Origin: an uncultured Hyphomicrobiales bacterium
Lineage (GTDB): Bacteria; Bacteroidota; Ignavibacteria; Kapaibacteriales; UBA7675
Length of the DNA stretch: 64,000 bases
Direction: 5' to 3'
Assembly (NCBI GenBank): GCA_964445695.1
Contig: CAYULF010000028.1
Coordinates: forward strand, 7,103-71,102
Shown here: one piece after another, positions 1 through 64,000 of the stretch
Numbering within the stretch: the first letter of the stretch is position 1
How the letters are laid out: every line of letters starts with the position of its first letter
Notes under the pieces: model-generated
Seen by the model: only the letters and a program-made list of their open reading frames with translations
What the model was told of the DNA's origin: nothing
Database searches by the model: none
Made by a program: the position numbers and the translations under genes

Positions 1-508
1 CCGAATCGTAGAAGTAGCGGCGATTGCTCAGCGCAATCAGACCGTTCGTTGAGACGTAAAAACTGTCGTAACGGATACCGTTAAAATAAAACGGAAACCC
101 GATGCGCATCGGCCCCGCAAAGGCGTTGTCGGTTGAGTCGTCTTTGTTGCCCGGATTGCGGAAGTACATTTGTCCTTCCTCAAACGAATCCCAATATTCC
201 GCCGGAAACTGGTTCGGGCCTGAGATAATGCGACGCCAGGTACCACGCTCAGTCGTGGTATCGACAAAGAGCTCCGACGGCTTGGGCGTATAGGGATCGC
301 CGGCGCCGTCTTCACTGTCCACAATGTAATAACCGGTCGAGATCGGCGGCGAGGTGCGCGGCCAATCCGCTTCGGTGTCGAAAGGTTGAGGATAGGACGC
401 TCCCGCGCTTCGCCTCAACAGCTCATCGGCCGAGCCTTTTCCGCCGGCAAGCAATGGGATACTGCCGAGCAAGGTCAGGGCCAAAACAGCCAGAAATGCA
501 CGTTTCAT
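1..508 (-). CDS. 5' part (169 codons, runs off left edge) of a fourth ~1500-aa secreted surface-protein paralog; near-identical to the N-terminus of 11362-15870
   Basis: Not in the ORF track. Hand translation from the ATG at 508 gives MKRAFLAVLALTLLGSIPLLAGGKGSADELLRRSAGASYPQPFDTEADW...GFPFYFNGIRYDSFYVSTNGLIALSNRRYFYDS. It is collinear without gaps with 15363-15870, and a GGAG SD lies upstream. Confidence 0.95.
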   Translation of the reverse strand, partial: MKRAFLAVLALTLLGSIPLLAGGKGSADELLRRSAGASYPQPFDTEADWPRTSPPISTGYYIVDSEDGAGDPYTPKPSELFVDTTTERGTWRRIISGPNQFPAEYWDSFEEGQMYFRNPGNKDDSTDNAFAGPMRIGFPFYFNGIRYDSFYVSTNGLIALSNRRYFYDS

Positions 509-1042
509 AAAACACTCCAAATGTGCAGGTCATATTCAATTTGTTTAATCATCTGGGCTTACGGATGTCATCGCTCTGCAGGGTTTAACCTGCGCGGGTG
601 TTCGAGGCGTTAATCATCACCTTCAATCACACGGGGTGGTTGTATCGTGGTCCGGCTTCGTTCTGCACGACGCAGACAAGCCGACCATCCGGTCGCGTGT
701 GACTCCGCAACTGACCGCGTGCAGGAAACTCTACGCGGTCACTCTGTTAACTGGTGTTTCATGCCGGCCTCCGTGACTATTAACGTTTTGTGTGTGGAAC
801 TGTGGCTGGTACAGAGGCACAGAACCGCATCTCCGGCTCCGTTGTACAACAACAGACCGGATGACTCAAGGTCCGGGCAATATGATCTGAAATTCGGGCG
901 GTAATTGTCTTGCAGGCATTGATCACGTGCTACGGGCGGAGGGCGCGCAGATCAATGGTCCACAATTTAAACGGGCAAGATTTAAACAAACGGCGCTGGT
1001 CGGGCGGCTGTTCCAGCATCTGAGGGTATGGTTCGGCGATGG

Positions 1043-1068
1043 AACACAGAGACGCGCGTCGGGTTACA
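1043..1068 (-). promoter_or_regulatory. Conserved motif TGTAACC-N14-GTGTT (ECF-sigma-like promoter candidate), upstream of the paralog starting at 508
   Basis: Plus strand has AACAC at 1043-1047 and GGTTACA at 1062-1068. The same spacing is seen upstream of all four paralogs. Confidence 0.7.
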
Positions 1069-1107
1069 GTTGATCTATAAAAAGGATTTTCACACGGTGG
1101 AATTATT

Positions 1108-1169
1108 CTGAGCGCTTCGCTTCCTTCGCACGGCTCGGCAGCTTGCTCTACTATTTTGTTTGTCATTGA
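1108..1169 (-). repeat. Dispersed intergenic three-block motif, copy 1 (TGACAAACA-N9-AGCAAGC-N20-GCGAAGCGCTC)
   Basis: The same three blocks in the same order recur at 51488-51541 and 54284-54340. Confidence 0.7.
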
Positions 1170-1326
1170 GTGGCATGTGACCGGCCTGTGCACTTGTTTA
1201 CGGCGGGTTGGCAGATTCACCGGGAGGCTTGAGACTTATCTCTGCGCGACGAACAAGATAATCGCGCCAAGCCTGAGGCCGCCGCAGCGGCTAGGCCTCA
1301 AAGCGCTGTTTAAAACGCACAGCCTG

Positions 1327-1368
1327 AAAAATAGCACGTCGCCCCGATGTTTGGATCGGGACGACGTG
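1327..1368 (-). terminator. Intrinsic terminator of the 1399-5883 gene
   Basis: Hairpin CACGTCGtCCCGAT-ccaaac-ATCGGGgCGACGTG followed by CTATTTTT on the minus strand, 30 bp after the stop codon. Confidence 0.8.
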
Positions 1369-1398
1369 TATGCGCGAGTGTTGTCTTTGAGATGATGT

Positions 1399-4300
1399 TT
1401 AACGCAATACCTGCAGCACCTGCACCTTGTGTAGTTTACCAATGGTCAATCGACAGAAATAAGCGCCGGCCGCTACCTCCGCCCCATTGTCGTCACGCGT
1501 ATCCCAGGCTATGCTGTGCCGCGGGTCGGCAGACAACACGCCGTCGTGAAGAACGCGAACGGGATTTCCGAGTGCATCATAGAGTTCGAGTCGCACGTGC
1601 GATGCGGACGGAATGTTAAATATTATATCGGTTCCGGACCGGCAGGGATTTGGCGTGTTCGTCAGTTCCAGGTCATCGGCAAAATCGTAACTCACAACAA
1701 CTGAAGCAGAGAACTCTGTAGTTCCGTCGTAGTCGACCTGGCGCAGGCGGTATTCGTACGTTGCGCCGCGCTGCGCTTCGGCATCAAGGAAGTCGTAGTG
1801 CTGTTTAATTGTCGAAGAGCCATGTCCCTGTACAAAGCCCAGTGAATTAAAGTCGTTATGGCTGCCGGCGGGCCGGCGTTCGACGTAGAACCCGGCATTG
1901 TTTAACTCGGACGCCGTATTCCACAGAAGCTCAACACCGGACGGCGGCGCGGCAAAGCCCGCAAAGTCAAGCAGTTCTACCGGCTTGAATTCATTCGTGT
2001 AAATCGGCGGATCGGCGAAGTCGCGGAAACCGGTGTACAGGCGCAGCATGGGAATCCAGCTGCCGCGGCTGAAAGTGTTAATCTCGCCAACTTGTCCGGC
2101 GTGTGTCAGGTGCGCGTACCCGGGATTGCCGATGTTTGGTGTGAAGTCGCCGAACTCAAAACTCCCCGGGTCGTTTTCGTACAGAAAACGGCGACCGTTG
2201 AGCAGATCGTTGGCCCGGCTCATTTCCCGCAATCCTTCCTCCAATAGAATACTCAGACCGGAAACGCCGAGCTCGGGTGTTGTTCCATAATTGAGCGTCT
2301 GCATGCCCATGCGATGCGCGGAACCGCCCAGTTCAAAACCGCGCGAATCGAGCTGACTGATGTAGAGCCAGTAAACACCGGGTTCGAGAATGAGCGGCTG
2401 CGGCAACAGGTAGGTGCCGTAGGCATCAAACAGTTTATCGGTTGTTACAGAATCGCCGGCGGCGTCCAGGTCAAAGTCGCCACGCTTGCGGGTTGTGACG
2501 GAACCCGTTAACGTAACCGCCGCAGGCGCGCCCGAGTTTGAACGATACATGCCGAACTCCACCAGGTCGGCTTGCGTATTGAGCCCGCCAAAAAAAGCCT
2601 GGTAGCCCAGAATAGTATCGGGTTTGTCAATGTCAAATCTGACGAATATCCGACCGGGACCGTCGCCACCGTCCGCGCCATAGGCGCTGCCTGAATTAAA
2701 CAAGGCGCTGCTTTGTGCGCCGAGGTTAATCCCCTTGCCCGCCACGCCCGAAAATGCCGGGACGTCGTTGCGTCCCTGAACCTGCGGATGGTCGTGTGCA
2801 ATGAAGTTGTTAAACTGCAGGTCGTAGAAATCATGCACAAAGTCGTTCAGTTCATTGCCGTCTCCACCCGGCAATATCAACCGCGCACAAAGCTGATAGC
2901 GACCTGGCCTGGTATTCTGGCCATGCCACCTCGGAAAAACCTTAACGGTCTGTGTCTCACCGCGCAGAAAAGGCAGCGTCTGAGCGCGTGAGTACACCGT
3001 GCGTAAAAGCGGATCGCCGCGCTCCATAATCTGCACCCAACAGGCAAAAGCGCGGCTGGGCGATTCACTGTTGTTAACAATTGTCACCAGCGGCCGCAGG
3101 CAATTGGCGACGTTGGCCGGAAATGCCGTCTTGGCAATACGTTCGATTTCGACGCTGCTCACTTCCAGATCGACACCTTCTTTGTCAGTCAAGATGGCCA
3201 CGTTGTCGACAAAAAAGTCGTCGGCGTCGTCGCGAGGATAAGCCGGCAGACCGTTGTTTTGCGCTTTGACGGCGAACCTGACGCGCAGCAATGACTGGCC
3301 ATCCTGCGCCGCTTTTAACATAAAGCTCGGGATTTCAACAAAACCTTTGTTAAAGACAAAGTCCTTGCCCGTGTCGAAGGGAAAGTAGCGCAGCCCCTGA
3401 GCCACGGTCAACGATGAATCGCGATCCTGTTCGCTGAAGCCGCGGCCATACCCGCCGCCGCCGAAAATTGTCAGCGCCGGATTGTCCGTAATCGGGTTTT
3501 CAGGGTCCCGTGAATTGTAGTGAACACTCCAGCCGTCATCCGGAATGTTAACCAGACTGTTTAATCCCGAAGCGTCGGGATAGGCCAGGTGAACTTCCAG
3601 CTCATCCGGCTGCTGAACCGGCGTCGTTGTCCAGTCACTGTTTTGAATTACGCGCGCTTCCGGCCCCACGCGCAGTTCATCCGACCATCCGCGATCAAAG
3701 GTATTGGACGGCGGCCGCCCTGTGCGTTGATACGAAAAGGATAACAGCGCAGTCTCCGCGTCGCCCAGGTCAATGGGATAAGAAATCAGTTCATCGCCGT
3801 CCGGCGCCAGATCGCTGCCGTCCAGATCGAGGCGGTTGAGCCGCATGACGGGCGAATCATAACTTAAAGTGAAGTTCTCTTCCACATCGACCCTTTCGCG
3901 CGGCGGCGGCGGATGAAATGTATTTGCCGTCCCGTCTACAACTTCCACGCCCTCGGAGCGCCAGATGCCGGCATTGGGAAGCGGCCCGGTTTGTTTTGTG
4001 TAGTCAAAATCCGAGGCATTGTCATACAATCCGTTCAGAACCCGCATCCCGTAGACTTGCACTTTTTTAACATTGTCGAAATTCCACGGCTCGGGGTACT
4101 CCAGACCGTTGCAGGCGTAAGGTTCAGCCAACGCCGAAAAACTCAGCCGACCAAAGTGCTCCGGCTTTCCCTGCATCAGATCTTCCACCGGCGGAAAAGT
4201 CACTTCAACAAAGGCATAGGGCGGCACGCCGTTGCCGTTAAACACAAGCGGCCGACCGGCGTGATCAATCAGTCGCACGCCGCTGTTCTCGGGGTCGGCA

Positions 4301-5883
4301 AGGGCGGCGCTGTCGACGCATTGAATGTACGTAGCAATGGTTTGATTCGCGCGCAGATCATTCGTCAGTCGATACGACACCAGGAAGTTGATGTCCTGAG
4401 CCTGATAGTTAACACCGTCCGGTCCCTGGATGTCGTTTGAAAGATTCTGGAAGACCGCGACCGGCTGAAAACTGCTCAGATCCTTGTTTCCCGGTACAAC
4501 TTCAAAGTGGTCAGGATCTTCGGCTGAAACAGAATACGAGCCATCGAGTGGGTTCCTGCCGTAGAGGCGCAGGCTGACGGTCCGCAGCACATTGCGCAGT
4601 TGTGCAAATTGCACAGCCGTTGATGCTCCCATAACATTCCGGGTCTGACGTTGGTACTCGGTCTCACGCAGAAACACCTGACCGTTGTGCACCGCTTCCG
4701 TGTATTGTGAATAACGCCGCACCTCGCCCTGTGAGTCGCGGTAACGCGCCTTGCCGCGCACGCCTACAGTGGCATTCCGGCGCAGAATCGCGGCGGGATT
4801 CAGCTGTCGGCCATTAACCTCGACCTCGCTCACCGAATAACGCTCCGGAACAATTGCGATCGCGCCGTTATCGTGTTTTAAGGTGATCTGGGCGCTGATG
4901 GAAAAGTTTGGCGTAGCTGCGCCGGGACGGATGTTTGCTTTAAAGTCGATATCCGGCAAGGGCTGGTTGGGATGTTCTTTTTTACCGAGAGGCGAAAGGT
5001 TAACAAAGTAGATGGTCAGCTCCCGCCCGTCACGCGAACGACGGTACCAGACCTGACCGTAATCTTCCACGCGGTTGGTCTGACTGTTAAACTGCGAGAG
5101 ATGCCAGTCGTCCCAGAACGGCGCAATAATCGGCGCATCATCAATCAGGGCGGAGCCGTTGATTGCATCGTCATTCAGAGCCGTGTTGCGCGGCGAACGG
5201 ATACCGCCAAGCGGGTTGTGAACGTCGCCACCACAGGCCACGTGCAGAAAACCCCAGTCGTCGGCCACGGCATCGTTAAGTCCTTTTGTGAACTGTGCGT
5301 CGGTGCGCGGACGCGTGTCGTCGCTTTCATCGTCCCAGGCCGTTGCAGCGCCCGCGGGAATTGTTCGCTGCCCACTCTCATCGTAGTGGTAGCGCCGATT
5401 ACTGAGCGCGATCACGCCATTGCTCGAAACGTAAAAACTGTCGTAGCGCACGCCGTTGAAGTAAAACGGAAATCCAATCTTGATCGGACCCGCAAACGCA
5501 TTGTCGGTTGAATCGTCGGCATCGCCCGGATTGCGGAAATACGCATGTCCTTCCGGGTGCGTTGTCCAGTGCTCAGATGGAAATTGATTTGGACCTGAAA
5601 TGATCCGATACCAGGTGTCCACTTCTTCGTCAAGCGAATGCAGCAGTCTGGTCGGATCGGGAACGTGACGTGATTCCGACGGGTCTTCGCTGTCGAGCAG
5701 ATAGTAGCCGGTCGAAATTGCCGGTTCATCACGCACCCAGTCGGATTCGGCGTTGAATGGTCCTGGTATCGATTGACCGCCAGTATAAACCGTAGTTTCG
5801 TCGCTCGCCTTTTTGGCCTTAAGCGGAATTGCCATGGATAGGGCAAACAAACACAGGATAGAAATGCGTAGCAGATGTGTCAT
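1399..5883 (-). CDS. Large secreted surface protein (~1494 aa) with T9SS type-A/FlgD-Ig-like C-terminal domain; paralog C
   Basis: Signal peptide MTHLLRISILCLFALSMAIPLKA, with a GGAGG SD before the ATG at 5883. N-terminal IGFPFYFNG...YVSSNG...IAPFWDD block. C-terminal PVEL..F.G...LW.TASELNNAGFYVERR Ig module, then TPNP...IFNIP...LELYDALG...WDTRDDNG...GAYFCRL. Confidence 0.92.
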   Translation of the reverse strand: MTHLLRISILCLFALSMAIPLKAKKASDETTVYTGGQSIPGPFNAESDWVRDEPAISTGYYLLDSEDPSESRHVPDPTRLLHSLDEEVDTWYRIISGPNQFPSEHWTTHPEGHAYFRNPGDADDSTDNAFAGPIKIGFPFYFNGVRYDSFYVSSNGVIALSNRRYHYDESGQRTIPAGAATAWDDESDDTRPRTDAQFTKGLNDAVADDWGFLHVACGGDVHNPLGGIRSPRNTALNDDAINGSALIDDAPIIAPFWDDWHLSQFNSQTNRVEDYGQVWYRRSRDGRELTIYFVNLSPLGKKEHPNQPLPDIDFKANIRPGAATPNFSISAQITLKHDNGAIAIVPERYSVSEVEVNGRQLNPAAILRRNATVGVRGKARYRDSQGEVRRYSQYTEAVHNGQVFLRETEYQRQTRNVMGASTAVQFAQLRNVLRTVSLRLYGRNPLDGSYSVSAEDPDHFEVVPGNKDLSSFQPVAVFQNLSNDIQGPDGVNYQAQDINFLVSYRLTNDLRANQTIATYIQCVDSAALADPENSGVRLIDHAGRPLVFNGNGVPPYAFVEVTFPPVEDLMQGKPEHFGRLSFSALAEPYACNGLEYPEPWNFDNVKKVQVYGMRVLNGLYDNASDFDYTKQTGPLPNAGIWRSEGVEVVDGTANTFHPPPPRERVDVEENFTLSYDSPVMRLNRLDLDGSDLAPDGDELISYPIDLGDAETALLSFSYQRTGRPPSNTFDRGWSDELRVGPEARVIQNSDWTTTPVQQPDELEVHLAYPDASGLNSLVNIPDDGWSVHYNSRDPENPITDNPALTIFGGGGYGRGFSEQDRDSSLTVAQGLRYFPFDTGKDFVFNKGFVEIPSFMLKAAQDGQSLLRVRFAVKAQNNGLPAYPRDDADDFFVDNVAILTDKEGVDLEVSSVEIERIAKTAFPANVANCLRPLVTIVNNSESPSRAFACWVQIMERGDPLLRTVYSRAQTLPFLRGETQTVKVFPRWHGQNTRPGRYQLCARLILPGGDGNELNDFVHDFYDLQFNNFIAHDHPQVQGRNDVPAFSGVAGKGINLGAQSSALFNSGSAYGADGGDGPGRIFVRFDIDKPDTILGYQAFFGGLNTQADLVEFGMYRSNSGAPAAVTLTGSVTTRKRGDFDLDAAGDSVTTDKLFDAYGTYLLPQPLILEPGVYWLYISQLDSRGFELGGSAHRMGMQTLNYGTTPELGVSGLSILLEEGLREMSRANDLLNGRRFLYENDPGSFEFGDFTPNIGNPGYAHLTHAGQVGEINTFSRGSWIPMLRLYTGFRDFADPPIYTNEFKPVELLDFAGFAAPPSGVELLWNTASELNNAGFYVERRPAGSHNDFNSLGFVQGHGSSTIKQHYDFLDAEAQRGATYEYRLRQVDYDGTTEFSASVVVSYDFADDLELTNTPNPCRSGTDIIFNIPSASHVRLELYDALGNPVRVLHDGVLSADPRHSIAWDTRDDNGAEVAAGAYFCRLTIGKLHKVQVLQVLR

Positions 5884-6161
5884 CCCAGCCTCCGTAGCTG
5901 TTAACATTTTCGGTGAACAATGCGGTCAATGCAACGGCAGGAACCTGCGACAACTTAGCCGTTGCAAACCAGCGGGCGGACGGCTTGACGTCCGATTAAA
6001 GCGATCTGAATGTGGGACCGGCGGCTGTAGCTGCATCATTGAAGCAGTCGAACGGGCGTCTGGATTGCAATTCAATGACACTCAGTCAATCCGCGCAACT
6101 GTTTAAAAGCCGGTTTTGGGCAAGCGGCTTTTCAGTATCGGAATGTATGGTACGGCGACTG

Positions 6162-6187
6162 AACACCGGGGCGGCGCTGTGGTTACA
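6162..6187 (-). promoter_or_regulatory. Conserved motif TGTAACC-N14-GTGTT upstream of paralog C
   Basis: AACAC at 6162-6166 and GGTTACA at 6181-6187; 35/48 ungapped identity of 6145-6192 with 1026-1073. Confidence 0.7.
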
Positions 6188-6290
6188 GCTGAATTAACCG
6201 AGCGGCTGGATTTATTGCACTTAAACAAATTGCCTATGGGCAACTGCGCGAATCCAGGGTGCGGGAATATCAAACTCTTCCGGACCTGGG

Positions 6291-6338
6291 AAAAGTAAAG
6301 ACAGAGGAGGTCCCCGTGTTTCTTACAGCGGGGACTTC
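6291..6338 (-). terminator. Intrinsic terminator of the 6371-10891 gene
   Basis: Stem GAAGTCCCCG/CGGGGACCTC (6307-6338) followed by a T-rich run on the minus strand. Confidence 0.65.
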
Positions 6339-6370
6339 ATTGCACAACTTAATGCTCGCCGGTCTGCCGC

Positions 6371-9300
6371 CTATCTGACGACATTGAGCATGCGTACGAC
6401 CGTTTGTTCGCCAACCGTCAAGCGGCAAAAATACAAGCCTGCGGCTACCTGCAGGCCGCGCTCATCGCGGGTATCCCATTTTACCGTAGTGCGCGCAGTC
6501 GGGCGCATTTGACCTTCAGTTAACAAACGTATTGTATTGCCGAGCACATCCTGTATTTCCAAACGAACGGCAGCCGACGCCGGCAGACCAAAAGAGATAT
6601 CCGTTGACTCACTGATCGGATTGGGTGTATTTCTCAGGTCAAGTGAGTCGGCGTAGTCGTACTCAACCGTGACGGAACGCGAATACTCGACAGTCCCGTC
6701 GTAGTCGACCTGACGCAGGCGGTATTCGTAGGTCGTCCCTCGCTCCACTTTGGAATCGAGCAGGTCGTAGTTTATCTGCCGCGTTGCCGTTCCTGCGCCT
6801 TTGACAAAACCAATGGAATTAAACTCGGCACTGTACCCGACTGTGCGTCGCTCAACATAAAAGCCCGCATTGCCAGACTCCGAAGCAGTCAGCCAATACA
6901 ATTCAATTCCCCTTGGCGGCAGAGCTTCACCGTCAAAACTGGCGAGCTCAACCGGCGGAATAATTGGACAGTTGAAGGGATCAATGTAGATCGGTGGATC
7001 AGCCCAGGTCCTGGGACCAAAATAGGGTCTCAACATCGGAATCCACGAACCGCGTGTATACGTTCGCAGTCCATTGATTTCTCCGGCGTGATCCAGGTGT
7101 GCGTAGGCCGGATTTCCGACGGTCGGAGTGAATTGTTGCCAGTCGTCGCCGAAAAGACTGTTAACATACAAGAAGTGGTTGTCGTTGATCAACTCTCCCT
7201 GGCGCGTGCGCGTGCGGAAGTTGTGTGACAGCATCATGCCGGCGCTGCTGCCGCCCGGCTCCGGTTTTGTGGTATAATTTAAGGTCTGCATTCCCATGCG
7301 GTAGGCCGAAGCTCCCAGTTCAAGACCTTCCTGACCAGTTTGTGAAATTACCATCCAATATTTTCCGGGTGGTAAAACAAGCTCCTTGGGCAACAGATAT
7401 GTCGCATACTCGCCAAATATCAGATCGTCGGTAGCGCCGGTAGACGGCTGTTCACGTGCATCCAGATCGTAGCGCCCGCGTTCACGCCGCATGAAAGATC
7501 CCGGAAGTGGGTTTGGAGCCGGTATTCCCCCCTCGTTTTCGTGAATCGCAAAGTGAACTTCCTGTGTATTGTCTGCAAGAGCCGCAAAATATGGCTGATA
7601 ACCGAGAATTGTATCCTGCCGCGACAGTCCAAACTTAACTGCAATCCGTCCGCTCACACTACCGGCATCATCGCCGAACGCCGTCGCGGATGAAAAACGC
7701 CCGCTGTTGTATGCCCGCAGATTTATTCCCTTGCCTGGCGTCTCTGCAAATGATTCAGCGCTGTTTGTACCGACAATGTCCGGTTTATCATAGGCGAGAA
7801 CATTGGCAAAATCCAGAGTGTAAAAACTGCTCGTGATGTCGTTTAAGGGATTTGGATCTCCACCGGGGACAAGTACCTTTGCTGCTGCAAAGTATGTCAG
7901 CGACCGGAACTGACGCGAATTCCAAATCGGAAATATCTTGACCGTTTCAGTTTTGGCGCGTAAAAAAGGCAGGGTCTGAACCCAACAATAGGCGATCTTT
8001 TCGGTTCCGCCGCCTTTTTCACTCAGCATCGCGACAGCACTAAAAGCACGCGACGGCAGATTGCTGTTGTTCACGATCTTGATCTGAATCGGAATCCCTT
8101 CGGCCTGGCTGGCCGGAAATGCCGAGTATGGAAAAGCTTCGTTCTGTTGACCGATTGTCACCGTGCTCATTTCCAGATCAGGTGTTTCTGTCGGCGGCAT
8201 GACCACGACATTATCGATGTAAAAATCGTCAAAGTCGTCGCGCGGATATTTAACTATTCCATCGTCTTTTGCTTTGACTTTTAACTTGAATCTGAAATAG
8301 CGATTGCCGTCGCTGGGCGCATTGAGTATATAGTCCGGAACACAGACCCAGGCTTTAACAAAAGCGGGGTCGCTGCCCGCATCGAGCGAGTCGTAACGCA
8401 GTCCCTGTCTTCGCGTCAGAGCCGAATCAGGATTGTCTTCGTGAAAACCGCGCCTGTACCCGCCTCCGCCAAAAACGGTAAATGCGGGATTGTCGACAAT
8501 CGGATTGTCGAGATCGGCAATGTTGGGATGCACGCTCCAGCCGTCATCAGGAATATTGACAATGTTGTTAAAACTATCAGGGCTGGGATTGGCAAAGTGC
8601 AGTTCCAGTACGTCCGGCTCCTGCAGCGGTGCAGTCGATTCCCATTGTCCATCTTCCACCACGCGCACCTCGGGTCCGATGCGAATCTCATCAGACCAGC
8701 CGCGATCAAACGTATTGGCCGGCGGAATACCGGTGCGCTGATACGAAAAAGATAAAACAGCGGAGGATCGTCCGCGCAAATCAATCGGAAATGAGATGAG
8801 CTCATCGCCGCCCGGTGTCTGGTCCCGGCCATTCTCATCGATGCGATTCATTCGCATGACTGGTCCAACCAGCGTAATATCAGGATTGCCGGGCGCTTCC
8901 ACCACATCGATCGGCGGCGGCGGATTGAACGTATGTTTCCTGCCGTCGACCGCTTCAGCACCATGTGAAACCCATTTGTAACTGTCGGGAATCGTACCAT
9001 TACGCCTGGTGAAATGGAAGCCGGAAACGTTATCGTAGAAGCTGCTTAACACCTGCAGCCCGTGCAGCCGAATACTGCAGGTATTGTCAAACGTCCACTC
9101 TTCCCCAAGCTTAACATCGGTGCAAGATAGATTCTGCGCCAACGCGTCCGCACGCAGCCGCCCAACAAGGTCAGGCTGGAAATTTGTTTCAAAGTCCGGG
9201 AAAGCAACCTGGACAAATCCATATGGAGGCACGCCGTTGCCGGTAAACTCCAGAGCCTCGCCCTTGTAGTTAACAAGTTGTACACCCGTTAAATCGCTGT

Positions 9301-10891
9301 TGGTGAGCGCCGCGCTGTCAACACAAATGCTGCGATTGTATACCAATGTATCTTGTACCACTTCATTACGAATCTGAAGGGTCGCGCGGAACCGGGCGTC
9401 CTGTTCACGATAATTGATACCGCCGACACCCTGGATGTCGTTGGACAGGTTCTGATACGTCACAATCGGCCGGAAGCTACCCAGCAAGGTGTTTCCGATC
9501 AGAAGTTCATAATTGTCCGGATCCGCAACCGGAATGGTGTACTGGAGAGTTTGCGGATCTTTCATCAGGAATTCAATCCGCACAGCTCTGAAAAGATTCC
9601 GGTATTGTTTAAAACGCAAGGCATTGTTGGGACCAAGCACATTCTCAATCGCATGGGGTGTATCCGTTTCCCGGACAAATACCTGCCCGTCGCGTAATCC
9701 TTCGGTATACTGCACATAGCGATTGACTTCCCCTTTGTTGTCCTTGTAGCGTGCCTGTCCACGAAGACCGACGGTTGCATTCTGCCGAACGATAGCGGAT
9801 GAACTCACGGGGCGATTGTTTACAATGAGGATCGGTGAGGAGTACTTGTGAGTCAGAACGACGACGGAGCTATCCTTGCTGTTTAAGGTCACGTGTGCAT
9901 TAACGGTAAACGCCACACGCTGCTCACCCGTCTGCGCATCATTTGCAAACACAATGTCAGGCAAGCCCGCATCGGGATGTTGTTTGGCGCCGATCGGAAC
10001 GAGATTGACAAAGTAGATTGTCAATTCTTTGTTGTCCGCTGATCGCCAGTACCACACCTGACCAAAATCTTCCGCCTCATTGGTGTTAATGTTAAACTGG
10101 GGAAGCTGCCAGTCATCCCAAAAAGCGGCAATCAAGGGCGTTTCTTCAATCATACCGGACTGTGCAAAACCATCGGCATCCAGCGAGGTATTGCGCGCAG
10201 CCCGAATTCCGGCAAGCGGATCGTCGGGATCGCCGCCGCAGGCCACGTGATAATACCCCCAATCGTCCGCGACGGCATCGTTAACACCACGTGTATTCTG
10301 GGCGTCATTGCGGACACGCGTATCGTCGCTCTCCGAGTCCCAGGCCGTGGATTTTCCTTCCGGTATTGTTCGTTCGCCGTTGGCATCGTAATAGTAACGC
10401 CGGTTGCTCAGCGCAATCAGTCCGTTGCTCGACACGTAAAAACTATCGTATCGCACACCGTTAAAATAGTACGGGAAGCCTATGTTGATCGGCCCCGCAA
10501 AGGCATTGTCGGTTGAATCTTCCCGATCTCCCGGATTTCTGAAATAAGCAAAACCCTCTTTGTTAGTCGTCCAGTGTTCAGCCGGAAACTGATTCGGCCC
10601 CGAGACAATTCTGTGCCAGGCTTCGGGTTCTTTATCGAGGGATCGCAGAAGATCCACCACGTTCGGACGTAGCGGCGTGTCCAACGGATCTTCGCTGTTG
10701 AGCATGTAATAACCAGTGGAAATCGCCGGTTGGTTGCGCTCCCAGTCAGCCTTCAGGTTAAACGGCCCGGGAAGCGATTGTCCGCTGGTTGCAGCGGCGA
10801 CGGGATCGCCTGCGTTTTTGTCGGCGCAAAGAAGATTAAACGGGGAAATCAATAAAGCGCTGAGGAATAAACAATGTAGCAGTCGTCCCAC
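6371..10891 (-). CDS. Large secreted surface protein (1506 aa) with T9SS-type CTD; paralog B
   Basis: GTG start with GGAGG SD and a signal peptide. Collinear along its whole length with 1399-5883 and 11362-15870 (STGYY..SED, SGPNQFP, DDSTDNAFAGP, FQNLSNDIQG, GNGVPPY, FSYQRTG, RGSWIP, PVEL module). Confidence 0.93.
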   Translation of the reverse strand: MGRLLHCLFLSALLISPFNLLCADKNAGDPVAAATSGQSLPGPFNLKADWERNQPAISTGYYMLNSEDPLDTPLRPNVVDLLRSLDKEPEAWHRIVSGPNQFPAEHWTTNKEGFAYFRNPGDREDSTDNAFAGPINIGFPYYFNGVRYDSFYVSSNGLIALSNRRYYYDANGERTIPEGKSTAWDSESDDTRVRNDAQNTRGVNDAVADDWGYYHVACGGDPDDPLAGIRAARNTSLDADGFAQSGMIEETPLIAAFWDDWQLPQFNINTNEAEDFGQVWYWRSADNKELTIYFVNLVPIGAKQHPDAGLPDIVFANDAQTGEQRVAFTVNAHVTLNSKDSSVVVLTHKYSSPILIVNNRPVSSSAIVRQNATVGLRGQARYKDNKGEVNRYVQYTEGLRDGQVFVRETDTPHAIENVLGPNNALRFKQYRNLFRAVRIEFLMKDPQTLQYTIPVADPDNYELLIGNTLLGSFRPIVTYQNLSNDIQGVGGINYREQDARFRATLQIRNEVVQDTLVYNRSICVDSAALTNSDLTGVQLVNYKGEALEFTGNGVPPYGFVQVAFPDFETNFQPDLVGRLRADALAQNLSCTDVKLGEEWTFDNTCSIRLHGLQVLSSFYDNVSGFHFTRRNGTIPDSYKWVSHGAEAVDGRKHTFNPPPPIDVVEAPGNPDITLVGPVMRMNRIDENGRDQTPGGDELISFPIDLRGRSSAVLSFSYQRTGIPPANTFDRGWSDEIRIGPEVRVVEDGQWESTAPLQEPDVLELHFANPSPDSFNNIVNIPDDGWSVHPNIADLDNPIVDNPAFTVFGGGGYRRGFHEDNPDSALTRRQGLRYDSLDAGSDPAFVKAWVCVPDYILNAPSDGNRYFRFKLKVKAKDDGIVKYPRDDFDDFYIDNVVVMPPTETPDLEMSTVTIGQQNEAFPYSAFPASQAEGIPIQIKIVNNSNLPSRAFSAVAMLSEKGGGTEKIAYCWVQTLPFLRAKTETVKIFPIWNSRQFRSLTYFAAAKVLVPGGDPNPLNDITSSFYTLDFANVLAYDKPDIVGTNSAESFAETPGKGINLRAYNSGRFSSATAFGDDAGSVSGRIAVKFGLSRQDTILGYQPYFAALADNTQEVHFAIHENEGGIPAPNPLPGSFMRRERGRYDLDAREQPSTGATDDLIFGEYATYLLPKELVLPPGKYWMVISQTGQEGLELGASAYRMGMQTLNYTTKPEPGGSSAGMMLSHNFRTRTRQGELINDNHFLYVNSLFGDDWQQFTPTVGNPAYAHLDHAGEINGLRTYTRGSWIPMLRPYFGPRTWADPPIYIDPFNCPIIPPVELASFDGEALPPRGIELYWLTASESGNAGFYVERRTVGYSAEFNSIGFVKGAGTATRQINYDLLDSKVERGTTYEYRLRQVDYDGTVEYSRSVTVEYDYADSLDLRNTPNPISESTDISFGLPASAAVRLEIQDVLGNTIRLLTEGQMRPTARTTVKWDTRDERGLQVAAGLYFCRLTVGEQTVVRMLNVVR

Positions 10892-11162
10892 ACAGTCCTC
10901 CAGTCAAAATTTCGTCAGCCGGTTAAAGTGATCTGTTTGCGGCAGCCTGGTACCACATCTCAACTTGGCTCTGTACTGCAAGCCGCACTTCATGTTACTC
11001 ACGCCATGCAGTTCGGTGCATGAAAGTTCGAATTGCAACTCGCTTTCAACTTCGCGGTTTCGCGAAAATTGACAGTAGCTTTGTTGAACACTCAACAACA
11101 ATCGAGAAGGCTGTTCATCAAGGTGGGGGGCAAACTTGAGGGATTGCGTCGGGTCAGTGGTT

Positions 11163-11188
11163 AACACGTATTACCGGTCGAGGTTACA
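11163..11188 (-). promoter_or_regulatory. Conserved motif TGTAACC-N14-GTGTT upstream of paralog B
   Basis: AACAC at 11163-11167 and GGTTACA at 11182-11188. Confidence 0.7.
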
Positions 11189-11292
11189 GCTTGACAGGCA
11201 TAGTTGACGCGGATTGTGGTTCTGCAGAATTGAGAGTTAATACATTTAATGTGTGCGCTGAAGAAACATACAAACATGTGCAAAAGTGTTTA

Positions 11293-11331
11293 AAAATCGA
11301 AAACCCCCGAACATTTCTGTCCGGGGGTTTT
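11293..11331 (-). terminator. Strong intrinsic terminator of the 11362-15870 gene
   Basis: Minus strand reads AAAACCCCCGGACA-GAAA-TGTTCGGGGGTTTT then CGATTTTT. Confidence 0.9.
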
Positions 11332-11361
11332 CTTATCTATTTACCGTAGAACGGCGATGAA

Positions 11362-14300
11362 TTACTTCACCACGTTCAGGGTACGAACGATCGTCTCTTC
11401 GCCGATAGTCAGGCGGCAGATGTAAGCACCTGCAGCAACTTCGGCACCCGTGTTGTCGCGGGTATCCCAGGAGATCGTTTTCTCAGCAGCCGGACGCATG
11501 TCGCCGTCGTGCAGAACGCGGACGGAGTTGCCAAGTACGTCGATGATTTCGAGGCGTACATTGGAAGCGCTCGGGACGCTGAAGGTAATGTCGGTCATTT
11601 CCGTAAACGGATTCGGCTTGTTGGCCAGTTGCAGAGCGTCGGCATAGTCGTATTCCAGCGTGATAGCACGCGAGAAGGAGACCGAGCCGTCAAAGTCAAC
11701 CTGGCGCAGACGGTATTCGTACGTTTCACCGCGGAATACGTCGGCATCCAGGAAGTCATACTTGACCGGAGCCGTCGAGGAACCAGCACCTTGAACAAAG
11801 CCGAGCGACAGGTATTCGCTGTCGGAGCCGGCCATGCGGCGCTCAACGTAGAAACCGGCGTTGTTGGTTTCCGAAGCGGTCGCCCAGTACAGTTCGATAC
11901 CGGCGGGCGGCAGCGACTCACCATCGAAGTCGGTCAGTTCGACCGGAGCGAATTTCTCGCACTCTTCGAAGTCAACGTACTGCGGCGGGTTGCTGAAGGC
12001 GCGCTCACCAAAGTACGGGCGGATCAGCGGAATCCAGCTACCGCGTGTGTAGGTGCGATAGAAGACAACCTGACCGGTGTGCGCAAGGTGCGCATAACCC
12101 GGGTTGCCGATGGTCGGCGAGAACTGCGACCATGCACCACTGCGATAGGTGTTTTCGTATGCGAACCAGCTACCGTTGATCAGCTGACCGGAGCGATTGC
12201 GCTCGCGCAGCGTTTTGTCAATGATAAGGCTGGTACCGCTGACACCAAGGACCGGAATCGTCGTGTAGTTCGTCGTTTGCATACCCATGCGGGAAGCCGT
12301 AGCACCAAGTTCGAAACCTTCCGTACCCATCTGAGCAACGGCCATCCAGTAGATACCCGGCGAAAGAACAACTTCTTTCGGCAGCAGGTAGGTGGCGTAC
12401 TCATTGAAGATCGGGTCGGACTGCGAAGTAGCCGGACGGCCTTGAGCGTCGAGGTCATAGAGACCACGCTGACGCAGCATGCGCGTACCGGAAACTTGCG
12501 TTGCCGACGGGCTTCCGCCGCCGTCTTCGTAGATCGAGTAGGTTGTATTCAGAACATCGGAGTTAAGGCTACCGAAGTGAGCCTGATAACCGAGGATCGT
12601 ATCCTGCGTGAACAGTTCGAACTTCATCGCGATCTGACCGGAACGGTTACCAGCATCGGAGCCAAAGGCCGTCGAAGCCGAGAAACCACCGCTGTTGGCG
12701 CCGGAGAGGTTAAGACCTTTACCGGTAGCCTGCGAGAATTGCGGAACGTCGTTCGTACCGGTCGGGTTCGGCGGATCGTAAGCAAACGCCTGACCGAAGA
12801 CCAGGTTGAATTCACCGTAGGTCGTGTCGTTCAGAGGCTCGGGATCGCCGCCGGGGATGCGCATACGAGCAGCCAGGATATAGCGGCCCGGACGCGTCTG
12901 GCGAGCATTCCATACCGGGAAGGCTTTAACCGACTCGGTTTGAGCGCGCAGGAACGGCAGCGTTTGTGCACGGCAGTATACGCGCAGTTCATCGGAAGCA
13001 CCGCGTTCTTTGATCAGAACCTGAACAGCGAAAGCGCGCGAGGGAATGATGCTGTTGTTGGACAGTTTCACTTCAACCGGAACGCTGGAAGCCTGGCTGG
13101 CAGGAACCATCGTGTACGGCCAGTTCACGCGAACAAGGCTGATTTCCAGGTCGGGCGTTTCTGTCGGGAACAGGATCGCCGTGTTGTCAATGTAGAAGCG
13201 GTCATCGTCATCCTGCGGGTTCGGCGGAACACTGTTACGGCTCGCGCGAACGCTCAGTTTGAAGCGGAAGAAACGAGCGCCGTCGTTCGGGGCGTCGAGG
13301 ATGTAGCTCGGGATTTCAACAAAGACTTTGTTGAATTCCTGGTCTTTACCATCGTCGAACTGATCGTAGCGCAGACCGTCCGCATTCGTCAGAGCCGAAT
13401 CGGAGTTCATCTCATGCCAGCCGCGACGGAAACCACCACCACCAAAGACGGTGAAGGACGGGTTGTTCGAGATGGGCTTGGCAGGATCAGCCAGGTTGGG
13501 GTGCGTGCCCCAGCCGCGCGGCTCAATGTTCGTGATGTTGTTGTAAGCATCCGGGCTCGGGTTGGCAAAATCCAGCTCAAGCAGGTCAGGACGCTGTACC
13601 GGAGACGTCGTTTCCCAGTTACCGTCCTGAACGACACGGATCTCCGGGCCGATCAGAGTAGCGTCGGACCAACCGCGGTCAAACGTGTTGTCCGGCGGAA
13701 CACCGGTACGCTGGTACGAGAAGGACAGGATCGCCGAGGAGCGACCGCGCAGGTCGACAGGGAACGAACGGAGTTCGTCACCGTTCGGAGCCAGGTCATT
13801 ACCGGCAAGGTCAAAGCGATTCATGCGGATAACAGGCGAGTTCAGAGTTACGAACTCGTTGTTGGCCGACGAGAATTCACCTCTCGGCGGCGGCGGGTTG
13901 AAGGTGTTGGCGTCGCCGTCAACAGCCTCAGCGCCCAGCGAGACCCACTTGTTCACTGACGGAAGGGTACCTTCGCGACGTGAGAAGTTAAAGTCCGTAA
14001 CGTTGTCCGAGAAGCTGTTGAGGATGCGGATACCAAACAGACGGATACGCGTGGTATCGTCAAAGGCCCATTGATCGCCGTAACCTGCACGCGAACCGGA
14101 ACATTGTGCCGGCTCACCGATAACCAGCGAGGTCAAACGACCAATCTGGTTCGGCAGGAACTGGTTCGTTTTGTAGGCCGGGAATTTGACTTCCACAAAG
14201 CCGTACGGCGGAACGCCGTTGCCGTTGAACGGCACGGACTCACCAGCGAAGTTGACAAGACGCACACCCGAAACGTTCGAGTTGGCCAGCGCAAAGCTGT

Positions 14301-15870
14301 CAACACAAACCTGACGGCTGTAGACGATCGTGTCATTCAGAATGTCATTCTGGATTTTGAAACGGGTGCGGAAGGTCAGATCCTGTTTCTGGAAGTTGAC
14401 ACCGCGCGTGCCTTGAATGTCGTTCGTCAGGTTCTGGAAGATGGCCACAGGTTGCAGCGCACCGAGAAGCTGATCGCCGACGAGAAGCTCGTAGTTGTTC
14501 GGGTCGGAAACCGAGATGTTAAACTTGCCGTCGGTCGGATCCGGAATCAGATAGTTGATACGAACCACGCGCAGCACGTTTTTGTACTGCTTGAATTTGA
14601 TGGCAAGGTCAGTGTTCGGCGTCGAAGTCTCGGAGTTAACCGGACCAACAACAAACACGTTGCGGTTCCACAGGTAGGTCGAGTGCTGCGTATAGCGCTG
14701 CTCCTGGAAGTTGTCATCGATGTAGCGGGCTTTACCACGCACACCAACGGTCGCATTGAAGCGCACCACGGCCCAGGGGTCGACGGGACGGTTGCCCACC
14801 ACAAACAGCGGCGGGTTTTTGAAGCGGTACAGGAAGTTGATCGTCGAGTCCGAACGATTCAGAGTCACCTGTGCGTTCACATAGAACGCCGGGCTGCCTT
14901 CACCGATGCGGTTGTTCGCGCCAAAACTGATCGTACCGCCATTGGGGTTGGTTTTCAGGCCAATCGGCGAGAGCTGCAAATAGTAGATCGTCAGACGATC
15001 GCGGCTGACCGAACGCTTGAACCATACCTGACCGTAGTCTTCTTTCAGGTTCAGTTCGTTGTTGAACTGCGAAAGTTGCCAGTCATCCCAGAACGGCGCG
15101 ATAATCGGCGCGTCCTGAATGATGCTCGTCGTGTTGATACCGGGGCCAGGGCCGAAGTCCGTCAGGTTGGAGTTCGTAGGCCAGCGGATACCGCCGGTCG
15201 GGTTGGACGGATCACCGCCGCAAGCCACCCAGGTGTAACCCCAGTCGTCGGCGATAGGATCATTCAATCCATCGGCGTCGGGATCATTACGCGTACGGGT
15301 ATCGTCGCTTTCGGGATCCCATGCGGTCGGCTGACCTTCGGGAATCGTGCGCTCGCCCGTTTCCGAATCGTAGAAGTAGCGGCGATTGCTGAGCGCAATC
15401 AGACCGTTCGTTGAGACATAAAAACTGTCATAACGAATGCCGTTGAAATAGAACGGGAAACCGATACGCATCGGACCCGCGAAGGCATTGTCAGTTGAAT
15501 CGTCTGCGTTACCGGGATTGCGGAAGTACATGTGTCCTTCCTCAAACGAATCCCAGTATTCCGCCGGAAACTGGTTCGGGCCGGAGATAATGCGACGCCA
15601 GGTACCACGCTCGGTGGTGGTATCGACGAACAGCTCAGAGGGCTTCGGCGTATAGGGGTCGCCGGCGCCATCTTCACTATCCACAATGTAATACCCGGTG
15701 GAGATCGGCGGCGACGTGCGCGGCCAATCAGCCTCGGTGTCGAAAGGTTGAGGGTACGACGCTCCCGCGCTTCGCCTCAACAGGTCATCGGCCGAGCCTT
15801 TTCCACCGGCAACCAGAGGGATGCTACCGAGAAAAGTCAGGGCCAAGACAGCTAGAAATGCACGTTTCAT
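11362..15870 (-). CDS. Large secreted surface protein (1502 aa) with T9SS-type CTD; paralog A, codon-optimised (candidate major surface/S-layer-like protein)
   Basis: Start re-set to MKRAFLAV at 15870 based on the GGAG SD and the match to the start at 508. Signal peptide and the same domain order as B and C. TTC/AAC/TAC/GGT-rich codons. Confidence 0.93.
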   Translation of the reverse strand: MKRAFLAVLALTFLGSIPLVAGGKGSADDLLRRSAGASYPQPFDTEADWPRTSPPISTGYYIVDSEDGAGDPYTPKPSELFVDTTTERGTWRRIISGPNQFPAEYWDSFEEGHMYFRNPGNADDSTDNAFAGPMRIGFPFYFNGIRYDSFYVSTNGLIALSNRRYFYDSETGERTIPEGQPTAWDPESDDTRTRNDPDADGLNDPIADDWGYTWVACGGDPSNPTGGIRWPTNSNLTDFGPGPGINTTSIIQDAPIIAPFWDDWQLSQFNNELNLKEDYGQVWFKRSVSRDRLTIYYLQLSPIGLKTNPNGGTISFGANNRIGEGSPAFYVNAQVTLNRSDSTINFLYRFKNPPLFVVGNRPVDPWAVVRFNATVGVRGKARYIDDNFQEQRYTQHSTYLWNRNVFVVGPVNSETSTPNTDLAIKFKQYKNVLRVVRINYLIPDPTDGKFNISVSDPNNYELLVGDQLLGALQPVAIFQNLTNDIQGTRGVNFQKQDLTFRTRFKIQNDILNDTIVYSRQVCVDSFALANSNVSGVRLVNFAGESVPFNGNGVPPYGFVEVKFPAYKTNQFLPNQIGRLTSLVIGEPAQCSGSRAGYGDQWAFDDTTRIRLFGIRILNSFSDNVTDFNFSRREGTLPSVNKWVSLGAEAVDGDANTFNPPPPRGEFSSANNEFVTLNSPVIRMNRFDLAGNDLAPNGDELRSFPVDLRGRSSAILSFSYQRTGVPPDNTFDRGWSDATLIGPEIRVVQDGNWETTSPVQRPDLLELDFANPSPDAYNNITNIEPRGWGTHPNLADPAKPISNNPSFTVFGGGGFRRGWHEMNSDSALTNADGLRYDQFDDGKDQEFNKVFVEIPSYILDAPNDGARFFRFKLSVRASRNSVPPNPQDDDDRFYIDNTAILFPTETPDLEISLVRVNWPYTMVPASQASSVPVEVKLSNNSIIPSRAFAVQVLIKERGASDELRVYCRAQTLPFLRAQTESVKAFPVWNARQTRPGRYILAARMRIPGGDPEPLNDTTYGEFNLVFGQAFAYDPPNPTGTNDVPQFSQATGKGLNLSGANSGGFSASTAFGSDAGNRSGQIAMKFELFTQDTILGYQAHFGSLNSDVLNTTYSIYEDGGGSPSATQVSGTRMLRQRGLYDLDAQGRPATSQSDPIFNEYATYLLPKEVVLSPGIYWMAVAQMGTEGFELGATASRMGMQTTNYTTIPVLGVSGTSLIIDKTLRERNRSGQLINGSWFAYENTYRSGAWSQFSPTIGNPGYAHLAHTGQVVFYRTYTRGSWIPLIRPYFGERAFSNPPQYVDFEECEKFAPVELTDFDGESLPPAGIELYWATASETNNAGFYVERRMAGSDSEYLSLGFVQGAGSSTAPVKYDFLDADVFRGETYEYRLRQVDFDGSVSFSRAITLEYDYADALQLANKPNPFTEMTDITFSVPSASNVRLEIIDVLGNSVRVLHDGDMRPAAEKTISWDTRDNTGAEVAAGAYICRLTIGEETIVRTLNVVK

Positions 15871-16009
15871 AGAATGCTCCAAAAGGTGCAGGATAAAGAA
15901 ACAATGTTTATTCACACAGATTTACAGATTTCGTCGCTCTGCAGGTACTTGGGTTGCTCGGGTATTAACCCGTTAAAAATCATCGATTTAGAGCCAAACT
16001 CCGCGACAG

Positions 16010-16035
16010 AACACACAATAATTTTGCGGGTTACA
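16010..16035 (-). promoter_or_regulatory. Conserved motif TGTAACC-N14-GTGTT upstream of paralog A
   Basis: AACAC at 16010-16014 and GGTTACA at 16029-16035. Confidence 0.7.
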
Positions 16036-16140
16036 AAAAGTTTTCCCCAATCTTATCAGTTCTTTGCGAATTTTTTGAATACCTCAATTTCAGGCTGTAA
16101 ACGGCATGCAACAAGCTTGGAAGTTATGTAGGCCTGCCTT

Positions 16141-16182
16141 TAAAATCAAATGGGGCCATGTGCAAATTTTCCACATGGCCCC
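16141..16182 (-). terminator. Intrinsic terminator after the NarL-type regulator
   Basis: Perfect 11-bp stem GGGGCCATGTG/CACATGGCCCC (16152-16182) followed by ATTTGATTTTA on the minus strand. Confidence 0.75.
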
Positions 16183-16221
16183 TGATATCTCGTTGAAGTC
16201 AGCGATTTTGTCTGCTTGAAT

Positions 16222-16866
16222 CTAGTCGGTTACCTTCTCAAGCAGCCTATGCTTCAGAGCGTACTGCATCAACTCGGAGTTGGTGGCGAGTTTCATCTTC
16301 TCCAGAATGCGCTTGCGATACGTGCTGATCGTTTTCACCGACAGGTGCAGTTCCTTTGCAATACCTCCTACAGACTTGCCGGAACCGATCTGGCATAAAA
16401 TCTGGAACTCGCGGTCTGACAGAGTTTCGTGGGCGGCCAGATCCTCGGATTCACGGGCGGCATCCTCAATCAGTTTTTCCGCCAGAGATGGGCTCACATA
16501 GCGCCCGCCGGACAGGCACTTGCGAATAGCCGTCATCAGTTCGATTGTGTCTGCTGATTTGTCGACGTAACCACTGGCACCGGCTTTGAGCGCCCGCACG
16601 GCGTAACGCTCTTCCGGCTGAGCGCTTAGAATCAGAATGGGCATGTCCGATTTTGCACTGCGAAGGCTTTTCAGGAGATCGAGCCCTGCACGCCCCGGCA
16701 TGGAGAGATCAAGCAGAACGATGTCAAAATCCCGCTTTGCTATTTGCGCAAGCGCTTCTTCCCCATTTTGAGCTTCGGTGACTTCCATATCCATACTATA
16801 TGTCAGGAAGAGTTTCAGACCGCTGCGAAGAATCTGATGGTCGTCTGCTACCAGTGCTGTGTGCAT
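16222..16866 (-). CDS. NarL/FixJ-family response regulator (REC + LuxR HTH)
   Basis: VADDH, phospho-acceptor in LLDLSMPG, GASGYVDK, LSDREFQIL...IAKELHLSVKTISTYRKRILEKM. Confidence 0.95.
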   Translation of the reverse strand: MHTALVADDHQILRSGLKLFLTYSMDMEVTEAQNGEEALAQIAKRDFDIVLLDLSMPGRAGLDLLKSLRSAKSDMPILILSAQPEERYAVRALKAGASGYVDKSADTIELMTAIRKCLSGGRYVSPSLAEKLIEDAARESEDLAAHETLSDREFQILCQIGSGKSVGGIAKELHLSVKTISTYRKRILEKMKLATNSELMQYALKHRLLEKVTD

Positions 16867-17212
16867 GTACTTGCCGCAATAAATGTAATACGTTCCGTGG
16901 GTTGGCCGCGTAGCCGTCGGCGCTATCTATCAACGCCATGAAGTCGGCGTAGCCGTCAAATTTCCTGAGCTGCGAATGAACTTGCGGGCGCTTACCTTCG
17001 GACCGGCTGGGCAGCCCGGTGTTGCAAAGGGGTAAGTAAAAGGATTGGATGTTTACGCGCCTCTGACTCGGCAAAAATAACACAACAGAGGCAGCCTGCA
17101 AATTATCCGACTTTCAAAATACACCAGGCAAAAATCGACGAAATTTCGCCGAGAACATAAGATACTCGCCCTGAGATGAGAGTCAACAGACGAATTCGGT
17201 ACCAGCCGGGTC

Positions 17213-18697
17213 TCACTCAATAAGGGTGATTGCAACGCGGCGGTTACGTTTCCGACCTTCTTCTGTAATGTTGTTGGCGATCGGAGAACGTGCGCCAAGA
17301 CCAGAGCGGTAGAGTCGATTCGGGTTGATACCTTTTCGTTGAAGGTAATTGTAAACGTGGTTCGCACGCAACTCAGACACCCGCTGCGTTTCTTCGGGCG
17401 TTCCAAAGTTGTCCGTGTACCCTGCAATTTGAACTTCAACCGAAGGATTCTGATTCAAGAAATTGACCACGGCATCAAGGTAGTCATAGGATTCCCCTGT
17501 CAGGTCGGTGCTGAGTGCACCGCCATCAACTCCGAGAATGAATTCTTCATTGAGTCCGGCTAGCTGGATCGCAGGACGCCGCGGACGCGGAGTTCTCACC
17601 TCTGCACTGGCGACGGTAGGCGGCTCGACTGTCACCGAGTCTATGATCGGCGCTTCCGGAACAGGCCGTTGAATGATGTCCAAAGCTGCAACGGCGATCC
17701 TTTCACTCGGCTGAATGGACGGGATTTCATAGTCAAAGCGGTTGGTCAGGGTTGCCAGGTAAACCGTCGGTTCCAGATAGGTTGGGTCATAGCGCCGCAG
17801 AATCCGCGTTTCGCTGTTGAGTGCGACCTTCAGTTCCAATCCAAGTCGCATAAAGCCCAGGTTTAGATCGGAGTTGAGGTTGTTCGTCACTTCCGTGCCG
17901 TAATGCAGGCTGAGAAACGGAGCAAAACGGACCCGCGCACTTTGTGCCACTTCCAGCATCAGCACTTCGTAGGCGGCGCCCACTTGTATCCCCATGCGAA
18001 AACCGTGAACGTCCAATTGGACCGCACGGCGCTCGCGGATCAACGCTGTTGAGTCAACCGTCGGAACAACCACGGCTTCCGATCCGGTATTGAGCTCAAA
18101 ATCAAGTCCGCCAAAAACGTACAGCCCACCTACCACGTCCATTCGGGCAGATGGCGAGATTGTCAGATAATTAAATCGCGTCTCTCCTTCGTACTCAGCC
18201 AGCACGGATTGATTCTCCAGCGATTCAAAAGCTCCGTCGCGGACGTCAAACAGCGCAACATGTAGCCTCAGGCCCCAGCCCCACTCGGGTGGATTCCACT
18301 CTGCCATCCCACCGATGAAATATCCAAGCGAGGATCCGGAACCGAAATGTCGCCCGAGATTGCGAAGTTGCGCAGAGCGACTTAGCGCCAGATTCAGATC
18401 GCCGAGATAGGTGCCGAGGTTAGGACCGCCGAACACACCAAACCAGAAGTCGCCATAGCCGGAAGTTATTATCAAAGTGTCTTTGTTGTCGAGTACATCC
18501 ATGCGCGTGGCTGCGCCCACCAGTTGACGATCGGTGCTGACGTCATCAACTGAAAACTCCAGATCAGGCTGATCGTCGGCGGACGAAGATTCCGGGCCGT
18601 CGTTTTGCACTGCGAGCAGATGCAGGGGCAAACCTGCAAACAGGCACACAAGCAACAACAATTCTGGAATTCGACGCCGGACCATCGCGAAACACAC
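17213..18697 (-). CDS. OmpA-family outer-membrane protein (N-terminal beta-barrel, Pro-rich linker, C-terminal peptidoglycan-binding OmpA_C domain)
   Basis: Signal peptide; alternating aromatic beta-strands (FWFGVFGG, GYFIGGMAEW, MGIQVGAAYE); C-terminal IAGYTDN.G...N/S..LSELRA..V..YL...G...GLGARSPIANN..EEGRKRNRRV. Confidence 0.9.
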   Translation of the reverse strand: MCFAMVRRRIPELLLLVCLFAGLPLHLLAVQNDGPESSSADDQPDLEFSVDDVSTDRQLVGAATRMDVLDNKDTLIITSGYGDFWFGVFGGPNLGTYLGDLNLALSRSAQLRNLGRHFGSGSSLGYFIGGMAEWNPPEWGWGLRLHVALFDVRDGAFESLENQSVLAEYEGETRFNYLTISPSARMDVVGGLYVFGGLDFELNTGSEAVVVPTVDSTALIRERRAVQLDVHGFRMGIQVGAAYEVLMLEVAQSARVRFAPFLSLHYGTEVTNNLNSDLNLGFMRLGLELKVALNSETRILRRYDPTYLEPTVYLATLTNRFDYEIPSIQPSERIAVAALDIIQRPVPEAPIIDSVTVEPPTVASAEVRTPRPRRPAIQLAGLNEEFILGVDGGALSTDLTGESYDYLDAVVNFLNQNPSVEVQIAGYTDNFGTPEETQRVSELRANHVYNYLQRKGINPNRLYRSGLGARSPIANNITEEGRKRNRRVAITLIE

Positions 18698-20002
18698 TTA
18701 TCTGATTAGTTGAAGTTTGACGTCGGCCGTTGAAATCAAAACGGCCGGATCATCAACCGGGTATGCGGTGAACCGCACATTATATAGCCCTTGCGAGCTG
18801 AGACGCGCCGCCTCGAATCTGATCTCATAACGCCCGATCGGAGTAATCTGGCGGTCGATCAGCGTTTCAACTTCACGTCCATTGAAATCGTAAACTTTTG
18901 CCGTCAAAATTACGCGGTCGTCGACAGCATACTGAATAGTCGTCTGACGAGAAAATGGATTTGGATTTGCCTGTGCGGAACTGATGACCGAGCTCGGAAC
19001 GTACACACGCGTTTCGGCCAGATAAACCAGGCTGCCGTCAAAGTGATGATAGTACAGTCTATAAACGTACTCTTCTTCACGAAATTCAACCGTATCGCGT
19101 GTCGAGTAGTCAAGAGGCGTCAGACTCAGGCCGGGACTGTTCAGATCGGCGCGACGACAGTCCGGATCTTCAGCCGGATAAAGTTCATGGCAGGCAATCG
19201 TGTCAACAAAATCCAGTTCATCCCCCAGCTGTCCAATCGGCCTGATGCCACGCACGATAACAAAACCACGATTGGCATATTCGGATTCGGTTCGCCAGAA
19301 CAGTCTCACCTTGCGATCGCCCAGATACTCGCCATAGAAATCTACCAGCAGGAAAGGGGGCAAATCGATGTCGCGAACCTCATAGGAGGTGGCATAATCC
19401 CCGACAAGCATCGCGACGTTATCATCGGAAAAGAAAAAAGGCGCACGGTCATCAAAAATCTTGAACGCCGTGGCCTGAAATTTTGTCAGCGGCTGCACCC
19501 AGTCCATGCTGAGCGGCAGAAAGCCCGGCTCGGGAATAGAAACCCGAAAGCGACCAACCCGAATACTGTCATCAACAGCAACCGGAATACAATCGCCGAA
19601 ATTGCGGGGTCCCAGAACGCCGATACTCATGCGTCCCGGGAAGGTATTGTGAATGATTTCGTATTGGGCGGCAGGCAAATCGGAGAATCCCGGGAGCAAT
19701 TCCACTGAACATTCTTCCATTGCGATGCCGGGAAATTCCAGTTGGAATGTTCCATTTGCCCACATGAGCCATTCGTTGTCCGAGATATTTAGTACCCAGA
19801 CATCCAGGTCTACCGCATTGGGTTTGGGCTGCGCCACCAACACGGCGGAAACATGAGCAATCGTGTCCTGCTCATTTTGTGCAGAAGCCCTTTCTGGCAG
19901 TACAAGACATAGGACTGCGCAGGCAAGCGCCAGCAGAACCGCGTGCCGGCGGATTAGTACCGGCAGAAGTCGATGAAATTTGTGTGGGCGGGTTGTCTTC
20001 AT
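18698..20002 (-). CDS. Secreted protein (~434 aa): putative cohesin-like beta-sandwich + PVEL-type Ig module + T9SS type-A CTD
   Basis: Start re-set to MKTTRPHK at 20002 because the longer ORF overlaps the upstream gene. Signal peptide ends PERASA-Q. LLVDFYGE...VRLFWRTESEYANRGF module; ANPNPFSRQTTIQY...KVYDFNGREVETL...GRYEIRFEA...GLYNVRF CTD. The cohesin-like assignment is inference. Confidence 0.85.
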   Translation of the reverse strand: MKTTRPHKFHRLLPVLIRRHAVLLALACAVLCLVLPERASAQNEQDTIAHVSAVLVAQPKPNAVDLDVWVLNISDNEWLMWANGTFQLEFPGIAMEECSVELLPGFSDLPAAQYEIIHNTFPGRMSIGVLGPRNFGDCIPVAVDDSIRVGRFRVSIPEPGFLPLSMDWVQPLTKFQATAFKIFDDRAPFFFSDDNVAMLVGDYATSYEVRDIDLPPFLLVDFYGEYLGDRKVRLFWRTESEYANRGFVIVRGIRPIGQLGDELDFVDTIACHELYPAEDPDCRRADLNSPGLSLTPLDYSTRDTVEFREEEYVYRLYYHHFDGSLVYLAETRVYVPSSVISSAQANPNPFSRQTTIQYAVDDRVILTAKVYDFNGREVETLIDRQITPIGRYEIRFEAARLSSQGLYNVRFTAYPVDDPAVLISTADVKLQLIR

Positions 20003-20021
20003 ATCAGGCCATGCTCCCGGA

Positions 20022-22115
20022 TTATCGCGCAAAGGATTCCTTTTCGCGGTTGTTCCAGGAAACATTCGCATCTCGCGTTGTCACTATGCCGTTCATGTCG
20101 GTGTCGGGGTTGATATATCCCTCCGCATCGTGATTTAGCCAGGTTGCCGTAGCCGAAGAATCATAGTCTCTATCGTCAATCAAACCGTCGCCATTGGTAT
20201 CACCGCCGATCATAGCGTAATATTGACGTCCGGTTTCACTTTCATCAACAAGGTTGACGGCGTTGCTGCCGCCCAGCAGCAAAGCTGCACGCGTAAAATC
20301 AAAAGTGTGAATTTCCGGCGTCAGCATCTGTTGGTCCCGCGTTACCACGGCAAGGTGATTGCGATGGTGGACAACGATGTAGTAAGTGCCGGAATCGATC
20401 TTGATCTGAGTCTGGCCGTCACGATAGTCGACGATATTGCCGTCCCATGTGATCAGGCCGGTGCGGAAGCGGGATTCTCCGCCGCTCAACAACGTGCGGA
20501 ACTCCACCACGACCCAGTCAACAATTTCTTTGCGGCGGTCACCCAATTCTCCCATGGCAATAAACTGCCGGTTGGGATCGAGGCTGTAGGGATACATTGC
20601 CGGAGGAGAATCCGGCAGGAAGCCGCCTTCAGACAGATCCGCAGCCATACGACCATTGCGGTACGGACCTTCCATGAGAATGCGAATGTCGACAAGTGCA
20701 TTGGGCAGCAGTTCACCAATGCCGACTGCATAAAAACCGGAGCGTTGCAGATTTGCTACGCTGCCTTTGGCCCAGTTTCCGTCTATCTCAATTGTCTCAC
20801 GTGGTTCGGCCACGTTTTGCCAGGCATCAACGGTACTGTACTGCAGCTGAACATCAAAGGTGTCCAGACCGTTTAACTCATCCGTTTGATCCAGACGAAA
20901 CGCATAACCGAATTCGGCGTTAAAACCATCCTGCACAATTTCGCCGCCTTCATCTTCTGCCGTTACGGTAATGGATCGGAGAACTTTGTCTTCCGTGTCT
21001 ACCGTCAGCGGCAACGGGATAGTATCGGGCAACACTCGCACCGTCATGGCAGTCATTCCACCAAGACTTTGCTCATCGTCAAAAGCGGCATAGGTGTGTT
21101 TGTTGTTAAACACATTTTGCACTCCGCCCGCAGCCAGTCTCGTCCGCCGCACTGAACCGCGGACCTCAACATCGTCATTTCCGAATTCGGGATTTTCGAT
21201 GCTCGCATGTGTCAACACATGCTGTTCCTGACCAGGATCCGTATCGACATTGCTGCCAAGATATAATGTGTCGTTGACCGTCACGGACTGATTGAGAACC
21301 AATCCTTCCGTGGTTTCAAGCCGCAGATTCTGCAGCGTGTTGTCATCCACCGGAAGTTCCGCTCCGGAGAACATCTTCCCATCACCGATGTAGGTGACGG
21401 AAACATTTTCGCCAAACAGCGGAGCTTCGGCCAATTCGGATGCAACACTTCTTACTATCAACGCCGAGTCGCCAAGAGTAAAGTTGTTCGCCACATCGTT
21501 GCGGAACATACCGCGCAACAATTCCAGCCGACGGTTAACACTGAATCCACCACCGTTAACAACATCAGAACCAGCAGCATTGTCAAGTGCAAGAACTTTG
21601 AAACTTCCGCTGCCGTCAATCGCCTGTGCCTGAGTACCCTGCATCACAACTCGACCGTGCAGGAAATCGCGATTAATTATACCGTTGTGTTTAACACGAC
21701 CATGAGTTACAACTTCAGCGCCTTCACGCATGACGATTTGCACTTCACCTGAGGCGGTAACAAATGTGTCGAGCGTTACGATGGTATCAAGTGCTTCAAG
21801 TCGTTTAAGTCCACGGCCACTGAATTCGAGATTCTGGTAAACTATCTGGGGAACAAACTGCGATTGCGATTGGTCGTCGCCGTCATAAATAACGTGGCCG
21901 TCGATGGTGTCTTGTTGAAACGATGCCGCGGCACTGATGAAGAGACTGCCGGGATTGGTAATTCTTCCCTGGCTGCTTTCCGCTACGCTCGTTTCAATCT
22001 TGCCTGCGTTGTAAATCTGACCGGCATTCTTCATGGATCCACCTGTCCTGCCGAGCGCGATACCGGGCAGGATTGCTGAAAGGAGAACCGTCAATATGAG
22101 AATGCGCTGTTTCAC
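20022..22115 (-). CDS. Secreted beta-solenoid-type protein (~697 aa) with C-terminal EGPY...HRNHL module ending in dockerin-like duplicated Ca-binding loops
   Basis: Probable GTG start (VKQRILILTVLLSAILPGIALG signal). Shares the EVRGSVRR..FNN..V.P..KVLRSITV block with 22321-24603. The C-terminus has GDTNGDGLIDDRD and PDTDMNGIVTTRD. Confidence 0.88.
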   Translation of the reverse strand: MKQRILILTVLLSAILPGIALGRTGGSMKNAGQIYNAGKIETSVAESSQGRITNPGSLFISAAASFQQDTIDGHVIYDGDDQSQSQFVPQIVYQNLEFSGRGLKRLEALDTIVTLDTFVTASGEVQIVMREGAEVVTHGRVKHNGIINRDFLHGRVVMQGTQAQAIDGSGSFKVLALDNAAGSDVVNGGGFSVNRRLELLRGMFRNDVANNFTLGDSALIVRSVASELAEAPLFGENVSVTYIGDGKMFSGAELPVDDNTLQNLRLETTEGLVLNQSVTVNDTLYLGSNVDTDPGQEQHVLTHASIENPEFGNDDVEVRGSVRRTRLAAGGVQNVFNNKHTYAAFDDEQSLGGMTAMTVRVLPDTIPLPLTVDTEDKVLRSITVTAEDEGGEIVQDGFNAEFGYAFRLDQTDELNGLDTFDVQLQYSTVDAWQNVAEPRETIEIDGNWAKGSVANLQRSGFYAVGIGELLPNALVDIRILMEGPYRNGRMAADLSEGGFLPDSPPAMYPYSLDPNRQFIAMGELGDRRKEIVDWVVVEFRTLLSGGESRFRTGLITWDGNIVDYRDGQTQIKIDSGTYYIVVHHRNHLAVVTRDQQMLTPEIHTFDFTRAALLLGGSNAVNLVDESETGRQYYAMIGGDTNGDGLIDDRDYDSSATATWLNHDAEGYINPDTDMNGIVTTRDANVSWNNREKESFAR

Positions 22116-22230
22116 GTGTCTACGTTCTACTTCCCTGTTGGCGGAAAGGAAACCTGCTTGTTTAAGCGGAGTGACTTCAACCGTAAGCCTGCGTGCGTCA
22201 CTCACTTGCGTTGACAGCCTGTCTTTCTCC

Positions 22231-22265
22231 GGAGTACCGGTCGGGCTGTTCGCCCGACCGGTTCC
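22231..22265 (-). promoter_or_regulatory. Strong intergenic stem-loop without U-tract (mRNA-stabilising or attenuating element)
   Basis: Perfect 11-bp stem ACCGGTCGGGC-tgttc-GCCCGACCGGT (22236-22262), extendable by GGA/TCC. No T-run follows on the minus strand. Confidence 0.65.
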
Positions 22266-22320
22266 GAATCATGCTGTCTTTCCTGTCAAATCACAGAACC
22301 CATGGACGGATTCAAACTGA

Positions 22321-24603
22321 TTAGTCACAAACGCGGAGCGTACCGCCGTTGGCGATATAACCGGTGTTGTCGATCGAGTTGGCCTGGAAGTGACCAAGGT
22401 TGCTGCCGATATTACCGAAGTTGATGAAACCGGGGTAATCGATGGCATCGCCTTGCGTCGTCGTCAAAACTGCTTCCGTCGGAGCCGTCGTTGCGCCGAG
22501 ACCCGAAGCGTTCGTCAGCAGACCACCGGTGGCAAGCTGCCACGCAACCGTACCGTCCGTCTCATCGGCGGCGCCTGCGGCGTCATAACCGATAAGCAGA
22601 CCACCACCATCTTCGACCGTCACGTTGACTGCCAGAGCGTCGTCACGCGTGTTGTCGCCGCCCTGCGAATAACCCTCTTCAATCTGACCACCGATCGGGC
22701 CGGCAATCAGACCGTCAATACCGTCACGACGATAACCGACGTGAACCGTAAAGCCGTTGGGGATGATGACGTTGTCATACTCGTGCGGTTCCAGACCCTC
22801 GTCCCAGGTGCCCGGGTTCGACCAGCGACCGTCGGCAATAGCGTAGAAGGTCGTCGGTCCGCCACGCAGCAGCAGGTCGTTGGTTGCGTAGAATTCGCTG
22901 ATGGCGTTGCCCGGCATGGCAACCGCCGTAGCGTCGATACCTGCCAATTGCACATAGCGGAGCTGGTTGGCATTGTCGCGCGAAGGCGCATTACCCGTAG
23001 CAACTTTCTGCTCGTTCGTACCGTCGGCCTCGAAAAAGCGAAGCTGGTCTTCCGTCGTAACCGGCGAAGCACCACCCCAGCCGGCGCCCTGCTCGCCATC
23101 CTGCCAACCGGCGCGAATGGTAGCAGTCCAGGTGTCGTCGTCGAAGTCAAGCGTAATTTTACGATTTACGTCCGTCGAGGCGTCGTAGTTGTTCGGCGCG
23201 GTACCAGGCTGAACATTCATCTCGAAGTAGCCTGTGTACGGGTTGTTCGTGAACGTTACTTGCGATTCGGCGTTGTTGAATGTGTAAGGACCGGCGACAC
23301 CAGCGTCAACCGAACGACGCATGGCGCCTACAACTTCGGTATAGTTCGTGGCATCGTAATCGGCCGTTGCGTTGGGGTCCGTCATGAACAGCGTATTGGC
23401 GCCCATGTCCAGGTTGCCGCCTGCACCATCGGTAACACCGACGTCCAGGTTGTTGCTCATGTAAACATCGCCGCCGGCATCTTTCACACCGTTATCCGTG
23501 CTCAGGTTGCCATAGGGATTGGAAGCGACCGTCTGCATAACAACCTGGTTAGCCGCACCGCTGAACACAACCGTCGAAGCATCGTCGAAGTTGGCGTTCA
23601 CACCGGCGGCGTGGTTATTCGTCAGGCTGCCCGTCACAACCACGGTAGCGTTTTGCTCCAGATTGATCGTCGCGGTAGCCAGGTTGGCAAGCGTCATCGT
23701 GCCGGAGACCGTCACGTCGCCTGTACCGTCGCGGACAAAGAAATCACCATCGTTAACGTCGACGGTATTCGAAAATTCATTGGTCGCACCGGCGCCGGCA
23801 ATGTCAAGCAGACCGCCGTTGTCGATGGTAACCGTACCGGCAAATGTACCGTTGCCCGTTCCGGTCGTAAACTGACCGTCGGAGGCGCCGCCACCCGTGG
23901 CGTCGACCAACAGAGGCGCCGCGGCGTCCTGCGTAACTTCGTCGCCGACCGTCAGGCTACCGAGAACTTCAAAGCCGCCTGTGTTGCTGGCCAGCATAAC
24001 GAGATCGCCGTCGATCGTCGTTTCGTCGCCTGCTTGCAGCGTTTTGGTACCGGCCTCGCCCAACTGAAGATTGTTGTAGCGGTTTGTGCCGGCTGCCACG
24101 CCGACCTCAGCAAAGATGTTCTGTGCGAGCGAACCATCGTACGTGAACGTTCCGTTGTACGTACGGTTCGCGCCGCCGGCTGTGTAAACTTCGCTGACAA
24201 AAATTCCATCGGAGATGGTCTTCAGCGAGGCATCTTCAACCGTCAGGTTCTCGTAGTAGCGCCCCTGAACAGTTTGTGTACCGGCCGCTGCGGTCCAGAT
24301 CACTTCGTAAGGAATGCGCGTTCCGGCGGTTTCACCGGGCGTCAGTGCATCCACGAATACGCCGTTCTGGTCGGTGAAACGGTTGTCAATGCCTTCAAAG
24401 GTCACAGTACCGTCACCATTGAGTGCGGCGCCGGCGCCACCGCTCTGAAATTCACCGGCAGTCGTACAAAACACAATGTCGCCGATATTGTTTATCGTAC
24501 CGCCGTCATTGTTCAGATTCTGCGCAACAGCACCTGCTCCGGCGACCACGAGACCACAGGAGGTCGCAAGGGCAAGGCGCTTCAATTTGTGCTTAATCCG
24601 CAT
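22321..24603 (-). CDS. Secreted acidic Gly/Asn/Thr-rich beta-solenoid-type protein (760 aa), strongly codon-optimised; candidate major filament subunit
   Basis: Signal peptide MRIKHKLKRLALATSCGLVVAGAGAVA-Q. One FYAIADGRWSNPGTW..P..DNVII motif shared with the giant protein. Only two Cys in the mature chain. No T9SS CTD. Confidence 0.9.
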   Translation of the reverse strand: MRIKHKLKRLALATSCGLVVAGAGAVAQNLNNDGGTINNIGDIVFCTTAGEFQSGGAGAALNGDGTVTFEGIDNRFTDQNGVFVDALTPGETAGTRIPYEVIWTAAAGTQTVQGRYYENLTVEDASLKTISDGIFVSEVYTAGGANRTYNGTFTYDGSLAQNIFAEVGVAAGTNRYNNLQLGEAGTKTLQAGDETTIDGDLVMLASNTGGFEVLGSLTVGDEVTQDAAAPLLVDATGGGASDGQFTTGTGNGTFAGTVTIDNGGLLDIAGAGATNEFSNTVDVNDGDFFVRDGTGDVTVSGTMTLANLATATINLEQNATVVVTGSLTNNHAAGVNANFDDASTVVFSGAANQVVMQTVASNPYGNLSTDNGVKDAGGDVYMSNNLDVGVTDGAGGNLDMGANTLFMTDPNATADYDATNYTEVVGAMRRSVDAGVAGPYTFNNAESQVTFTNNPYTGYFEMNVQPGTAPNNYDASTDVNRKITLDFDDDTWTATIRAGWQDGEQGAGWGGASPVTTEDQLRFFEADGTNEQKVATGNAPSRDNANQLRYVQLAGIDATAVAMPGNAISEFYATNDLLLRGGPTTFYAIADGRWSNPGTWDEGLEPHEYDNVIIPNGFTVHVGYRRDGIDGLIAGPIGGQIEEGYSQGGDNTRDDALAVNVTVEDGGGLLIGYDAAGAADETDGTVAWQLATGGLLTNASGLGATTAPTEAVLTTTQGDAIDYPGFINFGNIGSNLGHFQANSIDNTGYIANGGTLRVCD

Positions 24604-24763
24604 GTTGATTTGTCCTTGATTGATGAAGGAATACAGCATGAATTGATTGAATTATGTGTTGTAATGTTTTTCGAGAGAACTGATTCTGTGCCAGAAAAGC
24701 GCTGGAATACGACGAGATGCCCAGGCTGTACTACAAACATAGCCCAGAAGCAAGCTTCAGTTC

Positions 24764-24783
24764 AATCCGTAGAACTACGTATT
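24764..24783. promoter_or_regulatory. 9-2-9 inverted repeat AATCCGTAG-AA-CTACGTATT (candidate NarL-family operator)
   Basis: Imperfect palindrome; 24761-24783 matches 41979-42001 at 22/23 nt. Confidence 0.7.
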
Positions 24784-24856
24784 TTGAGGAGGGAGAGCCA
24801 AGCAAGTACGACTGATTTTTCGTGCCATTAAATCAGAAGTGACGAAAACGTAAACG

Positions 24857-25498
24857 TCAGGGCAGATTCAATAGTGCAAATCTGATCAATCCGGCGACGT
24901 TCTTGATTTGCAGCTTTTGCATGAGGTTAGTGCGGTGAGCCTCGACTGTGCGCGGACTGATGAACAGTTCTTCAGCGATTTCCTTACTGGTCAAGCCCTT
25001 TGATATCAACTTCAGAATTTCCTGTTCGCGGTCTGACAGGTATATATTGACATTGGCAATGCTGAACTCATCACTGAAGTATGGAACTTCGTTGGGATTG
25101 GCCATTATCTTCAAAATTGACGAGCTGAAAACGCGCTGACCACGCACCACGGCATGCAGCGCATCAATCAATTCCTGACGGCCAACTTCTTTTGACAGGT
25201 ATCCGTTGGCCCCGGCGGACATGGCCTTGGTCAAGTGAAAATTGTCTTCGAGCGACGTCAACATGATGATTCGAATGCTCTTGTCGTACTCCTTCAGCTC
25301 CAGGACTGCTTCAATTCCGGTCTTTTCCGGCATCAGGATATCGATCAGTGCCGCATCGGGGTGGAGTTCTTTGACGAGCCGGACAGCATTGTTACCATCG
25401 GGCGCTTCGCCGACAATCTCAATGTCGTTTTCAGACTTCAGCAGCGTTTTCAATCCGAGCCGAAATACTTCATGATCATCTGCGATGACTATACGCAT
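24857..25498 (-). CDS. NarL/FixJ-family response regulator (REC + LuxR HTH)
   Basis: IADDH, LIDILMPEKTG, GANGYLSK, LSDREQEILKLI.KG.TSKEIAEELFISPRTVEAHRTNLMQKL; lies 63 bp downstream of the giant gene. Confidence 0.95.
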   Translation of the reverse strand: MRIVIADDHEVFRLGLKTLLKSENDIEIVGEAPDGNNAVRLVKELHPDAALIDILMPEKTGIEAVLELKEYDKSIRIIMLTSLEDNFHLTKAMSAGANGYLSKEVGRQELIDALHAVVRGQRVFSSSILKIMANPNEVPYFSDEFSIANVNIYLSDREQEILKLISKGLTSKEIAEELFISPRTVEAHRTNLMQKLQIKNVAGLIRFALLNLP

Positions 25499-25561
25499 GG
25501 TCGTAGGTGACAGGAGTGAAACAAGGTGCGGCTGCCGATTTCCCCTGGGCAGAAGCGCTCG

Positions 25562-28500
25562 TTATGAGCCGATCTTCAATCGACCCTCATTGAGTATCGT
25601 CGCGTCATTGCTGACTGCTCCGAATACTTCAAAAGCATTGACGCCGGGTAAAATATGCAATATTGCGCCGTTCTGCACACGTAAATCTCCACGGGCGCGA
25701 ACGGGCAGGGTCACGGTCTTGGTGCCGCTAAGGTTGATATCGACGTTGCCGTAGCCGTCCAGCCCATTGGGCGGAGCTGTGACGATCTGATTGATACCGT
25801 AATACTCGACCGTGTTTTGAATGTCTATCCGGTAGTTTGCAAATCCAGGCAAGGCAGTTGAAAAGTCGGCCGAACCACCAATCCTGAGCAGGGTATTGCT
25901 CGTCATAACGGCTTCCCCACCGCCCGCATTACCTACTCCGAAAGTCACCGCATCCAACACGCCGGAAATCAGTCTCATAGCCTCGGACACGGTCAAGTCG
26001 CGATCGAGCGTCACAACGTTGTTACCGGTCGCTCCACTGTTTTCGACCGTGAAACTCGCCATCGTGGCAGGCAGGCCGTCGCCCAACACCTGATTGGTTG
26101 TTCCACTATATACATAGCTCGCTTCCGTTGAAAACAGCCTGTTTGCGGTCCGAACATTGCCGCTGCTGACCGGCGATGCCACAATTCCCTGCGGAGACCC
26201 GATTCGGAGAGTCGCTCCCGTCGTGGTTTGAAACCACTCGCCGGAGATTGACCGGTCGGCCAGATCTAACGTTCCGGTATTTGACAGTGATGTTCCGACA
26301 GTCATACCGCCAATCGTGCGATCCGTGTCCAGTAAAACGACGTGGTCGCCTGTCCCGGCGGTCCCGCCTCCGATTACGATGCTGTCCTGCGGATTGTCGG
26401 GGAAAATTCCCGGGCCAACCGGCGCGCCTAGGTGCGATGGATCAAATGTCCACGTAGAACCAATATTCCACAATCCGGACGCCAGACTATAGAATATTCG
26501 CCTGAAAGCACCGACATCGCCGAGGGTCCAGTCTCCCTCAAACTCAGATGCCGCCAAGGCGGCCGGCGAAGTAAAGATGTTGCCTCCGGAGTTAAGTGTT
26601 GCACCCGACATCAGACGCCATGAACCACTGCCGCCTTCATCAACCGGATTCCAGCGGGCGATCGTGGCAAAATTGCTTTCGTCGCCTGTTATGTCATCAA
26701 CACCGTCGAGGTAATGAAACGTCCACTGACCGGACACACCGGTGCTTACGTCGCCTATTGCCCAATAACGCCGGATATAATCGCTCGCTCCGCCGCTCAG
26801 ATGCAAGTGGCCGCCGTCCGCTTTCTGACCCGGCGATACTCGAACACCAACAGAGCCATCGGCTCCTGCAACAGCAGCGGCAAACTCCGCAGGAGTGTAT
26901 TTATCCGCGCCGCCGTCAAAAGATCCAAGGGGGAACAGATAGTTGCCTCCGGAGGCCGTCACGGCTCGATGCAGTCGTCCGCTCAGCAGGCTCGTACGCA
27001 CGTATCGATATGGCGCGGCGCTTGTCCCCGCGTCGACAATTGCGCCAACAGCCGAAGACTGAACCGTAAGATTTGCACTGCTTCCAAGTTCGACCACCTG
27101 CTGATTTGAATTGGCGCCTTCACGCAGGTCGAGTATGCCGGCTACGCTGACGTCGTGACCAAGGTGAACGACGCCGCTACCCGCGGCGCGATTCATGGTC
27201 ATGTGCTGCAATGCCGTCACACCCGCGCCGGTAACGTTCTGATCGTCCGAGCCGCCGCCCTGGAAGGTCATGACCGCATCAGGAGCGGCTGCAGCGCTTC
27301 TCAGTTCGGTGAAATCAATGCGTCCGTCGTTCAACACGTCCGCCTGAATTCTGAGGTTACCGGCCGCCGCCAGCGGATGCAGCACAGCGCTTGTACTGCC
27401 GACCGCCAGATTCCAGATTGCACCGTTACTCACTTCTATATCAAATTCCTGGGCTGCGGCCGATAGAGCGTCTCCGAACTGAATCGTTCCGCCGGTTACG
27501 TTGACCGTGGACGCCAAAATATTGACATCCGCCGGGCGACCGACGGCGCTGCTCATATTTGCATTGCGCACCAAAAGCTTTCCGGCAGCCATGGCAAACG
27601 AAGAGCCGGGAGCGCGCAGATCAAATGAACCGAGCGTGGCGTTGTCATGACCGACAGTTGCAACATTAACCTGTCCGCCGGCCTGATAGTAGTCGAGCAA
27701 ATAGGTATCGACGGCTACTTCGGGACTGATGCGTCCTGCGACCGTCATCGTTCCGTTTAACACACTGATCCGGCTGCCGGCAGTATTGGTGTAGCGCAAG
27801 GAATTCCCGTCAAAATTTCCAATCACAACCGCTCCGCTGCTGTTAAGCAGCAGCTCGCCGCCATCGATCACCTGGGATGCACCGGAGCCGTCCTGCCCCA
27901 TGACATATGAACCAGATCCAGTTATGTGCAACGCCCCTGTTGCCGCAATTGTCTGAGTTCGAGATTGTCCAACGCCGTCGTCCATCGTCAACGTGCCGGC
28001 ACGCTGCTCCCAGGTGCCGTTAATAAAATTGATGGCGTCGCCGCTGCCGATTCGGCTGACACCCAGGTCGACAGAACTGACGACCGGCGTTGCCGGTGCA
28101 CCTTTGTCAAGCGTAACGCCATGCAGACGCACCGCCCCTACGCCGCTCAGGTTCTGAGTTGCCGTTGAGCTGAAGATCGTTTCGGCTTTGAAATTGGAAT
28201 TGTTCGGCACGGGACGCATCAACCATTCGCCGTCAATGTTAACATCGCCGCGCAGAGACAGGCTGTGTGTCCTTGGACCTGTGCCGCTCGTTTCTACCTC
28301 AAATGCCGCTCCGCCGGCAACTGAAAGACGACCGTTAACAAGAAGGGCCTGGTCAGCCGGAGAGCCAAACGCATCATTGTTGTCAAACACCAGTCGACCG
28401 GTTTGAACAGTCAGGTCGCCGCTCATGTCAATCCCGTCGCGATTGAGCATGACATTGCGTGTATTGTTGTCCGTGTCCACAAGAATGTCATTAACAGCAA

Positions 28501-31500
28501 GGGGAAACGCGCCGCCAAAAAACTGATCCAGTGAACCGCTGAAGACGTAATCTGCACGCGGCTCGAACACTCGCACGGCATCGCTGAATCGCCAGACGCC
28601 TGCGCTAGTGCCGGATTCGATACCCACAGCCGCAGCAATGTTAACAACCGCATCATCGCGTACGATCGATGCGCTGGTGCCGTAGGGACTTTCCGTCAGG
28701 AATGAACCCGCGCCGATGCGCAAAACCCCGTTGCTTGTTAACTCGAGATAGGCAATCTCCGGCTGCGTGTTTAACAATATTTCGTGGCCACCGCCAATAA
28801 TCACGCTGTCGCGCACCTCGTACTCTTGTCCGGGCGCGAGCTGCCAGTCGTGATTCGGGTATACCCCGGCAGGCACCGCTGCGCCGGCAAATCCGGTAAA
28901 TGACCAGGATGTTGAGTTATTCCAATCGCCGTCGCTGCGGCTATAGAAAATGCGTTGCGCACGCTCACCTATATAAAACTCGCCCAGGCCGGGCCAGGGA
29001 GTCGCTCCGACGGACAGTCGTACGTTGGCCGCACCAACATTCCACTCCAGATTCCGCCGATCCGACCACTCCGGCGTTTCAAGCGGAATACTGCGACGGC
29101 GGATAATGCTGTTAGTGGTTGTAAGGGATGCGAGCTCAGCCGCCGGGAAGCCAAGTGTGAGGTTGGCGGTGCGGCTGCCCAGCGCAAAGGTCGTTGCACC
29201 CGTTACGCTCCAATATCTGTCGATTTTGGCGGCAGCGTCGAGGCGGTTGCCGATCCATTCTTCATCGGGAACCGGCGTATACGAGATGACGTCAACCGAT
29301 CCGGCCACACCGCCGCCACCGGCCGCCAACTGTACCTCAACCGGCGTGTAATCGTCCAGATTGCCTACTTCAAAGACAATGTTGTCGGCCCCCGCGCCGG
29401 CAGGTTTGCGCATCTTTCCGTCAACGTGTCCCGCGTTGTTAACACGCAGTACATTGCCGGGAACCTGCACTTCCACATAGCGGTCTGCATCGCGGACGCG
29501 GATGTTGCCGGAGGAACTGAACGTCAAAGTGTTAATGACATGTACATGCGCCGTCGAGGAAGCCACATAGTCGGATTTAACCAGCAGATCCTCACCTTCA
29601 ATGCTGATGTCGTAGAAGTCAACGCCGCCGTGGTTGTCCAGGCGCAAATCACGGTCAATCTGACCGCGGAACGCAACTGATGCATCCAGCGGATCAAAAA
29701 GTCCATTATTGCGCAGTATCATGTCGCCGTACAGGTGCAGGCTGCGGCGTCCGCAGTTAAATGTTCCGTGCTCAATGAGCAAAGTGTCGCGAACGCCGAC
29801 GGGGTTTGCGCCGGTCGGCAAGGACAGGAACACGGAATTAAACGGCGTCGAGTTGTTGTCTACAATGATGGCTGCAACACTGTCCGGAAGTGCATCGCCG
29901 GTATTCTGGCTGCCGGCAGTACTGTTAAACACGTAGCGGCCCACCCCAAAAATACGGGTGTCGGTCTGTATTGCACCGCGGTCGCCAAGGGGAGCGATTC
30001 CCTGCAGGTGATGCATGCCAAGCGTACAGGAATCCTGGAGTTCAAAACTCAGCCCGCGCACGGTGCCCAGGTCGCCTTCAATGTACAGTTCGCCGGGCAG
30101 ATTGTTAAACACCTCCACTAGAACAGAGCGAATAGTGGGTGTGATAATTGAACCGGGAAGACTGACGCGTTTGCCGTTGCCGATCCGCACAATGTCCGTC
30201 GACTGATCCGGAATGCGCGGTGCGACCGCCCCCGTGTAACCTGTTATCGACCATGTTGTGGGGTCGGTCCAGTCGCCGTTCTGACGACTATAGAAGGTCG
30301 TGCTGTTTAACTCCGCCAGCAGGAAATCGCCGAATTCCGTGTTGCCGGAAGAGCGCATCGTGGTGTCGGTGCGCGTCGGCGTTGAAAGCGTCGCCCAACT
30401 TCCGCCGGATGGGCACAGTGCCGGAAGGTCCGGGCAGGCAGGCGTGTAGCGATGCTGCTCAAAAAAGAGCAATTCTGGACTGTTGCGCAGATCGTCGGGA
30501 TTGATAAACTGCAGCGTTAAACGGAAGGTACGCGAAGCTCCCAGGTCAAACGCCCCGGCAGTTGTAACATTCCAGTAGCGTTGAATATTGTTGTCGAGTT
30601 TAACATTTGCCGTGGAGATGTGCGGGTGATTGCTGCCGTTGGCCATCACGCCCACCAGACCGGCGGTTCCCCCGCTGCCCTGCGTTTCAAACACCGCCGG
30701 TGTATAAGCACTCAGGGAAGCGGATGTGCCGACCGCAAAGTCGACTATTCTGGCGCCGGCGTCGACCCAACGATAGAGCCGACCATCAACGTGCCCCTGG
30801 CCGTTGCGAATCAATTGCAGCGTACTGCTGGTAGTCGGGGAATGCTCAACATAACGTGCATTGCTGCGAGCATCAATGAGGGCCTGGTTTCCGACGGCAA
30901 ACTCCAGCGTGTTGTGCACGATCAGATTGGAGTTGGCGCCGCTGCCAAGAATAAGATTTCCACCGGATTTGGACAGCCGCAAATTGTAAGTTTGCAATCC
31001 ACCGGCATCGTCATTGTAGATCGTTTGGTCGGAACTTCCGTTCAACACCAGCAGGCGGGCGTCCGACGGATCTGAACCGCTGACCGCATCAAACAATCCG
31101 TAGTTAACAATATCGCCGCCCACTTCCAGCGTATTGCCGTACAGTTGCAGACGGTGCGCGTTGTCGACTTCGACTCCGTTACTGATGACAAATGTTTCTT
31201 CCGTGACCCGTGTTTTGACTCCGCCGGAGACAGCATGCAGCGAATAGATCGGCATGGAACCGGCAAGTTTGATAATACCGGTATTTGTAAACGTTGAATC
31301 TCCCGTCTGAATCAATCCGCCCGTCATACCGCTTCCGCTGCCCGCATCGACGCGGAAGTCCGCCGACGCGCCGCTGGTTCCATTGGCGACAATAATGCGA
31401 CCGCCACCCATGCTGAACGACGAGCCGGAATTAACCATATCAAAGCCAATCCTGGACGCATCGCTGTTGCCTTGCCGCAGTACGCGCGTAGTTCCACCGG

Positions 31501-34500
31501 AAGACTGTTCGTACTGCACCGTCGAACCGGCGTTAAATCGGCCAAAAATGCCCGCAACATCAAATTCACCGTCTTCTACTCGGACAATTGTGCCCGCGCG
31601 ATACAGAAAGTGTTCGTTTAACCCGTCGCCGACGCGCAGATCGCCGCCACGCAGTCGTATCCGTGTGGCTGCGTTGGAAATCAGGCTGCCGGAGCTCTTG
31701 ATTTCCCCATCCTGAATATCAAATGCAGTGTTCGGCGACATGGTAACTGAAACGTTGCCATATGAGAGGCCCAACGTTCCGCTGGTGGCATGGCGCAGCA
31801 CCCCGGCAAGCGGTCTGAACAAATAATTCGATGCACGGCCGGTCGCTTCGGAAAAGGTCGCCGACAGGTTTATGAGTGTATCTGCCAGGCCGTTGGATTT
31901 CTGCATTCTGACGCGTGCAACATCGCCCCAGACGCCGTCTCCGCTGAGCGTGTTGTTGCCTCCGCCGGAAAAACGCAAAACCGTATTGTTGGTCGGACTG
32001 TTGTTTAAGTAGACGCCCGCACTTGAACCGGACTGTGCAACGTTGCGCATGTTGCCCGTGATTGTCAGTGTGTCGTAACGCGCGCCGGAGTTGTCGCCGT
32101 CGATAATGCCATCGTACTCAACATCCAGATTGCGACTGACAACCAGATGTTTCAGTCCCGGCGTGGCACCGAATCGGACAATTCCACGGCCCAGAGCCTC
32201 CGTGCCGTTAAACGGGCCACCGATGCGCAACGAGTCGACCATGACTGAATCGAGGTCCATCGTGATAATGTGACCATCGACCATTACGGTATCGTTGCTG
32301 TACAATTCAAATGGATAGTAGGAAGCCGAAATACCGGCATGCCCGATGTTGGACCAATTTTCAGGATTGCTCCAGTCGCCCGTCTGCCGGCTGTAGAAAA
32401 TCCGGCCGGTAAAAAAGACGAGTTTGCCGCCGGCGCTCCAGTCGCCATCGACAAATGGCGCATCGGTAGCCACCACCGGCGAAGGCGTGGCTTTGGGGTT
32501 GTCGCCGACGTTGATTTCCCACTCGCCGGTACCGCGGTAAAACGCGGGCAAATAACTCGAGACGTCGCCTGTAATGTCAACATCTTCGTACCCAAACTGC
32601 AGGGAGTTTGAGACGATGGCTGAAATATCGCTTGTCGTCACCGTCCAGAATTTTTTCAGCATGTCATCCTGCAAACGCTGAGGATGCAATCCATCGCGCA
32701 GTCTGACGCCGATCGTCGGCAAAGCACCGTAAGTTCCTGTGATGCTGAGATCGGCCGGATTGTACACCGTGTCAATACCTATCGGGAACAGGAACGACTT
32801 CGCGCCGGCCGCCGTACTAAACTGTTTAATGATGATGCCCGCGCTGGTAGACCCGTCGCTGCGGAACATCCGTGTTTTGCTGAAAACTCCGGCACCGGGA
32901 CTCAGAGTCGCCGCAGGCTCAAACGTCAATTCAATATCGTTTCCAAGGAGAACAAGGTTGTCCTCGTCGAACGTCATTGTGCCGCCGATGGTGGCACTGG
33001 TGGCAAACTCAAGGGTGTTTTCGTCTTTGTTCAGGCTGAAATCGTTAAAACTTGTCGCTGCGCTGCCGCGAATTTCCTGCTGTTTAAATCCAACACAGGT
33101 CACCTCTCCCGTTCCGGTGTTGAGCGCGGCAGTGGAATTGTTGTTAACCCAGTCACCGCCGAGGTCGATATCATTGCTGCCGATTTCAAATGTACCGCGC
33201 GTTAACACAAGCGAGTCGGCCACGTCAATATTCTTGCCGAGTTGAATCGTGCCCGGGTTTGTCCGCTGTGCGTCGACTTCAAAAGCCCACAAGATGTCCG
33301 GCAGTCCGTTGCCCGTCTGCTGGGTCACCTGAATTGCGTCATTAACAATCAGCACCGTATAGTCTTCCACTTCGCCGGTACTGCCGTTGCAGGGCCCTGA
33401 CGTGTTGGTTCCTTCGCGCATCTGTACGCGCATCCGTGCAACGCCAGGTAAGGTTCCGCCTGGAATTGTGAAGTCAGGCGAGGTCTGCTGACCGGACCCT
33501 GTGAAATCGACCATCCGCTCAGACGAGTTGTCGTCAAACGACCCATCGCGGTCAAAATCGATCCATACACGCCAGCGTTTGGTGCTGCCCGTGCTTGGAT
33601 TAAATATCATGTCGTACTGCTGCCCGGCTGTCATGGTAATGACGCTGTCGGCATAGTAAAACAAGCCGTTGCCGAAGTTGTTCGTCGAATTATCAAAAAT
33701 CGTGGCAGTGCTGTTGTCGCGCACGCGCACGCGCGAAATCCAGTGTGTATTTGAATTCCAACCGGGTCGACAATAGCTGAAGTCACCGCCGACCGACGCA
33801 TTGTATCCCTCAGCGGTATAAACAATGTTCATGCTGTCGAGGAACGCACGCGTATATGTCAACACATTGCCGTTCCCGGTAAATCCACTGCGGATACCAT
33901 CCTGCGATCCAACTCCAAGCGTACCTCCCTTTTCCACCGTCAGCGCCGCTCCACGCAATTCAAACGGTCCAAGCATCAGCGTGCCGGTTTTCTTGACCGT
34001 CACATTGGGCCCATAAAAGGCATTCTCGGTTGCACCGCCGCCGTACAGCCATGATGTACCAATGTTACAGTCCATCGAGACTGTGTGGTTGGCGGCTATG
34101 AATACTACGTCATACTGGGTATTCGGGTGGCGCGAAGCCGGTGCGCCGTTGTGGTCGACGGTCGACCAAGTGTTAACATCGCACCAGTCGCCGTCCGTGC
34201 GGCTGTAGAACGTCGTGATCGCAATCGAATTCTGGTTGCCTATGACAAAGTCGCCCAGCAAGGTCGAGCCGTCCGTCAAAACCTGTGTCGATCCCAACAG
34301 GGTGTCGACCGGGAAGTCGTTGGCGACGATAGTACTGGCGCTACCGTCGTAGTCAATATTGCCGAGTGTTAAACGCGTATCGCCGCAGCCGAAGCCGGCC
34401 GCATAGTTCGCGGCGGCTGTATTGGGACGCAGAGACTGCCAGCCCTCGGTCGCGCCGCGGTGAATACCGATTTCACTACAGGCGATCGCATCGATAAGGC

Positions 34501-37500
34501 CGGCATCCGCCGGATCGAGAATCTGGCATGTCACGGTCACCGTGCGATTGCCGCGAACAAAAGTTGAATTCTGCGGGGTCGTGACACGCCAGAAGCGAGG
34601 AACATACCGGTTGGGATCAATCGGCGTGTTAAAATGGTTCAGCGCCGTGTGCCGCCCAGGATTGTTGCGAACACCAACCAGGCCCGCCGTCCCGCCCGAA
34701 CCTTCCAATCTGAACGTAAACGGCACGTAATTTTCATCCTGCCCAACGTGAAACAAAACCGTCTGGGTGCCGGTACCAACGCTCATCTGCAGGTTGCCGT
34801 CCACGTGACCAATCCCCGCGCGCACCACACTGCCGGGTACTATTACATTGCAGTCCGTATTGCTGCGCGCGTCGATGTACGCCTGGTTCCCCGTTTCAAA
34901 TCGCAGGCTGCCATTGACGGTTAGCGCGGAGTTTGTTCCGAGTGTAAGCAGCCCCGTATTGATCGCTTTGTCCACTGTCAGGTTAAACAGCGAGAGATTG
35001 GACGCCGAAGCAATGATGCTCTGACCGGTGCTGCCGTTAAACGTCACCGTAGAAGTCTGTGGCGTGATCGAAGCATTGGTTGTTGCGCGCAGATCCCCCT
35101 GCAGGTTCAACGCCGCTCCAAGCACCAGTTCACCACTCTCAATGCGGCAGGTGTCAGTGACATTAACGCTGTTGTCCAGCGTGACATCCGCGGCATTTTT
35201 CTGAATGATCAGGCGTGCCACGGTGCCGGGCAGTCCGTCGCCGGTGATTTGTGAGGCCAATGCACCGGTGTAAACAAATGTCCCACGATTGTGCGATGCC
35301 GGATTGTAATTGCGCACCGAGGTCTGGATCGACCCGGAAGCCGCCGCGGCGCGCAATCCACCAACGTTGCCGCACATCAGCATCGACTCTACGTCCATAC
35401 TGAACGTACCTGTGCCGGTCACCACATTGATGTCCGCATTAAACACGCCGGATGAGTCGATTGTCAGTTCCCCATTAACGGTCGCCGCGGCGTCGAGACG
35501 AATGGTTTTGCTGTCGCCAATGTAAATGCGTGCATTGGCTGTGGGCACGATGGACGCGGGAGCGCCGCCATATCCCTGCGTAGACCAGGAGGCCGGATTT
35601 GTCCAATCCCCGTTGTCGACAAGACTGTAAAAACTGTATGCATCGGGCTCGCCAATTGTCAGCGTGCCGAACTCGGTAAGTCCTTCAAATGCAATGGTCG
35701 TCGCCGTGCGCAGCCCCTGGGCCGGATTCTCAAATCGATTCGGCAATATCCAGGACGTTCCATTCCAGAGGCGTGATTCGTAGAGGAGCGGGTCGGCACC
35801 ATTGCGCGCATCGCCGGCCAGGAAGTTAAGTTCAGCGGTGTAACTGCGATCTGCGCCAAGACTAAACGATCCGCCGGACGGCACGGAAATACGCCACTGA
35901 CGCCGTACGTGACGCGAATCGTTTAACAAACTGCCCGCCGGAGCAACACCGGTGCTCACGGGCGAAGATGATGCGATTACAGTGTCCGATCGAATGCCCA
36001 CCACTCCGGCACTTCCACCAGTCCCGTCAACAGCGAGTATTACAGGCGTATAAGCGGCGGCATAACCGACTTCGTACTCTATCGATTGCGGCCCTGTTGC
36101 AACAGTTTTCCGCAATTCTCCGACGACGTGACCGGGAGCGCCGCCGCCACGCACAATTGATCCCTTAGTCCAGATGTGACGCTCGCCGACGTCGATATTT
36201 CCGCCTGTAAGGATAAGGCTGTTTTCAATTGTCAGTCCATCCGTCGCCGCACCAATAAACCGTGCATCAAGTCCCGCACCGCCGTTGTCGACAGTCAGAT
36301 CGTAAAACTCCTGACCATGTCCGGATACTCGCAGTTTTTGCTGCGCCGCACCGTTAAATACAACCTGTGAATTGCCGGCCGAAAACGTCCCACCCGTATT
36401 GATCCAGTCCCCTGCCAGGCTCAGCGTTGAACTGGTCATGTTCAGCGTTGCCGATGTGCCCATCAACAGGTCATTGTCAATTGCCATATCGTCCAGCGGC
36501 GTGATTGCACCCAGACCGTCAAACAGAACGGTGTTAAATGCATTGTCCACCGTACTGCGCGATCTGATATTGATGTTCTCACCCAATGATTCGGAGCGAA
36601 ATATAACGGCATTGTTCCCGGCGTCAAAAACGCCACCGCTGTTCTCCCAGTCGCCGCGAACTTCCAGGTCAAAGCCGGCCGACTCAAGCGTTGTATTGGT
36701 CTGAATTTCAAGATTGTTAAGCACGACAAATGTACTGGCGCCGGTGCTGGAGAGCGACTTTACGCCGCTGCCCGACGTTACGAGGTTGTAGTAGTTCAGA
36801 TAAACAAGTGAATCGGCGGGAGCAAGCGGCCGCGTCGGAATCGACTGAGCGCCCGCCGCGTTAAACACTACGGTAGAACCGTCGGTGAGAAAACGCTGCG
36901 AGGCGGCGCCGGCAAATTTCAGTTCGGAAATATCCAGTAAAGCACCGATTCTGATCTGTCCCTGCGGACGCAGGCTGATCGCCGCAGTTGGCCCGCGCTC
37001 TCCGCTGATGGCAAGTTCGTTGTACTGCAACACGGCCGGACTGGAGCCTGAGCTGGGAATTGTCTGGTTACCGGTGCCGCCAAACGTCACACGACCATTG
37101 GTAAATGTGGGAGCGCTGTAGTTGGTCGGAAATGTATTGCGCACCAGGAGCTCGCCGTCGCGCATCTTGAGACTGCGCCCGGAACTGTTGCCGTTGACGG
37201 TGAATGCAGCCAGATCGAGTACGCCGTTTTCTATTACCAGCGAATCGCTGATCGCGATGGACTTGCCTAGCACCAGGGTGTCGCCCACGGCTTTGTCAAC
37301 AATGATTGTCTGCACTGGGCTGGGCAGCCCGTCGCCCGTGGATTGCGGCGAGGCTGTTCCGTTAAATCGATACACGGCTGCTGCGCTCAGATCGCGAATG
37401 GTCGTCTGCACCGCTCCGGACGCTCCAACCAACGCAAAACCTTCGGAATGGGCATTAACAAATTCCGTGTTGTCGGCCAGCCGCAAAGTATCGCCTGTAA

Positions 37501-40024
37501 AGGCATAGTCGCCGTTGACCGTGATTTTGGATCCGCTTTGAATGTCAATCAACGCAGCAGGAGCCGGATCGGCATTGACGCTGATTTCGTGGTTGCGGAT
37601 AAACACCTTGTCGGATAACTTATTCGGAATTGTGCTCGAAGGCGGGCCGCCAAACGTCGAACGCGACCATGTCGACGGATTTTCGTAGGGGCCGTCAATA
37701 CGACTGAAATATTGCGCAATACCGGCATCATCTTCACCGGCTGTCCAGTCCCCGTCCAACGCGTTAACTTCCTGCGAGTAAAACAGTTTAAAGTTAAACT
37801 GCACGATGTCGTCGGAAAGGCCCGGATCAATCTGCCAGAAACCACCCGCCTGCGGCCAGGAAGGCGAAAAGTAGAGAACGACGTAACTACCTTCGTTGCC
37901 GTTGACTTCGCTCTGAACGTATTCAAACTGGACGGTCGCACCGCGCGGATTGAGCGTGACAGCGTTGGTCGTTATCGTCCAGTATTTTTCGAGCGAGACA
38001 TTTGTAAGTTCAACTGCAGGATGTTCCTGCGTCACCGCACGCATCTGAACTTCGGCATTGGCTCCAAAGCTTGCGCCGCCATTCAGGAACTGCACCAAAC
38101 CGGGCGTATATGCTCCGGGCGTGCCCAGCGGAAATCGAAGATCAAGAGGTGTTGACGCTCCCTGAGCGACGGAGCGAATCAATGTGCCCGCATTTACTCC
38201 TTCCGCCGAAAAAATATTTTTGTCAACGTTGAAAACGCGTGCTGTTGCGGCGTCGCTGTAGATGTTAATTCCTGCAGCGAGTGTGAGGTTGTGCCTTGCG
38301 ATATCCAGTTTGTGACTGGATATGAGTCGTATATGCCCGAGCGCTACAACCGGCATATCCAGAACAACATTGCCCACACCACTTTTGTTTATCTGAATTT
38401 CCGGTAACGAGGTTGGGTTGGAATTGCTGCCACGAATAAGTTGTTCACCCGAACCATTGAAGATGATTCGCGAGGTGTTGCCTTCATTGACGGCATTAGC
38501 ACTGTTGCCGTTGTTAACAAAATCGCCGCCAATTCTGAGGTCGTTATTGGCAAAAATCAGTCGGTTCCCGCCGTCGCCGGCCAAGGTAAAATCGCTCAGC
38601 AGCGAGAGGTTGCGATCCAGGCGAACACGCGGATTCAGATTCGCTTCCATGACGAGTTCGTACACATCCGCCGCGCTCTGGATATCGTAGCGATCGTTGT
38701 CCTGATCCTGATTGTCGATGCGAAGGACGCCGCCGGTGACGCTGCCGGCACCGGCAAAGTTTACGTATTCTTCGCGACCGTTGCTGCCGTCAACTACGCG
38801 CTGCAGGACAATCTCGCCGCCGCTCCAGTCAAAAGTCGACGCGGCCGAGCTGATGTCGAACATGCCAAACGCACCGTTCGTGGAACGAGCGGCCGTTCCA
38901 ACGCGCAGAAATCCGCCACTCTGTTCGTAGGTCAGTTCATCCGCGGTGGAAGTTCCGGAAAAACGAGCTGCAACGTTTACCTCCCCTCCGAGAATTTCAA
39001 TCTGCGCTCCATCGTCGTACAACAGGCTGTTTTCATTGGCGCCGTCGCCGACATTAAACACACCCTCGCTGACGCGCAGTAAGCCTGCCACAGTACCGTC
39101 ACCGTTCTGACCTTCAGCCGTCACGGAAGAATTGTCAAGCCACAATCCACCGGTCGACGGAATGGTCCAGGCGGGGTTAACAAAAAATTCTGCCGACAGG
39201 GAAAACGCGCCGGCGAGGTGCAGCAGGCCGCCGTCAATAGTTAACCAGTTGTCGGGAACATCAAAGTCTGCGGCAGCGACATCAACGACGTCGGCAAGTG
39301 AGTTTTTGTCGACGGTAATTCGATTAAAACGCGTAACGGCTCCTGTACCGCCCAACGTGACGGAGCCGGAACCACTCAGCCGAAGATCAGCTGTAGCCGG
39401 ACCTCCGGGGCGCAGATCCAGGACATTCAAGTTCGTGAGAGAGCCGGAAATTTCGAGTTGGTGGCTGAGCGCATTGCCTGCGGTGGCAACATCCAGCGAG
39501 GCTGTCGCCGAAATGCTGAGATCGCCCTGAACCGTAACGGTGCGAGCGAAATTGTTAACAAATCTCAGCGTGCCGGTTGTAATCGGAAATGGCCCCGATA
39601 CTGTGAAATCGGCATCAATATTTACGAGGTTGCCTGGTGCATCCTTGAGAATGAGCAGTTGGTTGAACGTTGTAGTTGCGTTGCCTCCGATTGTCTGAGC
39701 AACCGAGCCATGAAATTCTACTTCGCCGTTGCCGGCGTTAAAGGTTCCGGAATTTGTCCAGTCACCGGTAAGGCTGATTCTGCCGTCGCCCTGCTGAGTG
39801 AGGTTGGACGCGGCGTCAATTTCGAGCGAACCGTTCAGGGTAAACAAAGCGCCGTCCGTCAACGTCAATCCTGCGCCGTTAGTCAGGCTGAACGGAGTCT
39901 GAGCCGGCATTGAAGACTGCGCCAGGAGCAAACAGAGGAGTATGGTCAGCAGGTTAACACAGTACCAGTGACGTCGTGTTCTCAGGCGGGGCCCAGTAGT
40001 ATGTAGAGATATGCGATTCCACAT
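25562..40024 (-). CDS. Giant (4820 aa) secreted repetitive adhesin-like protein with beta-solenoid repeats and one GEVED domain
   Basis: Uninterrupted 14.4-kb ORF with a signal peptide ending SSMPA-Q. Seven FYS.x.G.W....TW..P...D.V.I modules. GEVED signature WRVWIDFDRDGSFDD...ARMRVQM...GEVEDYTV. No T9SS CTD and no autotransporter barrel at the C-terminus. Confidence 0.93.
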   Translation of the reverse strand: MWNRISLHTTGPRLRTRRHWYCVNLLTILLCLLLAQSSMPAQTPFSLTNGAGLTLTDGALFTLNGSLEIDAASNLTQQGDGRISLTGDWTNSGTFNAGNGEVEFHGSVAQTIGGNATTTFNQLLILKDAPGNLVNIDADFTVSGPFPITTGTLRFVNNFARTVTVQGDLSISATASLDVATAGNALSHQLEISGSLTNLNVLDLRPGGPATADLRLSGSGSVTLGGTGAVTRFNRITVDKNSLADVVDVAAADFDVPDNWLTIDGGLLHLAGAFSLSAEFFVNPAWTIPSTGGLWLDNSSVTAEGQNGDGTVAGLLRVSEGVFNVGDGANENSLLYDDGAQIEILGGEVNVAARFSGTSTADELTYEQSGGFLRVGTAARSTNGAFGMFDISSAASTFDWSGGEIVLQRVVDGSNGREEYVNFAGAGSVTGGVLRIDNQDQDNDRYDIQSAADVYELVMEANLNPRVRLDRNLSLLSDFTLAGDGGNRLIFANNDLRIGGDFVNNGNSANAVNEGNTSRIIFNGSGEQLIRGSNSNPTSLPEIQINKSGVGNVVLDMPVVALGHIRLISSHKLDIARHNLTLAAGINIYSDAATARVFNVDKNIFSAEGVNAGTLIRSVAQGASTPLDLRFPLGTPGAYTPGLVQFLNGGASFGANAEVQMRAVTQEHPAVELTNVSLEKYWTITTNAVTLNPRGATVQFEYVQSEVNGNEGSYVVLYFSPSWPQAGGFWQIDPGLSDDIVQFNFKLFYSQEVNALDGDWTAGEDDAGIAQYFSRIDGPYENPSTWSRSTFGGPPSSTIPNKLSDKVFIRNHEISVNADPAPAALIDIQSGSKITVNGDYAFTGDTLRLADNTEFVNAHSEGFALVGASGAVQTTIRDLSAAAVYRFNGTASPQSTGDGLPSPVQTIIVDKAVGDTLVLGKSIAISDSLVIENGVLDLAAFTVNGNSSGRSLKMRDGELLVRNTFPTNYSAPTFTNGRVTFGGTGNQTIPSSGSSPAVLQYNELAISGERGPTAAISLRPQGQIRIGALLDISELKFAGAASQRFLTDGSTVVFNAAGAQSIPTRPLAPADSLVYLNYYNLVTSGSGVKSLSSTGASTFVVLNNLEIQTNTTLESAGFDLEVRGDWENSGGVFDAGNNAVIFRSESLGENINIRSRSTVDNAFNTVLFDGLGAITPLDDMAIDNDLLMGTSATLNMTSSTLSLAGDWINTGGTFSAGNSQVVFNGAAQQKLRVSGHGQEFYDLTVDNGGAGLDARFIGAATDGLTIENSLILTGGNIDVGERHIWTKGSIVRGGGAPGHVVGELRKTVATGPQSIEYEVGYAAAYTPVILAVDGTGGSAGVVGIRSDTVIASSSPVSTGVAPAGSLLNDSRHVRRQWRISVPSGGSFSLGADRSYTAELNFLAGDARNGADPLLYESRLWNGTSWILPNRFENPAQGLRTATTIAFEGLTEFGTLTIGEPDAYSFYSLVDNGDWTNPASWSTQGYGGAPASIVPTANARIYIGDSKTIRLDAAATVNGELTIDSSGVFNADINVVTGTGTFSMDVESMLMCGNVGGLRAAAASGSIQTSVRNYNPASHNRGTFVYTGALASQITGDGLPGTVARLIIQKNAADVTLDNSVNVTDTCRIESGELVLGAALNLQGDLRATTNASITPQTSTVTFNGSTGQSIIASASNLSLFNLTVDKAINTGLLTLGTNSALTVNGSLRFETGNQAYIDARSNTDCNVIVPGSVVRAGIGHVDGNLQMSVGTGTQTVLFHVGQDENYVPFTFRLEGSGGTAGLVGVRNNPGRHTALNHFNTPIDPNRYVPRFWRVTTPQNSTFVRGNRTVTVTCQILDPADAGLIDAIACSEIGIHRGATEGWQSLRPNTAAANYAAGFGCGDTRLTLGNIDYDGSASTIVANDFPVDTLLGSTQVLTDGSTLLGDFVIGNQNSIAITTFYSRTDGDWCDVNTWSTVDHNGAPASRHPNTQYDVVFIAANHTVSMDCNIGTSWLYGGGATENAFYGPNVTVKKTGTLMLGPFELRGAALTVEKGGTLGVGSQDGIRSGFTGNGNVLTYTRAFLDSMNIVYTAEGYNASVGGDFSYCRPGWNSNTHWISRVRVRDNSTATIFDNSTNNFGNGLFYYADSVITMTAGQQYDMIFNPSTGSTKRWRVWIDFDRDGSFDDNSSERMVDFTGSGQQTSPDFTIPGGTLPGVARMRVQMREGTNTSGPCNGSTGEVEDYTVLIVNDAIQVTQQTGNGLPDILWAFEVDAQRTNPGTIQLGKNIDVADSLVLTRGTFEIGSNDIDLGGDWVNNNSTAALNTGTGEVTCVGFKQQEIRGSAATSFNDFSLNKDENTLEFATSATIGGTMTFDEDNLVLLGNDIELTFEPAATLSPGAGVFSKTRMFRSDGSTSAGIIIKQFSTAAGAKSFLFPIGIDTVYNPADLSITGTYGALPTIGVRLRDGLHPQRLQDDMLKKFWTVTTSDISAIVSNSLQFGYEDVDITGDVSSYLPAFYRGTGEWEINVGDNPKATPSPVVATDAPFVDGDWSAGGKLVFFTGRIFYSRQTGDWSNPENWSNIGHAGISASYYPFELYSNDTVMVDGHIITMDLDSVMVDSLRIGGPFNGTEALGRGIVRFGATPGLKHLVVSRNLDVEYDGIIDGDNSGARYDTLTITGNMRNVAQSGSSAGVYLNNSPTNNTVLRFSGGGNNTLSGDGVWGDVARVRMQKSNGLADTLINLSATFSEATGRASNYLFRPLAGVLRHATSGTLGLSYGNVSVTMSPNTAFDIQDGEIKSSGSLISNAATRIRLRGGDLRVGDGLNEHFLYRAGTIVRVEDGEFDVAGIFGRFNAGSTVQYEQSSGGTTRVLRQGNSDASRIGFDMVNSGSSFSMGGGRIIVANGTSGASADFRVDAGSGSGMTGGLIQTGDSTFTNTGIIKLAGSMPIYSLHAVSGGVKTRVTEETFVISNGVEVDNAHRLQLYGNTLEVGGDIVNYGLFDAVSGSDPSDARLLVLNGSSDQTIYNDDAGGLQTYNLRLSKSGGNLILGSGANSNLIVHNTLEFAVGNQALIDARSNARYVEHSPTTSSTLQLIRNGQGHVDGRLYRWVDAGARIVDFAVGTSASLSAYTPAVFETQGSGGTAGLVGVMANGSNHPHISTANVKLDNNIQRYWNVTTAGAFDLGASRTFRLTLQFINPDDLRNSPELLFFEQHRYTPACPDLPALCPSGGSWATLSTPTRTDTTMRSSGNTEFGDFLLAELNSTTFYSRQNGDWTDPTTWSITGYTGAVAPRIPDQSTDIVRIGNGKRVSLPGSIITPTIRSVLVEVFNNLPGELYIEGDLGTVRGLSFELQDSCTLGMHHLQGIAPLGDRGAIQTDTRIFGVGRYVFNSTAGSQNTGDALPDSVAAIIVDNNSTPFNSVFLSLPTGANPVGVRDTLLIEHGTFNCGRRSLHLYGDMILRNNGLFDPLDASVAFRGQIDRDLRLDNHGGVDFYDISIEGEDLLVKSDYVASSTAHVHVINTLTFSSSGNIRVRDADRYVEVQVPGNVLRVNNAGHVDGKMRKPAGAGADNIVFEVGNLDDYTPVEVQLAAGGGGVAGSVDVISYTPVPDEEWIGNRLDAAAKIDRYWSVTGATTFALGSRTANLTLGFPAAELASLTTTNSIIRRRSIPLETPEWSDRRNLEWNVGAANVRLSVGATPWPGLGEFYIGERAQRIFYSRSDGDWNNSTSWSFTGFAGAAVPAGVYPNHDWQLAPGQEYEVRDSVIIGGGHEILLNTQPEIAYLELTSNGVLRIGAGSFLTESPYGTSASIVRDDAVVNIAAAVGIESGTSAGVWRFSDAVRVFEPRADYVFSGSLDQFFGGAFPLAVNDILVDTDNNTRNVMLNRDGIDMSGDLTVQTGRLVFDNNDAFGSPADQALLVNGRLSVAGGAAFEVETSGTGPRTHSLSLRGDVNIDGEWLMRPVPNNSNFKAETIFSSTATQNLSGVGAVRLHGVTLDKGAPATPVVSSVDLGVSRIGSGDAINFINGTWEQRAGTLTMDDGVGQSRTQTIAATGALHITGSGSYVMGQDGSGASQVIDGGELLLNSSGAVVIGNFDGNSLRYTNTAGSRISVLNGTMTVAGRISPEVAVDTYLLDYYQAGGQVNVATVGHDNATLGSFDLRAPGSSFAMAAGKLLVRNANMSSAVGRPADVNILASTVNVTGGTIQFGDALSAAAQEFDIEVSNGAIWNLAVGSTSAVLHPLAAAGNLRIQADVLNDGRIDFTELRSAAAAPDAVMTFQGGGSDDQNVTGAGVTALQHMTMNRAAGSGVVHLGHDVSVAGILDLREGANSNQQVVELGSSANLTVQSSAVGAIVDAGTSAAPYRYVRTSLLSGRLHRAVTASGGNYLFPLGSFDGGADKYTPAEFAAAVAGADGSVGVRVSPGQKADGGHLHLSGGASDYIRRYWAIGDVSTGVSGQWTFHYLDGVDDITGDESNFATIARWNPVDEGGSGSWRLMSGATLNSGGNIFTSPAALAASEFEGDWTLGDVGAFRRIFYSLASGLWNIGSTWTFDPSHLGAPVGPGIFPDNPQDSIVIGGGTAGTGDHVVLLDTDRTIGGMTVGTSLSNTGTLDLADRSISGEWFQTTTGATLRIGSPQGIVASPVSSGNVRTANRLFSTEASYVYSGTTNQVLGDGLPATMASFTVENSGATGNNVVTLDRDLTVSEAMRLISGVLDAVTFGVGNAGGGEAVMTSNTLLRIGGSADFSTALPGFANYRIDIQNTVEYYGINQIVTAPPNGLDGYGNVDINLSGTKTVTLPVRARGDLRVQNGAILHILPGVNAFEVFGAVSNDATILNEGRLKIGS

Positions 40025-40090
40025 GTTGAAAAGGCGTCTCCGGTACGGGAGTAAGACAGACTGTGTATGATGGCGTACAGGCAGAAAGGG

Positions 40091-41821
40091 CTATTCGATA
40101 ACTGTCACATAGTAATCCTGGGCAGCCGGGTTGGCGGGGGCGATGCCGATGTTAATAAACTTGACTTCGACCGAATTGTCGGCATCTACAAATGCGTGCC
40201 CGATAACTATACCTGCCGGCAATTGTGCCGAGGGCGAAACAAAAACCGTCGATCCGGCGCGCGCGCCGGTCACCGTAAAGGTTTCGGTGCGGAAGTCGTT
40301 GGACCCAAGGGCACCGACATCGACATTTACGGTAACTTTGATCACGTTTGCAATCGTGGTGCCGCGGGTTCCAAGCTTGACTGAACCATTCACATCAAGG
40401 TGCGCGGTCGGAGTCACTGTTCCGATACCCACGTTGCCACTCGTCGAAATGCGCATGTATTCGGTGTTGTTGCTGCGAAACGGCAGATCACGGGCATTTG
40501 TGGTACCGAGGAAGTCGCCGGGATCAATGCTGTTACCTGTGACCGACCATCCACGAAGGGAGCCCGTCAGCGAAATCCAGCCGGATCCGTCGTGACCTTC
40601 AAAGTCGGCGCCGGTAAAACGAATGCTACCGCCTGTGGCCTGGGTTGTATTGCCAAGACGAATGGCGCCGGCAACATCCAGCATTTGCTGCGGCGATGTT
40701 AAACCGATCCCCACGTTGCCCGCGGTCGTCACCAGGAGACGCTGCACATTGTTAACACGCAGTCGAAGATCCTGCGCGTTGAGCGTTCCAAGGAACGAAG
40801 CGGAAGTGGCGCTGTTCCCGTTTAGATTCCAGCCGGAACCACCTGCCCCGCCCCCGGTAAAGGAACGCCATTGCGTACCGTCATGTCCTTCAAAATCCGT
40901 TCCACTCCAGCGAATAACACCGCTGGTCGCCGTAGCTGCGCCGCCAAGACGCAAAGCACCGTCGACATCGAGTTTAACCTGTGGGTTGCCTACACCAATT
41001 CCCATGCGACCTGCGCCGCTGATGATGAGGTTAAAGCCCGCATTTGCAATTACGGTATTCGTCGTCATGCTGCCGCCCAGACCAACGGAATTGGCGGAGC
41101 GTTGCAGGCCATTGGAAAAAGTCAAGGGCAGTTCGTAGTCGGTCCCGCCGAGCGCGGTGGACAGACGGCCCGTGCCGACCGCGGCAGAAACCAGCCCACC
41201 GGCATTAAGGGCCGTGAAGTCTATGTCACCCGAGGAGACGATTCCGGCGGCGGCTTCGATCTGACCGGACGCGTTCACGCGAAATTCGGAGCTTGGCCCC
41301 ACACTCAGCAGGGACAAAGGATTTGTTGTTCCAATGCCGACATTGCCGCCGGCGGCAATGCGTGCACGCTCGGAGTTGTTCGTGCGCAACACCAGCGGCT
41401 GGCCATCGGTTGTACCGACGAAGTCAGATGCGGGATTGGTCGAGGCATTACCGCTCGAAGACCAGAAACCGGAATTAACAACATCGAGCGTGACCAGATC
41501 GCGCCAGTCGGGCGCTGCCGGCGTTCCGGCATTGTATTGAAATCGATTGTCGCTCGTGTTAAAGATCAAAAGAGCGGCCGCTGGTAAAACAATGGCGTCG
41601 CGTTGCGCCGTCGTCATGCGCGGTGTTAACAAACCGGAATTTGTTGAAGACAGCTCAAACAACGCCGAGGGATCCGGCGTGCTCGTTCCAAGGCCGGCAT
41701 TCTGCGCCTGTGCGGCTGTTAATACGGCCAACACCCCCGCCAGAAAAACCAGCACGCGCAATAGCGACCTGCTGAATTTGCCGAGATATAAGCGTACAGA
41801 AATTGTGGCAGCTGGATCCAT
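40091..41821 (-). CDS. Secreted fibre-like protein (~576 aa) with GNVGIGT repeats (Bacteroidota tail-fibre/trimeric-adhesin-like)
   Basis: Signal peptide ends TAAQA-Q. QNAGLGTSTP..SALFEL.S...GLL.PRMTTAQRDAI head. Three W...GN...FLGT.....L..R.NN..R..I...GNVGIG repeats and two IR..G.DFEGHDG..W units. The start is uncertain (41821 or 41884). Confidence 0.85.
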   Translation of the reverse strand: MDPAATISVRLYLGKFSRSLLRVLVFLAGVLAVLTAAQAQNAGLGTSTPDPSALFELSSTNSGLLTPRMTTAQRDAIVLPAAALLIFNTSDNRFQYNAGTPAAPDWRDLVTLDVVNSGFWSSSGNASTNPASDFVGTTDGQPLVLRTNNSERARIAAGGNVGIGTTNPLSLLSVGPSSEFRVNASGQIEAAAGIVSSGDIDFTALNAGGLVSAAVGTGRLSTALGGTDYELPLTFSNGLQRSANSVGLGGSMTTNTVIANAGFNLIISGAGRMGIGVGNPQVKLDVDGALRLGGAATATSGVIRWSGTDFEGHDGTQWRSFTGGGAGGSGWNLNGNSATSASFLGTLNAQDLRLRVNNVQRLLVTTAGNVGIGLTSPQQMLDVAGAIRLGNTTQATGGSIRFTGADFEGHDGSGWISLTGSLRGWSVTGNSIDPGDFLGTTNARDLPFRSNNTEYMRISTSGNVGIGTVTPTAHLDVNGSVKLGTRGTTIANVIKVTVNVDVGALGSNDFRTETFTVTGARAGSTVFVSPSAQLPAGIVIGHAFVDADNSVEVKFINIGIAPANPAAQDYYVTVIE

Positions 41822-41981
41822 ACGTGCGTCCGAATTAGCGTGCAGTCGGGGCAAGACAGTCCCTGATCGCTGTGGCGGAGCCACGCGACCTTACGTTTCC
41901 AAATTGCACTGGTCTTGCTGGAGAGCTGAAGCCTATGCTTCAACATCGGCTACAAAGTTCTTCAAAGCAAAGCTCTTATTC

Positions 41982-42001
41982 AATCCGTAGAAATACGTAT
42001 T
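41982..42001. promoter_or_regulatory. Second copy of the 9-2-9 inverted repeat (AATCCGTAG-AA-ATACGTATT)
   Basis: Matches 24764-24783 with one substitution and lies at the same distance from the downstream ATG. Confidence 0.7.
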
Positions 42002-42145
42002 CTGCATTTTGGTGAGAATGCTCACAGAATGACTCTTGAACTGCGACAGATGGGTTACAGCCAGCCTTCACATTTTAAGACAAGGGGCGGCTGTTTAAAA
42101 AGATTTAAACACATTAGCCGGTGCATCCCCTCCCGGTGATTAACA

Positions 42146-42190
42146 AAAAAATCAGGAAAAGCCGGTCAAGAGTAAACATTGACCGGTCAA
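42146..42190 (-). terminator. Probable terminator after nagZ, overlapping a perfect 12-bp palindrome TTGACCGGTCAA
   Basis: Stem CCGGTCAA/TTGACCGG (42162-42186) followed by CTTTTCCTGATTTTTTT on the minus strand. Confidence 0.6.
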
Positions 42191-42227
42191 GGGAAAGTGC
42201 TGATCTTTGAAACAAATTTGCCGCGTC

Positions 42228-43769
42228 TCAGCCCTGGGAATCCTGCTCGTCGGCGGGACGATTGCGCGTGGTAAGTTCACGAGCGGCGGCAGCCAGACTA
42301 CCTTCACCGTTGGAAAACACACAAAGGTGTGCGGTGGCAGGCAAGGTGTGGCGAACGTGCGGATTTCCGAACAGAACGGCTACGGAAGGGCGACGACCCG
42401 CCAGCTTGCGAGCCACTGTTTTGAGCCGACCGGAGATCTGGACTTCGTCCTGCTTGACCTCGGCGCGGGCAAAAACCGGGAGAATTACCACGCGTGCGTC
42501 CGCCGTGTCGGCGACGAGAGAGTCGACCTCGTCCTCGCGAATTCGGTGATCGATGAATGCAAAGTGGCAGTCTTTTTCAAAACACTGCGAGAGATAGCGG
42601 AAAAAGCGGGTCGCGGTCGGGATATCGCCGTCATCTACGAGGGCAAAACCGGCAATGACGTCGAACTGATCCAGCGGAGCGATTTTTTCGTCGCGACCGT
42701 ACCACTCCAACGCGCCGGCCGAAGCTTCGAGGGCAATACGACGATGCGCGTCCAGGGAAAGCTGCGGCACGTCGTTCGCGCCCATTTGTGAACTCTGACG
42801 GATCGCGCCGGCCCATTTTTTGGCTTCGAGAATCCGCTCGACGGAGTCCTGCATGCGCAGACGTGGAATTTCGCCGGAGCGAATAGCCTCTTCCAGCGCG
42901 TCGATGGCCGCCAGAGGATCTTCGGGCAGAAGCGCCACATCAGCTCCCGCCTTGATGGCCGCCAGCGTCGCCGCAGCAGAATCGTAGGACCGGGTAATAG
43001 CTTTCATATCCAGCGCGTCGGTGACGATCAGTCCCTGATAGTCGAGTTTTTCGCGCAGTTCCTGCTGGACAATTTTCGGGGAAAGCGAGGCCGGAGTGTT
43101 TGAAGGATCGAGCGATGGCACGGCGAGGTGACCGACCATGATGGATTTGACGCCTTCTTCGATGGCCTGACGAAAGGGCTCGTATTCGCGCTCGCGCAAT
43201 TCTTCGGCTGACTGCGTCAGCACGGGCAGATCGAGGTGTGAATCCACACTGGTGTCGCCATGGCCGGGAAAGTGCTTGGCGCAGGCCAGCACGCGTTCGT
43301 TCTGCAGACCGCGGATAAACACTCGGGCGTGGCGCGAGACGAGTTCGGCGTTTTCGCCAAAAGAGCGAATATTGATGACCGGGTTGAGCGGATTGGAAAA
43401 AATATCCACGACCGGAGCAAAATTCCAGTGGATGCCGACGACGCTCATTTCGCGCGCTATCGCTTCGGCGACGCTCTGCGTCAGCTCGGGCTGGTCCGAC
43501 TTGCCGAGGGCGAGGGCATGCGGAAAGGCGGTGCCTTCGTCCAGGCGCATGCGCAGTCCGTGTTCAAAATCGCCTGCGATCATCAGGGGAATTTTGGCTT
43601 TGCGCTGGAGGTCGGCAATGATATTGGCGGTTCCGGTCAGGCTGCCGGCAAACACACATATGCCGCCGAGACCATCTTTCTCCACGAGGGAGGTGATGCG
43701 CTCGCGCACTTCGGGTTTGTGATAGTAATCCGCTTCATTCAGTCTGGCTATGACACATTGCGCCGCCAT
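42228..43769 (-). CDS. nagZ: Glycoside hydrolase family 3 beta-N-acetylhexosaminidase
   Basis: KHFPGHGDTSVDSH signature, IAGDFEHG, NFAPVVDI..NP.NPVINIRSFG, IVTDALDM nucleophile. Start re-set to MAAQCV to avoid overlap. Confidence 0.88.
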   Translation of the reverse strand: MAAQCVIARLNEADYYHKPEVRERITSLVEKDGLGGICVFAGSLTGTANIIADLQRKAKIPLMIAGDFEHGLRMRLDEGTAFPHALALGKSDQPELTQSVAEAIAREMSVVGIHWNFAPVVDIFSNPLNPVINIRSFGENAELVSRHARVFIRGLQNERVLACAKHFPGHGDTSVDSHLDLPVLTQSAEELREREYEPFRQAIEEGVKSIMVGHLAVPSLDPSNTPASLSPKIVQQELREKLDYQGLIVTDALDMKAITRSYDSAAATLAAIKAGADVALLPEDPLAAIDALEEAIRSGEIPRLRMQDSVERILEAKKWAGAIRQSSQMGANDVPQLSLDAHRRIALEASAGALEWYGRDEKIAPLDQFDVIAGFALVDDGDIPTATRFFRYLSQCFEKDCHFAFIDHRIREDEVDSLVADTADARVVILPVFARAEVKQDEVQISGRLKTVARKLAGRRPSVAVLFGNPHVRHTLPATAHLCVFSNGEGSLAAAARELTTRNRPADEQDSQG

Positions 43770-43801
43770 GCGCCGGATACCAAGAGAGCGGGGAAGACGC
43801 C

Positions 43802-44332
43802 CTAGGCGCTGTACTTGTCCCATTGGCTAATCTCTACTGTTGAACCCTCAAAATCTTTGACCAGTTTGCGATAGGAGTCCGGAATACGCTGGGGACGTTG
43901 ATCGGCAGGGTTCAAATTGACCAGAACGGCTTGAGCGGTCAGGAGGGTTTTACCATCCGGCAGGCTGATGATCTGATCCATTCCAAACGATGTGTTCCTG
44001 ACAAAACCTGTACGAGTCCGGACGACGTATTCGTCGTCAAACTGCGCAGCCCACAGGTAGTTGATTTCAAGATGCGCCACAACAAAATGATGCTTTGTGA
44101 TAAATGTCTTGCGGTCGATCGGCAGGCCGATTTCCCGAAAATATTCCACACGAGCAGCTTCGAGCCAGTACAGATAAACTGCATTGTGAACGATGTTTTG
44201 ACGATCGCAGTCCGAATTGCGAACACGCGATCCGAAGCGGTGGCGAAACAAATCGATATTCGCCGCAATTTCCCGGGAAGCGGACTTGTTCGACGCAGTG
44301 TCCTGCGTCATTTCATCTTGCTTGAGGTTCAT
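43802..44332 (-). CDS. Acyl-CoA thioesterase, 4HBT/YbgC-FadM hot-dog family
   Basis: RVRNSDCDRQNIVHNAVYLYWLEAARVEYF, INYLWAAQFDD; the start is probably MNLKQ (44332) or MTQD (44311). Confidence 0.85.
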   Translation of the reverse strand: MNLKQDEMTQDTASNKSASREIAANIDLFRHRFGSRVRNSDCDRQNIVHNAVYLYWLEAARVEYFREIGLPIDRKTFITKHHFVVAHLEINYLWAAQFDDEYVVRTRTGFVRNTSFGMDQIISLPDGKTLLTAQAVLVNLNPADQRPQRIPDSYRKLVKDFEGSTVEISQWDKYSA

Positions 44333-44422
44333 ATTGGAATAGGTTTTCAGCCTGTGGGTCACTTTCACGCATAGCTGCAAATTTACGTAAAACTGCTCAA
44401 AAACCCAGATTGAGACGCGCAA

Positions 44423-45469
44423 TCAGACCGCGGCCGCAAAGACCGATGTTACGATTTCAGCGGCCGATTGCGCTGCTGCGTCTCCCACCTGAAAGTGGAA
44501 GACCGCCCGCAGCATGTTGCCGCCCATGTTGGACAGAAGAACTCCGCGTCGTCCACATTCCTCCAGTATCGCCGCGGAGTCGCGACGCCCGTCGTGACGC
44601 AACAGAACGATATTTGTGAGACGTCCCTGCAAGTCGGCGGTGAAGTTGGTCTCTACCCCCAGCCCGGCCGCATCCAGGGAGGCGGCAAAAGCAGCCGCAC
44701 GACGATGATCCTCGGCCAGCAGGCCGTAGTGTTCGCGAATTGCGTGCAATCCTCCCGCCGCGATGATGCCGGCCTGGCGCATCCCGCCGCCCAGAATCTT
44801 GCGCCACTTCAGGGCCTTGCCGATGTTTTCCCGGCTGCCCAACAGCAACGATCCGACGGGCGCGCCGAGCGCCTTGGACAAACAGACCGAGAGCGTATCG
44901 AAGGGAGCCGCGTATTCTGCGGGCGAAACACCGGCGCCGACGGCGGCATTCCAGAGACGCGCGCCGTCACAGTGCAGCCTGATATCGCGCTCCGCGGCCC
45001 AGGCGGCCACACCGGCCAACTTGTCGAGCGGCATCAACAGGCCGCCATATCGGTTGTGCGTGTTTTCGATGCAGAGCAGACGCGTATGTGGAAAATGCAC
45101 GTCGCCGGGACGAACAGCCGCATCCAGCATCGCTATGTCCAGCAAACCACGATTGCTCTCGACCGGTCTGAGTTGTACGCGCGAAATGACGGCAGGCGCG
45201 CCCGCCTCGTAGTAAAAAATATGCGCCTGAGAGTCGATGAGCACTTCATCGCCGTCGTTGCACAAAACGCGCAGCGCGAGTTGATTCCCCATGACGCCGG
45301 AGGGCATGTAAAGGGCGGCCTCCTTGCCGAAGAGGCGGGCACCGTACTCCTGAAGTTCAATGACGGTGGGGTCTTCGCCCCAGACATCATCCCCCACCGG
45401 AGCGGCGGCCATAGCGGCGCGCATTGCTTCGGTCGGGACGGTAATTGTGTCGCTGCGCAAATCAATCAT
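44423..45469 (-). CDS. ltaE: Low-specificity L-threonine aldolase (PLP-dependent)
   Basis: MIDLRSDT start, [65 protein letters not shown]. Confidence 0.93.
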
Positions 45470-45639
45470 AGTGCATTCCTTGCCTGTCGAAATCGGAAAC
45501 TGCAAACTAGCACAACGGCCGCACCCTGCAAGCTGCAGGCGCAATAAAGGGCTGTCCGCGTTTTACCAATTTTTGGCTAATTTGTGCGCCGCCGGGCAGA
45601 GACTCCCGCAAGTGATTTATTGAGAAAATTGATACCGCA

Positions 45640-47307
45640 ATGCAAGATTACCGAGCAAATATTTCGGCCGCCCAGCGCGCCTACGGCACCGACGCGCGCC
45701 ATGTAGAATTTCCGTTTAATTCCGTCGCCGAAATGCTGCTGACGCGCGGACGCGAGCAGGCGGACGACGTCTTTCTGATTTTCAATGACGAGGACGGTCA
45801 GCGCTCGGAACTGACTTTTGGGGAATTCCACGAGCGCTGCGCCTGTACGGCTTCATATATGCGCGAACTGGGACTGAATCCCGGCGACCGCATTGCCACG
45901 GCTGCGCACAATCACAGCGATACAATTGTGCAGTACTTCGCCGCCTGGGCGCTGGGACTGTGCGTGGTGCCGCTTAACATGGGCGAGGATGACGCGCGTC
46001 TCCAGTTCATACTGGAAAATTCCGGAGCGCGCGTGCTGTTTTGCCGCCAGGATTATCTGGAACGGGTTTCGCGCTTCCGGCCGGCGGGTTCGGGCTTGCA
46101 CGTTGTGCCCGTCTACGATCAGCGGCGCGAGGAGGACGACTTCCACTTTCACGTGGACCGGCAGGATGCGATGGACTTCATGCCGACCTACGATCTGGAT
46201 GCGGAAGCACTGATTGTTTACACCAGCGGCACGACCGGCAAACCCAAGGGCGTGGTACTGGTACAGCGCAATCTGATGTCGGACGCGCAGGCAATAGCCG
46301 ATTGGCACGGCATCGACGCGGACACGCGCATGATGTGCGTGCTGCCGGTTCACCATGTCAACGGCACGATCGTTACCCATGTCACTCCCATGTTTGCCGG
46401 CGCGTCGGTCGTGTTAAACCGCAAATTCAGCAGCTCGCGCTTTTTCCGCACGATCCGGGTAGAGGGCGTTAACATCGTCTCGGTGGTGCCGACGCTGCTC
46501 GCCTTTCTGTTGGAGACCGACACGGAGGCCGACGGAGTTCACGAAGCGGGCTTCCGGCACATTATCTGCGGCGCGGGGCCTCTGACCTGCGAGCTGGCGC
46601 GGCGGTTTGAAACGCGGTTCAACATTCGTATTATTCACGGTTATGGACTGTCGGAAAGCACCTGTTACTCCTCATTTATGCCGCTGGATCTGAGCGACGC
46701 CGAATTCAACACCTGGCGCGACGACTACGGCTTCCCCAGCATCGGCCTGGCGCTGCCGAACAATGAAATGGCGATTCACGATCCGGAAGGCAATGCCCTG
46801 CCGGAAATGGAACGCGGCGAAATTGTGATCCGCGGCAGCAATATCATGAAGGAATATTACAACAACCCGGAAGCCAATACCGACACGTTTAAACACCAGT
46901 GGTTCCGCAGCGGCGATGAAGGTTTTTTCAAGCTTGATGATGCCGGGCGCGCCTTTTACTTTATCACGGGACGTTTAAAAGAACTCATCATTCGCGGCGG
47001 TGTTAACCTGGCTCCTCTGGAGATCGATGAAGTACTGAGCGCCGCACCGGGCGTCAGAGCCGGAATATGTGTCGGCTTTGACAACGATTTCTACGGCGAG
47101 GAAGTCGGCGCTTTGGTTATTCCGGAAAATGAGAATGTTAAAGCCGACGATATCATCAGACATTGTGCAGAACGCCTTCCATTCAGCAAACAACCCAAGG
47201 TTGTTTTATTCAGCGATGAATTGCCGGTGACTTCTACCGGCAAGTATCAGCGCACGCGCGTCCGCCATCTGTTCAGCGAGTGGAAGTCACAGCAGTTTAA
47301 AGCCTGA
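45640..47307 (+). CDS. Adenylate-forming (AMP-binding) acyl-CoA synthetase / long-chain fatty-acid-CoA ligase
   Basis: YTSGTTGKPKG P-loop, HGYGLSE, WFRSGD, GRLKELIIRGG, P.TSTGK. Confidence 0.92.
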   Translation: MQDYRANISAAQRAYGTDARHVEFPFNSVAEMLLTRGREQADDVFLIFNDEDGQRSELTFGEFHERCACTASYMRELGLNPGDRIATAAHNHSDTIVQYFAAWALGLCVVPLNMGEDDARLQFILENSGARVLFCRQDYLERVSRFRPAGSGLHVVPVYDQRREEDDFHFHVDRQDAMDFMPTYDLDAEALIVYTSGTTGKPKGVVLVQRNLMSDAQAIADWHGIDADTRMMCVLPVHHVNGTIVTHVTPMFAGASVVLNRKFSSSRFFRTIRVEGVNIVSVVPTLLAFLLETDTEADGVHEAGFRHIICGAGPLTCELARRFETRFNIRIIHGYGLSESTCYSSFMPLDLSDAEFNTWRDDYGFPSIGLALPNNEMAIHDPEGNALPEMERGEIVIRGSNIMKEYYNNPEANTDTFKHQWFRSGDEGFFKLDDAGRAFYFITGRLKELIIRGGVNLAPLEIDEVLSAAPGVRAGICVGFDNDFYGEEVGALVIPENENVKADDIIRHCAERLPFSKQPKVVLFSDELPVTSTGKYQRTRVRHLFSEWKSQQFKA

Positions 47308-50298
47308 TCAGCGTAGCAGAACAACCAGAAATTCGGACGTGCGCCAGAAGACTTCCGGTTTGTCAATCGTCAGCAGCGTCGCCGTGGCATCGCCCGTCGG
47401 GTGATAACTGACACTGTAGTCGGCCTGCGGATGCGTCAGCAGCTGAAGGCGTTCTGCGGGAAAAGGCCTGTCGGCCAGCTCAATGATTCTGGCATCGCGA
47501 CGTGCAATGTTAAAATCCTCTGGATCGAGCGGTTCTACCAAACGAAGGTTGGCGCCGCGCCCCTGGATAAGACCGCGGTTGCGCAGTTCACGCTCCGTCC
47601 CCACCGCGACCCAGGCCACGGATTTTTCAACGTCAGCTTCGGCACGTGCGTCCGCGCGCAATTGCTCCATGCGGTCGCGCAGGTCGTTTAACTCCGCATT
47701 CAGGAGGGAGCGCTGCGCATCAAGGATCGCCAGCGTATCGCCCGCCCAGACCATAAGCGAATCGTAGGAACGCACCAACAGACCGGCCCGCTCACGCTCA
47801 TCCAGCATCTGACGAAACAGCGTTTCGGATCTGACTTCGGCCTGATCTTGCAATTCTTGCGCCATGAGCAGACGGCTTCCCAGCGAATCCGCGCGAGCGA
47901 TCAGCGAATTCATGAGAGCGGCATCTTCGGGACGGATCACGCCTTCGACTTCGCGTTGCTTCATCTCCGCCGCCAGCGCATCTCTCTCTTGTTTAAGCGC
48001 AGCAATGGCGTTTTCGCGTTGTTCAAGCGTCGTTCGCAGTTCACTGTTTTCATCGCTTAAACGACCGACGTTCGCATCGGCCAGTTTGAGATTGATTTCG
48101 AGGGCGGCAGCGGTACTGCGCGCCTGCTGCAAATGCGCGACAATGCTGTCGTAGACAGCGACCGGCACGGCACTGTCGGCCGCAGCGGTTGTTGTCGAAG
48201 CAGTGGGTTGCGCAGCGCTCTTTTGCAGCACGTCGAGGGAGTCATTCAGTTGTTTAATTGTTGCAATCTGCGAGACAAGCAAAATGCCCATGCTGTCGAG
48301 GCGCGTGGAAAGGTCAGTCACCACGGCAACGCTTTCGCTGCGCAATGCGGTTAATGTGTCGCGCAGATCCAGATTGGCGTTTTCGGCTTGTTTGCGGCGA
48401 CTTTCAAGCTGGTCGACATCGGAGCGCAGTCTGCTGTTGGCGCGACCAAGCGTTTCAACAATCCTGGCGAGTGAATCGGCGCGCTCATCACTTCCCTGTT
48501 CCGCGTTGGCTGCATCGGCCCGATCGCGCAATTCTTCGACGCGCGCCTGCAGCTCGGCGATGCGCACTCGGCCGGCGTTTAACTCGGCTTGCATCTGATC
48601 GGGTTCGGCGTCAGCATTGCCTGTTGGTTCGTCGACAGAATTGTTAATAGAATCGCGCAAAGCGGTTAACTCCCGGCGCAGGTCTTCGATGCGGGCTTCG
48701 CGCGCGAGAAGTCGATTTTCCAGAATGCCTCCGCGATCCCGCAGACTATCGACGGCGCGCGATATGGCCGTATCAGGAGCCGGATCGGCCGCGCGCTCAA
48801 GACGGCTACTTAAACTTTGCAGCAGCCGCTCACGTCCGGCCAGACTATCGCGCAGCGAAATTGCCTCCTGTTCGGCATCGGCAACAAGTTGAACAAGTGA
48901 GTCGCGTTCTGCGGCAGTCGCCTCCGTTGCGCTGAGGTTGCGACGGCGCAGAGTGGCCTGCAGGTCGCTGTTTAACTGCGTGAGAGAATCGCGCTCTTCC
49001 TGCAGCTTGCCGATGATGTAGAAGCGGCGCTGGGCGCGTTCATTGGTCTCGCGCAGGGCATTCATTTCAGCCAACAACGAGTCGGTGTTAATATCTTGCC
49101 GCGAATTATCCTCGAGTTGTTTAATACGGAAAAAGAGCGAGTCGTTGACGGCACGCAGGCGATCGGATTCGATCTGGTCGGCCATCAGGCTGCGCACTTT
49201 TTCGGCGGATTCCCAGTTCATTGCGTCGAGCACTTTGTTTTCCTCGGCCAGGCTGTCGATGCGGTGCTGTTGACCGGCAATTGAATCCTGGAGTCCGGCC
49301 TGCAACGTAATGCGATTGCGCAACTCACTGAGTTCCTGCCGCAGGAGGCGTTCGGACGTTCTGAGACGCGCCAGTTCAGCTTCGGTGCTGTCCGCGGCAG
49401 CCGGAGCTGAGCTTGCGGTTACGTCCGGCGTTTTGGGTGAACGATCTGAATTCGGCCTGGTCAATGGGTCGAGTTCCGGCTCGGGCGCAGTGATGACCTG
49501 CGGTTCCACCTCTGTTGGTTCATCCAGCGGAGGCGGCGGAATTGGTCCGGATTTACCCGACGTATTTTCACGCACTGACTCTGTGGCGACCGGATCCGAG
49601 ACTGCTTCGGGGTCGGGGGCGGCTTCGGGCTCGGATTGTGATTTGGTTTCCGGCTCGGGAGCTGTTTCGGACTCGACGACCGGATCTGGTTCCGGGACGG
49701 ATTCCGATGCAGCTTCCGCTATTGGCACAGATTCGGAAACAGCTTGTGGCTCAGGTTCGGAAACAATCTCCGGTTCGGATTTTACATCCGGCTCTGCTTC
49801 GGGGACAGATTCAGGCTCAAATGCCGCATCAACTTCGTTGTCAGGGGCGGATTCGGTCGCAACCGGCGCAGGCTCGTTTTGCACATTTGATGTGGCAACC
49901 GGCGGCGCTTCGATCTTTGCGTCCAGGGTGATTTTCAACCCGCGACCTCGATTCTTTACAAGCGCAAATCGCTGCTTCATTTCTCCGCTGACGACATAAC
50001 GAGCCACTATTTCCTGGCCGGCATTCCGGAACCACAGTGTATCGATTTGCACCGTCAGGCTGTCTTCGTCGCGCAGAAAGACGTACTCGCCCACCAGTCC
50101 CGCCAGTGTCTTGGGCGCCATGGATTCATAGAGCTGCCACGACCTGCTATAGTCTTTGATGATCCCGCGAAATTCCTTACTCCGCGCAGGATCAGCAAAG
50201 TCAACAGCGGCCGGCAGGAGATTGGGAACGAGCAGAAACAGCAGGAACAGTCCGCAGCATTTGGCGCGGAATCCGGAGAAACAAAGGGGGGCACTCAT
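47308..50298 (-). CDS. Exported long coiled-coil protein (996 aa) with Pro/Glu-rich linker
   Basis: N-terminal signal peptide, EPE/SEP-rich low-complexity stretch, ~600 aa of heptad-rich helix, and a C-terminal WVAVGTERELRNRGLI domain. Its stop codon abuts that of the convergent ligase (47307/47308). Confidence 0.85.
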   Translation of the reverse strand: MSAPLCFSGFRAKCCGLFLLFLLVPNLLPAAVDFADPARSKEFRGIIKDYSRSWQLYESMAPKTLAGLVGEYVFLRDEDSLTVQIDTLWFRNAGQEIVARYVVSGEMKQRFALVKNRGRGLKITLDAKIEAPPVATSNVQNEPAPVATESAPDNEVDAAFEPESVPEAEPDVKSEPEIVSEPEPQAVSESVPIAEAASESVPEPDPVVESETAPEPETKSQSEPEAAPDPEAVSDPVATESVRENTSGKSGPIPPPPLDEPTEVEPQVITAPEPELDPLTRPNSDRSPKTPDVTASSAPAAADSTEAELARLRTSERLLRQELSELRNRITLQAGLQDSIAGQQHRIDSLAEENKVLDAMNWESAEKVRSLMADQIESDRLRAVNDSLFFRIKQLEDNSRQDINTDSLLAEMNALRETNERAQRRFYIIGKLQEERDSLTQLNSDLQATLRRRNLSATEATAAERDSLVQLVADAEQEAISLRDSLAGRERLLQSLSSRLERAADPAPDTAISRAVDSLRDRGGILENRLLAREARIEDLRRELTALRDSINNSVDEPTGNADAEPDQMQAELNAGRVRIAELQARVEELRDRADAANAEQGSDERADSLARIVETLGRANSRLRSDVDQLESRRKQAENANLDLRDTLTALRSESVAVVTDLSTRLDSMGILLVSQIATIKQLNDSLDVLQKSAAQPTASTTTAAADSAVPVAVYDSIVAHLQQARSTAAALEINLKLADANVGRLSDENSELRTTLEQRENAIAALKQERDALAAEMKQREVEGVIRPEDAALMNSLIARADSLGSRLLMAQELQDQAEVRSETLFRQMLDERERAGLLVRSYDSLMVWAGDTLAILDAQRSLLNAELNDLRDRMEQLRADARAEADVEKSVAWVAVGTERELRNRGLIQGRGANLRLVEPLDPEDFNIARRDARIIELADRPFPAERLQLLTHPQADYSVSYHPTGDATATLLTIDKPEVFWRTSEFLVVLLR

Positions 50299-50899
50299 AT
50301 ATTAATGTATCCACGGTTGACGTAGATTTTGCCGCTTCGGCAGCGAGCTATCGTCGCGAATATTGCCGAAACAGGCATAAAAACCAAGTCGGCGGAGTCG
50401 CGCAGGCATCCGACGCAGCGTCTACCGAAGGCGAATCGCGGTGTTTTGGTCTCGACAATTGGGCGCGCGTACGATCTCATCGGCACGATTCAGCGGTCGG
50501 CAGTTGCTCGGTAAATTGCGGGACCGGCAACAGCTTCGCACAGAATTCCATTGGTATTCCGGCTCGTTTCAAGCCTGAATTTTCAACTTCTTCCGGACTT
50601 TGTTCTGGTGTTTATGGTTCGGTGGTCTCGGACTTGACAACGTCTCTTTTTCGGTCCCAAAGCAGATCGATCGCGTGTATCTCCGCTGTTCCACTAGGCG
50701 TTCGGAAATTCGACGGCGTATGAACAGGCAGTCAGCAATTCCACTGGCCGGGGGGGCGAGATGCTTCAAATTTCCGGATTTTTGGATTCGCCCTTTCATC
50801 CGGTCATTCCGGAAGAAGGTTAATGGGTGAGTTTTCGGCAGCCTGCATGCTCATGGTTGAGTACAACAAATTAAAACTCTCAGGCCCTGTGGCTAAACG

Positions 50900-51095
50900 C
50901 TCGCTTTGGGACTCGATCTGCGATTTTAAACTCCGGAGCCCTTTGGATGAATACTCGCTCTGGGATTATATCTGCGATTTTAAATCCGGAGCCCTTTGGA
51001 TGAATACTCGCTCTGGGACTCGATCTGCGATTTTAAATCCGGAGCCCTTTGGATGAATACTCGCTCTGGGACTCGATCTGCGATTTTAAACTCCG
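50900..51095. repeat. Intergenic minisatellite: 3.7 tandem copies of a 53/54-bp unit
   Basis: Units 50900-50953, 50954-51006, 51007-51059 and a partial 51060-51095. Consensus CTCGCTCTGGGACTCGATCTGCGATTTTAAA(C)TCCGGAGCCCTTTGGATGAATA; no unique spacers. Confidence 0.92.
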
Positions 51096-51487
51096 TGAGT
51101 GGTTGGACTGATACGAACTTCGGGCGCCTTGGAAGGATGTTAACTACTGAAGTTCGGACTTGATTCAGACAAGGCGCATTTTGGGCCTATACAAAAAAGG
51201 GTCCCCCTCCCCCTCCACCACCTGTCCAGTTTGTTACATTTTTTCCGCACCAAGGCACAGTTCACCCTTGCCCCGAAATTCGCGGATTTCATTGAGCAGG
51301 CTCGCCCGGACGGGCGAATATTGAGTCGCGGTCGAACCCTCCGGAGGCATCGACAACTACAACATGCAAAAGTCAAGATGGTTGGTCAATTGGAAAAGGT
51401 TAAGCGGGCAGGATAGTGTCCTGAACGGGCGGTTTTCCGTAGATTAACGCACGGATTTCTTCGTATTGCTGGATCAGATCCGACGGC

Positions 51488-51541
51488 CTGAGCGCTTCGC
51501 CACGTTGCCGCGGCTTGCTTTTTTCACTTGTTTGTCATTGA
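51488..51541 (-). repeat. Dispersed three-block motif, copy 2
   Basis: Minus strand reads TCAATGACAAACA-agtgaaaaa-AGCAAGC-N12-GCGAAGCGCTCAG. Confidence 0.7.
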
Positions 51542-51781
51542 ACTGAAAGTTTAAATTCGGTGGTAAACTGATGGAAGCTGCCAGCCTACGTTTCACCAGG
51601 CGGCTCACAAGAATTTGCGCTGTCGAACCCGGGACCGCCGCGCAACCGCACAATTTCAGGTTGCATGACCAGCAAAAATGTCAGACAGACCGTGAGCGAA
51701 GTGAGCGAGGCTGCTCAAGGTGCACAGAACATGTAAAACAACGGGTGTCAGTCGGCAATCTGTTAAGAAAGTCAACTACAC

Positions 51782-51813
51782 AAAAAGGCCGACGGAAGAT
51801 TATCCGCCGGCCT
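51782..51813 (-). terminator. Intrinsic terminator after the thiolase gene
   Basis: Stem AGGCCG.CGGA/TCCG.CGGCCT followed by TTTTTG on the minus strand. Confidence 0.7.
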
Positions 51814-51849
51814 GCAATACTTAAACAAATTCTGTCAAACAGGAGTATT

Positions 51850-53052
51850 TCACACACCTTCGAAAACAGCTGCCAGGCCCTGACCGACGCCGACACACAG
51901 TGCGGCCGCAGCATAACGCAGACCGTCGCGTTGCATGGAACGTGTCAAAGTTCCGACGAGACGACCGCCGCTCATGCCGAGCGGATGTCCGATGGCAATC
52001 GCGCCGCCGTAAATGTTAACAATCGAAGGGTCGATGCCGAGTTGATCGACACAGGCCAGCGACTGAGCCGCAAACGCTTCGTTGAGCTCCATGCGCTGCA
52101 GATCGGCTACCTTGAGCCCCGCGCGCTGCAGCGCCAGCTGCGTTGCGGTAACAGGACCGATGCCCATGATGCGAGGATCGACGCCCACAGCGCCGGACGA
52201 AACATAACGAGCCACCGGTGTGAGATTAAACTCCTCAAGAGCACGACGACTGACGACCAGCATCGCCGCGGCGCCGTCGTTGAGGCTGGAAGCATTGCCG
52301 GCCGTAACGCTCCCGTCCTTGCGAAAAGCAGGACGCAATTTGGCGAGTTTTTCGACCGATGTGTCGGAACGCGGCTGCTCGTCGCGGTCGACGACAATCG
52401 GATCGCCTTTGCGCTGAGGTATAACGACGGGAACGATTTCATCGTTAAACACGCCGGCCTGCTGCGCGGCGATAGCTTTCTGGTGTGAGGCGAGAGCAAA
52501 TTCGTCCTGCGCTTCGCGGGAAATTTGCCAACGTTCGGCCACATTTTCAGCGGTCTCGCCCATAGCTTCAAGCGGGAACATCTCTTTCATGGCCGGATTG
52601 GGATAACGCCAACCAAGAGCTGTATCGTAGGCCGTCAGATTGCCGAAGAGCGTCTTGCCGGTAGCGTTTTTTGGAATCGAATAGGGCGCACGGGACATGG
52701 ACTCCACACCGCCGGCGATAAAGACCTCGCCTTCACCGGCTCGAATGGCGCGCGCTGCCTGGATGACGGCCTCCAGCGACGAAGAGCACAGACGATTGAT
52801 GGTCACGCCGGGCACGGACTGCGGCAGACCGGCCAGCAGAGCGGCCATTCGCGCAATATTGCGGTTGTCCTCACCAGCCTGGTTAGCGCAACCCAGAATA
52901 ACGTCGTCGATTTCACCTGCGGGCATGCCGGTGCGTTCGACCAGATTTTTGATCACGTGCGCGGCCATGTCGTCGGGACGGACAGAAGCCAGGGAGCCGC
53001 CATAACGACCGACGGGCGTGCGCAGGGGTTCAACGATAAAAACTTCATTCAT
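51850..53052 (-). CDS. Acetyl-CoA C-acyltransferase (thiolase, PcaF/PaaJ-like)
   Basis: TINRLCSSS (catalytic Cys), [59 protein letters not shown]. Start re-set to MNEVFIV. Confidence 0.93.
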
Positions 53053-53582
53053 GGGGAGCCACACCAGATCAACATGGGACAATCGCTTGTTCAGTCGGCG
53101 ACGTAAACGATTGACAGAGGGATCTATTGACGGAGCGGCAGTCGCCGCAAATAGCCGGAGCAAATCAAGCCGGGATCTTTTGATGTTGGCGTTATCTTCA
53201 GCTGAATTGAGATGACAGGAATTCCCGATACCACAGATAGATGGATTGGGAAAAACGACTTAAACAAGGCAAAAGGATTCAGCGGGTGTTGTGGTGGGAT
53301 GAGAGGGCGTGAATTCGGGTTTAACGGTTTTCTCTGAAGATCAATGGGCCCTCCCCCGCCTCCAAACCACCAAGTTCCGTGGTGCCACCACCAACGGTAC
53401 AGTCAGGCCGTCCGGCTCCCGCCGAATTGCCCAACCTTTAACCCACTGACCGGTGCAAGGCTGTATGATGAAAATCTTCCCGAAACCGCGACCGCATGCT
53501 TCGCCTGCTTCCACCGACAACTTGCACTTATTACCGCGGCAAGTCCAGCGCTTTCGACTCAAGGTCGCGCGTGACGTGGGTA

Positions 53583-53965
53583 AACGTCGTGTTTTCGCCC
53601 CTGAACGGGTCACTACAAATGCAGTGTAGCCGGAGAGACGTCCGACTCCTGACAAAGAGGTTCCAGCCTGAGGTGCAAAAGACCTGTCTCTCGCGACTAC
53701 GATCATCGCGCAGAACGTCGTCAAATTTTGTGCTTTCGCCGCTGAATGAACCAATGCTGATGCGCTGTCGTGGTAGAGACATCCGGCACCGGACCCAGCG
53801 GATTCAAACTGCTGGGCCAACTATTCGTTTCTTGCAATTACGCACATAGCGCAGAACGTCGTTAAATCTTGTGCTTTTACCGCTGAGCGAACCAGGTCCG
53901 ATGCGCGGGAGTCATCCGGACGCCCGACTCCTTGTTCAGTGGATTCAGATTGCTGAGCGTCAACC
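53583..53965. repeat. Degenerate tandem triplication of a ~141-bp unit in the intergenic region
   Basis: AACGTCGT anchors at 53583, 53714 and 53855. Copies 2 and 3 share GCGCAGAACGTCGT.AAAT.TTGTGCTTT..CCGCTGA..GAACCA....GATGCGC; copy 1 lacks 10 nt. Confidence 0.7.
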
Positions 53966-54283
53966 CAGTCTACCGCAAAATCCGAAGCACACCGGCGTGC
54001 GAAACGGTAGATCCCGGCAACTATGAATCCATATCATTGATAGTGAACACAGGCAGACATGTCGGTGGGCCGAACGCAATCCTGTGAGCTACTTTTCTTT
54101 TTATTCTCATTGACAACACACGCGATCTTCGCAATCGGAAAATAACGAGTTCTGGAAGATTGCGCCCTTAAACAGCTGAATGGTTCACACACTGCGAGCT
54201 GGACGGACGCCAAGGTTGATGCAGCTCTTAACCAAGAATGCAGATTCACTTAACAGGATGAACTCACGGCACGTCCAACACGC

Positions 54284-54340
54284 TGACAAACAGAAAGAAA
54301 AAAGCAAGCCGGCGAACAGCAGTGAGAAGGCGAAGCGCTC
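54284..54340 (+). repeat. Dispersed three-block motif, copy 3 (opposite orientation)
   Basis: TGACAAACA-gaaagaaaaa-AGCAAGC-N20-GCGAAGCGCTC. Confidence 0.7.
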
Positions 54341-54458
54341 TGGATCTGAAAGTCCATGTTAAACAAAAAACGGAGAGTAAAAAACCGGCATTAAACACCC
54401 GAGTCACAGAAACCAAATGAACTTAAAACGAGGAAAAAGCGCAGGAAGCAGTTAATCA

Positions 54459-55634
54459 TCAGGCCAGCGCCTGACGGCAGGCGGCAATGCGGCGCACTAT
54501 ATCCTGCGTCCCGGCGGCAAGCGGTCTGGCGATCTCGTAAAACTCCAAAGCGCGTGCGTAGTTGCGCTTCTGCTCGTATAAATATCCACCGATAAACATG
54601 GCGTCATAGGATGGTTCTTCGCGCGCCAGCTCACAGTATTCCAGCGCCTCGTCAATCTTGCCTTGTTTAAGCAGAACCTTGGCGATCTCGGCGTACAATG
54701 CACCGCGTTTAACACGATAAAAACGACGGTCAATTGAAGCAGCGTCAATTTCGCGGTAGCGTTTAAGTGCGCCGTCCGGGTGATCCTCCAGCTGGTCCAA
54801 CACCGCCAGCAGATACTCGGCAAAAATGTTGCCGCCCATCTGGGTCGCCTTGATGGCCAACGAACGCGACTGTCGCAGTTTTTCGCCCTCGCGGCGATGG
54901 ACGTCGGCCTGCAGCGCAAGCAACATTGAACGGGCCGTCCCCGGCAGATCGTTGGTCTGCGACGACAGCGCAATACGGAAGTTTTCGTTGGCGCGCTCGT
55001 AGTCGCCGGCGTAGTAATGGTTCAGCGCCAGGTGGGTGCGGATCCAGGCCTCGGTCGGGTCGTTGTTAAGCTCGGATTCAAACAGGCGGCGGTTGCGCAC
55101 GTGGCGCATGCGATCCGCGCTCTCAAATCCGTGATGCAGAATTTCGATGTCGGAAGTCTCCGCCGAACGCGTCGTGCGGCGCAGAGCGTCACGAATAGTT
55201 TCGTGCACGCGGCCCTTGTAGCGCAGTCGATCATCGCGGCGGAACAGGCGCGTGGACGGCAGCGGCAAAAGCGGCACAACCACCTCCTGCGGCAGCAGGT
55301 TCATGACGGTGCAACTGTAGGCTATGTGCGGCCCTTTCATTGCGCTGCGGATTTTGTCCTGTGATCCGGCGTCGACGCGTTCGTCGGCGTCGAGCATCAA
55401 AACCCAGTCTTTTGTGGCGTGCTCCAACAGAGTGTTGCGAGCCGTACCAAAGTCGTCGGTCCAGGTTGTCGACTCCGCGCGCGCACCGGCGGCTTTGGCA
55501 ATGTGCAGGCTGTCGTCGGTGGAACCCGTATCGAGCACCACGATTTCGTCCGCCAGATCGCGCACGTTCTCAAGCAATCCCGGGAGAGAATCGGCTTCGT
55601 TTTTGACCAGTACACAAACAGACAAAGATGCCAT
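54459..55634 (-). CDS. Glycosyltransferase family 2 with C-terminal TPR-like repeats
   Basis: LSVCVLVKNE, EIVVLDTGSTD, DFG.ARN, WVLMLDADE (DXD), RLFR...Y.GRVHE, H.G; helical TPR-like tail. Confidence 0.9.
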   Translation of the reverse strand: MASLSVCVLVKNEADSLPGLLENVRDLADEIVVLDTGSTDDSLHIAKAAGARAESTTWTDDFGTARNTLLEHATKDWVLMLDADERVDAGSQDKIRSAMKGPHIAYSCTVMNLLPQEVVVPLLPLPSTRLFRRDDRLRYKGRVHETIRDALRRTTRSAETSDIEILHHGFESADRMRHVRNRRLFESELNNDPTEAWIRTHLALNHYYAGDYERANENFRIALSSQTNDLPGTARSMLLALQADVHRREGEKLRQSRSLAIKATQMGGNIFAEYLLAVLDQLEDHPDGALKRYREIDAASIDRRFYRVKRGALYAEIAKVLLKQGKIDEALEYCELAREEPSYDAMFIGGYLYEQKRNYARALEFYEIARPLAAGTQDIVRRIAACRQALA

Positions 55635-55787
55635 ACTGCCGCAGCGTTTTGTCGATCGGGCCTTCAGAAATCAACGCCCGTTAACACGAATTCAATGCAG
55701 TTGCAGCCCGCGGACACACCTGGGCGTGTTGAGGCGCTAAACCGCCTAATATACATTTTGTTTTGCCGGTTTCAGAATGCCGGTCGA

Positions 55788-58529
<2,742 letters not shown>

Positions 58530-58667
58530 TCCAAAAACACGAACAGCCGCACCGGCAGGTGCGACTGCGTTGCTAAGGCTGAAACTTCACTTTGCAAAAT
58601 TACAATTTTTTGGCGCAAGCTGTGGGCCTGCGGCTCGTCACGCGTTGACAAACAAAAGAGGCATTTG

Positions 58668-60029
58668 TCAGGGCAAATCGAATTTCTTGCGGATTTCCCA
58701 CAGGGTTTTGCGGCTGATGCTCAGCGAGGCGGCGGTTTTTTCCAGGTTGCTCTGGTAGAATTCGAGCGTCTGGCGGACGTATTCGCCCTGCAAGTCCTTG
58801 ATCGAAAGTCCTTGTGGAATGGAAAAGACCGTGCCCGTTTGGCCGGAAGACCAGCCGGCGGTGCCGAGCGTCAGATTGCGCAGTGTGATAACGTCTTTGA
58901 CGGCGTCGAGCATGGCGCGATCCAGAGCGTTGTGCAGTTCCGAGATATTGTGCGGCCAGGCATAAGAAACCAGGCGTGTCATTGCCTCTTCGTCCACCGA
59001 AAAATTGCGCATGCGGCGCATGGAATTTTCTTCAAGGTAAAAATGCGTCAGATCGGGAATGTCTTCCGGGCGTTTGGCAAGTGAAGGCACCTGGATGACC
59101 GAGTCGCCAATGTCCCGCAGGAGGTCGGGATCGATGTTGTGTTTTTCGGTCAATTCCTCGATATCGGGCACATCGGAAACAAAGATGACGCGGACATTGA
59201 CGGGAATATCTTCGTTCGAACCAACGGGACGAATGCCGTGCCCGGAGCCGGCGTCGTAGAAAGCGCGCAGCACACTGGGTTCGAGTTTTTCGGGATGCTC
59301 AATAATTACTGTGCCGCCGTCGGCCTGTTCGAGCACACCCCGCTGACGGACGGGCGTACCGCCGTCGGACGGTCGGTTCATCTGCCCCAGAAAAAAGGCG
59401 CGCTGGTCGTCCGGCTCGATCTGATTGGCGCGATAGGTGGCCAGCAGTCCGCCGATGGCCGCACTTCCGTAGTGGATGACCCGGGCGAGGTGCCGTTTGC
59501 CCGCACCGTATTCGCCGAGAATCCAGATGGGACGAGCCGGAGCGGAAATGGCTTTGACGGCTTCTTCGCGCAATTTGCGTGCGTGTTTGCTCTCGCCCAC
59601 GATACTCGTAACGGAAAAACGATCGCGTTTAGCCAGCAGTTCGGATTTGGCGGAGGATCGCAGCGCACCGACTTCCAGAGCACGGCGGACGCGCAGGACA
59701 AATTCGTCCTTGTCGATCGGCTTGGTAATATAGTCGTCAACACCGGCTTTCATGGCGCGCACCGCCGTCTCGATTTTTGCCTCGGTGGTGAGCATAATAA
59801 CGGGGATGTGCTGGCGCCGTTTCCGGACGAACTGGAGCACGTCGATACCGCTCATTTCAGGCATCAAAAGGTCGAGGACAATGACGTCCGGCCCTGATAC
59901 TTCAAAAGAAGCCAGAAAGCGTTGTGGAGAATTATACAGGAGGACGTCGGCACCGGAAGTTGAAAGCACCTTACCGAGATATCGCAACATGTGGGCATCA
60001 TCGTCGATGATGCTGATCTGGTTTCGCAT
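58668..60029 (-). CDS. NtrC-like response regulator (REC + degenerate sigma-54-activator AAA+ domain + Fis HTH)
   Basis: IDDD, VLDLLMPEMSG and ITKP receiver motifs; AAA+ remnants GEYGAGKR, ADGGTV and YAWPHNISEL; HTH NLEKTAASLSISRKTLW. Start re-set to MRNQISIIDDD. Confidence 0.88.
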   Translation of the reverse strand: MRNQISIIDDDAHMLRYLGKVLSTSGADVLLYNSPQRFLASFEVSGPDVIVLDLLMPEMSGIDVLQFVRKRRQHIPVIMLTTEAKIETAVRAMKAGVDDYITKPIDKDEFVLRVRRALEVGALRSSAKSELLAKRDRFSVTSIVGESKHARKLREEAVKAISAPARPIWILGEYGAGKRHLARVIHYGSAAIGGLLATYRANQIEPDDQRAFFLGQMNRPSDGGTPVRQRGVLEQADGGTVIIEHPEKLEPSVLRAFYDAGSGHGIRPVGSNEDIPVNVRVIFVSDVPDIEELTEKHNIDPDLLRDIGDSVIQVPSLAKRPEDIPDLTHFYLEENSMRRMRNFSVDEEAMTRLVSYAWPHNISELHNALDRAMLDAVKDVITLRNLTLGTAGWSSGQTGTVFSIPQGLSIKDLQGEYVRQTLEFYQSNLEKTAASLSISRKTLWEIRKKFDLP

Positions 60030-60404
60030 GGTTCGCGTAGCTTTAGAAGGAAGATTTACGGCGAAAATTAGCAAAAAGCCGCAATTTCGACTAAAAAATA
60101 TACGCGAAAGGCTTTTGCTGTTACGTGCCGGCGCAAAATAAGCTGTTGAAATCGATTACTGCAAACGCATTGACAAACTTCCGGGCGACTCAGCTGTAGT
60201 GCCGAACGAAGAGTGACGCCGGAGACGGGATGGTTACCGCGAGATTGGCGGTGCGTTACCAAAATCTTCAATTGCGCATTTTTTCATTTATGCATACTTT
60301 TTATGGGTTAATCGCCAGAAAAGCACTAATTTGTGTAATTCTCAGGCGAATGTCCTTTTACGAATCTGAATACAACTGTAAGCTACTGTGACTTTGGAGG
60401 ATGC

Positions 60405-60689
60405 ATGCGACAAAATTTTAAAGCATTGCTTGTGAGCGGCCTGATTGGCCTGTCTTCATTGGCGATGTTTTCCTGCACTTCAATGATTACGCCGGAACAA
60501 TTGCAAGAGATCCGCGAGCTGCGTCAGCGCCAGGCACAACTGGAAGAGACGATCCGCAAGCGCGAGGCCGACCTGGCCGGATTGCAAACCGAAGTGAAGG
60601 CGCGTCAACGCGAACTGGACAAATGCCAGGAAGTGAAAGCCTTCATTGAGGAAAAACTGGCGAACTGGCCGAATGTCTGGCCCGACTAA
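60405..60689 (+). CDS. Small coiled-coil lipoprotein
   Basis: GGAGG SD, hydrophobic signal ending AMFS-C (lipobox-like), heptad-rich mature part. Confidence 0.75.
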   Translation: MRQNFKALLVSGLIGLSSLAMFSCTSMITPEQLQEIRELRQRQAQLEETIRKREADLAGLQTEVKARQRELDKCQEVKAFIEEKLANWPNVWPD

Positions 60690-60821
60690 TTCACCAGGCC
60701 AAATGCCGACCGCCAGAGTCCCCACGCTCGCAATCGGCCGGCAACGGATTTGCCTCCCGACAAATTCCTGGACAAAACTATGAACACATTACCCCAATCA
60801 ACTAGCATCAAAGTGCACGGA

Positions 60822-61622
60822 ATGAAACGTACATTTCTCCTACTGGTCCTGGCTCTGACGGTCCTCGCGGTTCCGGTCCTGGCGCAGCAGTACAATCCTC
60901 AGACGCCTGATGAAAAACTGACGGAAGAGCACGCTGCCATCCGCATTTCCCAACTGAAGGAAAAAGTAGCGGATCTGGAAAAGCGCCTCAATGAGGTTGA
61001 CGGCGACATTACCAAGGCCCGCGCGGAACTGGATCGCCTCAACGAAGAGCTTAAAAAATGTAATGAAGCGCTCTATGCGCTCGTCGGCGCTACGCAAGCC
61101 GATATCGATGCATTTGCTCAGAAACTGGGTGTCCTTGAAGGCAAAGTGCGCGAAATGAAGCGCCTGTCCAATGACGAGCTGGCCGACCGCCGCGCTGAAG
61201 TCGAAGAACTGGACCGCCAGTACAAAGAGCTCCAGAAAAACAAAATCTCGGTGATGCCGCAGTTCTACGATCGCATGGTTCAACTGGGCCGCGACATCAA
61301 AGGACTGTATCGCGAGAAGAAAATCACGACCTACACGGTGGGCACCTGGGCCAAAGATCGCGACTGTCTGTGGAATATCGCTGCCAAAAACGATATTTAC
61401 GCCGACGCTTTCATGTGGCCGAAAATCTGGCAGGCCAACACGGATCAAATCCGCAACCCGGACATTATCTTCCCGGGTCAGGTCCTGCAAATTCCGCCCA
61501 AAGGCCCGAAAACGAGCGACGAGCAGAAAGCCGAACGTCGCTACTGGCGTCAGAAACGCGAAGCCGCAGCCGGTTCCACCGGTGATGCTTCCTCCGACGC
61601 GGGTACCAGCTCCGGCAATTGA
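60822..61622 (+). CDS. Exported coiled-coil protein with C-terminal LysM peptidoglycan-binding domain
   Basis: Signal MKRTFLLLVLALTVLAVPVLA-Q; YTVGTWAKDRDCLWNIAAK..IY.D..MWPKIWQAN.DQIRNPDIIFPGQVLQIP. The start could also be 60780. Confidence 0.9.
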   Translation: MKRTFLLLVLALTVLAVPVLAQQYNPQTPDEKLTEEHAAIRISQLKEKVADLEKRLNEVDGDITKARAELDRLNEELKKCNEALYALVGATQADIDAFAQKLGVLEGKVREMKRLSNDELADRRAEVEELDRQYKELQKNKISVMPQFYDRMVQLGRDIKGLYREKKITTYTVGTWAKDRDCLWNIAAKNDIYADAFMWPKIWQANTDQIRNPDIIFPGQVLQIPPKGPKTSDEQKAERRYWRQKREAAAGSTGDASSDAGTSSGN

Positions 61623-61648
61623 TGCCCAACGGAACCACGGAACCTTTC

Positions 61649-61686
61649 AAAAGTCCCGCGCGCCGTTTGGCGGCGGGACTTTTTTA
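61649..61686 (+). terminator. Intrinsic terminator after the LysM gene
   Basis: AAAAGTCCCGC...GCGGGACTTTTTT. Confidence 0.85.
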
Positions 61687-61775
61687 TTTGTTGTATTTTT
61701 GCCTGATGCGCGTCACTGACTGCTCTCCTCGCGGCAGCGTCAACTAAACGGGCTGCCGGATATCAACCGGAAAAC

Positions 61776-62867
61776 ATGGAACGTATGGAGTTGGAAGAAA
61801 AAAGAATCAACCTTGAAGCATCCGACCGACTGCTGCTCCTGGGCTACAACGACACTAATCTGAACCTGATCGAAAAACGCTTTGAAGCTTCGATAACCGT
61901 GCGCGGCGAGTGGGCGATAGTTCGCGGCCGGCCGGAAGACATCAAACGCGTTGAAACGGTGATCAAAGAGCTGCAGTACATTATCAACCGCACCGGCGAA
62001 CTCAGCCAGGAGGACGTACTCACGGTCATCGACCTGGTCGGCGGCGTGCCCGAGCGGCGCACCCCCGGCAAAGGCGGCGGCAACGAAAAACTGGTGTACC
62101 GCGGTGTAAAAGAAGACATCAACACACGAACGCCGACGCAGCTGGACTACGTGCGCCGCGTCCGCGAAAACGACGTCGTCTTTGCAATCGGCCCGGCCGG
62201 TACGGGTAAAACCTACCTTGCGGTGGCCCTGGCGCTGGCGGCGCTCAAACGCGGCGACGTCTCCCGCGTACTGGTCTCGCGGCCGGCCGTCGAAGCCGGC
62301 GAGTCGCTGGGATTCCTGCCGGGCGACTTCCAGGAAAAAGTCGATCCATATCTGCGTCCGATTTTCGACGCCCTTGCCGACATGCTCGGGGCGGAAAAAC
62401 TGCGCAGTTTACTGGAAAAACGCATCGTCGAAGTTATTCCGCTGGCCTACATGCGCGGACGCACGTTCAACGGCGCGTTCATCGTACTGGACGAGGCGCA
62501 GAACACGACCGTCACACAGATGAAAATGTTCCTGACGCGTCTGGGCCGAAACTCCAAAACGATCATTACGGGCGACATCACGCAGATCGACCTGCCTTCG
62601 CGCTCAATGTCCGGCCTGGTCAACGTGCAGGACGTACTGAAAGATGTTAACGGCATAGAATTTGTCTATTTTAACCGCGGCGACGTCGTGCGCCATCGCC
62701 TGGTGGCGGACATCATCAAGGCGTATGAAGACCACGACAACGAACGCGAAGCGGAAGAACACGGCGGTGATCGCCGCGCGAGGTACAAACATGCCGAACC
62801 TGCGAATCCCGCAGACAAAGCGGAAGGCGGACAACCCGAAGACGGTACGGTCCCGGCCGCGCTGTAA
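61776..62867 (+). CDS. phoH: PhoH-family ATPase (PhoH-like/YbeZ)
   Basis: GPAGTGKT, RPAVEAGE.LGFLPGD, PLAYMRGRT, LDEAQN, GDITQIDLP, DVVRH.LV..II.AYE. Confidence 0.93.
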   Translation: MERMELEEKRINLEASDRLLLLGYNDTNLNLIEKRFEASITVRGEWAIVRGRPEDIKRVETVIKELQYIINRTGELSQEDVLTVIDLVGGVPERRTPGKGGGNEKLVYRGVKEDINTRTPTQLDYVRRVRENDVVFAIGPAGTGKTYLAVALALAALKRGDVSRVLVSRPAVEAGESLGFLPGDFQEKVDPYLRPIFDALADMLGAEKLRSLLEKRIVEVIPLAYMRGRTFNGAFIVLDEAQNTTVTQMKMFLTRLGRNSKTIITGDITQIDLPSRSMSGLVNVQDVLKDVNGIEFVYFNRGDVVRHRLVADIIKAYEDHDNEREAEEHGGDRRARYKHAEPANPADKAEGGQPEDGTVPAAL

Positions 62868-62909
62868 TAGTCGGCAAACGCCGGGCGAAGGGCGGTCAAC
62901 AGAACAGGT

Positions 62910-63725
62910 ATGAGCCAGGAACTATTCAGCATAGGTTTTGTGGATGTGACGCTGCTCGACGTTGTCGACATAGCCATCGTCACCGCCATATTCTATCGCC
63001 TCTATCAGTCGCTGCGCAACACCGTCACATTTCAGGTGATTGCCGGCGTCCTGGTGGTAATGGGCCTCTACCTGTTCACGACGGCCTTCGACATCCGCGC
63101 TTTGAACTGGCTGTTGGGGTCGCTGTCGGACATCTGGCTGATCGCCTTTATTATTCTCTTTCAGCCTGAAATTCGGCGGCTGCTGATTCCGTTGCTGCGC
63201 GCTCCCCTGTTTAACTTCTTTGCCAAGACCGACATCACCGAGACGATAGACGAGGTGCTGGACGCCGTCCGTGAAATGTCCGAAAAACACACGGGCGCGC
63301 TGATAGTGTTCTCGCGCGACCGCAACGTGACAATTTCGACAGACACGGGCGTGACGATCCAGGGACAGCTGACGAAGGAATTGTTAATCTCGATTTTCAA
63401 CGTCAAATCGCCGTTGCACGACGGCGCGGTGATAGTGCAGAACGGCCACGTGCAGGCGGCGGGATGCATTCTGCCGCTCAGTCTAACAACGCGACTGGAA
63501 AACCAGAATCTGGGCACGCGCCACCGCGCGGCGCTCGGTATCTCCGAACAGGCCGACGTGCTGGCGCTGGTCGTTTCGGAAGAATCGGGCTTTATCTCTG
63601 TGGCGGAGGAAGGACGCCTGATTCGTGGCTTGACGCTGGACCAGCTTGAAGAGCAGCTGCGCGAGAGCCTGACGCTGGAAAACCCGCAGCGCGAACGCCA
63701 ACTGTTCTCCTTCGGCAGCAGTTGA
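62910..63725 (+). CDS. cdaA: Membrane diadenylate cyclase (c-di-AMP synthase, DisA_N/DAC domain)
   Basis: Three N-terminal TM segments with FQPEIRR; SPLHDGAVI and GTRHRAALGISE catalytic motifs; VVSEESG.IS. Confidence 0.93.
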   Translation: MSQELFSIGFVDVTLLDVVDIAIVTAIFYRLYQSLRNTVTFQVIAGVLVVMGLYLFTTAFDIRALNWLLGSLSDIWLIAFIILFQPEIRRLLIPLLRAPLFNFFAKTDITETIDEVLDAVREMSEKHTGALIVFSRDRNVTISTDTGVTIQGQLTKELLISIFNVKSPLHDGAVIVQNGHVQAAGCILPLSLTTRLENQNLGTRHRAALGISEQADVLALVVSEESGFISVAEEGRLIRGLTLDQLEEQLRESLTLENPQRERQLFSFGSS

Positions 63726-63820
63726 TACTCTCCGTCAGCACTACGACAGACATTGGTCAGAACGAATTGCAACACGACTGTTAAACAAAAAATCAGCGTG
63801 CAAACCGGCATCAGGGGAAT

Positions 63821-64000
63821 ATGAAAACACAATCGCGTTACAACCGCACGGAACTTGCACGCGCGGAATTGCTGCGGGAACTGAGGCAGCAGGGCATTGA
63901 AAACGAAGCGGTTCTGGCAGCCATCGGCAGAGTGCCGCGCGAGGCATTTGTTTCGGAGGCTTTCGGCGCGCGCGCCTACGAAAACTCGGCTTTGCCGATC
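63821..64000 (+). CDS. pcm: Protein-L-isoaspartate O-methyltransferase, N-terminal 60 codons (runs off right edge)
   Basis: Not in the ORF track. Hand translation [60 protein letters not shown] matches the VPR..FV....AY...LPI signature; an AGGGG SD lies upstream. Confidence 0.85.

Follow-up and report, generated by a model that had tools for sequence, protein, structure and literature searches.

The window analysed here, a stretch of 64,000 nt, contains a gene (the target gene, Table 1) whose secreted product begins and ends with similar short motifs, and each motif carries one of the two cysteines of the mature chain. The question raised by this locus is whether the two ends meet, and if so, whether they meet within one chain or between chains. 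A comparison with homologous loci suggests that they meet between chains, and that the target gene probably encodes the main building block of an undescribed surface fibre in which rod-shaped subunits would be stacked end to end.

The target protein, its ends and its neighbours

The termini that the earlier note had read from the window are correct: the mature target protein starts with QNLNNDGGTINNIGDIVFC, and the C-terminal sequences of the target and of the giant upstream protein are those listed in Table 1. Also correct is the count of two cysteines in the mature target, at residues 46 and 759; a third, residue 16, lies inside the signal peptide. Cys46 and Cys759 are at equivalent positions of the N- and C-terminal rung motifs (N-motif and C-motif). 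The proposed likeness of the two ends is weak in the window protein but non-random across the family. Scored with a C-motif matrix built from the family, the N-terminus of the window target ranks fourth among the internal matches and residues 256-268 score higher; in 64 of the 193 family members, the top internal match is the N-terminal 22-residue segment, compared with ~3% expected. Residues N746, G748 and N752 of the C-motif are invariant in alignment A1. Conservation of the cysteines in relatives, proposed as a check, is not found: the pair is common to the 96% ortholog only, and relatives at 59% and 45% identity have neither cysteine.

Table 1. Features of the target locus, with positions in the window
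Feature	Position	Strand	Description
494-aa OmpA-family protein	17213-18697	-	OmpA-type peptidoglycan-binding domain at C-terminus
457-aa secreted protein	18698-20071	-	C-terminal region like T9SS type A sorting domain
727-aa ORF	20022-22205	-	Paralogue of target N-module; N-motif MKNAGQIYNAGKIE at 21993-22034
RNA hairpin	22228-22268	-	Strong; in 115-nt spacer 3′ of target stop; MFE -49 kcal/mol, z -5.3
Target gene	22321-24603	-	Putative major fibre subunit; 760-aa precursor, 733-aa mature beta-solenoid protein
Target C-domain	22324-22857	-	Residues 583-760; opens with GRWSNPGTWDEG; bears the C-edge
Target C-motif	22324-22377	-	SIDNTGYIANGGTLRVCD, residues 743-760, with Cys759 (codon 22327-22329)
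Target N-motif	24463-24522	-	QNLNNDGGTINNIGDIVFCT, mature residues 1-20, with Cys46 (codon 24466-24468)
Target signal peptide	24523-24603	-	27 aa, SPase I type, cleavage between AVA and Q28
LuxR-type response regulator	24857-25498	-	Between giant and target genes
Giant protein	25562-40024	-	4820 aa; C-motif SNDATILNEGRLKIGS at its end, 25565-25612

The +1 residue of the target, Q28, is found in 190 of 193 relatives, and a Q-rule has been reported for Ignavibacterium and Chloroherpeton (PMC5837995). A reading of the target as a lipoprotein, with Cys16 as the lipidated residue, was rejected: a lipobox is lacking, and relatives retain Q28 almost invariably but not Cys16.

The AlphaFold2 model of the target (pLDDT 76, pTM 0.74) displays a solenoid (residues 28-390), a beta-sandwich (398-560) and a C-domain of short strands (585-760). 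The start of the C-domain, GRWSNPGTWDEG, may be a G8-like beta-helix start; its GRWSNPxTWDEG motif resembles the starts of G8 domains, and a weak G8 match (E 3.5e-5) is also present in the giant. The C-domain is missing from the 727-aa paralogue, and in two hybrid proteins, P0103 and P0114, the domains switch at NDLLLR. The target has no match in Pfam, NCBIfam or PDB sequences, and a Foldseek search of its model against the PDB gave nothing at E<=0.001; the best fold matches, non-significant at E 0.07 or worse, are the beta-helices of Ag43, Hbp and phage tailspikes. No significant match was detected for the giant ends, the 727-aa protein or the 457-aa protein in Pfam, NCBIfam, PDB sequences or Foldseek PDB. 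In sequencing runs, this sequence is found in DNA metagenomes only (aquaculture, biofloc) and in no RNA-seq run.

The 697-aa downstream protein of the earlier note does carry the motif described for its start, but the initiator Met was probably misplaced. The open reading frame extends upstream through a signal peptide (KQRILILTVLLSAILPGIALG followed by RTGGSMKNAG...), and the motif is thus at the mature N-terminus of the 727-aa product and not at the initiator Met. This product consists of the signal peptide, N-motif, solenoid and sandwich, followed by a distinct C-terminal domain that ends in DxNGDG-type repeats. Pairwise BLASTP of the target with the 727-aa protein and the giant is uninformative, and profile-profile comparison is required. 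By hhalign, target residues 22-502 are homologous to residues 47-438 of the 727-aa protein, N-motif included (probability 99.4%, E 2.6e-21), and target residues 279-625 to the C-terminal region of the giant (probability 96.6%, E 5e-10). The C-motif is present at the C-terminus of the giant in nearly all loci.

In a set of 80 loci from different species, ~70 keep the gene order giant, target, 727-aa, 457-aa and OmpA, with the 457-aa gene syntenic in 67 of the 80 and the OmpA-family gene in 54; the LuxR-type regulator is found at its position in the closest loci only. The C-terminal region of the 457-aa protein has weak Pfam and TIGRFAM matches and the consensus PNPF..T.I.Y...V.L.VYD..GR.V, and three neighbouring proteins of ~1500 aa show weak T9SS type A matches at their C-termini. 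The N-terminal region of the OmpA-family protein looks like an outer-membrane barrel. No recognised outer-membrane export signal was detected in the giant, the target or the 727-aa protein with Pfam and NCBIfam, and their surface location is therefore only assumed.

The earlier note had also set the terminal codons of the target, read as almost all TTC, ATC, AAC and GGT, against the ATA, TTA, CGA and AAT of the giant gene. This is wrong for the terminal codons, as the N-terminal 20 include AAT (three times), ATA, ATT and TTT, but the bias is real gene-wide. Codon fractions in the target compared with the giant are 0.50 and 0.22 for GGT, 0.75 and 0.56 for AAC, 0.03 and 0.13 for ATA, 0 and 0.12 for CGA, and 0 and 0.05 for TTA, and the target bias stands out against both the giant and the 727-aa genes. 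A hairpin with z<-3 follows the target stop in 52 of 71 loci, as opposed to 3 of 67 for the stop of the 727-aa homolog. A simple scan for promoters and terminators gave no more than is expected from shuffling; the hairpin was not flagged as a terminator because it has no T-run. The codon bias and the conserved downstream hairpin fit the signatures of a major subunit, and suggest that the target is overproduced relative to its partners.

Cysteine pairs across the family

The family counts roughly 700 members, with ~200 representatives at 50% identity at E<1e-30, and the locus is carried by ~100 species-level genomes; the cysteines were compared in a set of 193 non-redundant members from Kapaibacteria, Ignavibacteria and Chlorobiota. 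Where the N-motif has a cysteine without a local partner, there is a cysteine in the last 90 residues in 37 of 39 sequences, as against 20 of the 105 that have no N-motif cysteine (p=2e-17, with incomplete phylogenetic correction). When the N-motif cysteine does have a local partner (49 sequences), none has a cysteine in the last 30 residues. In a neighbour-joining tree, the pair has been gained or lost at least 16 times.

The positions of the paired cysteines vary, but their relation stays on a parallel, in-register line. In 20 sequences from paired lineages, the index of the N-side cysteine and the distance of the C-side cysteine from the end add up to 20-25, with a mode of 22 and one exception (30). 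The slope of +0.85 and Spearman correlation of 0.92 across these sequences imply a parallel in-register relation. The offset corresponds to one rung period, judged by the strand starts of the model (28/36/42, then 50/60/66); with the C-end of a chain placed before the N-end of its successor, the paired cysteines would be separated by one solenoid rung. The recurrent pairs appear to mark residues that touch at a joint. A simple stacking on the last rung does not account for some of the pairs (N 8-12 with -47 to -66), and five sequences have an orphan cysteine at -12, for which no partner was found.

Cysteines at matching positions are also found in the neighbouring proteins. In 7 of 39 loci a cysteine in the C-motif of the giant shares its index with that of the target (-8/-8, -2/-2) or is one residue off, the latter in L037 (-2 against -3). 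No giant C-motif cysteine is found in the 25 loci where the target C-motif has none (p=2e-4, likewise with incomplete phylogenetic correction). As the giant is >3000 aa long with this cysteine at its C-terminus, the residue could meet a target N-motif only intermolecularly. In three clades, the 727-aa homolog has a cysteine at or near the N-side position of the target, and in L008, L012, L067, L076 and L077 it is the sole cysteine of the mature protein; it is missing in sister loci where the target has no C-side cysteine. The window giant and 727-aa protein have no cysteine that matches the target pair, so that the pair of the window itself could in principle be intramolecular.

Six natural fusions of target and 727-aa protein were found, and the joint (...NGGRIEVSQ directly followed by SLVSTGLIRNNGTV...) contains no signal peptide in any of them. 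In one of these, a cysteine pair 21 residues apart brackets the C-motif. The AlphaFold2 model of the fusion joint predicts continuous strands (pLDDT 83-90). Judging by these fusions, a 1:1 arrangement is also viable.

A proposed fibre and its alternatives

The reading that we favour, with moderate confidence, is a head-to-tail beta-solenoid fibre specific to Kapaibacteria, Ignavibacteria and Chlorobiota, with the target as major subunit. The target, the giant and the 727-aa protein would form a modular fibre of Sec-exported beta-solenoids. The last ~22 residues of a subunit (C-motif, N.G.I.N.G.IE[IV]G) would form an open solenoid rung, on which the N-motif, made up of the first ~22 residues of the following mature subunit, would stack in parallel and in register, and the solenoid would thereby run on from chain to chain. 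The same joint may be used by all three paralogous proteins. The giant, with a C-edge only, would form one fibre end; the target, with both edges, would be the repeating unit of the shaft, present in more than one copy per fibre; and the 727-aa protein, with an N-edge only and a distinct C-terminal domain, would form the other. This second end would probably lie close to the cell and serve as the anchor, next to the 457-aa and OmpA-like proteins. In certain lineages, that of the window among them (Cys46, Cys759), matched cysteines across the joint may form an optional disulfide staple.

What the earlier note proposed is partly supported. Head-to-tail stacking of subunits is supported indirectly by the comparison of loci (cysteine register, cysteines of the giant and 727-aa proteins, fusions), although not by conservation of the window pair. 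The assignment of a C-edge to the giant and an N-edge to the 697/727-aa protein is supported by the motifs, the matching cysteines and the target-727 fusions. The disulfide as a general lock is not: the cysteine pair is optional and lineage-specific.

The same joints would also be present if the giant, target and 727-aa proteins were pieces of a single long, split beta-helical adhesin reassembled end to end, in a fixed 1:1:1 ratio and with no homopolymer of the target. The natural fusions are in line with this, as are the paralogy of all three modules and the cysteines of L077, where a single copy of each protein could suffice to pair them all. We regard it as unlikely, since the target of the window and those of L001, L013, L014, L021, L010, L015 and L037 have both an N-side and a C-side cysteine, without any in the 727-aa homolog. 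For the window and L001, the giant lacks one too, and one copy of each protein would leave the co-evolved cysteines stranded and unpaired. The stronger codon bias of the target and its conserved downstream hairpin suggest excess production, which also argues against a fixed ratio. An intramolecular clasp should also be considered, in which a chain packs its N-terminal rung on its own C-terminal rung, with an intrachain disulfide, in a monomeric surface or periplasmic protein. Both cysteines are on one polypeptide and always co-occur, and intra- and intermolecular stacking share one register. However, N-motif positions covary with the C-terminal cysteine of the giant, and C-side positions with the cysteine of the 727-aa protein, including 727-aa proteins with a single cysteine; both contacts are necessarily intermolecular. 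In the natural fusions, it is the N-motif of another protein that directly follows the C-motif. For parallel in-register closure, residues 391-589 would moreover have to extend along the whole rod of ~110 Å, while the model has them as a compact sandwich. A clasp is therefore judged quite improbable.

Finally, the termini may have no special relation, being generic beta-helix rungs with a cysteine pair that is a lineage-specific accident. That the closest relatives, the ortholog excepted, lack the pair is compatible with this, as is the better C-motif match of rung 256-268 in the window protein. Matched pairs that were independently gained or lost ~16 times, the strict diagonal register with near-complete association (37 of 39), and the matching cysteines in the neighbouring giant and 727-aa proteins make such an accident very hard to credit.

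If the proposed fibre is correct, it would add one more type to the few surface polymers of bacteria, within a large branch of the FCB group that is for the most part uncultured. A role in adhesion is conceivable, as is a link to the gliding, so far unexplained, of Chloroherpeton-like bacteria. Natural sequence variation that acts as a cross-linking experiment is rare; here the independently evolved cysteine pairs would trace the interface residue by residue, and evidence at the level of residues makes the assembly model directly testable. Rigid beta-solenoid rods that join themselves in register and can be covalently stapled would be of interest as scaffolds for protein materials.

Comparison with known systems

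No description of the giant, target and 727-aa system was found in the literature. It is conceivable, and we put it forward tentatively, that these proteins represent a new class of Gram-negative fibre: large, folded, Sec-exported beta-solenoids stacked by terminal rungs, with a giant adhesin cap, a paralogous anchor cap and repeatedly evolved interchain disulfide staples, and with no known pilus machinery.

Like the fibre proposed here, type V pili (FimA/Mfa1) and chaperone-usher pili are polar fibres of paralogous major, tip and anchor subunits, in which the fold of a subunit is completed by a terminal segment of its neighbour, and the type V pili of Bacteroidia also occur in the FCB superphylum. 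However, their subunits are joined by strand exchange into an Ig-like groove, as opposed to the rung stacking proposed here. They also rely on lipoprotein precursors and protease activation (type V) or on a chaperone and usher, whereas the target has an SPase I signal peptide, from which an SPase II lipobox is absent. No FimA/Mfa (including P_gingi_FimA), usher or chaperone domains were detected in the operon with Pfam and NCBIfam.

The N.G.I rung motifs resemble those of autotransporter and two-partner secretion passengers (Ag43, Hbp, FHA). These adhesins are single chains, in contrast to the end-to-end heteropolymer proposed for the target system, and a translocator barrel, TPS domain or TpsB gene was not detected (Pfam, NCBIfam). 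As with SprB-type giant adhesins and T9SS cargo of Bacteroidota, the locus belongs to an FCB bacterium and encodes a giant repetitive protein, of putative surface location, together with accessory genes, and the neighbouring 457-aa and three ~1500-aa proteins have T9SS-like C-terminal domains. The C-termini of the target, 727-aa protein and giant show neither the type A (TIGR04183) nor the type B (TIGR04131) sorting domain in Pfam and NCBIfam scans, and no PorP/SprF-like gene was recognised. Bactofilins are beta-helical subunits that polymerise end to end, as proposed here, but they are small and cytoplasmic and form non-polar filaments, and no DUF583 match was found in the target system (Pfam).

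Curli offer a further parallel. Their beta-solenoid subunits dock head to tail via first and last repeats into a continuous solenoid, and a paralogous minor subunit (CsgB, nucleator and anchor, with CsgA as the major subunit) is at the cell-proximal end. The target subunits differ in being multidomain proteins of 730 aa, compared with 13-kDa amyloid repeats secreted unfolded, in the presence of a giant protein as putative tip, and in the type of solenoid (~22-residue rungs). Pfam scans detected no curlin repeat (Curlin_rpt) in the target, 727-aa or giant proteins and no CsgG, CsgE or CsgF genes in the locus. Head-to-tail docking in the target family is suggested indirectly by the cysteine register, the covariation with the giant and 727-aa proteins and the natural fusions, and by the modelled fusion joint. 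In curli, cysteines engineered across the joint form disulfides (PMC10192328), and by analogy the natural cysteine pairs of the target family appear to be the equivalent of these substitutions.

The 760-aa protein, its ends and its family

The putative main fibre subunit (hereafter the subunit) is encoded by an ORF of 760 aa. An alternative start at 24639 would add 12 residues; the NCBI ortholog P0001, 96% identical, is also 760 aa long, in favour of the ATG at 24603. A typical SPase I signal peptide occupies residues 1-27; it ends in AVA before a Gln, Q28, which is kept in 190 of 193 relatives. A post-cleavage N-terminal Gln is common in Ignavibacterium and Chloroherpeton (PMC5837995). The mature protein begins with QNLNNDGGTINNIGDIVFC and ends with SIDNTGYIANGGTLRVCD. 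As had been noted earlier, Cys46 and Cys759 are its only cysteines (Cys16 lies within the signal peptide). The reported likeness between its terminal rung motifs (N-motif and C-motif) is far beyond chance at the family level but weak within the protein itself, where the N-terminus ranks fourth among internal matches to the family C-motif matrix. The terminal codons are not almost all TTC, ATC, AAC and GGT, as had been stated: the first 20 mature codons hold three AAT, and ATA, ATT and TTT. The gene-wide codon bias is real (GGT 0.50, ATA 0.03, AAC 0.75, no CGA or TTA; in the gene of the 4820-aa giant protein upstream, GGT 0.22, ATA 0.13, AAC 0.56, CGA 0.12, TTA 0.05). An antisense ORF of 813 aa spans the whole gene and is probably a by-product of codon composition; other Gly/Thr/Asn-rich genes are likewise overlapped by long antisense ORFs. 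The gene on the minus strand has the support of homologues and of the NCBI annotation.

No match to the subunit was found in Pfam or NCBIfam, or in a profile search of the PDB. The AlphaFold2 model, from a 17-sequence alignment (mean pLDDT 76, pTM 0.74), places a short-strand solenoid at residues 28-390, a long-strand beta-sandwich at 398-560 and a further region of short strands at 585-760, opened by a near-invariant GRWSNPxTWDEG motif. Foldseek against the PDB gave no significant hit, the best being the beta-helices of tailspike, Ag43 and Hbp at E of at least 0.07. The family is lineage-specific yet large. A word-indexed search gave 16 clusters, an exhaustive profile search 695 representatives at E<=0.001 (200 at E<1e-30), and a species-level genome set 97 loci, labelled nearly all as Kapaibacteria, Ignavibacteria, Chlorobiota or Chloroherpeton, or being mislabelled MAGs. 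One related locus, L032, has two family genes in tandem, the second cut by the contig end, hinting at some genomes with more than one shaft-type subunit.

Cysteine pairs and the register of the terminal rungs

The earlier note had proposed that subunits stack head-to-tail under a disulfide lock, and had looked to conservation of both cysteines in orthologs. The window's pair was found only in the 96% ortholog; locus L002 (59% identity, C-terminus cut by a contig end) lacks the N-side Cys, and L003 (45% identity) lacks both. By the note's own reasoning this counts against the idea, but the wider family says otherwise. Among 193 non-redundant members, locus-derived and from databases, 39 carry an N-terminal Cys (first 30 mature residues) that lacks a local partner, and 37 of these 39 also have a Cys among their last 90 residues (within the last 30 in 25 of them), versus 20 of 105 members without an N-terminal Cys (Fisher p = 2e-17). 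In 49 other members the N-terminal Cys has a local partner around residue 89, and the last 30 residues of all 49 are free of Cys.

The positions of the pair differ by lineage and obey one rule. An N-side Cys at 3-4 (mature numbering) goes with a C-side Cys at -19 or -21 from the end, 6-9 with -14 or -16, 13-15 with -8, 16 with -6, and 19-23 with -2. Adding the N index to the distance from the end gives 20-25 (mode 22) in 19 of 20 lineage-drawn sequences and 30 in the other, and N index and C-side position rise together (Spearman 0.92, slope +0.85). Judged from these positions, the relation is parallel and in register. If chains are joined end to end, C-terminus to next N-terminus, paired cysteines are ~22 positions apart, and the rung period in the AlphaFold2 model is the same ~22 (strand starts 28/36/42, then 50/60/66). 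The window's pair fits the register exactly, NIGDIVFCT aligning with NGGTLRVCD. On a neighbour-joining tree the pair needs at least 16 changes, with "absent" as the root state. Recurrence and register thus point to the two terminal rungs as neighbours in space, and the predicted disulfide between them is one that has been gained or lost many times.

Some cysteines do not fit this register. An orphan Cys at -12 in the C-motif (NDGCLNIGG), the sole mature Cys of the L023, L024, L033 and L038 subunits and of database protein P0110, has no partner in the subunit N-motif, the giant C-terminus or the N-motif of the 727-aa protein encoded downstream. Pairs of N 8-12 with -47 to -66 also fit poorly and would need a loop reaching the joint.

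Gene order and neighbouring proteins

Gene order is strongly kept in the 80 loci fetched: a giant protein (>3000 aa) or a homologue of the window's 597-aa protein, then the subunit, the 727-aa protein, a 457-aa protein, often a ~630-aa WD40-like gene, and an OmpA-family protein. Homologues of the 727-aa protein occur in 71 loci, of the 457-aa protein in 67 and of the OmpA-family protein in 54, absences being largely due to contig ends.

Positions of features in the window, or in the related locus named
Feature	Position	Strand	Remarks
Subunit ORF	22321-24603	-	760 aa
Antisense ORF	22390-24831	+	813 aa
Spacer past subunit stop	22206-22320		115 nt
Hairpin in spacer	22228-22268	-	
Giant ORF	25562-40024	-	4820 aa, ends SNDATILNEGRLKIGS
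597-aa secreted protein	40091-41884	-	repeated GNVGIGT..P...LDV.G units
LuxR-type regulators	24857-25498; 16222-16866	-	receiver + GerE
ORF A	1399-5907	-	~1500 aa, tandem, downstream of operon
ORF B	6371-10891	-	as ORF A
ORF C	11362-15915	-	as ORF A
~630-aa gene	L013:15684-17570; L077:15543-17435; L053:15555-17447; L005:16047-17981; L039:15483-17363		between 457 and OmpA homologues
Tandem subunit-family genes	L032:9770-12223; L032:12568-13542		

The giant ends in the C-motif (…N…I.N.G.IEIG[QNE]) in almost every locus, which bears out the resemblance seen earlier in the window. Profile-profile comparison aligns subunit residues 279-625 with the giant C-terminal region (probability 96.6%, E 5e-10), and 22-502 with 47-438 of the 727-aa protein (probability 99.4%, E 2.6e-21), the latter alignment taking in the signal-peptide end, the AQ site and the N-motif. 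These alignments show giant, subunit and 727-aa protein to be paralogous modules. The ORF next to the subunit contains MKNAGQIYNAGKIE. A 697-aa protein had been described as beginning with the N-motif; the motif is present, but that start is probably wrong. A signal peptide (…KQRILILTVLLSAILPGIALG/RTGGSMKNAG…) precedes the proposed Met in the 727-aa ORF, and therefore the motif lies at the mature N-terminus. Database proteins P0103 (911 aa) and P0114 (794 aa) have a subunit-type N-module to NDLLLR and then a 727-type C-terminal domain (LEGPYR…HRNHL…TTRDxNxxWNN), and thus place a module boundary at subunit residue ~582.

In the 457-aa protein, a signal peptide is accompanied by a C-terminal part resembling the T9SS type A sorting domain (weak hits); the 494-aa OmpA-family protein joins an N-terminal region that looks barrel-like to a peptidoglycan-binding domain of OmpA type. 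The ~630-aa gene, seen in at least five loci, encodes WD40-like repeats and, at the C-terminus, a region resembling the T9SS sorting domain; many other loci show a gap of the same size, and the gene is missing from the window's operon. LuxR-type response regulators bracket the fibre genes, with no histidine kinase noticed adjoining either, and the one between the giant and subunit genes is confined to the closest loci, L001-L004. FlgD_ig-type C-terminal matches are present in both tandem ORFs scanned (B and C). ORF C also has a weak T9SS type A match and a codon bias exceeding that of the subunit (GGT 0.61, ATA 0, AAC 0.81), and may thus encode another abundant surface protein.

Proposed joints between chains and comparison with known fibres

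The two terminal rungs could clasp each other within one chain, but three observations speak against this. Cysteines of the giant match those of the subunit C-motif: among 39 loci with a giant C-terminus, seven have a Cys within its last 12 residues, in six at the index of the subunit of the same genome (-8 in L010 and L015; -2 in L013, L014, L021 and L077) and in L037 one residue off (giant -2, subunit -3). The subunit carries the matching N-side Cys in all seven, and no giant has a C-motif Cys in the 25 loci where the subunit lacks one (p = 2e-4). The giant C-terminal Cys can only meet the subunit N-motif between chains, and since one N-motif fits one C-motif only, a giant-docked subunit cannot also clasp itself. 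The 727 homologue, in turn, holds a Cys at or near the subunit N-side position in three clades: C12 with subunit C10 (L008, L012); C8-9 with subunit C8 (L031, L048, L052, L054, L058; subunit start not placed in L052); and C42, in a loop past the homologous GxVxW/Y strand, with subunit C50 (L063, L067, L072, L076, L077). It is the sole Cys of the mature 727 protein in L008, L012, L067, L076 and L077, and is absent from sister loci L069 and L079, whose subunits lack a C-terminal Cys. Lastly, in six database proteins of 1450-1580 aa the subunit and the 727 protein are seamlessly fused: the C-motif runs directly into the N-motif (…NGGRIEVSQ/SLVSTGLIRNNGTV…), and no signal peptide lies between them. 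Hexad periodicity is unbroken across the joint of P0086, and in P0107 a Cys pair 21 residues apart flanks the C-motif. In the AlphaFold2 model of the P0086 joint fragment, C-motif and next N-motif form continuous short strands (pLDDT 83-90) that pass directly into the 727-type solenoid; the remainder of the subunit C-domain modelled poorly (shallow alignment).

A fibre might also hold exactly one subunit, whose two cysteines would pair with the giant and the 727-aa protein. However, both neighbours lack Cys in the window and L001, and the 727 N-terminal region lacks Cys in L010, L013, L014, L015, L021 and L037. The only universal partner of a subunit Cys is the other subunit Cys, which points to subunit-subunit joints. 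Overproduction of the subunit would agree with two independent signatures: codon usage markedly more biased than in the giant and 727 genes, and a very stable, GC-rich hairpin without a T-run past the subunit stop (MFE -49 kcal/mol, z -5.3). In 52 of 71 loci the 110 nt after this stop have z<-3 (median z -4.4); the 727 stop is followed by such a fold in 3 of 67 (median z -0.3). The hairpin presumably resembles the attenuator/stabiliser hairpins behind major-pilin genes.

The best-supported arrangement is a polar chain of giant, n subunits and 727-aa protein, in which an N-motif rung would carry on from a C-motif rung at each joint, with a disulfide staple in some lineages, the window's included. 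The head-to-tail stacking of the earlier note is supported by the comparative evidence, but the disulfide appears to be an optional, recurrent staple and not a conserved lock. Loci that have a homologue of the 597-aa protein upstream and no giant within 10 kb do not fit this chain. The repeats of the 597-aa protein are tail-fibre-like; in ~10 loci (e.g. L031, L048, L052, L054, L058) its homologues of 800-1200 aa replace the giant directly upstream of the subunit, and their C-termini (…YLKFTRIQ) lack the C-motif. The fibre would lie on the cell surface, with the 727-aa protein as the likely cell-proximal end because of its distinct C-terminal domain with DxNGDG-type repeats and the adjoining genes for the 457-aa and OmpA-like proteins. 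No known outer-membrane signal was found in the putative fibre proteins, so that how they would be exported is a matter of inference.

No publication on this operon was found in the literature. Type V and chaperone-usher pili have the tip/shaft/anchor logic in common with the proposed fibre, but they assemble by strand insertion and with other machinery, all of which this operon lacks. Autotransporter and two-partner secretion adhesins share the general fold alone. Membership in the curli system was rejected, as curlin repeats and Csg machinery are absent. However, curli are the closest in mechanism to the proposed stacking: CsgA solenoids join head to tail via terminal repeats, with the paralogous CsgB at the base, and engineered cysteines across the joint form disulfides (PMC10192328).

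Follow-up and report, generated by a model that had tools for sequence, protein, structure and literature searches.

The 7-2-7 operators of NarL and NarP in Escherichia coli are built from two inverted TACYYMT heptamers with a 2-bp spacer, and the lux and tra boxes of the LuxR/TraR-type activators are palindromes of 18 to 20 bp that overlap the −35 element, a geometry expected for class-II-type activation by a dimer with a GerE-type helix-turn-helix (HTH). BvgA, a member of the NarL/FixJ family, drives the fha giant adhesin of Bordetella and its export partner from inverted-repeat sites—TTTCCTA heptads that are centered far upstream, with cooperative spreading toward −35—and regulates itself positively. 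In Bacteroidota, the published σA promoter consensus is TTG-N17-23-TAnnTTTG, with the −7 box located at positions −12 to −5 (PMC9723704). Few operator-promoter architectures have been described in this lineage, and the locus analyzed here presents a candidate activator-type site that is fused to an unusual −33/−7 promoter.

The locus lies in a 64-kb stretch of DNA (the window) in which an earlier note had reported a 23-mer, TTCAATCCGTAGAA(C/A)TACGTATT, shared by the upstream regions of two gene units. Both copies are indeed present, one exact at 24761-24783 and one with a single mismatch at 41979-42001; at up to 3 mismatches they are the only matches in the whole window, and 0 of 100 shuffles contained one. 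A position weight matrix was derived from 14 instances of the motif; it scores the two sites at 43.3 and 42.1 bits, compared to 11.5 bits for the next window match and 20.1 bits for the best shuffled window. No additional copy turned up when the window was scanned with the half-sites or the weight matrix, not even ahead of the 1500-aa T9SS paralogues or of the second response regulator gene discussed below. The predicted operators are both read on the minus strand: site A covers 24760..24785 (sense strand AAAATACGTAGTTCTACGGATTGAAC, with the core AATACGTA-GTTC-TACGGATT) and site B covers 41978..42003 (sense strand AGAATACGTATTTCTACGGATTGAAT). The flanking blocks described in the same note are also found, CTACAAA at 24731-24737 and 41950-41956 and AAGCAA(A)GCT at 24748-24756 and 41965-41974. 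The genome scan that it had called for returned the strict pattern at just two places in Co_bin.359, the species representative, both of them the orthologous promoters, and at one place, again the orthologous promoter, in a Kapaibacterium genome. The viral contigs searched gave no match, and a literature search with the motif as a string gave unrelated primer-like matches alone. A REP- or MITE-like repeat is contradicted by the few copies per genome, all at orthologous promoters, and by the viral contigs without a match. All sequencing runs that hold the sequence are DNA metagenomes.

Site B precedes unit 1, whose genes, like those of unit 2, are encoded on the minus strand. The first (40091..41821) codes for a 576-aa fiber-like protein with a precomputed Pfam assignment to PF26696 (PTL_trimer); two orthologues are likewise called as 576-aa proteins, in agreement with a start at 41821, although the database entry for the protein has 556 aa. 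The second (25562..40024) codes for a giant protein of 4820 aa that contains GEVED, a domain found in the stalks of fibrillar adhesins (PMC10952558). The third, probably the last of the unit, is the gene of RR1 (24857..25498), a NarL/FixJ-type response regulator composed of a REC domain and a GerE HTH. The gap between the giant gene and the start of this gene is 63 nt, and 71 nt separate its stop codon from site A, which lies downstream of it. Unit 2 follows site A and begins with a secreted protein of 760 aa (22321..24603), whose start at 24603 agrees with the gene calls on related contigs. Structure prediction suggests a mostly parallel beta-helix-like all-beta fold (pLDDT 76); since Foldseek searches with this model returned non-significant matches only (best E value, 0.07), to beta-helix tailspikes and autotransporter passengers, the fold class alone can be stated. 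The next three genes (17213..22205) code for proteins of 727, 434/457, and 490/494 aa, the last with an OmpA-like C terminus, and this cassette is kept in distant relatives. Unit 2 likely ends at a terminator-like hairpin with a following T run (17135..17152, minus strand), which a consensus scan places after the OmpA-like gene and before the gene of a second NarL/FixJ-type response regulator, RR2 (16222..16866, minus strand), whose upstream region lacks the motif. Apart from the precomputed assignment of the fiber protein, searches of NCBIfam and Pfam gave no match for it or for the 760-, 727-, and 434/457-aa proteins. The motif offers a testable regulatory link between two operons of proteins that lack a family assignment, joining the PTL_trimer fiber and the GEVED giant to a four-gene cassette in which three proteins match neither database.

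The two sites flank unit 1 as direct repeats separated by 17,218 bp, and surface-protein phase variation is common in Bacteroidota. The copies might accordingly be targets of a site-specific recombinase, with the 17-kb segment of fiber, giant, and RR1 genes being excised or phase varied. We regard this as very improbable, given that no recombinase gene or domain is present among the window open reading frames (ORFs) scanned, that the arrangement is intact on all orthologous contigs, and that single promoter copies exist elsewhere (loci L006 and L040); four assemblies contained no joint between sites A and B, a search of weak power because they consist of contigs only. An invertible promoter was rejected on similar grounds: the copies are direct and not inverted, the scanned ORFs carry no recombinase domain, and no joints were seen, again in contigs only.

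Conservation argues instead for an operator. The motif is kept in every related cluster examined, with site A conserved in L005, L034, L035/37, L038, and L039 and site B in L009, L010, L011, and L012/13, and it is the sole conserved block in upstream regions that are otherwise unalignable, at loci whose cluster proteins are 38 to 75% identical. In upstream region A, the best-conserved 19-mer is that of the motif, with 4 summed mismatches against L034, L035, and L038, compared to 13 or more in 300 of 300 shuffles; the same holds for region B, with 2 mismatches against L012 and at least 3 in 300 of 300 shuffles. The module genes of L039 and L006 are each preceded by a site, as is the fiber gene of L040, and the distant locus L008 has two copies, one ahead of its fiber gene and one ahead of its module gene. 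Because it is retained in all of these clusters, the motif very probably serves to bind a regulator through which the two operons are switched jointly, and its identity as a promoter-linked operator, whichever protein binds it, is highly likely. The view of the earlier note that the motif is a cis-element common to both units is thereby upheld across orthologous clusters, and so is its treatment of the cluster as one system, given that L008 again places a site before both fiber and module genes. The organisms that bear the cluster are uncultured, Kapabacteria-like bacteria from aquaculture and biofloc metagenomes.

The symmetry of the motif differs from the one first assigned to it. Read as a 9-2-9 palindrome, site A has 8 paired positions out of 9 and site B has 7, but the ninth pair fails in 6 of 13 independent instances and one inner pair (columns 6/19) never forms. 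What is conserved is an imperfect 8-4-8 inverted repeat of 20 bases, AAT(A/C)CGTA-N4-TACG(G/T)ATT on the sense strand, with the half-site AT(A/C)CGTA. Across the 13 instances, symmetric cells pair in 81% of cases when in register, compared to 25 to 43% when the register is slid by 1 to 3 columns. Dyad symmetry over about 16 to 20 bp is expected of operators of dimeric GerE/LuxR-type HTH proteins in general, and the motif shows it. A direct repeat of TACGTA/TACGGA with a 10-bp phase was rejected because L008 reads TCCGTA-N4-TACGGA; L006 (TACGTA...TACGTA) and L008 (TCCGTA...TACGGA) are each symmetric but use opposite variants of the half-site, which favors an inverted repeat built of AT(A/C)CGTA. 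The orientation of the motif relative to the downstream gene is fixed, which, together with the invariant A/C asymmetry in the lineage of the window, is unusual for a simple homodimer site.

This symmetry also separates the motif from the NarL operators with which it had been compared. Common to both are an imperfect inverted repeat, halves starting with TAC, and an adjoining gene for a NarL/FixJ-family regulator. However, the half-site is AT(A/C)CGTA and not TACYYMT, with a G where NarL needs a pyrimidine (a comparison by eye with the familiar consensus), the 8-4-8 symmetry puts the half-site centers 12 bp apart as opposed to 9 in the 7-2-7 arrangement, and the promoter context is the −33/−7 type of Bacteroidota instead of σ70. 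By the same consensus, a 7-2-7 operator was rejected for the present sites: TACGTAG/T has a G at the first Y, and the right arm reads CTACGGA and not AKRRGTA.

A palindrome could alternatively act in RNA, as a hairpin of an attenuator, a small RNA, or a 5′ untranslated region (UTR). Sites A and B do fold weakly as single strands (−3.4 and −3.5 kcal/mol; z scores of about −2.3 to −2.7), and site A overlaps a subthreshold Rfam match to RAGATH-25 (14.8 bits, where the gathering score is 49; E value, 0.37), which is at chance level and was the only one in E-value mode; no part of the window matched Rfam at the gathering score, and the E-value mode gave nothing at site B. Yet transcription is predicted to start downstream of the motif, the L012 and L021 variants no longer form the hairpin (−0.2 and −1.8 kcal/mol, within the range of shuffled sequences), and changes on both sides are seen in only one of nine pairs, itself unpaired in 6 of 13 instances, while another pair never pairs. 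A role as a transcript hairpin is therefore the least credible of the alternatives considered, and we return to the DNA-level operator.

An indication of how such an operator might work is its position relative to the promoter. In 14 of 14 cluster sites, and likewise in three sites of Niabella, the proximal end of the motif, ATTG, sits 20 to 21 nt before a TAnnTTTG box, which matches 5 or 6 of the 6 fixed positions. The cluster sites thus have the arrangement of a Bacteroidota σA promoter, with TAnnTTTG and a TTG 17 to 23 nt upstream. The likeness to the −33 TTTG/−7 TAnnTTTG type lies in the box 20 to 21 nt after TTG; the differences are that the −33 element reads ATTG and is embedded in an operator half-site, and that a promoter of this type is a prediction for Kapabacteria. 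Within the window, TAnnTTTG is about three times denser in noncoding than in coding sequence, although the numbers are small (7 and 16 occurrences, respectively). At promoter A, the predicted −7 box is TATGTTTG (24734..24741, minus strand), which matches 6 of 6 positions and lies 21 nt after ATTG, giving a predicted start site at about 24729 and a 5′ UTR of about 126 nt. At promoter B, it is GAACTTTG (41953..41960, minus strand; 5 of 6 positions, 20 nt after ATTG), with a predicted start site at about 41948 and a 5′ UTR of about 127 nt; L009, L011, and L012 have GAACTTTG or GAAGTTTG at this place. Scans for σ70 promoters and terminators near the sites gave nothing useful, and σ70 scans are unsuited to this promoter type. 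It is this distance to the −7 box, and not the one to the start codon, that has been conserved: both 23-mers do lie 158 bp from their ATGs (24603 and 41821), as was first pointed out, but among orthologues the distance ranges from 62 to 200 nt, and the shared value is thus a coincidence.

If the box is taken to occupy −12 to −5, the center of the dyad would fall near −44, which, like the start sites on which it depends, is a prediction. A class-II-type activator site is expected at a fixed position that overlaps the upstream promoter element, with a center at about −41 to −45; the predicted position would agree with this, and the 3′ ATTG of the motif appears to double as the −33 element. The lux and tra boxes resemble the motif in being dyad symmetric, about 20 bp long, centered in the low −40s (on the predicted start site here), and overlapping the upstream promoter element; the sequence is different, and the presumed binder would be controlled by phosphorylation rather than being an acyl-homoserine-lactone receptor. 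We propose that a dimeric HTH regulator at the motif would touch RNA polymerase at −33 in the manner of a class-II-type activator and that this one regulator would switch on unit 1 (fiber, giant, and RR1) together with unit 2, that is, the 760-aa beta-helix protein and three further conserved genes. The bound regulator probably activates rather than represses, although a repressor could act just as well from a site that overlaps −33.

The same constancy of orientation and of distance to the −7 box, seen in all instances, would be expected if RNA polymerase itself read the motif, as an extended promoter element with a −35-like contact of an alternative σ factor or a UP-like function and with no dedicated factor. 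The occurrence of the motif in several phyla at loci without a nearby regulator points in the same direction. Against this, the 20 bp are dyad symmetric and the halves swap type in L006 and L008, as would be expected with a dimeric binder; the box that follows has the −7 consensus of the housekeeping σA; and the genome of Co_bin.359 has the strict pattern at no more than its two sites. An element of this kind seems improbable.

Which protein binds this operator is suggested by the genes beside it. RR1 orthologues (51 to 98% identical) are encoded directly upstream of the site in seven lineages, with a nearly invariant HTH, and a LuxR-type gene is linked to the site in the window and in L005, L034, L035, L038, L039, L040, L021, L028, and L031. 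The latter three are Ignavibacteriales-type loci in which the motif comes immediately after a LuxR-type regulator gene and ahead of genes for surface proteins, namely, T9SS cargo in L021 and FG-GAP and PA14 proteins in L031 and L028; in L028, the regulator is paired with a HisKA_3 histidine kinase. The HTH of the Ignavibacteriales regulator resembles that of RR1 (47% identity; E value, 2e-14) and not that of RR2. From these comparisons, we give RR1 about an even chance of being the binder of both sites. The window encodes no histidine kinase, and RR1 would be phosphorylated by a kinase encoded outside it. With its gene probably closing unit 1, RR1 would also promote its own synthesis, and we propose that the circuit is positively autoregulated. 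A NarL/FixJ-family regulator, a giant adhesin, and autoregulation would then be combined as in the BvgA-fha system, here as a proposal from sequence; a single site fused to the −33 element sets the locus apart from BvgA-fha, and homology between the adhesins is not indicated.

The operator could be genuine and equally placed but serve RR2 or a protein encoded elsewhere, possibly of another family. No LuxR-type HTH was found within 6 to 10 kb of the motif in L006/L007 and L008, nor within the 4 to 10 kb fetched for L029, Niabella, five Planctomycetota loci, and L017, so that the binder need not be encoded beside its site and may belong to a different family. RR2 is likewise of the NarL/FixJ type and lies within the cluster, and L008 has a receiver-only protein at the place of RR2. 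However, the L039 cluster retains the motif and has no RR2 orthologue, the recognition helix of RR2 differs from those of RR1 and the Ignavibacteriales regulator, and RR1-type genes abut the site in the seven Kapabacteria-like lineages, with similar LuxR-type genes in the Ignavibacteriales-type loci. RR2 is thus a poorer candidate than RR1, and a binder other than RR1 is unlikely. Taken as a whole, we consider it reasonably likely that the motif is an operator within two Bacteroidota-type σA promoters at which RR1 binds and activates both units jointly.

Outside the cluster, exact copies of TACGTA-N4-TACGGATTG (19 to 20 bp) are all intergenic and all point toward the downstream gene. One, in Ignavibacteriales, precedes T9SS cargo and adjoins a LuxR-type regulator gene; at least three are found in Niabella, where an rteC-like gene and a paralogue of it are preceded by two of the copies; five Planctomycetota genomes carry the motif in a conserved CYTH-DUF6623 intergenic region; and a further copy is on a Phycisphaerales contig. 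It is tempting to speculate that the motif is the operator of a cross-phylum regulator subfamily controlling cell-surface fiber and adhesin genes, a tentative idea that we hold to be doubtful; if it is true, the Kapabacteria-like motif set would represent the regulon of an uncharacterized surface apparatus made up of the fiber, the giant protein, and the four-gene cassette. The motif may also be used as a probe of metagenomes for further members of this surface system. A looser metagenome pattern gave seven matches: two in coding sequence (L030 and L032), one not co-oriented with its neighbors (L026), and one ambiguous (L027) were set aside, and the other three, L028, L029, and L031, appear genuine.

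Both units of an uncharacterised surface-protein cluster in the window are preceded by a common motif, which we regard as a real, conserved and promoter-embedded putative operator, in kind an ordinary transcription-factor site. TTCAATCCGTAGAACTACGTATT lies at 24761-24783 (site A) and recurs with one mismatch at 41979-42001 (site B), just as the earlier note had placed the two copies, and the CTACAAA and AAGCAA(A)GCT blocks described there in the flanks are also present. These are the sole matches at up to three mismatches on both strands of the 64-kb window, shuffled windows gave zero matches at that threshold, and a weight matrix built from 14 instances scores the sites at 43.3 and 42.1 bits, compared with 11.5 for the next match in the window and 20.1 for the top shuffled window. 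The upstream regions of the two sites are alike only over ~55 nt around the motif, which on the minus strand, the sense strand of all relevant genes, reads AATACGTA(G/T)TTCTACGGATTGAA.

Along the minus strand, site B is followed by a fibre-like protein of 576 aa (40091-41821; precomputed PF26696, PTL_trimer), a giant protein of 4820 aa (25562-40024) with a GEVED domain, a stalk domain in fibrillar adhesins (PMC10952558), and the NarL/FixJ-type regulator RR1 (24857-25498). Site A comes next, and after it a 760-aa protein (22321-24603), 727-aa, 434/457-aa and OmpA-like 490/494-aa proteins (17213-22205), a terminator-like hairpin (17135-17152), the second NarL/FixJ-type regulator RR2 (16222-16866) and, below 15915, tandem paralogues of ~1500 aa with T9SS C-terminal sorting domains; the window contains no histidine kinase gene. 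The four-gene cassette at 17213-24603 is kept in related loci (L006, L008, L035-L039) down to ~31-41% identity, its proteins being ~750 aa and beta-helix-like, ~700 aa, ~410-434 aa, and ~450-490 aa and OmpA-like, and it is without a Pfam or NCBIfam family apart from the OmpA-like C-terminus. The 760-aa protein is modelled as an all-beta fold with a long series of short strands (pLDDT 76, pTM 0.74), and its Foldseek matches, all non-significant, are nearly all to parallel beta-helix tailspikes and autotransporter passengers. The cassette, which in L008 stands directly 3' of a PTL_trimer fibre gene, appears to be an uncharacterised surface or secretion module.

The motif had been described as a 9-2-9 palindrome. 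An inverted repeat is present: 14 of 26 motif columns are invariant among 13 independent instances, and read as 9-2-9 they have 81% of symmetric cells paired, whereas slid registers give 25-43%, with 8 of 9 pairs formed at site A and 7 of 9 at site B. However, the ninth pair is unpaired in 6 of the 13 instances, and one inner position (A against G) is paired in none of them, so that the conserved symmetry is 8-4-8, AAT(A/C)CGTA-N4-TACG(G/T)ATT. Half-sites that are A-type on both sides in L006 and C-type on both sides in L008 support a true inverted repeat and disfavour a direct-repeat reading (TACGTA/TACGGA in 10-bp phase). The element is directional: every instance has its CGGATTG half nearer the gene and its ACGTA half farther away, and in reverse the weight matrix gives just 7-9 bits. 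Single-strand folding is weak (-3.4 kcal/mol at site A, -3.5 at site B) and the hairpin is lost in variants; we rejected an RNA element, with the motif upstream of the predicted start sites, compensatory change inconsistent, and no Rfam match at gathering score, either for the motif or anywhere in the window.

In the fibre/module clusters, the motif ends in ATTG at each of the 14 sites, and 20 or 21 nt further on comes a TAnnTTTG-like box that agrees with the consensus at 5 or 6 of the 6 fixed positions. Site A has TATGTTTG, site B has GAACTTTG, and boxes at other sites include TAATTTTG, TAAGTTTG and TATTTTTG; by our own arithmetic, the chance of a 5-of-6 match within the ten offsets searched is ~5% per site. 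Three copies in Niabella share this geometry. In Bacteroidota, the housekeeping sigma factor has TAnnTTTG as its -7 box, spanning -12 to -5 (PMC9723704), and a TTTG or TTG element lies close to -33 (PMC7366714); the combined consensus cited for Flavobacterium is TTG-N17-23-TAnnTTTG, and a related motif found in Chlorobaculum differs in its -7 box (bioRxiv 10.1101/172254). The motif is set in a Bacteroidota-type promoter, not a sigma-70 promoter, and the flanking CTACAAA block is complementary to the 3' portion of the -7 box. Non-coding sequence of the window has ~3 times the TAnnTTTG density of coding sequence, although the numbers are small. With the box at -12 to -5, start sites are predicted at ~24729 and ~41948 (minus strand), giving predicted 5' UTRs of ~126 and ~127 nt and a motif that would span ~-54 to -32, with its dyad centre near -44. 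The distance of 158 nt to both ATGs, to which the earlier note drew attention, is correct for the ATGs it named but is not conserved among orthologues, and would follow from the similar predicted UTR lengths. From the start of TACGTA to the ATG there are 178 nt in the window and 62, 78, 97, 139, 141, 150, 183 and 200 nt in orthologues; the conserved spacing is that from motif to -7 box, not from motif to ATG.

Conservation upstream of orthologous clusters, proposed beforehand as a check, is found in orthologues of both sites and in the more distant loci L006/L007, L008 and L040. Among clusters retrieved via the fibre, the 760-aa protein and RR1, the fibre upstream regions of the Kapaibacterium loci L012 and L013 (fibre 55% identical) are unalignable with the window save for AATAAGTATTTATACGGATTGA. 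Between RR1 and the 760-aa gene, the motif is the only block common to orthologous loci, the equivalents of site A being ATTACGTAGAACTACGGATTG in L034 (RR1 75% identical), ATTACGTAATTCTACGGATTG in L035/37 (62%) and L039 (58%), and AATACGTAATTCTACGGATTG in L038 (63%). The closest genomes are MAG Co_bin.359 (GCA_030430495.1) and Candidatus Kapaibacterium, and the samples come from aquaculture and biofloc metagenomes. Of all 19-mers in either upstream region, that of the motif is conserved best, with 4 summed mismatches to three distant orthologues in region A (at least 13 in 300/300 shuffles) and 2 mismatches to L012 in region B (at least 3 in 300/300); together with the window and shuffle scans and the weight-matrix scores, these statistics exclude a chance match. 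Farther away, AATTACGTAATTTTACGTATTG lies ~100 nt upstream of the first module gene in L006/L007 (module proteins ~39-40% identical) and TACGTACTTTTACTTATTG upstream of the PTL_trimer fibre gene in L040 (regulator 51% identical). L008, which is without the giant gene and has module proteins ~35-41% identical, carries ATCCGTAGTTTTACGGATTG upstream of its fibre gene and CTCCGTAATTTTACGGATTG upstream of a module gene; the dual-site arrangement of the window therefore recurs at large evolutionary distance, in support of the earlier proposal that the fibre and module units form one system. In the Kapaibacterium genome of L040, a DDE transposase (10746-11906; DUF4372 + DDE_Tnp_1) lies between the RR1-like gene and the fibre promoter, and motif and -7 box are intact despite the insertion.

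RR1 and RR2 both combine REC and GerE domains, as in the NarL/FixJ family, and co-regulation of the two units, probably by one of these embedded regulators, as first suggested, is reasonable. RR1 orthologues directly precede the site in the window, L005, L034, L035-37, L038, L039 and L040 (in L040 with an IS element inserted between them), and their HTH region, TSKEIAE.LFIS.RTV[E/D][A/T]HR.NLMQKL...GL.RFALLN, is nearly invariant at overall identities down to 51%. Regulator and motif are paired again in Ignavibacteriales-type loci, found by the motif alone: L028 has, in order, a kinase (Reg_prop, Y_Y_Y, HisKA_3), a LuxR-type regulator, the motif, a receiver-only protein and a PA14 surface protein; in L021 the motif comes after a LuxR-type regulator and is repeated ahead of the next T9SS protein; and L031 repeats the regulator-then-motif arrangement. 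The HTH of these regulators matches that of RR1 (47% identity, E 2e-14), with no match to RR2 at E < 0.1. RR2 is absent from the L039 cluster, lies past the terminator-like hairpin, and has no upstream motif in a weight-matrix scan of the window. From these sequence comparisons RR1 is favoured over RR2, yet we give RR1 only about an even chance of being the binder because several motif-bearing loci (L006/7, L008, L029, the Niabella and Planctomycetota loci, and L017) have no LuxR-type HTH in the fetched DNA. A regulator other than RR1 is a possible but distinctly less probable binder, RR2 itself taking a minor share of that probability, and direct recognition by the polymerase seems quite improbable. 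Only 63 nt, with no motif, separate the end of the giant gene from the start of RR1, which is probably co-transcribed with unit 1 (fibre, giant protein and RR1); RR1, as the favoured binder, would then form a positively autoregulated circuit.

A scan of AATAMGTAKTTMTACGGATTGA against 185,579 species genomes gave 12 matches, compared with ~0.5 expected by our own arithmetic for uniform base composition. Three are orthologous promoters; the other nine represent four independent cases. One is Ignavibacteriales L021; Niabella supplies two paralogous regions (L019 with an rteC-like gene) plus a third copy in L024; five Planctomycetota genomes share one conserved intergenic region between CYTH and DUF6623 genes; and the last is Phycisphaerales L017. 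In every case the motif lies between genes and points the same way as the gene that follows it, which suggests that the operator may be distributed more widely than this lineage. Among seven matches to a looser pattern in metagenomes, L030 and L032 fall in coding sequence and L026 between oppositely oriented genes. The motif is of moderate interest, being deeply conserved and possibly spread across phyla.

The ~200-nt Planctomycetota region is nearly identical in different orders (L014, L015, L018, L020, L023) and holds an exact motif copy and an extra ACGGATT ~40 nt upstream (e.g., L023:5480-5720); nucleotide conservation throughout this 5' region points to either recent horizontal transfer or a structured leader. 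The Niabella MAG JASGIU010000001.1 (L019, L024) has at least three paralogous ~100-nt promoter segments in which an ATGAT-AAAA-ATCAT inverted repeat precedes the motif; one, in L019, lies upstream of a small gene and then an RteC-family gene, as in conjugative transposons, and the paralogous arrangement in L024 has a 279-aa gene without a Pfam match. In L021 (5700-5730 and 1935-1960) and the L028/L031 equivalents, a third ATACGTAC half-site lies 22 nt, or about two helical turns, upstream of the main site, which hints that more than one dimer may bind cooperatively at Ignavibacteriales-type promoters; it is absent at sites A and B.

The suggested analogy with NarL 7-2-7 sites does not hold, as half-site sequence and spacing both differ. 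The motif would act as the lux and tra boxes do, as an operator for a GerE-type HTH activator that binds as a dimer at a class-II-type position, and the biology of the cluster seems similar to BvgA control of the fha adhesin locus; the searchable literature yielded no description of this motif. A recombination target is disfavoured (the two copies are in direct orientation, the window ORFs scanned include no recombinase gene, contigs of four assemblies show no junction between the sites, and orthologous contigs are all intact), as is a repeated mobile element, the strict pattern matching the Co_bin.359 genome only twice and viral contigs not at all.

Several further features of the window deserve mention. 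Downstream of RR2 (1-15915), at least three complete ~1500-aa tandem paralogues, and a fourth truncated where the window begins, have no motif upstream; the one scanned (11362-15915) has a T9SS C-terminal sorting domain, and the rest are its paralogues. Inside unit 2, the 115-nt gap between the 760-aa and 727-aa genes holds a strong GC-rich hairpin without a T run (22238-22268, minus strand; GGTCGGGC-GAAC-GCCCGACC on the sense strand), which could be a partial terminator or serve intercistronic processing or stability. At 42088-42200, between the GH3 gene and site B, there are two TGACCGGTC copies spaced by ~20 nt and also an inverted repeat, GTTTAAA-N5-TTTAAAC, all kept in L009 and L011, with the CCGGTC core also in L012; these may mark where the GH3 transcript ends or form a second site of regulation. 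Finally, a ~1.2-kb non-coding gap between a 996-aa ORF and a thiolase gene (50300-51570) contains a tandem array at 50900-51095, with 3.7 copies of a 53-nt unit at 93% matches.
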